From Octopus vulgaris (taxonomy: Eukaryota), in contig OX597822.1 of NCBI GenBank assembly GCA_951406725.2, positions 89,032,001-89,096,000 of the forward strand: 64,000 bases of DNA, given 5' to 3'. The notes beneath the pieces were generated by a model. The model made no database searches. It saw only the letters and a list, made by a program, of their open reading frames with translations, and was not told where the DNA came from. Below, piece after piece: positions 1 to 64,000 of the stretch (position 1 is the stretch's first letter; every line of letters begins with the position of its first letter). The position numbers and the translations under genes were made by a program.

Positions 1-41
1 TTTGGTTGATGGAAACTGAAAATGTCTGTCCTATACATATG

Positions 42-88
<47 letters not shown>

Positions 89-305
89 TAATGTGTGTGT
101 ATTTATTTCTATGTTCCCCCCACCTTCGCTTAGAAACTGATGTTGGTGTGTTTATGTCCCCGTAACTTAGCGGTTCGGCAGAAGATATCAATAGAATAAG
201 CACCAGGCTTACAAAGAATAAGTCCAGGTGTTGATTTCTTCAACTGAAAAGCAGTGTTACAGCATGGCCACACTCTTAGACTGAAACAAGTAGCAGAGTA
301 AAAGA
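1..305 (+). mobile_element. 3' part of a tRNA-derived SINE with internal (TA)n
   Basis: Matches the body and tail of the copies at 31249 and 39897 (ggtgtgtttatgtccccgtaacttagcggttcggca ... cagcatggccac..gactgaaacaag). Confidence 0.8.
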
Positions 306-337
306 TTAATATATATATATATATGTGTATATATGTA

Positions 338-460
338 GAAGAACTAATCTATGTTCTCAAATCTGGAGGGTGTGGTGGAGACCTCATAGGTCAAACTAGT
401 TTAACCTTGAGGGACAGAATAACGGTCTCCAGGCAAGAAATCCATCAAATGATGGTCTGA
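338..460 (+). mobile_element. Decayed Penelope-like GIY-YIG endonuclease fragment
   Basis: Translates as ELIYVLKSGGCGGDLIGQTSLTLRDRITV, similar to the LIYCITC..YIGET motif at 15147-15395. Confidence 0.5.
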
Positions 461-854
461 CCATCTGCTAAGCAAATGGGAAGCATTAATTGAAGTAGAT
501 GGTGAATATGTTCCGGAATAATCATTTAAAGATGTGTTTGTTACATGTTGTTATTGTTTTTGTTGAATAAAATTTGTTGAAAAAAGCTGCAATAATTATG
601 CACCAACCCAATATATTAGACATTTGTTTGTTCAAAGGTCTAACTCTTCATGAATTTAACATATTAAAAATTTGTGGATGCTGCTGTCATATGAAGTTCC
701 CTATATTTTCATTAAAAGCATGAAATAGGAGTAATAAGCAAACCAACAACTGTTGAGGGGTTATCTTCTAGTATTTTGTCCTGTACTTTTCTCTCGTGTG
801 TTTACGTATTATTCACTTGTTGGTGATGTCCTGTCACTCATTGGTGTATTTTTC

Positions 855-914
<60 letters not shown>

Positions 915-1075
915 ACAGGGTTCTTTCAGTTTCTGTCTACCAGATCCACTCACAAGGCTTTGGTTGGCCCAAGTCTATAGTGGAAGACACTTTCCCAAGG
1001 TGCCATGCAGTGGGACTGAACTCAGAACCATGTTGTTGGGAAGCAAGCTTCTTACCACACAGCCACACCTGCACC
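915..1075 (-). mobile_element. tRNA-derived SINE head
   Basis: Reverse complement has A-box-like tggctgtgtgg and B-box-like gagttcagtccc; same family as 39897. Confidence 0.8.
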
Positions 1076-1105
1076 CATATGTGTGTGTGTGTATGTATGT
1101 GTATG

Positions 1106-1155
<50 letters not shown>

Positions 1156-1171
1156 CACACACATACACACA

Positions 1172-2409
1172 CAGGGGTTGGACAAAATAATGGAAATACC
1201 TTAAAATTTCAAACAAATTTATTTTAATATGGGGTACGACCACCTTTGGCAGTAATTACAGCTTGAATTCTACAAGGTATGGATTCGTACAAAGTTTGAA
1301 TTGTTTCCAAAGGAATTTTTGTCCATTCTTCAGCTAAAACAGTTTCCAGCTTTTGTAATGATGATGGTGGAGGATATTGACTCCTTACTTGTTTTTCTAA
1401 AATGCACAGTAAATGTTCAATAATATCGAGTGCTGGGGACTGTGGTGGCCAGATAAGATGTTCAACTTCACTAGAATGTTTCTCATGCCATTCAGTAACA
1501 ACTTTAGCTGTGTGAATTGGTGCATTATCTTCCTGAAAGATTGCGTTTCCCTCCAGAAACAGTTCTGCAACCATAGGATGAATTTGATCAGATAAAATGC
1601 TTAAATAGTCTTGGCTATTAATTCTGCCATGAAGGAAAGCCATTGGGCTGATGGATTCCCAAGATATAGCCCCCAGATCATCACAGATCCTCCTCCATAT
1701 TTAACAGTTGGATGAAGGCAGCCTGAATCAAATGCTTCTTTTAGCTGTCTCTACATGCATCCTTGGCCAGTGGTTGGAAATAAGGTAAAGGATGACTCAT
1801 CCAAGAAAATAACATTCTTCCACTGCTCTAGGGATAATTCTGTAGGTTTTCACTCCATTCTAAATGCTTTGCAACATTTATTTTTGAAAGTAGTGGTTTT
1901 CTGATTGCAGCCCTCCCACGAAATCCAGCTTTGTGCAGCTCCTGGCAAGCAATTTTTGTGGAAACTGGGTTCTTGTGGTGGTCATTAAGCTCTGTAGTAA
2001 TCTTGAGATCTTTTCTAATAATTCGCGTAAGAGTCGGTTCCTGTCTGAATGTTTAGGTTTTCTTCTGCAGTTTTGTTTCGTTGAGGAGGTTTTTCTCTCT
2101 TTCTCAAATGCTGTCATTACTTTTGAGACAGTACTTCTTGATACACCAAACATTTTGGCTGTTTTCATTATGCTAGCACCTGCCATACGAGTACCAACAG
2201 TTTGACCTCATTGAAAGTCCGATAGATCTGTCATCCTAATGAATTTTAATTACCCATTTTTGATGATATCTGAAAAGAAACAGCAATTATAGCAAAACAT
2301 ATTAAGCAACACTAATAATAAATCAAGAAACATAAAAATAAACAAGCTTTTGACGATTTTATAGATATTCCAAAATTATGATGCTAGGTGTTTCCATTAT
2401 TTTGTCCAA

Positions 2410-2415
<6 letters not shown>
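1172..2415 (-). mobile_element. Near full-length Tc1-like transposon (~1.24 kb) with frameshifted transposase, D(36)E spacing
   Basis: ~30-bp TIRs caggggttggacaaaataatggaaatacct / aggtgtttccattattttgtccaaacccta; ORFs 1878..2186 (HTH) and 1224..1643 (FQEDNAPIH...WPPQSPALDIIE). Confidence 0.92.
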
Positions 2416-2461
<46 letters not shown>

Positions 2462-2463
<2 letters not shown>

Positions 2464-2694
2464 GGGTTAGCCAAAAGTCACCTGATGGTAAATCAAAACC
2501 ATTTAATTCCAAGATTTACTTATGTTTAAAAACTGAATGGATTTATCAAAAGCATCTAAATATGAAACATCATGGAAATAGTTCAAACTGAAGTTCTTCT
2601 TGAGTGACACATTTTTCCATTCGAGTCAATATGAAATTACAGATAGTATTTATGGAATTTTAATTTACTGTGAGTTGACCGTTGGCCAACACTA
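2462..2694. mobile_element. Small Tc1/mariner-type MITE
   Basis: Imperfect ~21-bp TIRs cagggttagccaaaagtcacc / gttgaccgttggccaacacta within TA/CA tracts. Confidence 0.5.
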
Positions 2695-3196
<502 letters not shown>

Positions 3197-3198
<2 letters not shown>

Positions 3199-3880
3199 TC
3201 ATCAACATTTAGTGTCTGTTGTCCATGCTGGCATGGGTTGGATCGTTTGATCGGACTGGCATACTTGAAGGCTACACCAGACTCCAGTCTGATTTGGCAT
3301 GGTTTTCTTCTTCTGGATACCCTTTTTAACACCAACCACTCTGAGAGTGTAATGAGTGCTTTTATGTGCCATTGGCACAGGTAACATTTGCATGACACCA
3401 GAGTGCTTTTACATGTCACTAGCACAGGTGCCAATTGCATGACACCGGTATCTGCCATAATTGCAATTTTGCTTGGCTTGATGGTCCTTTTTCTCAAGCA
3501 TGACATAGTGCCAAAATCTTGGTCATGCATCTGTGAAACCCAACACTCGGAAGGAACTCAGCCATTTTGCTTTTGTGAGGCCCAACGTGTGAAAGGAAGT
3601 AAACCACTTCGCCTCTGTAAGACCCAACATTCGAAAGGTGTTCTTTATATACCACCAACACAGGTGCACTTGGCTTGATGGGTGCCCTCAAGCACATCAC
3701 ATCGCTAAACGTCTTGGTCATTAATTATTGCCTTTGTGAGGCTCAAAGTTCAAAGATCGTACTTCACTGCTTCATTCCATGTCTTCCAGGGTCTACCTCT
3801 ACCATAGGTTCCTCGTCCATATGCATCATAGCATTGTACCAGTGCAGTTGTGTCTCTTGTACACCACATCTCTTGTACAC
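3197..3880 (-). mobile_element. 5'-truncated RTE-clade LINE 3' end with (GAT)n tail
   Basis: Begins catcatcaacatttagtg..ccatgctggcatgggttgg; distal part is the reverse complement of the RTE C-terminal coding sequence seen at 27395. Confidence 0.75.
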
Positions 3881-3932
3881 CACATATATATGCATATATG
3901 TGTAACTATATATATGTAGATATAGATATACG

Positions 3933-4363
<431 letters not shown>

Positions 4364-4430
4364 TAAAGAATAAAGAGAAAATGGAGAGGTAATTAATAAA
4401 ATTATTTATTAATTGTAAAATATGACAACA

Positions 4431-4516
4431 TCTCTGACAGCTGTTTCGTTTCAGAAATCTCAAAATAATTAATTTATAAAATTAAAATCATTATAAGACA
4501 AATCTCTTCAGAGGTA
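4431..4516 (-). ncRNA. Decayed minimal type I hammerhead-like motif (Penelope-associated type)
   Basis: Minus strand reads cct-CTGAAGA-g...c-GAAA-cagctg-TC-aga; palindromic stem III; stems I and II are imperfect. Confidence 0.45.
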
Positions 4517-5216
4517 GTAAGGATATACCAATTAGAAATACATGTTGAGATAACAGCTATGAATCTGTTAATTGATAGTAAATATACTAAAAGAGCTGGT
4601 TACCGAAGAAACCAATCTAATTTAGGGGAGAAGGTATTATTATTATATGTCTTAAAGAAAGAAACGAAGAGATTAATATCATAGGGTATTGTGAAAGAGA
4701 AAAGAAAAAGGAAATATGGAAGCAGAAAAACTCGTGTATTTATGAATATAAAATATAAAATAATAATTCCACTATTGAATGTAGGGGAACAGGTAGTGTA
4801 TATTTTGTGTCTTAAATAAAAGAAAAAAGATTAATATAATATTAAAGGGTATTGAGAAGGAGAAAAAGAGAAAGGAAAAAAGGAAGCAGAAAAATGCATG
4901 TATATATAGATATATAATAATGTCATATCATACTTATCTATAATAATTATCATCATCATAATTGTCGTTTAATGTCCGCTTTCCATGCTGGCATGGGCTG
5001 GACAGTTTGAGGGTTGGCGAGCCAGAAGGCTGCACCAGGCTTCAATCCGATCTGGCAATGTTTCTACAGCTAGATGCCCTTCCTAACGCCAACCACATAT
5101 ATATGCATGAACCACAGTTTATATGGTTACCTTATAGTTTATCTTTCTATAGATTGGTAACTAAACAGTATTTTCATTGGATTTATGATCCCCGAAGGAG
5201 GTTTATTACCTTTACT

Positions 5217-5258
<42 letters not shown>

Positions 5259-6474
5259 TGGCCTTCTCTTCATTCTCATCACTTTCCCTCCTTCTTTACT
5301 TTTATTCTGTCCCTTTCTTTTTTTCTGTCTTTCTCGTCCCTCCCTAATTCTTTAATCCCTCTACCCACTACCTCTCTCCTCTCCTTCCACGTGGTTGGTG
5401 TTCAGCCAAGCCTTACTTTTCTTTCATGGTTTGACTACGATATGTGTAGCATCTCTTATATTCCTTCCCATGACTTTCATCTTCTATGTTCCTGCCGTAA
5501 GGCTTCATTTCCACACATGCCAGCTTAATTTAATTCGTCCTTAGTTGAAAGACACCTGTTGCTAATGTCCTGTTGTTTGTATTTGTAAATGTGTACCATT
5601 TCTCCGTTTTATTTTTTTGTTTTGTCCTTGTTTTCGTATATATTCACTTGCTTTCTTCCAAAGAATCTAGTGCTCTTAGCTTAGATTTTCTTGGGGCCAG
5701 CCAGATTAGAGCAGTTTCGAGAGTAACCGGCCGAAACTGCAAAGATGATCTGGTACTTGACTGAACATTGAAAGCTCTGAATGACCCATCCTTTTTTTTC
5801 CTGTCCTTTTTTGTATCCTCTAACTGTCTGAATGTTTTGTTGTTGCCTGTTACATTCTTGTTCCATTTTTTGTTTTGTTTATATATATATGTACATATAC
5901 ATGTATGTGTGTGTGTGTGTATATATATAAATATCCATGCTACCACACTTGAAACGTACCTGTTATAACTCTAGCTTGATTTGAATGTATGTGAAGGTAT
6001 TTAGAATGGCCAAACTTATTTCTGCAAATATGCTAAGCACTGATGCTGTTCATAGTTTAATCGATAAGCATAAGAACAAGGTAAATACAGTAAACATAAT
6101 GGGGTCAGTGGAGCCCCATTTAAGTGGCTCTTCAGTAATTGAACATCCTTACGATACTCCCTGGAAGTTCATGGTATGAAATTCATTGTCATTGCTCTGA
6201 TTTGGTCATCAGTGCCATGTATTTAGTTTAAAATATAGTAAAAATAGCGGAGTTAGCTGGGCTCCAGTTATGGGACTCTTAAAAAAATAGGCCCCATTAG
6301 GACATTCCCTGGAATTAGGGGAGTTGCTAGTTTGAGTTTCATTGTCCTTGCGCCAATGGTCTAGGAGGAGTTAATGAACATAAAAATGTAATGGACAGAG
6401 GAACATCACTGAAATTTATAATAGGATTGGCAGAGATACCCAGTGTTGCTCTGGATGAAAGTAGCAGAGTTTTT

Positions 6475-6725
6475 TATTCTTTTATTTGTTTCAGTCGAAC
6501 AGATCAACTCCAGGATTTATTCTTTGTAAGCCTAGTTGGTGTCTTTTGCCGAAGCACCAAGTTATGGGGACGTAAACCCACCAACATTAGTTGTCAAGCA
6601 ATGGTGGGGGTACAAGCATAAACACACACACACACACACAAATATACACATATATACAACAGTCTTCTTTCAGTTTCTTTGTATGAAATCCACTCACAAA
6701 GCTTTGGTTGGCCTGAGGCTATAGT
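6475..6725 (-). mobile_element. tRNA-derived SINE, partial
   Basis: Reverse complement of the SINE body at 39897-40260. Confidence 0.75.
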
Positions 6726-6894
6726 ATATATATATATATATGTATATGTATGTATATAAATTAGAGAAGAACCACCATGTAGCAATTCAACAATGATATA
6801 ATCAAATCATACCACATAGAAAAAAAATTAAATATATGATAAAAACATATAACTAATTAAAGTACAAAATAATAAATAGTATATAATTAGTAAA

Positions 6895-6980
6895 AAGACT
6901 ATACATGTTTCGTGGCTATATTTTCTAACCGATAACAGTAAAATCAATTCAGTTTAAATATAGTCACTCATCAGGTCCAA
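6895..6980 (-). ncRNA. Minimal type I hammerhead-like motif
   Basis: Minus strand reads ggac-CTGATGA-gtgactatattt...aaatatagccac-GAAA-catg-TA-tagtc; stem II pairs 11 of 12. Confidence 0.55.
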
Positions 6981-7469
6981 GATAAAAAACAATGAAATAG
7001 TTAAAAAAATAAATATACATATAATATCTAGTAATATGTTATTAATAATTAATAAATTATTGATAATTAGATAAACAAATATATGTATAATATTATCTTG
7101 TATATTTCTTACAAGATGATATACATATATTTATTTAATTATTTTATTGTTTTTTATCTTGGTGTTCTATAAATTCTATTTTCGCCATATTTTCCCATGA
7201 TATATTACTTATAAATGCTAAGTTTGACATTTTACATTTAAATCTATAATTAACGAAAATCCTTCAAGATAAGTTATATTTTTATTTTAAGAAATATTGT
7301 TAAATGCTTTTCGATTATTTATAATTAATACATGTATTTTTTTAAATATATTTAGATGATAATTAGTATAAGTTATGATAAGTACATTTATTCTAATATT
7401 ATTTTTTATTGTTTATTATCTTAGACCTGATGAGTGACTATATTTTTAAATAGAATTAATTTTAGTTCG

Positions 7470-7570
7470 ATTTAATTTTAATCGGGTTATATAAGGGAAG
7501 TAACTCTCTAAAAATGCTTATATAGTTATTTCCCTTACAAACCCGAGCAACGCCGGGCGATACTGCTAGT
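7470..7570 (+). mobile_element. Helitron-like 3' terminus
   Basis: GC-rich hairpin cccgagcaacgccggg about 10 nt before CTAG|T. Confidence 0.65.
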
Positions 7571-10500
7571 ATATAATATACATATATATATATATATACA
7601 CACATGCATATATGGGTACAGAACATTACCAACAGTGCAATTAGCATGAAATATGTAAACAAACGAGGGAAAAACAAGTGAAGTAGATAAACAATGAGGA
7701 AAAATGGAAAACTGGACAAGTTAACACGGAGATAGGACCCTCCATCAGTTGTTGACTGTCTATCTACTCCTCATTTCGAGCATTCAATGACAATATGAGT
7801 CTTCAAAGACTGTTGTTCCCATAAATTCTAAAATAAAATTTTGGATTTATGAAGGGTCAAAGTTGGGAACGAAAAATGACATAAATCATAAATTTTATTC
7901 TTATGAGGCAATAGGTGGTAATATATAAAAAAAGAGGAAGTGATAGTGAGGGTGGTGGAGAACAATAGCATAATAAAACTGTGAACTGGTGTGAAATAGG
8001 TGAAGTGTTGGGGTGACAAAAGATGCACAGTGATAGAGACAGAGGTCAGGAATACCTAGGGGTGAATATAGTGAGTTGCAAAAAGGGGTGTTGATGGTTA
8101 AGGTGAAAGGGTGTTTAGGGGAAATGGGCATTCAAAGGACATATATAAGGGATGATGTTGGAGTGTGGGATGGGTGGCAAAGGAAGTGGTTCCAAGAAGA
8201 GGAGTTACTGGTAACAAAAAGTGGGAAGGAATACGTGCAGTTCTGCTAGTTAAGTACTAAGAAATAGTACTGTAGTTAGAGGAGTGAGAGAGATATGGAT
8301 GTTATGAAAATGCTGGGGAAGGTTTGACAGGTACAGATTTATATGTATATCCAATTATATATAGGTATGTGTGTGTGTAAATTTCCAGCTTTTTTGCTTT
8401 TTGTTTTTTGCTAAAGGAATGACAATTATTATGCAGATTTTTAATACAATTTCATTTCACTGTGCATGTTTTTCCGCAGATGACATCTGCAGAATGTCAT
8501 CAGCCCCACGTTGGTCTTTAGTCCCAAATTATTTTATTGGGATCATCATACTACTGTAATGATGCTGTTCACTATCAAATTGTATGACTTCATTAAAAAT
8601 GTAGAAAACAAAAAAAGAATAGAAAATCCTGTTTTTTCTTTAATTATTATAGAATAATGTGTAACTTTTAGCAACAGGGACAATCAGTTTTGAGATATAA
8701 ATACTTCATGAATTGTGTTGTTACAAGTATTGAATGTATAGTGGCCTAAAACAATGTTTCTTTATTTTTAATCTAAGAAACATTGTGTTAGTTTAATTAT
8801 CTTTTAATCTGGATTAATGGCTACTAAAGAGATGGGTTTTATTAGTTCCAATATTTTCATGCATGAAATAACCACAATATAGTGGGATTCAGTTACTGTG
8901 GTCATCATCATTATCATCATTATAGTCATCATCATTGTCTACATTTTTATCGTCATGATTGTTGTCAACATCATCATCACCATGTATTTTATCATGCCAC
9001 CAGCCCTTGAGAGTTTGCCCTGTATAGGAGGACTAAAGAGTCCCTTCTATTCCTGTATCTGTTCTTAAAGTTACCGCCCACATTTATTCTGATGTGATTT
9101 GCAAAGTTCACATCATGCCGCTTTCTGACATGGTTTCTCTCGCTAGATGTCTCCAGTGGTACCTTAAAATAAGATTAATTAATGATTTAATTAAGTAAAT
9201 TATTGTCAGGCATTTATTGATATTGTTTATGATATTGAAACCAACTCCTTCATTATTTATTGCTGCTACATAGTTATGTCACTGACTTGCAGTTTTTAAT
9301 CAGATTCACTTTTTACCCTTTTTTTAAAGATGAACATCTTGATAGTGTTCTAAATAATCTATGTTGATATTAATCTAGTATTCTGTCACAATATCCAATA
9401 TTTTGTCCTGGACAACATAGCTTTACTTTGACAGGTTAAATATTTATGAACATATTACATTTAACATAAAGTGATTCTATACAACAATGGTTCACAAACA
9501 TGTTATTTTGGATAAATGATAAAATTTTACATATGTATCTTTTTATAAAAGGCATTATGCTTAGTTGTGTATTAAAATATCTTAAGTGTTTTTTTTTTTT
9601 TTTTGGTAATTACTTTCTCATAATTGTGAAACAGTATACACTATGATATAACAATGGTTTTCTAATCATGGTCTATAAAGGCCAGTTTTTGATCTGCATG
9701 TCTGTCAATGGAAACTTTATCTGAAGCTACATAGAACAATTATTTCAGTATATAAATTATAGCTTACTGGCTAGTTTGGTTTTTAATTAATTTAGTCATG
9801 TTATTTGGAAATAGAATCAGTTCATATCTCACTATTTATAATTGCTACTGATAAATATGTTTGCTTGACAAAATAAAGAAATGAAATAGGCATCACAAGA
9901 AAGAATAACAATATCTTCCTTCACTCTTCTTTCCTTGGATGAAATAAAATAGACTAGGCTTAGCATTCAAATAATCCATAAAACTAAGTTTGTTGCAGTT
10001 TTTTTCTTAGATGAGATCCTGGAAAATTTTGCTTGTTTAATGTGGAATTATATCAACGATCTTTTGCTTTGACTGTGTGTCATCATTCTAGGATCTATAA
10101 AATGGATAGTAAATATCTATAATATATTAGTTTATAAGCAATCAGATTTATTTTAACTCTTACAATATGTACCTTTTGCATTTAGAAAGAAACCAATATG
10201 TAGATTTTATGAAATAAAAGAAGCTATTTGTGTGTTTGGAGAAATAGCAGAATCTTTTGAAATTGAATTTACTTTAAGATATATTTAGATTAAGTTTAAT
10301 TTCAATTGATTAACTGATTATCTGTGGGAAGTAGGAGAAAAATATTCTGCATTAGGAAGTAGATGAAATGGTAAAGATTTCATTAAATATATTACAGTAT
10401 TTATATTTTGTCTCTTTTGATGTTATATTTCTGAATTCTTGCTGGGGTCAACAACTAGACATGTACTGGAGTTGATTTACTTATCTAAATTCCTCTCCTA

Positions 10501-10890
10501 CATATCTGAATAGAATGAGATATCCTCATACTATTTGTGAAGGGATTGCACAGATTTACTTAAATGGCGAATATTTGTCTTAAGTTTGGTGATCAACAAG
10601 TTTTAAATGACAGATAACAGTCCACAGTTGGGTCTAAAATCACATTCCATTTGTAACCAAAATTTTGCTGTTATAGGATTTGATTGTGAATATATATTTC
10701 TATTAAGTATTAAATGAAAAATTAGTTAATAGACAATAAATATTTGATTTATAATATTTATTTTATAAAGAAAAGGAATATTTATTATTATATAAATAAA
10801 TAATTTAAACTTTACTGAATTATTACTATTTAAGCTTTCTTTTTATGATGACATTTGATAATTGTAATTGTTGTATATACATTTATTCAG

Positions 10891-11017
10891 GTTCTTGGCT
10901 GGTGTTATTCATCGTGAACGTATCCCAGCCTTTGAACGAATGTTATGGAGAGTTTGCCGAGGTAATGTTTTCCTAAAACAAGCAGAAATTGAGCCACCTT
11001 TGGAAGATCCTGTCACT
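10891..11017 (+). CDS. ATP6V0A1: V-ATPase V0 subunit a exon, 127 nt: (x)[42 protein letters not shown]
   Basis: ttcag|G acceptor and ACT|gtaagt donor; [14 protein letters not shown] is the subunit-a N-terminal domain signature; lies within ORF 10868..11074. Confidence 0.97.
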
Positions 11018-11086
11018 GTAAGTATTTCTATATGTCTTACAGCATTTTCAATTGCTGGCAGATTTTTTGGATAATGACTAACAATT

Positions 11087-11760
11087 ATCATCATCATCAT
11101 CATCATCATCATTTAACATCCATTTCCATGCTGGCATGGGTTGGACGATTTGACTGAGGTCTGGAGAGCCAGTGGCTGCACCAGGTTCCAATCTGATCTG
11201 GCAATGTTTCTACAGCTGGATGCCCTTCCTAACACCAACCAGGGTTCTTTTTATGTGCCACAGGCACAGGAGCCAGTCATCAATCACATTCAGATAGTGC
11301 TTTTTATGTGCCACCAGCACAGGTGCCAGTTAGGGGGTACTGGTATCGGCCATGTTCGGATGGTGCATTTTACATGCCACTGGCATGGGGATCAGTTAGA
11401 TGGTCCTGGCATTGATCATGTTTGGATAGTGCTTTTTATGTGCCACCGGCATAGGAGCCAGTTAAGGGTACTGGCATCAGCCATGTTCAGTGTGTTTTAC
11501 GTGCCACCAGCACAGGAGCCAGTTAGGGGACACTGGCATTGATGCATTTTATGTGCCACTGGAACAGGAGCCAGTCAGGGGGCACTGGCCACAGCTATGA
11601 TTTTGTTTTTACTTGACTCAACAGGTCTTTTCAAGCATATCATATTGCCCAATGCATGAAGGGTACTCTTAAGTGGGCCAGACCTGCAACACTGGCATCA
11701 GCCATGGCTGTGGTCTCGCTTTAGTTTCTGCGTCTTCTCAATTACAGCATATCTCCAAAG
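11087..11760 (-). mobile_element. RTE LINE 3' UTR fragment with internal ~60-bp tandem subrepeats
   Basis: (cat)n tail plus ccatgctggcatgggttggac; about six repeats of ttttatgtgccac..gcacaggagccagt. Confidence 0.8.
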
Positions 11761-12620
11761 GTTTCAGTATGCAATATTAGTTACAATCTATTTGGAGAAA
11801 AACTTTTTTTCTTTTGAGCCAAATAAAAATTCCATGGCATTTGTTCAGAATGGAGACTGTTGACCATATTTGTATACAGTTTGTTAAGTCTCTATTTACA
11901 ATATTTATATATTTTTTAATGTGAAATACTTTGAAGTTGTGTTCTATCGTTGTGGAAGGAAGAAGAACAATATTCTTCATCCACAGAAGAATGGTGATAA
12001 AGTGTTGGAAGAAGTAGGAATTCCATAGAAGAGTATATTTCACACAATAGAAACTGCATGTAATAATTCTGCTCATCTTAGGAAAAGAAACATGGCTTGA
12101 ATTATTGTTGTTTGGTCCTAAGTCAACTCTAATGTGATCATAGGTTTTCTAGCCATGACCATCTAATCTTATTTTCGTTCATACTATTATGTTGGACTAC
12201 CTTTGCCTATTGTATCCTTCCTTTTTAAGACAGTAGGAGGTGACCTGTAGAATTGTGTACTATTTCTGGCAGATCTAGAGACTGTATACAAGCTCTGTAG
12301 TTGGTTTCTCATTGGCAACAGTGAGATCGGCTACACAATAAGTTAAAGTTGTTTTTAAGCAACCTCATAATGTATTGAAGAAAAAACAGCCTGGAGGTAG
12401 CTGTGCAGAGAAATGGAAAAAGACAACACTGTTTGAATGAACCTTTGGTTTACAAAGATTGTATTACATGTCAAGGCATATCAAGAAGACCAACCAGACA
12501 TATTTTTGCTTGTGGACTGCAAGTGAATGGTCAGCATAAACAGAGAGGTCATTGTTTACAACCAGCAAACATATGTAAAGACAAAAGGAAATACAAATTT
12601 GCTCACACAAACTCATGCAT

Positions 12621-12659
<39 letters not shown>

Positions 12660-13053
12660 CATATATATGACAATCCTCTTTCAGTTTCAAGTGACAAACC
12701 TGTAGTTGACCTGAGGCCATAGCAGAAAAAGCTTGCTCAAGGTGCAATGCAATGAGACTGAATCCAAAACTATGTAATTTGAAAATAAACTTCTTAACCA
12801 CATCGCCATACCTGTGCCTATATGTATATGCATGTGAAGTTCAATTTAAATGCCAGATAACAAAAATTTAACTTCATACTTAAAACTTCAAAGTTTAATT
12901 TCAAACTGCTCTGGTTTTTAGAAAAAATTGTACAGTAAATTGTGTTAAAAGATTACATAAAAGTAATCATAAATTATATTATTTCCCTAATTTATCGTGG
13001 ACTATATAAAAAAATATTTTTATACTCTTGATATTTTGATTGTTTTTTTATAG

Positions 13054-13136
13054 GGAGATCATGTGTACAAGTCTGTGTTTATTGTATTTTTCCAAGGAGA
13101 TCAACTTAAGTCAAGAGTGCGAAAAATCTGTGAAGG
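13054..13136 (+). CDS. ATP6V0A1: V-ATPase a exon, 83 nt: GDHVYKSVFIVFFQGDQLKSRVRKICEG
   Basis: tatag|GGA ... GG|gtaagt; conserved KSVFxxFFQGDQLK motif; phase consistent with neighbours. Confidence 0.97.
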
Positions 13137-13399
13137 GTAAGTTTCAAAATGCATTGCAATTTTCATATGTATTTTTATCTTTTATTTTTTTCTTGTTTCA
13201 GTTATTGCACAGTGGCCCCATGCTGGGGCATTGCCTTGAAGGGTTTTAGGTGAAAAGATTGACCTCAGTACATATTTTTTTAAAATATAGTACTTATCAG
13301 TCTCTTTTGCTGAAATGCTAAAATTGGGGAATGTAAACAAACCTGCACCTACCGCAGTGGTAGGGTGGACAGACAGGCATAAAGACATGCACACACATA

Positions 13400-13790
13400 C
13401 ATATAGATCTTAACTGGCTCAAGGCCATCCCCCTCAATACTACTCCTCCCACTTCCTGTTGTGGTGTTTTTGTCTTGCAAAGTATTTGGTGATCCTCTCG
13501 ATGCTGGTGCCACATAAAAAGCACTGGTGCTGATGTCACATAAAAAGCACTGGGGGTAGTGCTACATAAAAAGCACTGGTGATAGTGCCGTGTAAAAGGT
13601 ACTGATGATGGTGCCACTTAAAAAGCACCCGTTTACACTCTGTAAACGATTGGTGTTAAGAAGGGCATCGAACCATAGAAACCATGCCAAAACAGTCTAT
13701 GTAACATGGTGTGGCTCCTGGCCTTGCCAGCTCCTGTCAAACCATTCAAAGCATACCTGCATAGAAAGCAGAGGTTAAATGAGGATGATA
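13400..13790 (+). mobile_element. RTE LINE 3' UTR fragment, opposite orientation to 11087-11760
   Basis: aaaagcactgg subrepeats, gttaagaagggcatc, ends gttaaatgaggatgat. Confidence 0.7.
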
Positions 13791-13796
13791 TATATG

Positions 13797-14640
13797 CAGT
13801 GACACCTTGCAGTATGAGCTTAATTCATTCTATGTCCGAGCTTGTCTTATGATTTACTCATTTTACAAATCAGTTTTCCCCATTGAAATTAGTTAAAATA
13901 GAATTAATCCATTCCAGCCCACCAAAATAATTTTTTATGGGTTTTAAAACAGACAAGGTGCAGTTACAAGGAAAATGACAATTATAAAAACATAATAAAA
14001 GAGAATGCAAAAGAAATATGTAAACTGGTTTTATCAATTTAATTACCTTAATGATGGGACAAATTGTGCACAAGGAAGATGATGGAGCGGGGAGGAGGAG
14101 TATTATTGTTTGGAAGGAGAATCTCTTCCATTGAGACTTCAGGATGAACAATTTCTGGTGGTTTCTCTCTCACTTTGCTTAATTTAGGCTTTTTGAACAC
14201 ACTTTCTTCACTTTTCACACTTGCAGGTGAAGCAATCAAGAGAAGTCTGCTTTTTCCTGCATTTCAAAATGTTAGGAAAATGCACATGAGCTGTCTCATT
14301 AAATAAAGCAGCTGCATCACCTGTAGCTACTTTTTCAGGTTGATATTTTTCTACAAATCAGAAACTTATTGCCACTTTGCCAAAACTGCTTTTGTGTTAC
14401 TCGTAGGTATAGCTTTCTCTGCTACACTGTCCTCCTCCAGGGAATGAATCTCTTCCACCTCATCCTAATGCTGCTCCTGAAGCTGCAGGAGTTCATCTGT
14501 CATCAGCTCCTCTGAGTGTTCCTTGACAAGATTGTTAATGTCCCCATCATCAACCTCGAGGCTCATGGACTTGCCAAGAAACACTATCTCCTTGTCTACA
14601 GATGTTTCAAACTCAAACCCCTTGAAGTTGCTTTTGGATA
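13797..14640 (-). mobile_element. Decayed pogo/Tigger-like transposon
   Basis: ORF 14465..14725 reads EVDDGDINNLVKEHSEELMTDELLQL, resembling Tigger transposase C-termini; cagt end at ~13797. Confidence 0.6.
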
Positions 14641-14799
14641 TGTAGTCAGATAGATAGATACATACATACATACATACATGTATATACACACACACACATA
14701 TATATATATACATACACACATACACATCGTGCCAGGAGGAAAACGGACGTTAAACAATGATGATGATGAAAGCAAGAACATCCCAATGCTACACATATA

Positions 14800-15750
14800 T
14801 CTCTGAACATTTGTAGAGATGAGCCACATTTGGAATAAAGAATTCAAATTCTCCACTTCACCTTCGAACATTCAATTTTAGGGAGAATCCCTTGATGAAA
14901 AGTGTGTGTTTCTGTGTTTGTGTGTGTGGTTGGGAACATGTTAATGTTTATACTGTGTAACTTCGATCACACCTCTTTCTGTTCCATGATTTTGCATTAG
15001 AGAACATTAGTATAATACTTACAAAATGTACTATCTCTTGCTTTTCTTCAAACATTCAATTTTGGAGAAAATTTTTTGATGAAATGTAGTTCCATTGCTT
15101 TTTGGTATTGTGAATCATCTTGTGCATATTTGTAAAAGGGAAGAATTTAGAATTTTCCGTCGCTGCATATTTCCAGATGATTACTTAATGGAATCTTGTG
15201 TAATTCTTCTTGTCGGATATGTTGCCTGTGGATTCTTGCATGTTGGCAGAGGGAATTATTTGTTTCGCCTATGTAATTTTCTTTGCAGTTTGGGCAGGTA
15301 ATGCAGTATATGAGGTTTTTTGTTTTGCAGTTCATATCTGCATTTATTTTGAAAAGGGATCCACACTTGAAGTTTATGTGGGAACCATTTTCCAAGTATT
15401 TGAAGTTGTTGATATTGTTGCGTGTTCCACATCTCCTATCTCCACATTCTTTTACTAAGAAATCCTATTCATTCTTTGATTTGAATTCTACCCTTGTGAA
15501 GTGTTTTTAAGATTTTTTGGTTGGCGTTTGCTATTCTGTCAGGTGTTTTCTCAATCAGAGTTTTCATTTTGGGGCTTCGTAGGAGTATAGGTAAGTTTGA
15601 TTTTATGGTGTGAAAGCTGTTGGTTATTCCAGGACTGTGTGTGTTAATGAATGGAATGTGTTTTCATTAACTTTTTCCTTAGGTGTCCGAAGTTGGGTGA
15701 TGTTCAGTTTCATCGCCTTTTTAATTCCCTCATTAATTAATCCATGTGGT
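14800..15750 (-). mobile_element. Penelope-like retroelement fragment (GIY-YIG endonuclease)
   Basis: ORF 15147..15395 MNCKTKNLIYCITCPNCKENYIGETNNSL..RIHRQHI; its 3' segment is directly repeated (~14862 and ~15045), like a pseudo-LTR. Confidence 0.85.
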
Positions 15751-16855
15751 TGCAAAGTGAGCTTCTTAACCACACAGCTATACCTATATATAAACTACAG
15801 AGAGGAATCAAATTTTGTTGACAGCATTAAGTTCTATCATCAATCTAAATCAGAGGTTACCAAACTTTTCTCATTGTGGGCCAAATAACTGAGAGAATGA
15901 TGAGTGTGGGCTGCATTACCAATAGAGTGAATGCACAAGAAATAAAGACAACCAACGTATTTATTTACCAAAAAGTTATCAAAGATGGTGATTTTAGTAC
16001 TGGGTGCTTTTTACATGCCACTGGCACTAGTGACATTGCTAAGTAACTTGCAAGACTGAAAAAGAAAAAAGAAAGAGAAAAAGGAAAGAGTTCTCACTGC
16101 TAAGTGGGGAGTATTTGAGAGAGGAAGGTGTCTTTATACTGGATACTGATAGACTAAAGTAAGATAAAGTGACAAGTACAGTTGTCTTGCTATAGAGGAG
16201 ATACATGGCTACTCTGTATTCTATACAGAGGTGGGTGGGAGTAGTTGAGAAGATAAAAGTAAGGTAGTGATGGAGTACCAGAGCAAACTCTGAAGGTACA
16301 AGAACATGAGCTTTAGTGAGAATACAAACTTTGGGTCTGGAGGGAATAGAAATTGAATTCTTTTGTAAGAGCATTCTATATATAGAACAAGATCATCAGG
16401 AGGAATGGTTTTTTTTTTTAAAGGCATACCAATTGAAAGTATTGTATAATAATTTCCATTACTTCACATTTGTGGAAATAGAAGAATATCTAGTAATGAA
16501 AATTGTTAGTAGATTCTTTATTCAACCTGGTAGCTTTCTGCAATATTGGTGACTGTATTATTCGCTGTTTCCTATACATCGGAGGGAACAGATTTTATGT
16601 AGGCATGTCACTAGTAAGTACTCATCATTATCAAAGCTCAAGGAAGCTGAAACATATCTGGCATTCTCATGGGTCACTGCTGGGACAATGTTTGTCTCAT
16701 TCTGATACATATTGTTTTTAACACAGCATGTCTATGTAGACATTTTCTCTCAGGAAAAATCTTCTTCAACAATAATTCATCTCTTAGCATTACATTTCAT
16801 AATCCATTTCATGTAGCATTTAATTATGTATATCTACAATATTTTATTACAACAG

Positions 16856-16949
16856 GTTCCGAGCCACTCTATACCCGTGTCCGGAGACTCAAGCTGAAAG
16901 ACGAGAAATGGCCATGGGAGTAATAACACGAATTGAGGATCTCAACACA
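16856..16949 (+). CDS. ATP6V0A1: V-ATPase a exon, 94 nt: [31 protein letters not shown]
   Basis: aacag|G ... ACA|gtaaag; FRATLYPCP motif. Confidence 0.97.
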
Positions 16950-17049
16950 GTAAAGATATAATTTTATTTTTGTTGTTCAACCAATTTATTCAAAACAATG
17001 TTTGTGTTTCAGCTTAAATTATATGACTTTTCTGATGTGTTCTTCTTAG

Positions 17050-17262
17050 GTTCTTGGCCAGACTCAAGATCATCGCCACCGAGTTTTGGTAGCTGCAGCC
17101 AAGAATATTAAAGTGTGGTTCATCAAAGTGAGGAAGATCAAAGCAATCTACCACACTTTGAATATGTTCAACTTGGATGTCACACAGAAGTGTCTCATTG
17201 CTGAATGTTGGTGTCCAGTTGCTGATCTTGATCGGATACAGCAAGCTTTACGTCGAGGAACT
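17050..17262 (+). CDS. ATP6V0A1: V-ATPase a exon, 213 nt: VLGQTQDHRHRVLVAAAKNIKVWFIKVRKIKAIYHTLNMFNLDVTQKCLIAECWCPVADLDRIQQALRRGT
   Basis: Follows a 100-nt intron; cttag|GTT ... ACT|gtaagt; KAIYHTLN and CLIAECWCP motifs. Confidence 0.98.
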
Positions 17263-18525
17263 GTAAGTTACTATTCTTGTAATTAGCAAGTGTTGATGTG
17301 TAAAATTCTTGTATATATATATATATATATATATATATACAAAATTAAATGAATGATAATCACTGCATGGAGGTCTAATACAGTTTGCAGAAAGTTCTGA
17401 ATTTGCAGCCAGTTATAAAAATAAAGAAATTCAGAATCAATGACATTCTGTCGATAGATTGATAGCTGGCTTTCTGACAAAAATATTTAACTTATATTGA
17501 TTTTTTTTCATCTAATTATAAACAATGGTCTCTCATAGTAGTCTTACAAAATTGCATAACAAATACTAGGAGTACTTTTAGAGCTAAAAACTACTTCAGC
17601 TCTGATCGGTTGTTTACCTTCTATGAAGTTTAAATAAGACTGACACTGGAGTTCTCTTCACATCTATAGCCAGTGTTGCTGCTGCTTTACACACAGACAT
17701 TCTAGACCAAATCCAAAAGAAGGCCATTTCACAGCTTGGCAAAGATTCAGTCACCAGCAGGTTTGAACCATCAGCTCACAGATGACACATGGTTTCTTCT
17801 CTTTCTGCTATTGCTTTTACAATGGCCCTTGAACTAATCTTGCTACCCTGAGAGCCCCCATTTCCTACTGTGTCTTAGCTCCCAAATTCTGTGTTAAATA
17901 CTTTGTCCTCTTCCCTCTTAAAATAACCCAGTTGGATAGCACCCCCATGCTCATGTTTTCCCACAAGCACCACTTCATAGATGTCTAAACTTATCATCAC
18001 TATACAAATCTTACCAGTCTGTGATTATCTTCAAAAGGCATGGGAACTGTGCCTCTCCTATTAACAGACTTATAAAAATGTTACCATGATAAGGTACAGC
18101 AGAAGTATTATGTATAATTGATAAGTGTCATTAGAACAATGAACTGAGTTCAACTATTTCCAAAGGTATGGAGAAATTCATCATTAATCATTATTTAAAT
18201 ATCCATGTTCCCTGTTGCCTTGGATAAGACAGTTTGACAAGATCTGATCTGTTTCATGCTCCAGTGTCTATTTTGGCATGGCTTCTTTGGCTGGATACCT
18301 TTCTTAATGCCAACCATCTTAAAGCCTGTACTGGCTGCTTTATTCATACCTCTAGCATTAATGAGGTCACCTTGCTGCTTGCAAGGCTATGTAAATATCA
18401 ACATCTTCAGAAAAGGCCCAACAATTTTTCTAGGTGAAAGAACTCAATGTAATTTATATATTTCAGTCCAGTTTATGATATAAACTTTCCATGTGCTAAT
18501 TATTCATTAATGTTGTTATTTTCAG

Positions 18526-18676
18526 GAAAGAAGTGGTAGTAGTGTACCATCTATACTAAACCGGATGGTTACAAAGCAAGAACCTCCTACCTATAACCGT
18601 ACTAACAAATTCACTGAAGCATTCCAAGCTATAGTAGATGCTTATGGAGTAGCATCATACAGAGAAGTTAACCCAG
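18526..18676 (+). CDS. ATP6V0A1: V-ATPase a exon, 151 nt: [50 protein letters not shown]
   Basis: ttcag|GAA ... CCAG|gtaaat; [11 protein letters not shown] and YREVNP motifs. Confidence 0.98.
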
Positions 18677-19058
18677 GTAAATTAATTGATACTTTCTTAT
18701 GTAATTATGTGTGTAACATGCAAAACTTATTCGGAAAAATGTATTGGGTATGTGTGCGCATGCATGTTTTTGTTCCTTCTGATAAGTTGGGGAAGAAGGG
18801 GAAATGTTGTTGACCTTTATAGACCCTCCTATATTCATTGGACTTATGTGATCGTATGATTGACGTTCAATTTGGATGTATGTTCAAACTGAACATCAGT
18901 CACACCAGTCTGCAAGATAGATTGTCTGCAGGGAAAATTTTCTTGGGGAAGGAACCATGTAACTGAATGGTTACAACACTGTGAACTCAATGAACTAAAG
19001 GCAACCAAAGGCCAGGTGGATGTATTTAATTGGTTGGCATCCTTTGTGTGTGTGTGTG

Positions 19059-20241
19059 TATCAGCAAAAAGCAAGCAATGTTTGAAACATGAAATTCATC
19101 ACAATATATTTCAACAATGTGGAAATTTTATTCATCAAAGTAAGTACTATTATAATCAACACATGTTTGCCAACGAGTTACAAGTTTGTTTATTCTGGTA
19201 GCATAAAAATCTGGCGTTCTGGAACTGATGAACTCTTTGAACTCATTTCAGCATCAGTTTGATTTTTTAACTCCTCTCGCAGTAAACCATCAAGGTGCTT
19301 GAAAAAGTGGTAGTCGGTAGGAGAAAGGTGTGGGGAATAAGCTGGGCGAGGAAGAACTTTGTAGGCAAGTTCTCTCAACTTCTGGAGTGTCATTAGTGAA
19401 ACATGGTTGAGAATTGTCATGAAGAATGATTGGCCCTCTTCTGTTGACCAGTCTGGGACAGAGGAGTAGTAGTTTTTCATTCATTTTGGCAATTTCATGG
19501 CAATATGTTTCTGCAGTAATGGTTTTTCCAGGTTTTAGGAAGTTTTAGGAAGTTATAGTCCAGCAGTACACCACCAAGCAGTCACCATAGCCTTCTTTTT
19601 GAAGAGCTCAGGTTTAGGGAAAATTTTGGTTTTTCATTTTGGTCCAGCCATTGTGAAGAACATTTTTTATTACTGTACATAATGCTCTTTTCATTGCAAG
19701 TTAAAATAGGTTTGAGAAATGTATCAGTCTGGTTATGGAGAAGAAATGACAAGCAAATTTCATATCTGCACATTTTCTGATTTTCTTTCAAATTGTGTGG
19801 TACCCATTTGTTGAGCTTTTTTGATTTTCTGATTGCATGCAAATGGTTGCAGCCAGTTTTCTAACTAACTTGAAGTTTTTTTTTGCCAGTTCTTGAGCGG
19901 TTTTACGTGGATCTTTCTCAGTGACAGTTTTTAATTGATCGTCATCAATGACTGATGGGTATCCACTGCACTCATGATCTTCAAGGCTCAAGTCTCCACT
20001 GTGAAATCATTTAAACCCTTTTCAAGCTGACCACTCACTGGTCATTCAAATATCACGCTTTGACAGTTCCATTTCAGATGATTGCAACAATGGTGAAAAA
20101 AAATATCAGTGTTAATTTATTGATGCATTTGGGAAATTAGGGTTAGGGTTATCAAATGTTATAAAAAAATTCAAAGCTCTGCAAAAATCCCATACAAATT
20201 CTTCATGGTTCAAAACGTTGCTTATTTTTTACTCAACCTGG
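19059..20241 (-). mobile_element. Decayed mariner (DD34D) transposon
   Basis: Fragments KWVPHNL, ILTCNEK, ILHDN and YSPHLSPTDYHFF; imperfect TIRs aagcaatgtttgaaacatgaa / ttcatggttcaaaacgttgctt. Confidence 0.9.
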
Positions 20242-21469
20242 TGTATACATATATATAAATAAACCACATGATGAATAGTTCAAACCTTACTACAGCTGTT
20301 GTCTTATGCTCCTGATGAAAGCTGCTAACTTTGCTAGCTCTGATTTGTTTGACTAAAACAGGTTCTATTCCTCCACACTTAACAAAAAAAAAAGGGTGTC
20401 ATCCAACTGTAAGAACAAATACTTAAATATTGAGCCAGTGAAAGCCCCTTGACACAATTGCACTACTTGCAAGGAGTAGCAGCCAGATTTCCCTCAAATC
20501 ACAAAATGATGGTGAATAATGTTGTTCTAGAAATACTCTGTCTAAAAAACAAAACAAAAAAACCAGATGGCCACAATTGGAATCAAAATTTTCATCAAAG
20601 TTTACTAGTTGCTAAATACAGTAGCAGGTGTTCCAATGTATGCCAAGTCACAGTAAACTAGCATTTCAAAGTTTATGCGTAACTAATGCACCCCATCCCA
20701 TATATATTCGTAGATGGGAGGTAACACTCTAAAAGAGGCAACACAAGTCAAGTTTGCCATTTGATAAATAGAGATGGATAAAACAAGTACTTGACTAAGC
20801 ACCAAAGTTGTTGATATTGACTAAAGCCCTTGAAAGTGGGGTCTCAGCATATCTGCAATTCAATCATTTATTATTTTGTATCAAAATGAATTTTCTGAAT
20901 TGTTCTTAAATCCTTCAAACAACACAATGTTTGGCAAGTTGGAATTGTTGTTTGTGAGAAGAGAAAAATACATTTTGAAAGGTCATAAATAGTGTTAACT
21001 CAATTTGCAGAAAGTTTTTGACTGGAGATTCGCACAGTGAGAATGCTTGTGCTGTGACTCCTGTGATTCTTTGTCCATTGAATCGGCTCTGTGGTTAAGA
21101 AGCTTCCTGTGTATGTAGTTTTGGGTTCAGTCCTACTGGGTGGTACCTTAGGCATGTCCACTATAGTCTTGGAACAACCAAAGTTCTTTGAGTAAATTTG
21201 TTAGAAACTGAAAGAAGCCTGTTGTATATGTATGTGTGTGTATACACATATACATATATTTGTGTGTGTGTATATATATATATACACGATGATGATGATG
21301 ATGATGATGATATATATATATATATATATATATATTGAATCACTAGAGTTAAAGTCTGGTCAGAGTGACCAATGATTTTGCATCCATGAAAGCCACAGCT
21401 CATCAGACTTATCAGACGCTTTGTGTGTGTGTGTGTATGTGTACATTTACACACACACTCACACACACA

Positions 21470-21740
21470 CATCATCATCGTTTAACATCCGTTCTCCATG
21501 CTAGCATGGGTTGGACTGTTTGACCGGAGATCTGGGAAGCCAGAAGGCTGCACCAGGCTCCAGTCTGATCTGGCAGTGTTTCTACAGCTGGATGCCCTTC
21601 CTAACGCCAACCACTCTGTGAGTGTAGTGGGTGCTTTTTACGTGCCACCGGCACGGAAGCCAGTGAAGGTGGCACTGGCATCGGCCACGTTCGGATGGTG
21701 CTTTTTACGTGCCACCGGCACGGAAGCCAGTCTGGGCGGC
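21470..21740 (-). mobile_element. RTE LINE 3' UTR fragment
   Basis: catcatcatcgtttaacatcc..ccatgctagcatgggttggac..ggatgcccttcctaacgcc; related copies at 4950, 18180, 29945 and 43414. Confidence 0.8.
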
Positions 21741-22709
21741 ACACACATATAGAAAATACACTTTAATTGAAATACAGTTTCCCCAGTATTAAACATATCT
21801 AATATAATAAATGTGAGTGTCAGTGTGTCACACTTTTTCAACTTTACTCCTAGAGGCCATAGTCCAACATATCATACCATTTTGGAATCAGGCTGACTCC
21901 ATGAGTGAATTTAAAACATTCTGGGTTGAATCTGGACCTGAAATCCTGAAATTCTGGATTCCTATGTTTCCATTACTGTGATTGTTTTCAGTGATTTTTT
22001 TTACATGATTTTTGTAAAGGAAGGTTTTGACTTGTTGTTTAGCCCTAGTTTATCACTTTTTAGTGGTATTATTTATCCTATTGTTTTTAGTGTATCTAAG
22101 TTCAACATTTCCAATGTATCCTTCCTTTGTTTTTAAATTGTAGGGTTTGATTTGAGGAAACTTGTCTATTTATTTCTAGTAGATCAAGCAACCTCAAAGA
22201 AGTTCTCTCCTTGTCCTTGATTATGCTTAGTATTTTTGTTATGTTTACGTACATTTAAATATTTAAATGAATGAGTATAATACATACTGTATATCTGAAT
22301 ATTTTCATAAGGAAGTGTATAATGCATATTGTATATTTAAGTAAAGTAGTATGATATATATTGCATCTTTTGTTTTTTACTTGTTTCAGTCATTATACTG
22401 TGGCCATGCCTTGTAGAATTTTTTGTGAAATGAATTGACCCCAGTACTTATTTTTTGTTAAGCCTGGTACTTGTTCTAGCAGTTTCTTTTGCTGAACTGC
22501 TAAGTTCCAGGGATGTAAACACACCAACTCTGGTTGTTGAGCAGTACATGTGTTATATATCTTCAAATGAAGGCATATAACACATGTATATTTACATATA
22601 TAATTGAAGATGTATAGTATATATTGTTTATTCATGTTTAAATGAAGAAGTTTAATATATATTGTATATTTTATCTTTAATAATCTTTTCTTTCTCTCAT
22701 CTTTTCTAG

Positions 22710-22849
22710 CTCCCTTTACAATTATAACATTCCCCTTTTTATTTGCTGTGATGTTTGGAGATGCTGGACATGGCTTCTTGATGACCCTCTTTGCAGTTTG
22801 GATGATTGTGAGGGAAAAAGTATTATCAACCAAAAAAGGGGATAATGAG
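22710..22849 (+). CDS. ATP6V0A1: V-ATPase a exon, 140 nt: [47 protein letters not shown] (first TM helices)
   Basis: ttctag|CT ... GAG|gtaact; [15 protein letters not shown] signature. Confidence 0.98.
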
Positions 22850-23260
22850 GTAACTTTTTGCATTTTTCAAGCTCATTGTTTTTGTTACTCTTTTCATCTA
22901 AATCCAAGTCATATTTAAAGACATTCTAGATGTGACCATTCCTTTTATTTTTTTTTCATACATACAGTATCTAAAAATACATTAACAAATTTGTCCTTCA
23001 ATTTTTATGATAGTGGGTATGATTTAAAAAAAAATTGTATGTTATTTCAAGCAGATTGTCAGCAACATCTAAAGGCTCTCTCCATTGATAATTTATATTG
23101 TTGTATGTAGGAGATCTATGTTCTCAGTAGATTTGTTTATACAACATAGTTGTACTAATAATGTATGTTGTATATGCACATGTATATACATTTACAGATA
23201 ACTGAAATTTGTCTGCTATTTATTAGCAGGTCAAGTAACCACATAGGAGATCCCTTAGTA

Positions 23261-23415
23261 CAGTGGTTTTCAACCAGGGTTCCGCAAGAAGTTACAAAAC
23301 TGCTAAAATCGGCAGTAATTTTTAATTCACCTATTAAATTATTGCACAAGGGTTCCTCGAGCCAGTAGAATGGTTCCTTGGGGTTCTGCTCCAGCAAATA
23401 GTTTGAAAAGCACTG
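23261..23415. mobile_element. hAT-type MITE, 155 bp
   Basis: TIRs cagtggttttcaa / ttgaaaagcactg; perfect 8-bp TSD ccttagta at 23253-23260 and 23416-23423. Confidence 0.9.
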
Positions 23416-23949
23416 CCTTAGTAAATTATGAATGTATATTTTTATCTCTATATATAAAAGTGAAATGGCCAAAAGTGTCTCATTTAGTGGTTATGCAGGG
23501 TTCAGTGGCAGTAGGCTTGCTCGGATTGCAGCGAAAATTTACAGTGACATGTAAAATGATGCGAGGAAGTGACTGGACTAGGTTAGAAATCTCCATCTCA
23601 AAAGCTGTGGTCACTAGGGCAACAAAACCCAGACTTTGACATGTGTTTGGAGTTTCTCTCTTTCGGACATCACCATGTCTTCTTCAATCTCTCTCTTTCC
23701 CCACTTCCCTCCAATTTCTCTCTATAATGACATTTGACAGCTTCCACTCTCTTTCTCTCTCTGCCTTCGCCATCTCTCTGTCACTCCTCTCTCTCTGTAT
23801 GTCTGTCTGTATCTATAGAGAGAAAGCGTTGACAGCTGCAAAAGTTTAAATATTCCCACCACAGGTCTTTTACAACGGTGAATTATTATCGCCCACCACC
23901 ACCGCACAATCATGATAACAGATATTTATTGTATCAATTTATATATATA

Positions 23950-23999
<50 letters not shown>

Positions 24000-24034
24000 T
24001 ATATAAAATGTGTATACATATATATTATGTATAT

Positions 24035-24360
24035 TGTTGGCACTCCATCAGTTACGACAACAAGGGTTCCAATTGATCCGATCAATGGAACAGCCTGCTT
24101 GTGAAATTAATGTGCAAGTGGCTGAGCACTCCACAGACATGTATATCCTTAACGTAGTTCTCGGGGGAGATTCAGCATGACACAGAGTGTGTCAAGGCTG
24201 GCCCTTTGAAATACATGTACAACAGAAACAGAAAGATAGAGAGAGAAAAAGTTGTGGTGAAAGAGTACAGCAGGGTTTGCCACAACACCCGCTCTGGGAA
24301 TCAAAACTGCGATCCTACAACCGTGAGTCCGCTGCCCGAACCACTGGGCCATTGCGCCTC
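24035..24360 (-). mobile_element. Second tRNA-like SINE family
   Basis: Reverse complement starts ggaggcgcaatggcccagtggtt; similar to the + strand copy at ~48235-48570. Confidence 0.7.
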
Positions 24361-24393
24361 CAATTATGTATATATATAATTTATATCTATATA

Positions 24394-24460
<67 letters not shown>

Positions 24461-24510
24461 ACATATGTATATATAATGCACACACACATATATATATATA
24501 TATAATGTGT

Positions 24511-25030
24511 GATTGAACTGAAAATATGCTCACACATGTTAAAACTGCTGGCGTGTTTGCATGGCAACTTTGAGTTTGCTCAATTGAAAGGTGTGGCCTC
24601 TAGGGCAAAATTCCTCATCTTTTAAAATGTGGCCTGAGTAGGCCTGAATGAAATCGGGTTATAATAACCAAATAAGTAAAACAATGAAAAACTATGCCAT
24701 TTTAATCCTGAGCAAGGTCGGGTGTCTCTGTAAGTCTGCTACATATTTGTGAAAAGGACGGACGTTGTCTCACAAGCAGTTGAGCAGGTAAAAGTGTTAG
24801 TAAATGTGGTCAGATTGAGCTGAAAATTTGTACACCTCTGTTAAAAGTGCTGGCAAGTTTGCATGGCAACTTTGAGTTTGCTCAATTGAAAGGCGTTGCC
24901 TCAAGGGCAAAATTCGTCATCTTTTAAAATGTGATCTGCATAGACCCAAATGAAATCGGGTGAATACCAAAATGAGTAAAACAGTAATAAACTATTTTAA
25001 TCTCGAGCAAGGTCGGGTTTCTCTGCTAGT
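24511..25030 (+). mobile_element. Two tandem ~302-bp diverged units ending in Helitron-like 3' termini
   Basis: Unit starts at ~24511 and ~24813; each ends gagcaaggtcggg..ctctg; the second finishes CTAG|T. Confidence 0.65.
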
Positions 25031-25863
25031 ATTATATAAAGGTAAACCACGAATGCCATTGGCTTATTTTTTTTTATACCTGAACTAACCAGTAGCTAAA
25101 TTTAAATAATAACCATACACCTCTCTTTTAAAACAACTATTCTTCATAATCATCAGATACATGTCTGTAGTAGCATACGTTGAACTATACTGTATCATCA
25201 GGAGAAACTTAATCTTCTAAAGTCCACTCAAACTAGTTTTTTACCTTTTGTTTCCACTTTGACTGTTATTTTATACACTGTCTCTCATTCAGAATATGAC
25301 ATTTGTTTTAGGTACCTGTTTTTTCTCATCTAGATATGCCCAATAATGTCTTTGATGCCACAGCTGCTTTCTCAAATTTCTTGCATTCAGTGAAATGTTA
25401 GGTTTACATTGAAAAAGATGGTCTTGGCTGCTATAGGTCTAGGGGGCCTATGTATGCTGTGGTTTGCTGTCAGTAAATAAATGCCATAGACAGGTATTGC
25501 TTTACCTGACAGCTTATAATGCTGATAAGACAGTCCTGCATACAGCATAGATCTGTTGATACATATATATTTGTCTAGAGAAAGAAACCCTTTATGAGTA
25601 ATTCTAGATATTAGTTTACTTGTCTCAGCAAACTTACCTGAAACTATTTTCACTACTCAATGTTGTTGACATTAAAAATAACCAAATTAGAAAACTCTTG
25701 TCTGAATATACATGACTAGTAAAATAATTTATGCTTTGTTGAATTGAATTTAGAAATGTTTGATTTAATGAAGTGGACAAGCAGTTTTGGTACTGCCCAC
25801 TTTTCCTAAATTTACTGATAACTTCTGGATTATTTTTATTAAGTGCTTTGTAATCTTTTGTAG

Positions 25864-26006
25864 ATCTGGAATACCACATTTGGTGGGCGCTATATAATTC
25901 TACTTATGGGAATTTTTTCCATATATACTGGTTTCTTGTATAATGATGTATTTTCAAAATCTCTCAATATATTTGGATCATCATGGTATACTAACAAAAC
26001 TGTGCC
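25864..26006 (+). CDS. ATP6V0A1: V-ATPase a exon, 143 nt: [48 protein letters not shown]
   Basis: tgtag|ATC ... CC|gtaagt; [13 protein letters not shown] and FGSSW motifs. Confidence 0.97.
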
Positions 26007-27146
26007 GTAAGTATTTAAATTTGATTTTTGAAAGACTGACCCTTTCAGTAGCAACTCACCTGAAACCACTTCTGCTTATTTCATACAAATGCTCTATTTT
26101 GGAATGTTCATGTTTAAATTAAAATCTTTCTTTATAAATTTGATTTAGATTTTTTCCTTTAGTTATAAACAGTATTTTAATAATGACATAGTTATTTTAC
26201 TAAATTCTTTTCAATTACTGATTATTTTCAAAAATAACTGAAACACACAAAGGTCTAGTAAGCATGACAACCTCTCTAGTGTTTGTGCCACAAAAAAATC
26301 TACTCTGTACAAACAGATAAATGGTTGGCATATGAACAGAGAAAATGTAGGACTGTGAGGTCCTTATAGCCCTGTGTTACTGAGGACTATTCAATCCCTC
26401 TAGTGTTGCTATAAAATAATGCCCCTTGTACACTCTTTAAAATGGTTAGAAATACCAAGCTAAAGGAGCACCAATTTATGGGATCAGTGACTCCCAGCTA
26501 CTGATTATCCAAATCATGACAATCCTGTCCAACTCATGCCAGTATCGACGAGTATGTTGGGCTTGAGTTTTTATGGCCAGATATCCTTTGTGTTGCCAAA
26601 CCCCTCTTATTTCCAAGTGGGATAATAATTTCCTAGTCTATTGAATAACAAACAGCTCAGATATGCTGTCAGTGTGGACTGCAACATTATCAGGAAACAA
26701 TTGTTTTCAAACTAGTGGAAGCAAAGGCAATATGGACTATCACAAACATACTCTCTCTTTTCTCTCTCACTCTTCTCCCTCCCCCCTCTCTCAATGGGAT
26801 TCTTTCAGTTTCCATTTACCAAACCCACTTACAAGGCTTTGGCCAGCTTTGGACTATAGTAGAAGATACTTACCCAAAGGACTGAATTTGAAGCCACTTG
26901 GATGGGAAGCAAATTTCTTATCCACACTGCCATGCTTGAAATGAAACTCAAAATTGATGTGGTAAATCTATTTTTGGTACACATGGAGAATGGAAACAAA
27001 GGAGACATATGTTTAAAATTATCACATTGCTATGATGGTTTGGGAAGTTTTTAAAAAATGTGGTTTTCAATGCGCAATACTCCAGATGCACTGAGTGAAA
27101 CTTCAATGAAGACATTTATTTAGAAATGCAATTTGTTAATTTTCAG

Positions 27147-27219
27147 TAAAGGAAGCAGTATCATATTCAATCCTGGGACCATGTATAGCTCCACGCCTTA
27201 TCCAATTGGTTTGGATCCA
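27147..27219 (+). CDS. ATP6V0A1: V-ATPase a exon, 73 nt: KGSSIIFNPGTMYSSTPYPIGLDP
   Basis: ttcag|T ... CCA|gtaagt; PYPxGxDP motif; phases 2 to 0 fit both neighbours. Confidence 0.95.
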
Positions 27220-27394
27220 GTAAGTATATCACTATAATTTCTTTATATTTTCATACTCTTTTAGGTTTATATTGCTACCAGTAACTTTTTAACACCATAC
27301 TGTAGATGTAAGTTCTTAAGGAACTAAGTCTATGATAAATTTGATTTTCAGTTGTAGCTATTTCACTTTTTTTTATGTGTGTTACTGTTATTCA

Positions 27395-27860
27395 TGGAGA
27401 AGGTGTGTGCAAGAAAAAAAAACTACACTGGTATGGTCATGTGATGCATATGGACGAGGACAGCTGTGTAAACAAGTGCCGATCTAACTGTGGAGGGAAC
27501 CTGTGGAAGAGGTAGACCTAGGAAAACACAAGATGAGGTGGTAAAGCATGATCTTCAAATGTTGAGTCTCACAGAGGTGATGACAAGTGAATGAAACCTT
27601 TTGCGATTTGCTGTACTTGAGAAGACATGTCAAACCAAATGAAATCATAGTCATGACCAGTGCTGGTGACATGTAAAAGGCACCCATGCCAGTGACACCT
27701 AAAATCTACACTCTTGGAGTGGTTGGCATTAAGAAGGGCATCCATCTGTAGAAACCAAGTCAAACCAGGCTAGAGCCTGGCTTACCAGTTCCAGTCAAAC
27801 CATCAAACCCATGCTGACATGGAAAACAGACACTAAATGATGATAATGATGATGATGGTA
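27395..27860 (+). mobile_element. 5'-truncated RTE LINE (ORF C-terminus, 3' UTR, (GAT)n tail)
   Basis: Translates LHWYGHVMHMDEDSCV..GRGRPRKT..EVVKHDL, a typical RTE C-terminus. Confidence 0.85.
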
Positions 27861-27999
27861 TAAACTCATCTGAGACAGTCCTTGATTCAAACTTCTTCTT
27901 TTAAAGTGATCTAATTTAAAACCTTCCTTCATAATCTCATGTTAATTTATGTTCCAGGTGCCAGCTTAATCATCATCATCATCAAACGTCATTTTCGTA

Positions 28000-28875
28000 C
28001 TGGCAGAATTGTTAGGACACCAGCCAAAATGCTTAGTGTCATTTCATCTGTCTATATGTCCTGAGTTTGAATTTTGCCAAGGACAGCTTTGCCTCCTATC
28101 CTTTTGGGGTCAATAAAATAATACCAGTCAAGTACTTTGTTTGATGTAATCAACTTCCCCTTCTCCTTTAAAATCTGCTGGCCCTGTGCTAAAATTTGAA
28201 ACTATTATTATTATTATTATCATTATTTTTATTATAAGGTGGTGAGCAGATGGAATGCTTAGTGGTATTTCATCTGCTGCTATGTTCTGAGTTCAAATTC
28301 TGCTACGGTCGACTTTGTCTTTCATCCTTTCAGAGTCGATAAACTAAGTACCAGTTGCATACTGGGGTTGATGGCCTCCTCCCCCAAAATTTCAGACCTT
28401 GTACCTATAGTAGAAAGGATTATTACTATTATTATTATAAGGCGGCAGGCTGGCAGCATCATTAACATGTACAAAATGTTTAGTAGCATTTTGTCTGTCT
28501 TTATGTTCTGGATTCAAATTCTGTCAAGGTCAACTTCACCTTTTATCCTTATGAGGTTGATAAAATAAGTACCAGTCATGTACTGAGGTTGATGTTATAG
28601 ACTAACCCCTTCCCCCAAAATTTCAGGCCTTGTACCTATAACAGAAAGAATTATTGTTGTCATTGGCAGCAAGCTAGCAGAATTGTCAGAGCATCTGCCA
28701 AAAGGCCTGTCAGTATTTCTTCTGATTCCTTCATTACAATCTTAGTTCAAATTCCATTGGGATCAACTTTGCTACTCACCCCTTTATGGTTGATAAAAGA
28801 AAGTATCAGTCAAGTACTGGGTCAATGACACTAATTAACCCCCTCCTTTGCACCTTTGTTAGAAAACATTACTAT
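28000..28875 (+). mobile_element. Head-to-tail array of four ~210-bp SINE-like units separated by (ATT)n
   Basis: Units at ~28000, 28237, 28439 and 28664 share gagttcaaattc..gtcgataaa..agtaccagt; also at 45680-46093 (x2) and 49550-49660. Confidence 0.8.
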
Positions 28876-28905
28876 TATATTTTTCTTTATACTGTGTTAT
28901 TTCAG

Positions 28906-29024
28906 GCTTGGCAGTTCTCTCAGAACAAAATCACTTTCACTAATTCTTTCAAGATGAAAACTTCTATTATACTTGGTGTGTCTCAAATGATGTTTGGTGT
29001 TTTCCTGAGTTTATCAAACCACAG
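28906..29024 (+). CDS. ATP6V0A1: V-ATPase a exon, 119 nt: [40 protein letters not shown]
   Basis: ttcag|GCT ... AG|gtaata; NSFKMKxSIILG motif. Confidence 0.97.
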
Positions 29025-29386
29025 GTAATATATGTAATAGCTTTTATTCTTACAAAGCATGTATTCTTATTTTCAGAATCACCCTATAGTCTGGCCCTGC
29101 CAAATCCCACCATAACAGCAATCATTTGGATTTTCTTTTTCTTTTTTATTTGTTTTGCTACTTGTTTTCATCAGTGCTACTATTTTTTAAATATTTTTTC
29201 TTGTAGTACTACTGATAATATATGTACTACTGTTAAGAAATCAGTATTTTAAAAAAAAGCAGAAATTAATATATTTTTTATTTTTATAACGTAAAATACA
29301 TATACCCATCCCAGTTTTGTATTTCACTTCTATCTTAACTCAACACAATCTGAAATCAAACTCATATGTTATTACTCTCTATAACA

Positions 29387-29518
29387 TTGTAGTAAAGAGT
29401 GTTTGCCAACAACATGGCAGTCCTGGTTTAGGACTGATGTCTCCTGGGGCTAAATTACAGCAACATTAGTTTTAAACCAGGACTGCCATGTTATGTTGGC
29501 AAACAAAGTTTACTACAA
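29387..29518. repeat. Long fold-back hairpin, ~55-bp arms (MITE-like)
   Basis: ttgtagtaaa..tgtttgccaacaacatggcagtcctggttta / taaaccaggactgccatgttatgttggcaaaca..tttactacaa. Confidence 0.85.
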
Positions 29519-29684
29519 AGTACTGTTGCTGAATATCTCACATTGTGAGGTTAAAAAACAGTAATTTTCTAATGTGAAGACATTTTTAATATTTCAATTT
29601 TTCCATGTATCATCTCTCTTTACATTGTTGTAGGGTATATTTTCTCCAACATAATGTAAAAAAATCTTTTTTGTTTTATTGCAG

Positions 29685-29836
29685 ATATTTCCAGAAACCA
29701 TTGAATGTATTCTGTGAATTCATTCCTCAAATTATATTCCTCTCTTGTTTGTTTGGTTATCTGGTCATTTTAATTTTTGTGAAGTGGGTAAATTTTGATT
29801 ACACAACTGCCGGTACAGCACCAAGTTTACTTATAG
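29685..29836 (+). CDS. ATP6V0A1: V-ATPase a exon, 152 nt: YFQKPLNVFCEFIPQIIFLSCLFGYLVILIFVKWVNFDYTTAGTAPSLLI
   Basis: tgcag|A ... G|gtaagt; FIPQ, LFGYL, KW and APSLLI motifs. Confidence 0.97.
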
Positions 29837-31013
29837 GTAAGTAGCTTTGAACACATACTAACAGTTTTTATTACTTTCTGAGGACTATAAAATAAGTGTT
29901 TTTAATCTTCATTTCATATTAGACAAAATGTTCATCACAGTATAATCATTGTTTAAAGCCTATGTTTCCATGCTGCCATGAGTTAAATGGTGTGATAGGA
30001 TCTTATGTGTCTGAAGACCAACATCTACTTTGGCATGGTCTCTACCCTTCCTAGCACCAACCACTTTACAGCATGTACTAAGGATTTTTGGAGGTTTTTT
30101 TGTGATATCATCCTTAGTGAGGTTATCTTGCAAGACAAAAATCCCTTTAAACAAACTAGGCCACAATATAGAAAGTTATGCTTTTATGCTATGGGATGAC
30201 AGGTTATAACGACAGAGCAAAATTTAGAAAAAATAGGTTTCTTGCTGTAGAGGAGCTACACAGTTATTCATATTACAGAAGAGAGGGTGGGAGTGGTCAA
30301 GCTGGAGCTAAAAAGAGTTAAATATAGTGGTGATGAGGTGTCAGGGTGGGCCCTCAAAATACAAGGTAAGTGGAAATTAATAGGAACAGAAGAACAGGAT
30401 GTGTGCATGGGTTAAGGTTGCAGGTGTGCATGGGAGAGTGTGAGATGGTTAGAGATTGGGGTTGAGTGAGAGGAGGAATATTATAAAGAACAAATGTTGA
30501 GGGATAATAAGTAGGGAAGAGAGGGTGATAACTGCAGAAATGGGGTAGGGTTGTGAAGAAGGCGATGGGTGACCAATGATGCATGAATTGGAGATGAAGT
30601 AGGGGAGAGGAGCTGACTGACAGTGTAGAAAATGCGGTGGGGAGAGAGTGAAGAGTAGCTGAATAGTAAATGATAATAATGACACAGTAGACAGAAGAAA
30701 GAGGTAGGATGAGAGAAAGGAAAAAGTAAGAGATAACATATGGTTGAGTAGGTTGTAAGACTGAGGGGAAAGACATAATGAATAGGGAGAGGAAGAAAGA
30801 AACTTTGGATTTTTTAGAATATTGCATTCTTAATGCAATTTACTTTACTCAAGTTTAAAGAAAACTTATGCATAGAAATTTTATTTCTTTTTTAGTTGCA
30901 ATAGAAGCACATAATGGACTTATTGATAGTTATAGAGATAAAGAAACATATTTCAGTATGTAATCTTCTTTGTAATATCTTGATTAATTTTATTTATTTA
31001 TTTTTTATTTTAG

Positions 31014-31084
31014 GTTTAATTAATATGTTCCTTTTTAAATATCCGGATAGTCCTTCATATGAGAAACCATTTTACTCTGGTCAG
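31014..31084 (+). CDS. ATP6V0A1: V-ATPase a exon, 71 nt: GLINMFLFKYPDSPSYEKPFYSGQ
   Basis: tttag|GT ... CAG|gtatgt; INMFL and YxGQ motifs. Confidence 0.96.
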
Positions 31085-31248
31085 GTATGTATATCATAAA
31101 TGCAAACTATTTAAAACTATTTGATTCAAGTTTAAATCCTCATCATTCATGAAGTAAAATAGCTGAGTAGATGAAGTGTTGGGCTTCCGGTTTGTGGAAG
31201 ATATGTGTGTTTTGTTGTCTATGTTTTACTGAAATATATCTCTTAACA

Positions 31249-31650
31249 GGCGCAGGTGTAGCTGTGTGGTAAGAAGCTTGCTTTCCAACCACGTGGTTCT
31301 GAGTTCAGTCCCACTGTATGGCACTTTGGACAGGTGTCTTCTGCTATAACCTTGAGCCAACTAAAGCCTTGTGAGTAGATTTGAGAGACAGAATCTGAAA
31401 GATGCCCATCTTATATATATATATGTATGTGTGTGTGTGTCTATGTCTGTGTTTGTGTTTGTCCCCCACCACTATTTGGCAACCAGTGTTAGTGTGGTTA
31501 CATCCCTGTAACTTAGTGGTTTGGCAAAAGAAATTGATCAAGTACTAGGCTTAAAAAAAAAAAGTACTGGGGTCAATTAATTTGTTTAAATATTCTTCAA
31601 GGTCATGCTCCAGCATGGCTTCAGTGTATTAACTGAAACAAATAAAAGAT
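31249..31650 (+). mobile_element. Full-length tRNA-derived SINE
   Basis: A/B-box-like head, internal TA/TG tract, 3' tail ctccagcatggc..ctgaaacaaataaaaga. Confidence 0.85.
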
Positions 31651-32052
31651 ATAGAACAGCTACTCAGTTGTATGTAACTGAGTCCTTCACCTAGCCATAG
31701 GGCATAGTCTTTAGTTTATCACAGGTAACACTTCACAACTGATTCTCATCTACTTAACAGAACGTAAAATGAATTTCAAGTGCTAGCCTTATAAACCTTT
31801 TTGTTTTGTAAAAGAATTAACTTATTTTAGCTGTTGCAGATAGGCTCGAAAGAAGATTATGAATCTAGTATTATTGGAATTGTTTCTGCCAACTCACTAG
31901 TATACATTGTTATATTAGGTGTATCTATGTGGAGAAAAGATTATTGAAAATTGAAGTGATGCAGAAAATATTATTTTTATATAAATACTCCAACACCATT
32001 TTACAAGTTTAACAGACATTGGTGAAGGAAACAAACAATTATATTAGTTTAA

Positions 32053-32987
32053 CCCTTTTGATACCAACCCACATGAGGCCACCGCTGGTTCTATGATGCA
32101 AACTTCCTGCTTTAACCCTTTAGCATTTAAACCGGCCATATCCGGCCAAAAATATTCTACCTGTTTTATGTTCAAACTAGCCGTATCTGGTCTCTCACAC
32201 CAACCCTACAATATTGTTTAAAAAATTAACAGCTACTTCATCAAAATCTCATAGCTACAAGATAATGCATGATTAATTCAAAACGATGTAGATGAAGAAG
32301 CATTAATTTTGGCAAAATAATGCGAACACTAAAGGGTTAAAGTGATCTAAATTAAAACCTTCCATCAAACATTTGTGCTAACTTTCATTCTAAACAGCTG
32401 TTTTGTAATAAAAGATTACAGTGTAACATGATTTTTGTCCTTTGGTAGCAACTATTATTCCCTATTTGCTTACCCCTAGAAAGTATGAAAAATGGCTAAT
32501 ATTTCCTTCAAACTTTGCTTTTGTTACATTTATTCAAACTCCATAGGATCCCTTTCAAGACATGGCTCTGATGCTCCCCCCACTACTCCTGCTCATGGTC
32601 AGAGATGCACATGTTGTCAACCACTAAAGGACATGCTCAAGTGGTTATGGTCAAGCAACTGACAAGCAAATCTTTGGTATTTAGCAGAATATTTGATATG
32701 ACAATATTTCTGCTTCAGCAACCCATCACTGAATCTGTCTGAAATGTAATGGAAAATAGGTCAGTTTCAAAACATTGACGTCCAGGTCGCAAAGGCAAAG
32801 TTTAAAGGGAATAGTTATTTCCTTTGATTTCCAGATAGAAGCAAATAGGAAATAACACTCACTATCCAAAGAGATGAAAAAAATTAGAATTTTGTTACAC
32901 TGTGTTATTTTACTAAATTCTTCATTATTTCAAAAATCAACTGAAGCAAGAGCAATATATTTCAACAGAAATATTGTAACAAAAGGG
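32053..32987. mobile_element. Nested TTAA-flanked piggyBac-like MITEs with a third TIR insertion
   Basis: Outer ttaa|ccctttt..aaaaggg|ttaa; inner ttaa|ccctttag..ctaaaggg|ttaa at 32116-32336; acagtgtaaca/tgttacactgt TIRs at 32418-32903. Confidence 0.8.
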
Positions 32988-33090
32988 TTAAAAAAATCTT
33001 ATTTGTATAAAATAGTTTAATTTTATATTTAATTTAATTCTTTTATATTCAACATGTTTATGTAATGTTTGCTAATTTTCTTTTACTCAG

Positions 33091-33192
33091 CCTGGTTTCC
33101 AAGGATTTTTAGTGGTGGTAGCTTTTCTTTGCGTGCCGTGGATGTTGTTGGTAAAACCTTATCTGCTTAAAAAGAAGCACATGGCACAACAG
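33091..33192 (+). CDS. ATP6V0A1: V-ATPase a exon, 102 nt: PGFQGFLVVVAFLCVPWMLLVKPYLLKKKHMAQQ
   Basis: ctcag|CCT ... CAG|gtaagc; CVPWMLLxKP motif. Confidence 0.97.
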
Positions 33193-33340
33193 GTAAGCAT
33201 TAGTTCTTTTATAATGTAAATTATTTTTCCTTTTGTATTATGTCTTATGATAGTTAAACAAAAACTTTTAAGCTTGAAAATAGAAATCAATACAAACAAG
33301 TATGTACATGTAGACATCGGTCCCATCATATATACATATG

Positions 33341-33379
<39 letters not shown>

Positions 33380-33417
33380 TCACACATATAACATACACAC
33401 ATATGTATATACATATG

Positions 33418-33929
33418 CCGTAAATCCTCGAGTATAATCAACATTTTTTCCCCCAAATTTAAAGGTCAAAATCCTTAGTGTGTACTATATACGAGGTTAA
33501 AAATGAAAATTATTTTCTAAGCAATGTCTGAGTCTCTATTTGCTGTCCGGCAATGTTTATTCAGACGCATTTTGTAATGTCGGGTGCAAAAATACCTTAA
33601 GCTAAGCCTGAAAGCAATGAAGTCATAAAAGAATCATTCATGACTTGCAGTAAGCAACATTTTTTAAACGTTATTACTGTTATTTCTTTATTTTCTGCAA
33701 ACAAAATGCACAAAAAAGCTACATGTTTGTATTATGTTATATGTACAATAATAATAAAGGACGTTTACCATATACATTTTACAAACCAAGGATGTTATAT
33801 AGACCTCCTTGACTCAATTTAGAGAAGGGGTGCATATTATACACAAGGTTTAGGTTTTTCAGAGGTACAGCTCCCTAAAAATCCCCTGCGTATTATACTC
33901 AAGGGCGGACTATACTCGAGGATTTACGG
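33418..33929. mobile_element. pogo/Tc2-like non-autonomous DNA element
   Basis: Perfect 19-bp TIRs ccgtaaatcctcgagtata / tatactcgaggatttacgg; TA on the right flank. Confidence 0.85.
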
Positions 33930-34185
33930 TATGTACACCTGTTTACATATACATGCACCTTAAAGTATAAGTGGGATGTAACTATAAGAAAATAAATTAT
34001 ATACTCCATATATATTTTTATATATCTGTATATAAACCTGTGTATATGTATGTATGTATGTAAAAATATATATATATATAGCTACATGTGTGTATAACTA
34101 TATACTTTTATCCATGTATATGCTTATGTACATATGCATGTGTTGTGTGTATATGAGTGAGTGTGAATATATATATATATGTATA

Positions 34186-34235
<50 letters not shown>

Positions 34236-34428
34236 TTTTAAAAAATTAAAAATTTAAAGGTTTAAAAATATATAAATTTAAAAAATATAAAAATTTATAA
34301 ATATAATTTAAAATTAAAATTTTATATTTTCTATATTATATTAATTATATTTATTTTTATGTTTTGGTTTATGTTTTTCACTGTTTGATTTGCCTAATAG
34401 TGGTTTTATCTCTAATTTAATTTATATA

Positions 34429-34487
<59 letters not shown>

Positions 34488-34519
34488 GCACACACGTGTA
34501 TATATATATATATGTTATA

Positions 34520-36390
34520 TGAAAATCATAATGATGATGAGCTTATTGTACACAGTGCTCATGTGCACTACAACTGGTTGGAAAAGAGTTGAAGAGGGGA
34601 TAGTAAACAGTTGTATAAATCAAGTGAAGACAGCAGTGAAGGTTAGAAATACTTGCTCAGTACACAGACTAAAACATAGAAAGGCAGAAATGTGAACTGT
34701 AAAAGAGTCATCAAGAGGAAAGGGTGCCATGTAATGTCAGGAGTAGTATTGTTAAATTTCAGGAAACATGGAATTATTTAAAGATACAGTGCCCTGACAG
34801 CTAACAATTGACATGGGTTGTTTATTCCATACTTTGACAATTCTGGGCATGAAAAAATGTTTCTGAAAATGCTGGCTGCTGCACTGTTTTTGATTCTATA
34901 AGTAACCTTAGGTATTAGAGGTATTGAATTCAACGAGGCTGCCAAAATTGTTGTCACTTGCTAGATGTTGAAACTTAAAGTGTGTCGATACCCAGAGAAG
35001 CAATATGTTAAAGATATAGTAAGTGAAAAGCAGTTGATGTATGCCTTGCGGCACATCTTTGGTAGATAAATATTCTTGGGGTATGAGAGTAGAAATGCAA
35101 ACTTTTGTGTTCATGTAGCATAGCCATATATAGCTTTAAATAGATAACTGGTGAACAGATGGCAAGGTCTTACTAACTGATGCTAAAATACCTGCAGCGT
35201 TTTTGACAATTTTTGAAATGTGGTTCATCCAGTGCAGATTATTGCTAAGAATAATGCCTATGTCACCTTCATTGGCAGACTTCTTATGGCTGATGTTGTG
35301 GAGGGAGTTGATAAATTCTGAGTTTTCACTTCCAGAATGTATAATGGTGCGTTTGTCTATAGCTAGGTGGTGTTGGCAGTTAGTAACCCATTGCTGCATT
35401 GTATCCAAGTCAGATCACAGCAAAGATCAGTAGCATATAGTATCTGTTCTTTTTATTTTGAGGTACAGATTAATGTTGTCTGCATATTTCAACACACTAA
35501 CATGTTTTGGATTGATATTTTATTAATAAGCAAAAGACAACAGAAGACCAAGAATAGATCCCCATGGGACTCCAGATGTCAATACATAGGGTGCGGAATG
35601 TTGTCCTAATACTATGGCTACTTCTTTTTAATTGAGAACGAAAGACTTCAACCAGTTATAAAGATTAGTCTTCATTGCCCACTACAGAGAGTTCCACCAT
35701 AAGTTGTTCATGTGAAACAGCATTAAAGGCTCTGGCAAAGTCAAAATAAATAACATCCATCTATTAATCATCATCTGTGATTCAAGTGATGCCTTCAAGA
35801 AATTTGATGAGTTGGCTCGAGTTAGTGGGTAAATCCAAATTTAATGATTGAATAAGGTTATGATAGTTCCAGGGTGTCTTCCTGACACAGGGCTCTAATA
35901 TGACAATACAGCAAGTGAGACTGGATGATTATTGACAGGTGATGTGCAGTTACCCTTTTTGGACTGGGGATTGATGCTGGCAATTTTTCACTGTTCTGGG
36001 GTAACAAAGAATTAGAAGACAAATTAGAGAATTGGTGCAATACAAAAGGCCATCACATTTGAGAAACAGTAACATCATCAAGACTAAAGGAAGCACAGTT
36101 GTGCATATGTTTGAGGTGTCATCACAGCATTGCAGGAATAACTTCAATAGGGGTTATGGAATTTGGTATCAGCAGAAGTGAAGATGGTACATTCAGATTT
36201 TCAACTAGAAAAATGCCAGCCATTTGTTAATAAGTTCTATGCATTCTTCAGGGTCATCAGTAATGTGACCTATGGTGGGGATTGTGGAGAGGGCTGACTG
36301 GAAGGTGAGGTTTCTCTTTCAAATACACACATTTTCAGAACATCTTATGATCAGGGTTGGCTAGTATGTATTGTTCAGATTTAAGTACTA
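34520..36390 (-). mobile_element. Decayed CR1/L2-group LINE reverse transcriptase region
   Basis: Minus-strand fragments MDVIYFDFARAFNAVSH, TSGVPWGSILG and DIGIILSNNLHW..HISKIV; many stops; boundaries approximate. Confidence 0.8.
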
Positions 36391-36705
36391 CTTCAGTTTC
36401 ATGTATTCGTACTGTGTATGTGTGCACATTATATGTATGATTATATTTTATTCTAGTTTTCTCTTACCCTCACTTTTTGTTTAAAGGCAGATTCTAAAAT
36501 TTATTGAATATCATGTGACCCTCCAATAATAATTTTTGAACATTCCAGAAAAATTTAATTTTTACTAAATAATGAAAAAACTTGATTATTAAAGTTAGTT
36601 TGATAAGTGCCATGCATGAAACTCATTCCACTTCATTACATTTATGTGTGCAATATGTTTATCTGCATGTGTGTGTGTGTGTGTGTGTGTGTATTTCTAA
36701 ATATA

Positions 36706-37545
36706 CAAGGTCTGATCAATAAGTATCTGGACTGTTGCCATAGTAACAAAGCTAATGCATGCAGAGTGAAGCCGCTTGACAAAGGTTGACTTTGAATTCT
36801 GCTGTGCACTTCTGCTGTTTACAGCAGTGCTTGGAAGGAAGGTGTGTAGTGCGTGATTGTCGCATTCACCATGAGAAAGAAAGTTGTAGGCCTATGCAAA
36901 GTTTTAGAAAGTGTATGCAGAGGAGTGTATGAGTCACACACAAGTGTACGAGTGGTTCAAACGTTTCTAAGATGACCGGAAAATGCTGATATTGACAAAC
37001 ATTCTGGGAGATCCACAACTAGTAGAACTGAGAAAACATCATAGATGTATGTGCAGCTTTGAGGGGAAATTATTGAGTCACCATCCATGAATTATCAGAG
37101 GATGTGCAGATTAGTTACAGTTCAGTTCAGTCCATTATCGCTGAAGATTTGGGTATGAGATGTGTGCCAAGTTGGTGCCAAAACTGCTTTCAGCTGACTA
37201 AAAAGATATTTGGGTTTCAGTTGAACAAGATCTTCTTGAATGTGTCGAGAATGATGAAAGCGTTTTGAAAACTTTGCGTAGACCTCTGAACAGGTATTGC
37301 CAAGCTTTTGGCATATTTGATGCCGATTCTCTGCTCAACTTCCTGTGTCATGGTCAATGCAACAATCACATGCAACACACCTTTGTTCCAAGCACTGCTG
37401 TAAACAGCAGAAGTGAGCTAGAATGTTAAAACTTAGTGCACATGCCCAGCAGCGATCAAGGTCAATCTGTGCCAAGTGGCTTCACTCTGTGTGTTTTAAC
37501 TTCATTACTGTGGCAACAGTCCATATACTTATTGATTAGACCACA
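36706..37545 (+). mobile_element. Internally deleted mariner with long (~170-bp) imperfect TIRs
   Basis: ggtctgatcaataagtatctggactgttgcca / tggcaacagtccatatacttattgattagacc; internal MSHTQVYEWFKRF and KLVPKLL remnants. Confidence 0.85.
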
Positions 37546-38148
37546 TATATGTATATATGTTCATGAATTCTTGAAAATAGCAATACTTTCTACTTTTCAG
37601 AATACATTTTATTGATATTTACTCCAGACATATTAGTTTTAAAATCTTAGCTTTGTTTCGTATTATGTTTTCTCTTTTTTGTTTTCTTTTGAATTCATTG
37701 AAAATTTACATTATTTACATTTGACGGCTATTTGTACTCATCTTGTTTGTTGTTAACACACTGTCAAATGTAAATAATGTACATAATTCTTCATCTCTCA
37801 AATACAGAACTGTATCATTGAAAATTGATACTGATTTTGTAGTTCTTTATTGTTTTGATTTTATGTTCCAGAAATTTCCTCCTACGAATTACCTCTAAAT
37901 TTATGGAAAGTTATTTGTAAAATTCTTAAATAAGTATTAAAATTGCAGTTCCTATACGTGAAGAAAACAGAAGCAAACCATATGATTTCTTATTTGTAGG
38001 TAGCTATGCAAAATTCATTTTGCATATCAACAAAATTACTCACTCTCAATATGAAAACTAGCAGCTTTAGTTGCTAATGCTGTGCCTGGCGAATCTATTT
38101 TAATATCTTTTTTTGCTTTAATTAACAATGTTTCTTGCCCTCTTGCAG

Positions 38149-38352
38149 CAGACCCCTCAAAGTAGCAATAGACTACTGCAGCAAAATGGTAGCCCCCACC
38201 ATCCTGACAACTCTTCCACAGGGATGATGCAGTCACCACCACCTCCGCCACACCTTCAACAACAGCAGCAGCTGCAGGAGGAGGAGCAAGCGGAGGTTAT
38301 ACACTTTGATGTAACTCAGTCCCAGTCTTTTGGTGATGAAAGTGAAATGAAG
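38149..38352 (+). CDS. ATP6V0A1: Candidate cassette exon A of the cytosolic loop, 204 nt, phase 0-0, Q/P/E-rich: QTPQSSNRLLQQNGSPHHPDNSSTGMMQSPPPPPHLQQQQQLQEEEQAEVIHFDVTQSQSFGDESEMK
   Basis: Pyrimidine tract plus cag|CAG tandem acceptor; open frame in a GC-richer island; AAG|gtgtct donor is weak; length divisible by 3. Confidence 0.65.
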
Positions 38353-39449
38353 GTGTCTACTACTACTACTACAACTGTCTGACAACTTTTACCAGTTCTT
38401 CTTCTTCTTCCACCACCACCTGCTCCTCTAACTGGGCTGCAATCCTCACACTGTGGCATGCTCTTATTTGTGTTGTTGTTTTTTTGTATTAGTCTTATTA
38501 TTGTTATTGGTTTAGTCTTTGACCTGTGATATGTAGTTTTTTCATAATGTTATCGACAATGATCAGAATTTCTCATTTCATTCTTTTTTTCTCCATTACA
38601 TTCTGCCCTACCATAAGTCTGCAAATAAACATTTCAGTTTATTATGGAATGACATTTATATGATATTGTAGACTTTTATTTGACCTTTTCTTCTCTGTAT
38701 AGCAGCTGTTATTATATCATTTGGGTTTCACATTTTAAGAGCAGTGGATTTGCAGAATTGGTAAACTGTAGGACAAAAATAGTTTGGATTATTTGGTTAT
38801 ATTTCTTAGTATACTGGGTTCAAATCCTACCCAGGTTGACTTTGCCTTTCACCTTTCAATAAAATAAAGTAAAAGTCAAGTACTCATGTCCATATAATTG
38901 ATTATATCTTTCAAAATGATGTCGAAAAGCTAAAACTGTTAAAAGAATTAAAACAATAAACTACTATTGAGAAGAGAGCTATAACTAGCCTGTTGGAAAG
39001 GCAGAATGATTTGTATACCTGGCCTGAACTTAATAACCAATAGTCCAGTCATTTATATAATCAGATACTTTAGAGAGACAAAGTTCACTCCAGTACTTAA
39101 TAGAAGTACTATATATTCTTTGAGTTTTTGTTAGTGTAACTAGCATCTAATTCATTTCTACAATTCAACTGAACTCTTCTCATGAGCAATTGAAACAGAG
39201 ATGAATATTCCTTGCTCAGAGGTTGTTAGAACAAATCAGCCATTAATTACAGAAAGGTTGATCATTCTAGCCCTGTTTCTCATTTTTGCAATGAAACTTT
39301 GATTTACTCACACCTTCTATTTGCTGTGCATTATTTGGAGCTAAAATTCTTTTCTAGTGTTAATGGTTTTCAATGAATATTATTAAAGTATCTTGCGTGT
39401 TTCACAGATTTACCCCACTTCCTTTTTCTCTCTCTTTCTCTCTCTCTTC

Positions 39450-39503
39450 ACATATATATATATATATTCATATATACATACATATATATATATATATTCA
39501 TAT

Positions 39504-39556
<53 letters not shown>

Positions 39557-39575
39557 CATTATATATATATATATT

Positions 39576-39619
<44 letters not shown>

Positions 39620-39632
39620 TATACATACATAC

Positions 39633-39673
<41 letters not shown>

Positions 39674-39682
39674 CATACATAC

Positions 39683-39723
<41 letters not shown>

Positions 39724-39765
39724 TATATACATATATATATATATATTCATATACATACATACATA

Positions 39766-39798
<33 letters not shown>

Positions 39799-39825
39799 TA
39801 TATACATATATATATATATATTCAT

Positions 39826-39862
<37 letters not shown>

Positions 39863-39896
39863 CATATATACATATATGTGTGTGTATATATATATA
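39450..39896. repeat. Compound (TA)n/(TACA)/(TTCA) microsatellite
   Basis: Direct inspection. Confidence 0.97.
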
Positions 39897-40260
39897 GGCG
39901 TAGGAGTGGCTGTGTGGTATGTAGCTTGCTTACCAATCACATGGTTCTGGGTTCAGTCCCACTATGTGGCACCTTGGGCAAGTGTCTTCTACTATAGCCT
40001 CGGGCCGACCAAAGCCTTGTGAGTGGATTTGGTAGACAGAAACTGAAAGAAGCCTGTCGTATATATGTATACATATATATATATGTATGTTTGTGTATCT
40101 GTGTTTGTCTTCCCAACATCGCTTGACAACTGATGCTGGTGTGTTTATGTCCCCGTGACTTAGCGGTTCGGCAAAAAAGACCGATAGACTAAGTACTAGG
40201 CTTACAAAGAATAAGTCCTGGGGTCGATTTGCTCGACTAAAGGCGGTGCTCCAGCATGGC
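39897..40260 (+). mobile_element. tRNA-derived SINE truncated in its 3' tail
   Basis: tggctgtgtgg and ggttcagtccc boxes; ends at ggcggtgctccagcatggc. Confidence 0.9.
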
Positions 40261-41180
40261 CGCGAAATATACAAGTGGGCTGAGAAGAATAGCATGCAGT
40301 TCAATGCTGAAAAGTTTCAAGCTTTGTGCTATCAGCATGCAAAACTAAATGCAATGCCCAATAAATACACTGGACCTGGGGGGATTGCAATCCCAGAGGC
40401 ACAGTCAGTGCGAGACCTGGGCATTTACATGAGTAATGATGCAACCTTTCATGTGCATGTTGCTAAATTGGCAATGAAATATAGGCGGCTGACTGGATGG
40501 ATTCTTAGAGCTTTTAGAACAAGAGACCAGGAAACCATGATGGTCCTCTGGAGGACACTTGTCCTAAGCCACTTTGACTATTGCTCTCAGCTATGGTCAC
40601 CAGCCAGTGTCAAATTAATCTCAGAACTTGAGGCAATCCAACGAAGCTACACGAAGATAGCCTCTATGCAGCATATAAGCTATTGGGAAAGACTCAAGAG
40701 ATTAAGACTCTATTCCTTAGAGAGTAGGCAAGAAAGATATGCCATAATATCCATCTGGAAGATCCTGGAAGGACTTGTCCCAAACTTTGGCATCAAGAGT
40801 TACACAAATACTAGAACTGGGCGCCACTGCATAGTGCCAAGGACTCCAAATTTGCCATCAAGATGTAGGACAAGATACTGCAATGGCCTGGGCTTCAGAG
40901 GTCCACAGTTCTTCAATATCCTCCCGAAGGACCTGAGAGACCTGCATGGGGTGGATGTAGATGTTTTCAAAATAAAGCTGGACCTCTTCCTGTCAGGTGT
41001 CCCAGATGAACCAACTTCGTGGCAGGAGGTGCAGATGAGGGCAGCTGCATCAAACTCTCTCAAGCACCAAATGTCAATTGCTAAAAAGCATTCGTGAAGT
41101 AAAATCATGTAGCAATACCAAATGGCGGTGCCCCAGCATGGCTACAGCTCGTGAGCTGAAACTAGATGAAATTAAAAAAA
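40261..41180 (+). mobile_element. 5'-truncated CR1/L2-group LINE with an open C-terminal ORF of ~278 codons
   Basis: ORF 40246..41097: WAEKNSMQFNAEK, VRDLGI, DYCSQLWSP, LEAIQR, YWERLKRLRLYSLE motifs. Confidence 0.9.
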
Positions 41181-41235
41181 TAGAAATATATAGATATATA
41201 CATATACTCATATATATACATATATATATATATTG

Positions 41236-41291
41236 ATTTAAAGCAGCAGAAAATTCGACAAAATTTTGTTGAATTTTCTGCTGCTTTAAAT
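41236..41291. repeat. 56-bp spacerless palindrome with one mismatch
   Basis: atttaaagcagcagaaaattcgacaaaa|ttttgttgaattttctgctgctttaaat. Confidence 0.95.
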
Positions 41292-41433
41292 AAAGCATAT
41301 TACTCTACCACTGGTATTTGAGTACTCTTTTTTCCACCTTGTTTCACATTTATGTGTTTACTCCAGTATATATATATATATATATATATAATTTCACATA
41401 TATGTATTCATATATATATATTCACGTGTATTC

Positions 41434-42140
41434 AATGGTGATTTTCTTGAAGAGGTTGAGAGTTTCAAATACCTTGGCGCCATCATTACAGCCACTGGTC
41501 AAAGTGAGGCTGACATTAAAACATGAATCACCCTCTCTCACCAAGCCTTCAACCGACTCAATGCATGACTCTGGTCAAGATCTGAGATCCGACGCGCCAC
41601 CAACGTATGGATCTACCAAGCACTAGTGCGAACGATTCTCCTTTACGGCAGCGAGTCATGGCCGATGAGGGTGGAAGATATTAAGCGACTAGCATCCTTC
41701 GATCACTTCTGTCTACACCACATCCTTTGTGTCCGATGGCATCACTTTGTCTCCAACAATTCGGTGCGACACCAGTGCAAAATCACCTCCCTCTGACAAG
41801 TCATCCTAACAAGACGTCTGCGTTGGTTGGGTCATGCCCTCTATCGTCAACTGGGAGAATTCATCTACGAAGCAATTACCCCAGCTCCCCTTCAGGGTTG
41901 GCGAAAGTGATGTGGTGGACAACAGAAAACCTGGCTGATGACAGTCAAGGCTGATCTGGTACCCAACCTAGGTCCCCATGTCTAGGGTGTTCGCTGCTGG
42001 AATAAGGAGTGGTTGGAGATCACGCGGTCGTTAGTCTCAAATCGCCAGGCCTGGTCGGTGTTTGTGAGAGAAGCAGCATTGAGGATGAATGAAGCCAGCT
42101 CAACCCACCCCGGGTGAATGTTGTCTCAAGTCAAAAGTCA
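41434..42140 (+). mobile_element. RTE-clade LINE 3' fragment, second family
   Basis: Translates FKYLG, IYQALVRTILLYGSESW and RRLRWLGHAL; short caagt-type tail. Confidence 0.85.
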
Positions 42141-42545
42141 ATATATATGTATTCAAACATATATTCATATATATGGTGCCAAAGGCTGAAACAATTAGAA
42201 AAATATCAAAGGCTTTTGCTGACTAACAGTCAGTGGGACTAGATGGTATACTATCAGTAAATGACATAAAGAAAAACTAGGGATTGTAAATAAATTTAAA
42301 GGTTACATGTGATAAAGATGATTTGAGAAGCAATAAATGGGGCACCAAGGAGGAAACATACATGTACACACATACACACACACATATATATGTGCATGTA
42401 CACACACATACATGTACATAATTCCTCTCATGTCAAGTCATATGTAAACATAATTTAACATTAAAATGAAGGATGGTCCAATACTTTTCAGTAGAGTACA
42501 TATTTGTTAATGGTTGACAGAAACTTTGAAATTTTGTTTTCAAGG

Positions 42546-42765
42546 TGTTATGACTACATACCAAGGTAGCCATGTGTTATGACTACAATGTAGATGAGAG
42601 CTGTTATTATGACCACACCATAGATTGCCAATATATGACTACATTATAAATGACTATTGTTATGGCTATACTATAGAAAGTTTATCATTATGATTATATT
42701 ATACATGGTTGTTCTGTTGTTATGACTATCCTATAGATGGCTCTCTGCTGTTATGATTTTACTAT
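42546..42765. repeat. Degenerate ~30-bp minisatellite, about 8 units, core tgttatgacta..tagatg
   Basis: Direct inspection. Confidence 0.75.
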
Positions 42766-43802
42766 ACACCACAATGGAATCTATGTAAATAAAAAATAAC
42801 CCAGAAGCTGAGGAAATTAGTGGTGGTTTATGTTGGCAAGAATTATTTGTTAAAGTTTATGATACTCCAGATAAGTTTGTTTACCATGGATAGAAGAGGA
42901 ATCTGATACTTTGCTACTGTCTTTTGTCTGTGTAGAAAGAGATTTTTCAGCTGAAATATTCCACTTCTCTCCATGTCATAGAAAATAATCCAAATTAATG
43001 AAAAGTCTCCTTATAGTTTGCTGATGGTTATTGTTAGTGAGGTTATCTTTAGTTTAATTTTATAAATTGGATATATCTTCATGTTCATTTGGTTCTCTAT
43101 ATGTGAAGAATAACTCCAAGGAATATTTAATGGAAAAAAATATAAACTCCTTAACTTGATAAAAACACAAAACAACAAAAACAAGCAATATTTTGTAAGC
43201 TAAAGTGTATATTTAAGAGAATTCATCCAGCTCATTAGCTTGTTATTTATTTCATTCACACTCAGAAGTAGGGAAAACAAGTTTTATTCCTAGGAGCCTC
43301 AGAATATTGATGAATTATTTCAGACAGATAATCTCATTGGGCTCTGTACCATGTTCAGCCAATTTTGCTACCTTTTCACTTTGAGTTTATGGTTATTAAT
43401 CTTTCTTTTACCATATCATCATCATCATCGTTTAATGTCCGTTTTCCGTGCTAGCACGGGTTGAACGGGTATGTATCTGTAGAAATACTGTTTCAGTTTT
43501 TAGATTAACAACGAACTTAGTAAAGTACTTTTGACATTATTAAGTTGGTATTTGGAACAAACTTGACATGAAAATCTGGTGGAAGGTTTAATTTGGTTAA
43601 AACAGGAAGTTTGTGTCATAGAACCAGGGATGATTTCAGGTGAGTTGGTATCAAAAGGGTTAAAAATGATGGTATTGGTTATCATAACATTATACAAAAC
43701 ATTGTTATTACCCCCAGCAAAGCTATATATTTTTTAAAATCTAAACTATATCAGTAATGGTGATGATGTATCCTTTACTTTCTTCTCTTGGTTGGATTTT
43801 AA

Positions 43803-44028
43803 CCCTTTGAACCCATGAGTTAGCAGGTGTGATTTTGTTTGACTATAACCACTAGAAGATGGAAAAGTGGATGACAACATGGTTTTGTGTTTACATCTGA
43901 AAATAACAGTGTTTATGCCAGTTAGTGATCTGTAAACACAAAACCATATGGCTACATGCTTTCTGTCTTCCTAGGCTATAAATCAGCTGAAATTGTACCT
44001 GCTAAATTGTACTTGCAAGTTCAAAGGG
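43803..44028. mobile_element. Fold-back piggyBac-like MITE
   Basis: ttaa|ccctttgaac ... gttcaaaggg|ttaa; internal arms atggttttgtgtttaca / tgtaaacacaaaaccat. Confidence 0.85.
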
Positions 44029-44573
44029 TTAACCAAATAGATCTTTGCCTATGAAGAAACAGTGAGGAAAGACAGTTCAACTAAACTACATTTCTTTTAC
44101 AAATATGTTATTTTTTGTTTCATTTCTCAAACTTTTTGCTAGAAATATATTTCATTGCTGTCTTAGAAATACCTTTAAAATTAGCATTTATTTTAATATT
44201 TATTTTCTTTTTGTTTTTATAATTCCCTTTTTAGTTTTAAATTTCTTTTGTAGCTTTTCCAATATTTTAACCTTTGTTAAATAATTATTTTTCTATTTTT
44301 CAGGTTACTTTCTTGATGATTTCAATTTAAACACTTGTATTTTAGCCTCTTTCTTATTTTGTTTTGTTGCCGAAATATTAATTGCATCCATTTTATTTCA
44401 CATTGTATAGTTTTGTCTCTTTTTAGCCAAATTTTTCTACTTATTATTATTAGTATTAGATATTATAGTATATTAAGTTATTTTTGTTTTTCTGTTGTCC
44501 TAAATTGCTAATTCTAATCAGTCTACTTTTCTAAACTCCTATTATATGTACACATATACATGTGTGTTTGTGT

Positions 44574-44613
<40 letters not shown>

Positions 44614-44642
44614 TATACACACACACATACATACACACACTT

Positions 44643-44676
<34 letters not shown>

Positions 44677-44996
44677 TCACACATACATACACACATGTAT
44701 GTATATTTAAATTTATATATGTATACATATACATATGTATATTCACATACAGATGTCTATAGATACAGTTATATACATACACTCAGATATCTTCAGTAAT
44801 TTCGTTGGATTCCAGATTTTACTTTTTTACACAGAGATCTGACTTGATTCCTAATGTTTGTATTTATTGAACAAAAAAAAAAAGTTTCCTTCAACAGAAT
44901 TGATGTGCCACAAAAATCTTCACCATTTTCTTTCCCTAATTTCCATTGCTGCATATGTTTTTCTTCTGCTATTAATGGCTTGGTTGGTTCCTACAG

Positions 44997-45119
44997 TTTG
45001 AACACCAGCAGCTGTCAGTTCAGAGTGGAGATTTGGTAAACCACGACCAAGATGCCATCATCTATGCGGCTGAAAATCCAGAAGACACCCTCCACTATTC
45101 TGGCCAGGAGCCTGAGGAG
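44997..45119 (+). CDS. ATP6V0A1: Candidate cassette exon B of the cytosolic loop, 123 nt, phase 0-0: FEHQQLSVQSGDLVNHDQDAIIYAAENPEDTLHYSGQEPEE
   Basis: ttcctacag|TTT ... GAG|gtgaac; open frame, coding-like composition, acidic end typical of the segment before the FDF motif. Confidence 0.8.
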
Positions 45120-45207
45120 GTGAACAAGTTTTACTAAACACACCACTAACTTACATCAATTGTTAAGTCTTTCTTTCATAATAGTCTCTGCAGCTAACCA
45201 CTTTTTA

Positions 45208-45208
<1 letters not shown>

Positions 45209-45290
<82 letters not shown>

Positions 45291-45303
45291 CTCTTTCTTT
45301 CTC
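45209..45303. repeat. (TCTG)n(TCTT)n tetranucleotide repeat
   Basis: Direct inspection; ~90 nt downstream of candidate exon B. Confidence 0.95.
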
Positions 45304-47660
45304 TCGTTCTGTTTGTCTATTTGTCTGCATTCTCTCTGTATTTTCTTTCTCTGTTTATCAACATCCTTTCTTACATCATACATTTACTTGCTTTTAATGT
45401 TTAGTCAAACTAATACTAAATTAACAAGATTTTAAAATATAGTTTTTTCATGTTGTTAACATTTAGGTACTTTAAAGATATAGTGCAAAATTTATAGAAA
45501 CTCTATTAAACTTTTTTTTGTACTGTTTTAAATATATTGATTTACCATGTAAAAGGAGATGAAGGAAAATTTTACTGTAAACCATGTTGTGAATTTAGTT
45601 ACAAGCATTTCATTGTCTGATTACTTTTGTACGGTTTACTACTACTACTACTACTGCTACTGCTATCATTATTGCTGCAAGCTGGCAGAATTGTTAGCAT
45701 GCTGGATGAAATGTCTTGCTATATTCTGAGTTCAAATTCCACTGAGGTTGACTTTGTCTTTCATCCTTTCAGGGTCAATAAAGTACCAGTCAAGTACTGG
45801 GGTCGATATAATTGACTATCCCATTCACCCAAATTTCAGGCCTTGTGCCTATAGTAGAAAGGATTGTTATTATTATTATTATTAAGGTGGTGAGCTGGCA
45901 GAATTGTTAGCACACTGGTTGAAATGCTTAGCAGTATTTCATCTGCCGCTACATTCTGCCGAGGTTGACTTTGCCTTTCATCCTTTCAGGGTCAATAAAA
46001 TAAGTACCACTGAAACACTGGGGTCAATATAATTGATTAGTCTCCTCCCCCAAAATTTCAGGCTTTGTGCCTTTAGTAGAAAAGACTATTATTATGTTAC
46101 ATTTATATACATTTTATATGAAGTCTAACAATAATGTAAGAATCATTAGTGTTGGTCTTCATTCATCTATGCAATATTTATGAAGAATTGGAAGAACTAG
46201 TGAATAAGAGATTGAGATTCTTTGTCATTGAAATTCTGTGAATTGTCTAAATATGATTTTTAGCCTCTTGACCTGATTAGTTTTGTTGTCTTTATGATAT
46301 CTTGGCTACATTTAATAGAATCTGGCTTAGAGTTAAGCTAATAAATTTCTGGATTCAGTTCTTGATATTTTAGTCTGGTGAATTGCCTGTGGCACATCTC
46401 CCATTATATTCTAGTTGCTGTAGATTCTTATTGTCTATGTTCTTTCTGTTTCATTGTATGATGGACTAGGGGATTCTTACCTTGTTTGGAAACAGATGAG
46501 GATTGGCAAGAGGGGGGGGGGGGGGCATCTGGTTGGAAAAAATCTACCTCAATGAATTCCATCTGACCTATGCAGGCAAGGAAAATTGGATGTTAAAACA
46601 ATGATGTGTGTGTGTTGTATGTGTATACATATATATGTACACACACACACACCAACAGCTATAATTAATCATTTGGTCTCTGAAAGCTCATCAAAGCTAC
46701 CTGTCTAGTATGTAGCAGATAGTTACATATTAGTTTATAAGCATACAAAGATATATATGCCTCAGAACCTCCCAAAAGATACCAATATCTAAATATTCTA
46801 AATATTATCAGATGTTCATATCTTCCTATGATATTGCTATTATCTTTTATTTAGTGATTGTTTTCTTGAAATTTTGAAATAACTTTAGTTTATGATTATT
46901 TTAATTTCCATAGATTTCCAAATATTTATTGTAAACTGACCCAAATCCTGGTACTGAAATTGTTATTTTTGCATTCCTAGTCTACCTTCATCATATCATT
47001 TACCTGTGTCGTGCATCTCTGTATACATGTAGCTACACAGTGTTTGCATCTTTTGTTCAGTTCTCCTTCCTTTCTTCACTTTCTCACACATTTAATAAAC
47101 TTTGAATTACTTTAGTCTCTAACCTTCTAACAATTTTCTGAATTATCATTTCGCATCTTATATTTCTCATTTTTAATTCTGCTTTTTTAAATAACAACTA
47201 AATCAATAACTAAATCTTATTTGACCAATATGTTTAAATTTTTTGCATGCATTGATCTTTTAGACAAAATATTCTCATTATTCCTACATATTGAATAAAT
47301 ATTACTATGCATGTTTTATTTTATTCAAATTAAGATTGATGATACAGCTAGAATTTTATTCCAGATTTTTTTTTGTATTTTGAGAAAGTAAGTCTATTTC
47401 CTAATTAAGATGCTAGACCATGAAAAATTTGCTGTCCAGCAGTTATTGTAGCAGGATTCAGATTTCTAGCTGTTAAATCAGTTTTAGCAGTTCAAGTTTG
47501 AAATGAATTTTGTTATCCTGGTCAGTTATCTGTTTTATCAGTCTCTAAAGGATGGAAAAATAACAAAATATGTGATAGGTACCATAAAATCATAGATTTC
47601 ATATTTGTTATATCTTTATGAATTCTTTTGTTTTATCTGATTCAACTCAACTTCAAGATA

Positions 47661-47698
<38 letters not shown>

Positions 47699-50600
47699 AA
47701 GTCCTTTTAGTTTTTGCCTTTATTTTTATGGCTAACTATTTTCCTTTACCTCATTTAACTTGTTTGTGTGTGTGAAAGGAAAGTCTCTTGAGAATAAACA
47801 TTTTCTGCTAATATGATTCAAAGGTAATTATTTCAACAACATGGTAAATCAGCCAGCTTCAAAGTTTAGATTGCAATCTAGCATGTAGATAGTTCTTACT
47901 TTAAGAATTGTTCATGGGTCTAAGGAATTTTGGTAAATTTTTGAAGACATGTTTTAAAGAACAAAGCAGTTTACTTAGTATTAATGTTTCTTCTTTTAAG
48001 TGACAATTGACATGTCTCTTCTAATCAAAAGAAATGTTCTTGCTACTGATTTTATCTTCCCTTAATATGATTTGAATTTCCAATTCTTTTCTTTCTAGAA
48101 AAAACGAAATGCACACTGAGGTTCTTTCTAAAACTCTGCTATACTTTTCTTAGTTAAAATGTTAGTTCAAAGAATTGTGTCTTTGATTAAGTTGATACCT
48201 CATGCTGTTTGGTTATATTGTTAAGCTGGATGGAGGTGTGTAGCTCGAGGTCTGTGGCCTAATGGTTTGGGGTATTTGGCTCACAATTGTAAGGTCGTGA
48301 GTTCAATTCCCAGTGGCACATTGTGTCCTTGAACAAAACATTTTATTTCACATTGCTTCAGTCCACTCAGCTGGCAAAAATGAGTTGTTCCTGTAATTCA
48401 ATGGAATGGCCTTGTCACATTTGGTGTGTGATGCTGAATCTTCCTGAGAACTATGTTAAAGGTATGTGTGTCTCTGGAGTACTCAGCCACTTGTATGTTA
48501 ATTTCACAAGTAGGCTGTTCTGTTGATCAGATTATCTGGAATACTCATTGTTGTAACCGATGAAAAGCCAGAGAGCAGGCCAAGCTGGATTGGGCAGTGC
48601 CTGCAACAATATTCTTTGGCAGGATTTCTTCTGTTGTAATTTTTACCATTTGATTTTTCTACATATAAATATCATTTCTTGATATTGATAAAATAACCTA
48701 TTAATGACAAAAGCTTGTTTATTTTTTTATAAGGAAACTCTGTAATCAATTTTTTTTTCGTCTTAATAACCAATGATCTTAATAAGAATAAAAGATAATT
48801 GTTGCAATTAATTTAAAAAGCAGTTGCCATCTTAGATTTTAATGATATTACCAGATATAGAAATTGAAAGTAGTGTGAGAAGTTACTGATTGGCAGTGCT
48901 CAAGATAGTGAAGGAATATTAGTAACACTTGAACATTCTAAAACATCCATTACTCCTGATAAGCTTAAATATAACAAAAACATGTGGGGATAATTGTTTC
49001 ATGTTTTATACAAATAAACATAGTTTAAAATAACAGAATCTTAATGGCTAAGAGAATTAGGATTATAAATTTATGATAAAAGAGAATACATAATTTAAGA
49101 ATTTCAAAACATTAGCTTTTTTCTATACATAACCACTAAATTAACAATTTTCTGATCGGTATTTTTCAAAGATTGTAAATATATCTCATTTCTGTTGTCC
49201 TTTCCTTTTTTATCTCTTTCCAGTAGTTCAAAGTAAATTCAGTATCTCAAAACATTCATATTTTTTTCTTTTGTTTTAAGAATGTTTTAAAAAAATGTTT
49301 TAGATTATATTTTTGTAATTGAATTAGATTTTCAATATATTTTAATATCTTCAAACAAAATTGTTACTTTCTATCTTATATAATCTCCATTCACCTCCTT
49401 CCATTGAAAAATTGTTTAACAAATATCTTTAAATATTTATTTAAACATTAATAGAATGTAACATGCTGTTACATGTGTACATGCAACATTCAAGTATATG
49501 TGTGTGTCTATGACCTAGGTGAAGATTAGCAATGAGTTCAATGAGAAATTTAGCTTTCATCCTTTCAGGGTTGATAAATTAAGTACCAGTTGTGTACTGG
49601 GGTCAATCTAATCAACTGGCCCTCTCCCCAAAAATTTCAGGCCTTGTGCCTAGAGTAGAAAAAAAAAGGGGTAGTTAAAACAATATGTACATTCATGAAC
49701 TAATTCTTCTTTAAATGCCCAGAGGGCTCTCTAGAAGTAGATGGCTGCTTATATTATCTTGGTGACCTAATTAACAGTGGCAGAAGGTGTTCTGAAAACA
49801 TGGTAGCCAGAATAAGAAAGAGATGGAAAAAGTTCTTTGTTGGAAATGAGATTTTCTGTCCAAATGAATGATAGATAGCATAATACTGGTGATGAAGTAT
49901 AGTAGTGATTTGGATAATGAATGTGGAAGATATATAAAAACTAGAAATAAATGAAGCATGTGTGTTTTGCTGGATGTGCAATATGAAATGTGCATGAATG
50001 ATAGAGCAGAAATGAACTGAGAGAGAAGCTGGGTATAACTAGAATAAAATGTAGAATATAATAGAAAAGACTGCAATAGTGTGGACAGGTGATTGATGGA
50101 TATTAAGAATGACTGTTGGATAAAGAAGTGCCAAGTCCAAATGGAAGGAACCAGTGGTAAGAGAAAACATGAGAAGTGGAATATGGTCTCAAGAGACTGA
50201 ACTTAATGAATGAGATGACAAGGGACTGCAACAATCTATATAAGCAGAAATAAATAAATAGATGGATGGATGGACAGACAGACAGACATTACAGTTTGTA
50301 AGCAAAAGGATGAGTCACAGCTTATAGATTTGCAGGCCCACTGAAACCAAAGAGGTGCTAATGTTCCTCTTAACTGTCACAAGTCAACACCTGCGGTAAA
50401 AATATGAGCTGGAAGCTGACATTCTAGGGAGAACGGGCTGGGAGTAGTGATTAATGGAAAGCCTGAGAAAGTTGAACAAAACATGGGTGATGAAGCAGAG
50501 AGAAAGATGTGGGAGCAATACTTCACTGTGAGTTTCATCTAAGCTTTGTTGAATGTTAGTAATCACTGGGGTTTAAAGTATTTTCTGGCTCTGAAGAAAA

Positions 50601-51590
50601 GTGTCAGTGTTTGAGATATTTTCCCCTGCCATTAGTTATGTTAAGGATATGCCTTCACTTGGAGAAATTCTTGGTAATAGTGAGGCCTAACATTTAAAGT
50701 GATTGTGAAAGTGCTCTGGTTATGTACTGATCATGTTGGGGTATAGTACATTGATGTTTTTTTTATATAAGTAGTGCTTAAATTTTTTTTATATAGTAAA
50801 AGAGAAAAAGATTATCATGCCCCATGGACATTTGCTTTCAAGATCTCTGTTCAATAAATTAGTGCATGTTTGGCATGTGGTATCTAGATTGCATGGTTGG
50901 GGAATGTTAGCAAAGATTGAAAAATAGTAAGAATAAATGGATATATACAAAGAAGAGATTGAAAGTTCAAACTGAACCTTGGAGCACACTAGAGCTGACA
51001 GAGTGTGGAATAGAAACAGCTCTATCAACACACATCACAATAATGCATTCTGGTTGCAAGCTACCAGTTATTCAGTATTGATATATATGATTTTTGATAG
51101 CTTTCTAAATTTTATACAACACAATTTTTCTCTTTTCCATCATCTGGACACAGCTGTTAGACTTGTTATTTTATAGAACCCTCCATAATTGCTGTTGTTT
51201 AGTCCCAAGTCAGTCCTGACTAAGGCCTATGGTTAATAACATTCCACCTGTCTTTTTCCAAACATAGTGTAGCTAAGTCTATATTATCCATTATTACTTT
51301 TTTTTAGATAGTAGTAGAGTGTAATTTGAGGGAGATTTGTTTACTATTTCTAACAGGTGAAGTGACTATGTAAAGGATTCATTTATGACTTCATCTTCCA
51401 CATTTATATTTAGTGAAACATATTTAAAATTTTAAGCGAAAAACATGGGGCAGACGTGAACAAATGTTTGATAAAAGTTCTCTGGCATCATATATATATC
51501 TAATGATTTCATTTTGGAATGTACAAACTTAATGAATTACCCAGTTTTAGTGACCATTTCTTAAAATGTGTTTTGCTTCTGCATAACTAG

Positions 51591-51635
51591 GGGGTACACA
51601 CTAGTGGAAATCCTGCCCCTGCTGTACCATTACAG
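51591..51635 (+). CDS. ATP6V0A1: Candidate 45-nt cassette exon C, phase 0-0: GVHTSGNPAPAVPLQ
   Basis: ttttgcttctgcataactag|GGG ... CAG|gtaatt; GC-rich 45-nt island in AT-rich DNA; open frame. Confidence 0.6.
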
Positions 51636-51802
51636 GTAATTCTTGTTGAACTTATAGGTGTCTGATACCTTTATTTTAAATTATTATATGTCAGTACAGT
51701 CTAATTGCTTTAGTAGTTGTATGACCAATAAATACTTTTGGTTACACATGCACCACCAAGCTTAATGCTACCACACTCCTTTCTCACAAACAAATGCTTC
51801 AT

Positions 51803-54800
51803 ATTTATTTATTTATGCATTTATTTTTGTTATGCAATCCCCTTAAGATTATATGAATCAAACTAAGTGTCCCTGTAACCAATAATTGCTTTGATTGTAA
51901 GAAACGAAATTCAGAATACTTTCATTGTTCAGAAAGTGTTAATTCATATTCACTTACTTTGTTACTGGTTTTAACCGCATTCTGTTGTGAGCCATCTGGG
52001 GTACTTACAATAACAAGGTATAATTTACCTGGAATTTTGATTTATTCAAAGGGAATTAAATTTTCCTGTTAATATAGTGAAAATATGCCCTTAATTTTCT
52101 TTTATCCTTTTCCTTTTACCTTCAGTTGGCATGGTTTCTATATAAATTTGCTTCTCTTCAGCATGCGTTTTACAATTTTTTATTGTAACCCAAATGCATC
52201 TGATGCTTGCTATTGAATAGCTTCTTGTCAATTCTTTTTACATGGATTATTGTTCTGAAACAGTCAATTAAACCCCAAAATATTCTTCCTGTCTGATACA
52301 CCTTGTGGAATCTTATTGTAAAGCCATTTCTTGTAACCATAGTCAACCTCTTTATGCTATAGAGGTTGGCCCTCATAGAAAATTTGGTTCTTAAATTCAA
52401 GAAGGAAAGCATGAATATAACAGTAATGATGATGATCATAAAACATAACCTTCAATGATTGTTCTGTTCATGCTATTGGTTACTTTTAAAATTAATTTCA
52501 TTGTAGAAAACTCGCTAATATCATAATTAAGAATCAATATTATAACATATCAAGAACTACTTTCTCATTAAGATCAGATTCATATTATGAACTTGTTACT
52601 TTAATTTATTAGTTTTTCCTCCAAACATATACATGTTAAAGCATATAAATTTGTGTTGAATTTGTTTTCCATTCACTTGCAGTTATATTGTTCTTATCTC
52701 AAAGGCAACATCTAACCATAACCTAGATATTTATCTAAATTAGTGATAACAAGCAGGTCACTATTTGTTAGTTTTAGATTAGCCAAATCAGTACAGCACT
52801 AGCCTTGTGATATTTAGTTGCAGTGCTACTGCTGAAGTAAACTTTGCCCTTCTTCCTTCTGGAGTTATTAAGTAATTTATCGATGGAGTATAGGATTTGA
52901 TTTACTCAACTATACTTCTTGCCAAAATGCATGGCCTCATGCCAATGTTAAAAATGTATATTTTTTATATTAAAAAAAGTAAATTTAAAATATTTACTAA
53001 TTTATCTTTTGTTTAAGTTTGTGGGAATTTTTGAAATTGAATATAGGTATTTTGAAGAATTCATATCATTGCATGGTTGAATGAGTTTCTTTGAACACAG
53101 GAATTGATTTGGTAATATGACAGCTTAACAATGAAAATCTCAAGAGAAAGACATATTCACTGCTTGAGAAATTGTTGGCATATTTCTCCTGCAGCTGAGA
53201 GACAAGACTTTTGTCTTTGAAACCGGGTTAATAACTAGAAAATTATATGAAGGAAGAACCAAAATGACTAGATCATATTTAAGCTGAAATTCTAAAAGGA
53301 ATTTATTTCTACACCCTCTTTTATTGACTAATATAGCCAATATACCTAATATCTATACCACCTATACATCCAGCTATACTGTCATGTCCCTGTGATTCCT
53401 CTCAGTTTTTGTATTGCAGCCATTTATTTATTTATGCATTTATTTTTGTTATGCAATCCCCTTAAGATTATATGAATCAAACTAAGTGTCCCTGTAACCA
53501 ATAATTGCTTTGATTGTAAGAAACGAAATTCAGAATACTTTCATTGTTCAGAAAGTGTTAATTCATATTCACTTACTTTGTTACTGGTTTTAACCGCATT
53601 CTGTTGTGAGCCATCTGGGGTACTTACAATAACAAGGTATAATTTACCTGGAATTTTGATTTATTCAAAGGGAATTAAATTTTCCTGTTAATATAGTGAA
53701 AATATGCCCTTAATTTTCTTTTATCCTTTTCCTTTTACCTTCAGTTGGCATGGTTTCTATATAAATTTGCTTCTCTTCAGCATGCGTTTTACAATTTTTT
53801 ATTGTAACCCAAATGCATCTGATGCTTGCTATTGAATAGCTTCTTGTCAATTCTTTTTACATGGATTATTGTTCTGAAACAGTCAATTAAACCCCAAAAT
53901 ATTCTTCCTGTCTGATACACCTTGTGGAATCTTATTGTAAAGCCATTTCTTGTAACCATAGTCAACCTCTTTATGCTATAGAGGTTGGCCCTCATAGAAA
54001 ATTTGGTTCTTAAATTCAAGAAGGAAAGCATGAATATAACAGTAATGATGATGATCATAAAACATAACCTTCAATGATTGTTCTGTTCATGCTATTGGTT
54101 ACTTTTAAAATTAATTTCATTGTAGAAAACTCGCTAATATCATAATTAAGAATCAATATTATAACATATCAAGAACTACTTTCTCATTAAGATCAGATTC
54201 ATATTATGAACTTGTTACTTTAATTTATTAGTTTTTCCTCCAAACATATACATGTTAAAGTATATAAATTTGTGTTGAATTTGTTTTCCATTCACTTGCA
54301 GTTATATTGTTCTTATCTCAAAGGCAACATCTAACCATAACCTAGATATTTATCTAAATTAGTGATAACAAGCAGGTCACTATTTGTTAGTTTTAGATTA
54401 GCCAAATCAGTACAGCACTAGCCTTGTGATATTTAGTTGCAGTGCTACTGCTGAAGTAAACTTTGCCCTTCTTCCTTCTGGAGTTATTAAGTAATTTATC
54501 GATGGAGTATAGGATTTGATTTACTCAACTATACTTCTTGCCAAAATGCATGGCCTCATGCCAATGTTAAAAATGTATATTTTTTATATTAAAAAAAGTA
54601 AATTTAAAATATTTACTAATTTATCTTTTGTTTAAGTTTGTGGGAATTTTTGAAATTGAATATAGGTATTTTGAAGAATTCATATCATTGCATGGTTGAA
54701 TGAGTTTCTTTGAACACAGGAATTGATTTGGTAATATGACAGCTTAACAATGAAAATCTCAAGAGAAAGACATATTCACTGCTTGAGAAATTGTTGGCAT

Positions 54801-55040
54801 ATTTCTCCTGCAGCTGAGAGACAAGACTTTTGTCTTTGAAACCGGGTTAATAACTAGAAAATTATATGAAGGAAGAACCAAAATGACTAGATCATATTTA
54901 AGCTGAAATTCTAAAAGGAATTTATTTCTACACCCTCTTTTATTGACTAATATAGCCAATATACCTAATATCTATACCACCTATACATCCAGCTATACTG
55001 TCATGTCCCTGTGATTCCTCTCAGTTTTTGTAGTGCAGCC
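51803..55040. repeat. Near-perfect 1619-bp tandem duplication (51803-53421 and 53422-55040)
   Basis: Identical ORF pairs offset by 1619 (52170/53789 and 53140/54759); only two differences noticed by eye. Confidence 0.97.
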
Positions 55041-55845
55041 ATAGTTAATATTTAATCAAATTTTAGTTCTAAATAATATTTTAATTTTACTGTTTTATGT
55101 GATGACAACCAGTGGTAGTGTATTGTGTTGTTTGATTGGTATTTGTGTTTCTTTTAGAGTCATGACCAGACTTGATTAAGCAGTCTTCTAATCTGAACCT
55201 TTCCTGTTGTGACCATCCTGGGGTTTTTTTTAAAGACATTATAGCATGGCTTTGTGGGTATCAAGTTGCTTCATAAGCATAGGAGTTCAGGTTCTAGCCC
55301 ACTATGTGGCACTTTGAGCAGGTGTCTGCTATGGCCCTGGGCCAACCACTGCCTTCTAAGTGGAAACTGTAGGAAGCATGTGTGTGTGTGTATTTATATG
55401 TATATAATAAAAACAGTCATCAGTAAGGGAATACTAATCTGGGCAAAATACTTTATGAGCTCTCTGTCCATACACCAAGCTAACAATATTGTTTAGATTA
55501 GTAAAGAACTCTGCGTAGTCTTGTGGTAGAGTCTGAGGTTATAGCTTACTACCATTCTATATTGTAAATCTGTGGTTGTTCTCCAGTTATACTGGCTTTT
55601 ACACAGTGATATACAAGCCAAGGTATAAAATATGATCAGGACAAGGTATAAATAATGGTAATTAAAGAAAGGCGTCATAAAAACATCACTGTTTGTAATT
55701 GGGTTATCACTCATGAAAATATTTATACCTTTTCTTGTATATGTATGTATGCATATGTGCATGCATGCATATGTATGTATGTATATGTATTTATATGTAT
55801 GTGTGTATGTATGTATATATGTATATATATATATGTATGTATGCG

Positions 55846-55895
<50 letters not shown>

Positions 55896-56324
55896 CATAG
55901 TGAGAGATAGAGAGTATAAAAATGATAGATTATCCTGGTGGATACCATATTATCTCACAAATTGATAGAGATGCTGGCTATCCACCACGATGCTCCAGTT
56001 ACATAGCACTCAAGTTTAATAGAGATACTGATACTGGTAAGCTTCACTTGTTGAGTGGTTCTGTGTTCCTATTCAGTACTGCAAATACTTCATAGAGTAT
56101 ATAATTGATAATGAAGAGGAGAATGGTATTCAGGATGCTTGTTTGAACCAGTTCACTTTGAAAACATCATAAGTGATGGATCCTTGATGAAATTGCAGTG
56201 ACTAGTATGCATAATTGCATACAGAGTAATATGCAGTCCTGCAGTTAAAACATTTGTAGGTCAGTATTGTATATGCTGTAATATCTGGCAGTGTAGGTTA
56301 TGGTCTAGTCACCCATATAGTTAA

Positions 56325-57135
56325 CCAGGTGGTACATGAAGGAGTCATACCCAATGACTGGTGTAGCAGCACCATAGTCAACTGCTAGAAGGGTAAAGAT
56401 GACACCTTAGAAATAATTACAGATGTATCAAATTGTTGGATCAGGTGATAGAAGTTACAGAGAGGGTCATAGCCCAACTAATTAGGGAGAGAGTTAGTTT
56501 AGATGAGATACAGTTTTGTTTTGTGCCAGGGAGAAACACTGCTGATCCTATATTTCTGGTTAGACAGTTGCAGGAGAAATACCTAGCCAAAGCTAAACCT
56601 CTGCACTTGGGCTTTGTTGACAAGATTCTCTGATCCCTTATCTGGTGGTCAATGAGGAAACTAGGGGTAGACAAGTGGTTGGTGAGAGCTGTACAAGCCA
56701 TATACAGGAATGCTGTCAGTAAGGTGAGGGTTGACAGTGAATATAATGAAGAATTCATGGTACAAGTAGAGGTTCATCAAGGATCAGTCCTCAGCCCCTT
56801 CTTGTTCATTACAGTCCTCCAGGCAATAACAGAGGAATTCAAGACAGGCTGCCCCTGGGAGCCCATCTTTGCTGATGACCTTGTTATTATAGCTGAATCA
56901 CTACCAGAACTAAAGAAGTTTCAGGTGTGGAAGCAAGGTCTAGAATTGAAGGGCCTTAGAGTCAACCTAGCAAAAACCAATGTCTTAGTAAGTAGGAAAG
57001 TAGACAAATTACAAATCCCTTCAGGTAGACAGCCCTGCTCAATCTGTAGAAAAGGCATAGGCAGAAACTCCATAAGCTGTACCCGGTGTAAGCTTTGGAC
57101 ACATAAGCAGTGCAGCAACATCAGAGGAAAGTTAA
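56325..57135 (+). mobile_element. RTE-clade LINE RT fragment with downstream Cys-rich motif
   Basis: QFCFVPGRNTADPIFLVRQLQEKY, VHQGSVLSPFLF, FADDL and CSIC..CTRC..H..C. Confidence 0.9.
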
Positions 57136-57674
57136 TAGGGAGTATTCACCAAAAAAGCTAATGGTGTCTGTTTGGTGGTCCAGCACTGGTGTCATCCACT
57201 ACAGCCTCATGAGACCTGGTATGTCAATTACAGTGGATGTATATATCAATCAGTTGGATGAAATAATGAGTGGACTTGCAATTAAACAATTGAGATTGGT
57301 CAATAGAGATATGTCAATTCTCTTGCAAGACAATGCTCGACCACATGTTGCACAAAGAACGCTACTCAAGCTGCAAGAACTGAACTTGGAAGTACTCTGT
57401 CATCCTCCATATTCACCAGACCTTGCAATAATTGACTATCACATTTTCCAGGCATTGGACAACTTTTAGAAGATGCAAAAGCAGCCTTTCGTGATCTCAT
57501 CACCTCTTGCTCTCCAGAATTCTTCGCTGCTGGCATAAATAAGCTACCGATAAAATGGCAAGATTGTGTTGATAATTTAGGTGCATTTTTTGATTAACTG
57601 CATTGCTTTTTGTTGAGATAAAGTAAAATTAACTTTCAGTTCAAAATCGGACATTTCATTCTTAATGGCCTGAT
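57136..57674 (+). mobile_element. 3' half of a mariner (DD34D)
   Basis: KLMVSVWW, LLQDNARPH and HPPYSPDLAIIDYHIF in ORF 57110..57469. Confidence 0.9.
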
Positions 57675-57906
57675 ATATCATTGCTATTATGTTAAACTGT
57701 CGAATGTTCAAATTTTGCCAAATGCATTTTTTTTCAATATTTATTTTTGCTTGTAGTAGCTGGTTCTTTTATCTCCAGCTGCTTCAGATGCCAAGATATC
57801 AAAAATTGTCAAAGTGTAATATAACAGTTTTGCTATATAATGGTTAAACTTTTATCATTTTCCGAAAAAGCAACATTTGTTGCTATTATGCACTTTTGCA
57901 TAATAG

Positions 57907-57959
<53 letters not shown>

Positions 57960-58310
57960 ATATATATATATTGCAAATTGTGATGAGGTAGTGGAAGAGT
58001 TCATCTGAGCCAACAGTGCTTCTTACATTATGCTGAGCAGACAACTACTAGATCAGCAGTGTGGAGATCTGTATGAAGAGAATAAGTGCAACACATCCAT
58101 AGGGGTGACATCCGAGTTTGTGTAATCAGCTAATGAAAGATTCACTATGACTTGAGCTCCCAGTTCAAATTCATAATAATAGAATTAGAAGGCATCAGAG
58201 AGCCATGGAAATCGATGAAAGCAGAAAAAGAGAAAATATGTGTGTAAAGAAATGTGTGTGTGTGTGTGTACGTACATATATATATATGTATATGTATATG
58301 TATCTATGTA

Positions 58311-59359
58311 CAGGGTGCATAAAGTATTTGAGGACATAACTTTTTTTGGTCATTGCTGCATTTTTTTCTAATTCTTTATCATCTTTATTTCAGAAAATAA
58401 TTATGGCAGACCTTTAGTTTACTAAAGAAATGAAGAAGCATGATGTTATTGTGGTTATAGAGGCTGGGCATAGCAATTTAGAAATATCTTGATTTTTAAA
58501 AGTTGCTAGATCTTTTGTCTACATAGTTTGTAAGGAGTTAGAGACTGAAGATGGAAACGTATCACCAGTATCAAAGCACAGAGAGCATTCTAAACACTCT
58601 GAGATCATCAGAATACCTGAATTTATCCAGCAAGTTCAACAGACCATTGATTACAATTCCAGAAAGTCCATGAGGTCAATTACAAAAGATCTCCATGTGT
58701 CAGAAGGAACAGTCAGAAATGTTGTCCACAAAGACATCATATATAGGTCTTATATGATAAGGAAAGGTCAATTTATGTCAGAAAAAACAAAAGAAAATCA
58801 CTTCATCAGATCTCAAAGGCTCTTAAACAAACTGAAAAATCCAGCAGAAGATTTGATTTGTTTTTTTCTCAAACGAGAAAAACTTTGACAAAGATCAACA
58901 AGTGTATGCAATGGCAGGCCATATATGTTTCAGTGAGACTCTGCACTATCACACATGGCTCTAGTAACACAAGAATGGATGGCTGAAAATTTTCATGATC
59001 TCATAGCCCCTAACATTTAGCCTCCTAATTCCCCAGATTCCAATCCATTGGACTATTACATGTGGAGCATTGTTGAGAGAGAGGCCAATGAACATGCCCG
59101 TAACACCAAAAATTCTTTGAAAGCTGCCATAGTCAGATTAATGTCCAAAATGAACCAGGACCATTTGATTTGAGCATGTAGATACTTTAGATATCATATA
59201 GAAGCAGTTGTTGAAGCTGAAGGTGACTATTGAATAATATTATAGAAAAGAAGGTTTATTTTTATCCTCATAGCATATTTTAATAAATAAAGTTATTATC
59301 TGTTATTTTATATATTTTTTTTTATAAACATAAATCTGTCCTCAAATATCTTATGCACC

Positions 59360-59362
<3 letters not shown>
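58311..59362 (+). mobile_element. maT-type (DD37D) Tc1/mariner element, internally deleted
   Basis: TA|cagggtgcataa..tatttgaggaca / tgtcctcaaatat..ttatgcaccctg|TA; FQ*DSALSH..PPNSPDSNPLDYYMW has 37 residues between the Asp codons. Confidence 0.9.
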
Positions 59363-59411
<49 letters not shown>

Positions 59412-60953
59412 GTTTGTATATATGTATGTGTATTCCTATTGTTTGTGCATGATTGTCATATTTATATTCCCTGTTGACAGTTCATCCTGTCACTGTGTAC
59501 TTTCAAAGACAAGCAAAACAAAAGATCCCCTACTTAAAAAATGAGTAACGCTTGATGACAGGAAACATCCAGCTGCAAGATTTGCCTCAAATAATTTACC
59601 ATTCAGCCTATACTAGCTTGAACAAACAGATGTAAAGGAATGAACAAGTGTATCTGGGGACTGTATTATCCAATATGTGTTACCTTTTTCCTAAGCTGAT
59701 AAGGTACCTCTTGGTGGAGGTTTCTAGCAAGTCAAGTGACCGCATAAAAGCCATCTTATTGGCTCACATTGGTACTTGCGTTACAGCTTGATAAATTGTT
59801 GTACAAATACAACTGAAGTGCATGCTGAAAATAAAACTAGAAAGTTCTAAGTAACATAGAAGTGGAGTAAACTTAACCATTGGTTGCCATTTCATTGCAG
59901 ATCATCTCAATATATAACTTGTATGCTTTCTAGGTTCATTTGAAAAGTAACTGCCCTTTAATTACCATGATCTATTCATAATTCATATTATATAGTAGAA
60001 TTGTCATCTAAACATTAATTTTTGCTGCATTTCTATTTAAGGCCATTATTGGTCAGAATTGACTGCATATCTGCTGCTGGGAAGATCCTCTCCATGCCAT
60101 TGATGTTTTCCAAGGAAAGGCAAAGGTTGATATAGCTTGGTATCTGTGTTTTCCTAGTGAACTCAGAACATAAGGAGCTGGAGCAAATACTACAAGATCT
60201 TGTCTGACAATTTTATACACAAGCTCAAATATATACCAAAACCTGATTATACCCTTATTTACTTAGACTCAAACTAAATCCAATCATTTATGGTTATTTA
60301 ATTTGTCAGTCACTTGCTACTCCTTGCATTACTAAGTAAAACAATTATTAGTGTTTAAATAAGAAATATAAACGAATGTATACGTTCTTTTCTCTCATTT
60401 CCTTTGGAAATTCAAACAACCCTCATGTTCCTTTATAAGTTTCTATTTACAGAAATATTACAGGTAAGTATATCTGCACTGTGCAATTAAGAAAGTTTTT
60501 CATAACACTTAGAAAAAAAAGTTCAACATATGTTATTATTTCTACAAATTGATTCCTTATTTGTCATGCATGATTGCACACAAATATTTAGAGCTGAAAG
60601 CCAAGATAGGAAAAGTAGCATGTTGTTGTATGTAGCAGTTTTTTTTTTTAGTTTTAATTGTTGTATTTTGATGTTGTCAGTGTTGAGGATATCTGCCTAT
60701 AATTGCATCCATTATTAACATAAAAATTAACTATTATTCTGCCAGAAATTCTTTCTCTTTTTCTTTCATTAACTTCTTCATTTATTCATAAATAAAACTG
60801 AAGCAAATTAACAGTAACAATTTGTAAATTATAAGCTATCTGATTGCCTTCAACTTAAAAAAAAAAAAATTATCACATGAAAAAATATGCTTTACATATT
60901 GGCTATTTAAATGTTGTTTCTATGTATTTATGTATTCATTTGCCAATTTTCAG

Positions 60954-61074
60954 GACTTCGATTTTGCTGATACTCTGATTCATCAAGCTATCCATACCAT
61001 TGAATATTCTTTAAGTTGTATTTCAAATACAGCTTCCTATCTTCGACTCTGGGCACTGAGTTTAGCTCATGCAC
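60954..61074 (+). CDS. ATP6V0A1: V-ATPase a exon, 121 nt: [40 protein letters not shown]; contains the essential Arg
   Basis: ttcag|GAC ... C|gtaagt; [17 protein letters not shown] signature. Confidence 0.98.
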
Positions 61075-62608
61075 GTAAGTGTTAATTTTTGTTTCTTACA
61101 TTTTACTGATATAACTGATATATTTCTGTCTGTTGTTTCATTGGGTAGACATTAGTTTTAATGGATAATTCACACTAAACCTATGGACAGAAACCCTGAG
61201 AGTATTTTTGTGTAGAGCAAGTATGTGTTTAAAATGTCACTATATTTCTGTTCAGTGTTTCCTTAAATATAATGTACAGTTTACATTAGATCCTTGAAAA
61301 GAGACCTAGAGAGGGTCATTTTATAGAGCAATTCAAGGAAAGTGTTTTATAACCTCAGTCCCTCTGGTCATAGACAACACATAATTAAAGTCAAAATATC
61401 TTCAAATGCTTAGACCACCCTGGTTACTTAACTGGTTATTTATAAAATTCTACTAAAACCCTCATTGAAATACTGTTGTACTTCCACACATCCTAAATAA
61501 CATTTTTTTAAATCCCCCAATACAGCTGTTTGACTGATTGGTAATGGATCAGTCATGAACAAGAATTAATCACTAACACAGTTATCCCTTTCTTTGTCTA
61601 TTTATCACAACAACAATTGCCTCTGCTCTTAACTACCTGCATACCCTCTTCATCTGTTTCATCTTGTAGTGACCTACACCAAATGCCTTACCTAATCCTT
61701 ACACCTCACAATTGTAATCCTCCAGGTTCAAATATTTTTCTTCTGAAAATGACTTATAGATTTTCAAGCTGAATATATTAATCTCATTAGCCTGGCAGGC
61801 TCTCCTATGGTCACTTATAATAAATATTAATATAATATTTATCACTGTTATCTAGATTAGATAAATGTGATGATAATATATATGGGTGATGGCTGCACAT
61901 ACATTTAACCAATGTACCTTTTTATGTATTGTTGAAACAAAATAAAAAATTTTATTTTAATTTATTTTTTCTATTTTAGAGTCTGTCATTATCATACTTC
62001 CTCTTTCTCACTAAATGGTTGCACATGTTGATGATTGTTCCACCCCTTATCCTAACAGTACAAGTGAAACCGCTATTAGTCTCTTAGCCCTACTTAGTTC
62101 CATTCATGAATACAATAATACCCCACTTGGTAGCAAAATTCACACCACCTATTACTATGATACTAAACTGAGGCAATCAATGTAAGGCTTCCCTCCTCCC
62201 TTAACAGACATAATACTATGCCTTTTACCTGCTCCAGCCTCTGTTGGAGTATACTATTATCTATTTTTCCTGTGATAAATTATGTATAAAAATTCTTTTA
62301 GTTTAAGTGATAATAAAAATACTTGTTTTAGAGAACAGTAACTCTGAATATAAACTCAATAGTAATTAGAAGGATGAAGTGTCTAGTCCAGCTCACATGA
62401 TACCATCTTTGCTGCTGGTGCCATGGTAAAATGCATGCAGTGTACACTATAAGACATACACAACACCACAGTTAGTTTTTTTTCCTCTATTGCTGTGTGT
62501 GCCAAAGGACATGAAGTGAGATGGCTCATCTAGCCTTTGTTAGCATTGAAAAATAGACATAAAAATAATGGTTTTGTTGTTTAATTATTCATTATTTTTT
62601 AATTTTAG

Positions 62609-62780
62609 AGTTGTCTGAAGTATTATGGACGATGGTGATGAGAAAAGCTTTAAACCAGTCAGGTTATGGTGGAGTTATTATGACGTTTATGATATTTCCA
62701 TTATGGGCAGTTCTCACAGTAACAGTTTTATTGGTGATGGAAGGGTTATCAGCCTTCCTTCATGCTCTTCGATTACATTG
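62609..62780 (+). CDS. ATP6V0A1: V-ATPase a exon, 172 nt: [58 protein letters not shown]
   Basis: tttag|AG ... TG|gtaagg; QLSEVLW and [15 protein letters not shown] signatures. Confidence 0.98.
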
Positions 62781-63143
62781 GTAAGGCAAATATATATTAT
62801 ATTTTTCCATAATTTCTATTTCAGTAAGTTTCTAATAAGATAAATATATAAATTTAATGAATTCATTAACTTTGCAATTGTTTTTCATTTGAAACTGCTT
62901 AGTCTCCAAGCCACTAACCACACCCTTTATAAAACAATAGTTTATATAGAGAAAGTCCTTATTAAGAGGTTTGCTATAACCTCAGTCAAATGTGGCTAGA
63001 TTTCCTACGAATTCAGCATTATAAAGTGGTGACAATGTTACATGTAGTGTTTAAGATGAAAGCAGAATCAAAATAATATCTGATTTTTTATTATATTGTT
63101 GCTTGTATGCATGTTTACACACACACACACACACATATACATA

Positions 63144-63554
63144 TAGGGGTTGGACAAAATAATGAAAATACCTTAAAATTTCAAACAAATTTATTTTAAT
63201 ATGGGTAGGACCACCTTTGGCAGTAATTACAGCTTGAATTCTATGAGGTATGGATTTGTACAAAGTTTGAATTGTTTCCAAACGAATTTTTGTCCATTCT
63301 TCAGCTAAAACAGTCTCCAGTTCTTGTAGTGATGATGGGGGAGGATATTGACTCCTTACTTATTTTTCTAAAATGCACCATAAATGTTCAATAATATTGA
63401 AATCTGGGGACTGTGGTGGCCAGATAAGATGTTCAGCTTCACTGTTCCTCATGCCATTCAGTAACAACTTTAGCTGTGTGAATTGGTGCATTATCATCTT
63501 GAGATATTTCAAAATTATGATGCTAGGTGTTTCCATTATTTTGCCTAATCACTG
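63144..63554 (-). mobile_element. Internally deleted copy of the DD36E Tc1-like element at 1172-2415
   Basis: Same TIRs and near-identical 3' sequence; about 830 bp of the interior missing. Confidence 0.9.
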
Positions 63555-63679
63555 TGTGTGTGTATATATATACACACGCACACATTTATGTTCATCATAT
63601 TTTGTCTTATTGTTTTTGACTTTACACTTATGTGTGCGCATTTGTATCTATATTTGTTTATTTTTTATTTTATTTTCAG

Positions 63680-63773
63680 GGTTGAATTCCAGAACAAATT
63701 TTATCAAGGCTCTGGATATCTGTTTCAGCCATTCTCTTTTGAACACATTTTGGATTATGGAGGTGATGAATGA
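63680..63773 (+). CDS. ATP6V0A1: V-ATPase a last coding exon: [30 protein letters not shown]
   Basis: ttcag|G; [12 protein letters not shown] and PFSF motifs; TGA at 63771-63773; 3' UTR runs to the window end. Confidence 0.97.
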
Positions 63774-64000
63774 GCTATTACTGTTGTAGTGCTGGGCCTT
63801 GTATCATCGTCACAGATCCAGTAGTTGATATGCTGCTACTAAAATTAGTAACATACCCTCATGAATTGTTGTTGTTGTTGCCATTGTTGTTATTCTTTCT
63901 CTTTTTTGGTTACAGTCATACTTTCACTGCTGCATTTAAACAGTCACAGTAAAAAAATACTGATCTGATGTTTTCCCCTTAGATATTTATTCGATTAACA

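What the first reader, a model, noticed from the sequence alone, without database searches (positions are those of the whole stretch)
33193..60953. Modular cassette-exon system for the cytosolic loop of V-ATPase subunit a
Seen: the flanking exons (..HMAQQ and DFDFAD..) meet in phase 0 across 27.8 kb, far longer than any complete intron between the other exons (0.1-4 kb). Inside are at least three unrelated open phase 0-0 islands with splice signals: 204 nt (38149), 123 nt (44997) and 45 nt (51591), plus a possible 24-nt one (60440). Known: this loop is the variable part of subunit a, and mammalian ATP6V0A1 has an alternatively spliced 18-nt exon just before the FDF motif that has been linked to neuronal isoform targeting. 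Inference: A (..FGDESEMK) and B (..GQEPEE) each end acidic as if either alone could precede DFDF. They may be mutually exclusive or combinatorial, letting one gene make several compartment- or tissue-specific proton-pump isoforms where vertebrates use four paralogs.
Basis: partly seen in the sequence, partly recalled or inferred. Interest (0 to 1): 0.8.

Follow-up and report, generated by a model that had tools for sequence, protein, structure and literature searches.

The report
Either-or loop exons, octopus proton pump
The octopus gene for subunit a of the vacuolar proton pump has two exons for one cytosolic loop that appear one at a time in every cephalopod transcript model I could see; similar pairs occur in mussel and ribbon-worm annotations, so the choice is likely ancient and likely yields tissue-specific pumps, as a worm gene is known to do.

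Summary
The window holds an Octopus (vulgaris/sinensis group) V-ATPase a1-like gene. Islands A (204 nt), B (123 nt) and C (45 nt) are exons already in RefSeq models of two Octopus species.

Of 26 cephalopod proteins that span the loop, 7 carry A, 15 carry B, 2 carry B+C and 2 carry a cuttlefish extra exon plus B. None carries A+B, neither exon, or D. In one probable RNA run, A and B are contigs of 262 and 181 nt, exactly the two arms expected of an either-or bubble. Bivalve and nemertean orthologs show a similar pair; in the nemertean the two are clearly homologous, so A and B are likely old tandem duplicates, not unrelated cassettes.

D has good splice signals but no transcript support. Tissue specificity, a targeting function and 'replaces four paralogs' are untested. 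Mutually exclusive exons in subunit a are known from C. elegans unc-32, and loop splicing from vertebrate a1. My 10 literature searches found no paper on this pair; the scan's notes held no earlier V-ATPase case. Verdict: real, new member of a known kind.

The parts
33091..33192 (+). Constitutive exon U: TM6 and start of cytosolic loop 3, ends ..HMAQQ, phase 0, strong donor
   Evidence: tblastn of RefSeq isoforms
38149..38352 (+). Mutually exclusive exon A (68 aa, Pro/Gln-rich, acidic end); weak donor; alternative NAGNAG acceptor at 38152 removes one Gln
   Evidence: RefSeq O. sinensis X1-X3, O. bimaculoides X1 and X4, O. vulgaris model; cuttlefish-type Logan ORF P0034; 262-nt contig in run X4
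38353..38490 (+). Intron after A with GCATG (+104) and UG-rich TGTTGT (+119, +122): candidate Rbfox/CELF sites, weak evidence
   Evidence: expected 0.39 and 0.14 per 250 nt, so not significant alone; motif identities recalled
44927..44996 (+). Intron flank before B, conserved with a cuttlefish-type genomic ORF
   Evidence: 0 of 400 random intron windows score as high
44997..45119 (+). Mutually exclusive exon B (41 aa, conserved LSVxSGD core); weak donor
   Evidence: RefSeq O. sinensis X4/X5, O. bimaculoides X2/X3, Argonauta, Sepia pharaonis, 10 Logan ORFs; contigs in runs X4 and X12
45120..45179 (+). Intron flank after B, conserved with cuttlefish-type ORFs; ACTAAC at +26 (candidate STAR/Quaking site)
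   Evidence: 1-2 of 400 random windows score as high; ACTAAC occurs 4 times in 27.8 kb; motif identity recalled
51591..51635 (+). Optional cassette exon C (15 aa), seen only after B
   Evidence: RefSeq O. sinensis X4 and O. bimaculoides X2, identical peptide; no raw-read test
60440..60463 (+). Candidate microexon D (24 nt, or 11 nt from 60453, which would frameshift): unresolved
   Evidence: only CAGGTAAGTAT in the window, 74-nt AG-free zone, TGCATG at +104; in 0 of 26 cephalopod proteins
60954..61074 (+). Constitutive exon Dn: DFDFAD.. into TM7

Best explanation
Exons A and B of the octopus V-ATPase subunit a1-like gene are spliced one at a time between the TM6 exon and the TM7 exon, so cytosolic loop 3 comes in two versions; the pair likely arose by an old tandem exon duplication and is likely chosen by tissue-specific splicing factors. 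Shown: both exons are transcribed and spliced singly, and C can be added after B in annotation. Shown by the sequence: exclusivity cannot come from steric crowding (6644 nt apart), frame surveillance (both 3n) or splice-site type (both GT-AG). Inferred: U's strong donor chooses between two exons with weak donors under RNA-binding-protein control. A, the upstream exon with GCATG and UG-rich elements behind it, is predicted to be the neuronal or restricted form, as upstream exon 7a is in worm unc-32. B, with conserved intron flanks and an ACTAAC element, is predicted to be the broad form. Inferred: swapping the loop leaves the proton path unchanged and alters sorting or binding partners on the cytosolic side, as splicing does for rat a1-I.
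For: Annotation: 26 cephalopod proteins span the loop (of 34 fetched; 8 do not span it): A 7, B 15, B+C 2, E+B 2, A+B 0, neither 0. Reads: run X4 has a 262-nt contig on 38146-38353 and a 181-nt contig on 44993-45120, each with 30 nt before and 28 nt after the exon and G as the next base. In a k=31 simulation of 11 isoform sets, the 3 that give this pattern all have A and B leading to the same G-starting exon; sets with A+B, B+C branching or D do not. In run X12 the B contig starts 30 nt before B and continues 1165 nt past it. Conservation: octopus-cuttlefish A scores 181 and B 161; octopus B vs mussel B' 82 and 42, vs nemertean B' 35 (p 0.001 to 0.009). Logan ORFs P0034 (A) and P0021 (B) match at 149/150 and 126/126 flanking residues. 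RefSeq Lineus: 2 A', 6 B', 0 both of 8 spanning; RefSeq Dreissena: 7 A', 1 B', 0 both of 8. Lineus A' vs B' score 68, p 0.001. Precedent: unc-32 7a neuronal, 7b elsewhere (PMC3585155); a1-I sorted to nerve terminals (PMC3812966, introduction).
Against: Three GenBank 'hypothetical protein' models of bivalves (P0154, P0155, P0038) join A' and B'; I read these as gene-predictor artefacts but did not show it. Contigs drop rare forms, so low-level A+B or skipping is not excluded. The clean bubble is from 1 of 4 runs laid: X1 showed unspliced pieces over A and X24 no listed piece on A or B. The flank letters of the contigs were not displayed, and the runs are only guessed to be RNA. The geometry cannot tell A|B->Dn from A|B->C->Dn or from added skipping. 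Orthology of octopus A to bivalve A' is weak (scores 31-35, p 0.01-0.06) and to nemertean A' not significant (24). The protein sample is biased by the queries used. No tissue labels were available. Motif evidence is weak. In the worm, any of three major UNC-32 isoforms rescues the neuronal mutant (PMC3585155), so isoforms may be interchangeable.
Confidence: 0.72

Rival explanations
1. A, B and C are real and exclusive, but the loop is a tolerant linker: the isoforms are interchangeable, or the switch mainly keeps expression up in different cell types.
For: Loop length and sequence vary greatly among subunit a representatives. Worm isoforms rescue one another (PMC3585155). A is low-complexity, and C has no match outside Octopus among the proteins held.
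Against: B keeps an LSVxSGD core from octopus to nemertean, and both exons are kept in cephalopod, bivalve and nemertean annotations. B's intron flanks are conserved.
Confidence: 0.2
2. A and B are independent cassette exons that can be combined; A+B forms exist but are missed by annotation and contig simplification.
For: Both are 3n, so A+B would be in frame. Three bivalve GenBank models join A' and B'. Sepia models carry an extra exon E before B (2 of 26).
Against: 0 of 26 cephalopod and 0 of 16 RefSeq bivalve/nemertean loop-spanning proteins have both. X4 contig lengths do not fit any of the three simulated A+B sets. No A-to-B joint among the 15 joints displayed (44 more were not shown).
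Confidence: 0.07
3. D is a real neural microexon at the position of the vertebrate 18-nt exon, either in frame (24 nt) or as an 11-nt poison exon that triggers decay. This would add to the main reading rather than replace it.
For: Perfect U1-complementary donor, unique in 64 kb; 74-nt AG-free zone like true acceptors (73-116 nt for U, A, B, Dn; 36 of 1597 intronic AGs have 70 or more); TGCATG at +104 and GCATG plus a UG-rich run at +155-158.
Against: In 0 of 26 proteins. AGGTAAG[TA] also occurs twice in about 33 kb of other introns. The AAG acceptor is weak (0.85). The peptide is hydrophobic and 21% GC, unlike the acidic vertebrate insert. In X4 and X12 the base after B is G, not the T or A that starts D.
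Confidence: 0.35
4. The islands are chance open frames in a transposon-swollen intron.
For: 1462 open phase 0-0 islands exist in the interval; retroelement remnants and a 1.6-kb duplication inflate it.
Against: Annotation in several species, spliced contigs and cross-species coding conservation for A and B; identical C in two species.
Confidence: 0.01

Closest known systems
C. elegans unc-32 (V-ATPase subunit a) mutually exclusive exons 4a/4b/4c and 7a/7b (PMC3585155, PMC4165533)
   Same: Same protein family; two separately spliced sites in one gene; 7a/7b are a homologous 3n pair (123 and 141 nt) whose double inclusion is not frame-policed.
   Different: 7a and 7b are 725 nt apart against 6644 nt here. 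Tissue pattern and regulators (UNC-75/CELF, RBFOX) are proven in the worm and only predicted here. From recall, not tested, 7a/7b encode TM6 and the start of the loop (the equivalent of exon U), so they would be a neighbouring, independent duplication. I could not fetch UNC-32.
Vertebrate ATP6V0A1 splice variants a1-I to a1-IV (PMC3812966 introduction; PMC2835735 table)
   Same: Same two variable loops. PDB chains of 838 and 832 aa are listed; a bird a1 model has a further insert at the start of the loop. The octopus gene also varies in the N-terminal loop.
   Different: Vertebrates add or omit short inserts around one constitutive loop exon; here the whole loop exon is swapped. The vertebrate loop exon resembles A and B only weakly (score 33, p 0.03-0.11).
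RefSeq models of Octopus sinensis (XP_036362339.1, XP_036362340.1, XP_036362341.1, XP_029641957.1, XP_029641958.1) and O. bimaculoides (XP_052826566.1 to XP_052826569.1)
   Same: They already contain A, B, B+C and the NAGNAG variant, matching the window's exons.
   Different: Automatic models with no statement on exclusivity, age, tissue or function; D is absent.

Membership tests
V-ATPase subunit a, a1-like | Full-length homology to V0 subunit a (PF01496) | tested here: met
   PF01496 on the hits; about 1230-1250 bits to mammalian a1 chains vs 1073 to a4
V-ATPase subunit a, a1-like | Cephalopod, bivalve and nemertean genes compared are orthologs | tested here: inconclusive
   Tree of 19 rows: cephalopods 100/100, bivalves 100/99, mollusc group only 83/85; Lineus unresolved within the invertebrate group
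Mutually exclusive exon cluster | Each exon is spliced singly between the same flanking exons | tested here: met
   RefSeq isoforms and Logan ORFs; contig geometry in X4
Mutually exclusive exon cluster | Double inclusion and double skipping are absent or rare | tested here: inconclusive
   0 of 26 cephalopod proteins show either, but contigs and models drop rare forms; 3 bivalve GenBank models join the pair
Mutually exclusive exon cluster | Exons are homologous (tandem duplication) | tested here: inconclusive
   Met in Lineus (68, p 0.001) and Sinanodonta (52, p 0.001, partly acidic runs); borderline in Dreissena (30, p 0.03-0.05); not alignable in octopus (19)
Mutually exclusive exon cluster | Enforced by steric hindrance, frame/NMD, U2-U12 incompatibility or docking-selector pairing | tested here: not met
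   6644 nt apart, both 3n, both GT-AG; no U-flank or Dn-flank duplex beat shuffles in 45 flank pairs. Regulation by proteins is left, as in unc-32
unc-32 exon 7a/7b cluster (orthologous event) | Same exon position in the protein | not testable with these tools
   No UNC-32 sequence came back; the papers read give no protein coordinates
unc-32 exon 7a/7b cluster (orthologous event) | Neuron-specific choice of the upstream exon through CELF and RBFOX | not testable with these tools
   Runs carry no tissue labels; only weak motif hints
Neural microexon (D; vertebrate a1 18-nt type) | Spliced into transcripts | tested here: inconclusive
   0 of 26 proteins; D was outside the stretch laid
Neural microexon (D; vertebrate a1 18-nt type) | Strong donor, long AG-free zone, downstream Rbfox motif | tested here: met
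   criteria recalled

The most novel reading that the evidence does not exclude
A duplicated loop exon, kept since the common ancestor of molluscs and nemerteans, switches cytosolic loop 3 of the proton pump between a neuronal and a non-neuronal form. With worm unc-32 and vertebrate a1 this would make three independent splicing solutions aimed at the same loop, marking it as a general sorting or regulatory handle of V-ATPases. Cephalopods would have added further modules: C, cuttlefish E and perhaps a neural microexon D.
Probability: 0.3. Interest if true: 0.62.

Novelty: new member of a known kind. Interest (0 to 1): 0.4.

Why it matters
Subunit a sets where V-ATPases go, and what its variable cytosolic loop 3 does is little known. 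Two natural versions of the whole loop in one gene, conserved between octopus and cuttlefish and probably across molluscs and nemerteans, give a clean swap experiment for that question. They could also serve as a marker of neuronal versus non-neuronal pumps in cephalopods. The isoforms are already in automatic annotations, and the principle is established in worm and rat, which limits the surprise.

Tried and rejected
No whole genome is held for this window, so octopus paralogs and the N-loop exons upstream could not be examined. None of 10 representative clusters looked up was named as a cephalopod paralog; this says little, because close paralogs are hidden in 50% clusters.

No run is on record as RNA ('no RNA holder listed'). 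In one search, X24 gave no listed piece on A or B and X1 gave unspliced pieces over A. The joint and loose-end tables were filled by repeats and cut. U, C, D and Dn lay outside the stretch laid, so C and D have no raw-read test.

The cuttlefish extra exon E and both N-loop variants were not found in the window (best scores 27 and 36). A docking-selector scan of 45 flank pairs gave 3 at 0 of 20 shuffles (A_up/A_down, A_up/C_down, A_down/C_down); with 45 tests and no cross-species data I do not count them. The inverted repeats listed were microsatellite pairs. Pfam found no family for A or B. The AlphaFold model was too poor to use (mean pLDDT 53). The profile search returned no recognisable UNC-32.

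Literature: 10 searches listed no paper on V-ATPase subunit a splicing in cephalopods or molluscs. Most subscription papers are not in the library, and bioRxiv supplements are closed; the exon tables of 10.64898/2026.09.05.749416, which includes O. bimaculoides, could list this event. The scan's own notes had nothing for this place and no V-ATPase case by words.
Full report
Identity. Exon A translated from the window matched one cluster, V-type proton ATPase subunit a1 of Octopus sinensis, at 100%. Exon B matched 7 clusters from Octopus, Sepia and Logan assemblies. tblastn of RefSeq proteins places 14 constitutive exons from 10892 to 62781 on the + strand. An O. vulgaris model fits as well as the O. 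sinensis ones, so I call the source an Octopus of that group. The protein is closest to mammalian a1 among solved structures. U encodes the last membrane helix before the loop and Dn runs into TM7, so the variable part is cytosolic loop 3 (topology from the figure legend of PMC8269383, passages seen).

Observation. All four islands are present at the stated coordinates, AG..GT-bounded, 3n and open. Open islands as such are common: 1462 in the interval. A crude score ranks D, A, C and B 2nd, 3rd, 8th and 11th. A and B have weak donors (1.6 and 3.6 against 8.6 for U).

Which combinations exist. Of 34 proteins fetched from the cephalopod clusters, 26 span the loop: A alone 7, B alone 15, B+C 2, a cuttlefish exon E plus B 2, A+B 0, neither 0, D 0. 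O. sinensis X1-X3 carry A (X2 lacks one Gln through a NAGNAG acceptor), X5 carries B and X4 carries B+C. O. bimaculoides has the same three classes. The sample is biased by my queries, and most entries are automatic models. Two Logan ORFs are independent of annotation pipelines: P0034 (A type) and P0021 (B type) agree at 149 of 150 residues upstream and 126 of 126 downstream of the loop and group with Sepia in the tree.

Reads. Four runs guessed to be RNA were laid on 37900-45200. In X4, one contig of 262 nt covers 38146-38353 and one of 181 nt covers 44993-45120, both without differences. Each has 30 nt before the exon and 28 nt after it. The few overhanging bases that fit (CAG or ACAG before, G after) are those shared with the end of U and the start of Dn or C. 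I simulated k=31 unitigs for 11 isoform sets. Three sets give 262/181 with 30/28 and next base G: A|B to Dn, A|B to C to Dn, and A|B plus skipping. None of the three A+B sets, the two B+C branching sets, the two D sets or B alone does. In X12 a 1318-nt contig starts 30 nt before B and continues 1165 nt past it, and a shallow contig has 30 nt before A followed by A's downstream intron, which I read as a partly spliced molecule. X1 shows unspliced pieces over A, and X24 shows nothing listed on either exon. The flank letters were not displayed and contigs drop rare forms, so this shows the two single-inclusion paths, not the absence of others.

Age and origin. Octopus and cuttlefish-type A align at score 181 and B at 161. 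The zebra mussel Dreissena has 8 RefSeq proteins spanning the loop: 7 with an A-like and 1 with a B-like segment, each followed by a 29-aa segment unrelated to octopus C. The nemertean Lineus has 8: 2 A-like, 6 B-like. None has both. Three GenBank 'hypothetical protein' models of bivalves join A' then B', the same order as in the octopus genome; they are either predictor artefacts or evidence against exclusivity in bivalves. B is traceable across all these taxa through an LSVxSGD core (p 0.001-0.009 against 1000 shuffles). A is traceable only weakly beyond cephalopods (p 0.01-0.06 to bivalves, not significant to Lineus), so its orthology rests mainly on position. Lineus A' and B' are plainly homologous (68, p 0.001), while octopus A and B no longer align (19). 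The simplest reading is one old tandem duplication with later divergence; independent duplication in nemerteans is not excluded, and the tree does not resolve Lineus.

Mechanism. A and B are 6644 nt apart, both 3n and both GT-AG, so steric, frame-based and spliceosome-type exclusion do not apply. No convincing docking duplex was found. That leaves regulation by RNA-binding proteins. The intron flanks of B are conserved with cuttlefish-type genomic ORFs (0 of 400 and 1-2 of 400 random windows score as high), and ACTAAC lies 26 nt after B (4 in 27.8 kb). GCATG and UG-rich runs lie 104-122 nt after A (motif assignments to Quaking, Rbfox and CELF are recalled, and those after A are not significant alone). 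In C. elegans unc-32, UNC-75 and RBFOX select the upstream exon 7a in neurons while other tissues use 7b (PMC3585155: passages, section 6 and supplement 1 seen; PMC4165533 and PMC12084633: passages). By analogy I predict A as the neuronal or restricted form and B as the broad one; I put this direction at about even odds. The functional step, changed sorting or partners, is inferred from rat a1-I being addressed to nerve terminals (PMC3812966, passages; the primary 2006 paper was seen only as a reference). Against it, any of three major UNC-32 isoforms rescues the worm's neuronal mutant.

C and D. C rests on two RefSeq models with an identical peptide and was seen only after B; it had no raw-read test. 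D has the window's only perfect U1-complementary donor, a 74-nt AG-free zone (36 of 1597 intronic AGs reach 70) and TGCATG at +104. But strong donors also occur twice in about 33 kb of other introns, and no protein carries D. A second acceptor would make it 11 nt and stop the frame 12 codons on. I leave D unresolved, at about 35%.

Comparison and novelty. The system works like the unc-32 clusters and sits in the loop that vertebrate a1 also varies. Whether it is orthologous to unc-32 7a/7b could not be tested; from recall those exons correspond to the neighbouring TM6 exon. The octopus gene also has alternative N-terminal loop segments, encoded upstream of the window, which mirrors the two-site layout in worm and vertebrates. 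The claim that splicing replaces four paralogs is untested. Ten literature searches (listings and abstract openings seen, plus passages of PMC2835735, PMC2941758 and 10.64898/2026.09.05.749416) found no description of this pair; closed supplements may hold it. Verdict: real, already in automatic annotation, apparently undescribed, probably ancient; a new member of a known kind, interest 0.4.

Noticed in passing
upstream of window position 10892 (outside the window); proteins P0001, P0017, P0018, P0036, P0164: A second alternatively spliced site, in the N-terminal loop: two different segments in Octopus and Sepia, and an analogous pair plus short inserts in Lineus. The exons are not in 1-10900, so that intron is also longer than 10.9 kb.
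   Followed up: partly
window 51803-53421 and 53422-55040: Near-perfect tandem duplication of 1619 nt (2 mismatches) just after exon C: a recent duplication or an assembly artefact.
   Followed up: partly
window 56823-56987 and about 39850-42300: Retroelement and other repeat remnants: a weak RVT_1 match at 56823 (E 0.012, below Pfam's cut-off) and very high multi-copy contig depth at 39850-42300. They explain part of the intron length.
   Followed up: partly
proteins P0020, P0030 (Sepia-type): An extra 20-aa exon E before B in cuttlefish sequences, not found in the octopus window; it faintly resembles the start of the Dreissena A-like exon (score 24, not significant).
   Followed up: partly
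window 38149-38152: NAGNAG acceptor (CAG|CAG) at exon A; RefSeq X2 uses the second AG and loses one Gln.
   Followed up: yes
window 45108-45119: An internal acceptor in B would give a 12-nt EPEE mini-exon and was the top-scoring island; no protein held shows it.
   Followed up: no
protein P0010 (O. vulgaris model, 1451 aa): The model appears to fuse subunit a with a neighbouring 624-aa Asteroid-domain gene (P0012/P0013 share its cluster); probably an annotation fusion. That gene is not in the window.
   Followed up: no
Dreissena proteins P0051, P0148-P0157: Two nearly identical subunit a gene copies, both with the A'/B' segments, and a 29-aa segment before the FDF motif in all 8 RefSeq models but not in the 2 GenBank models.
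   Followed up: no
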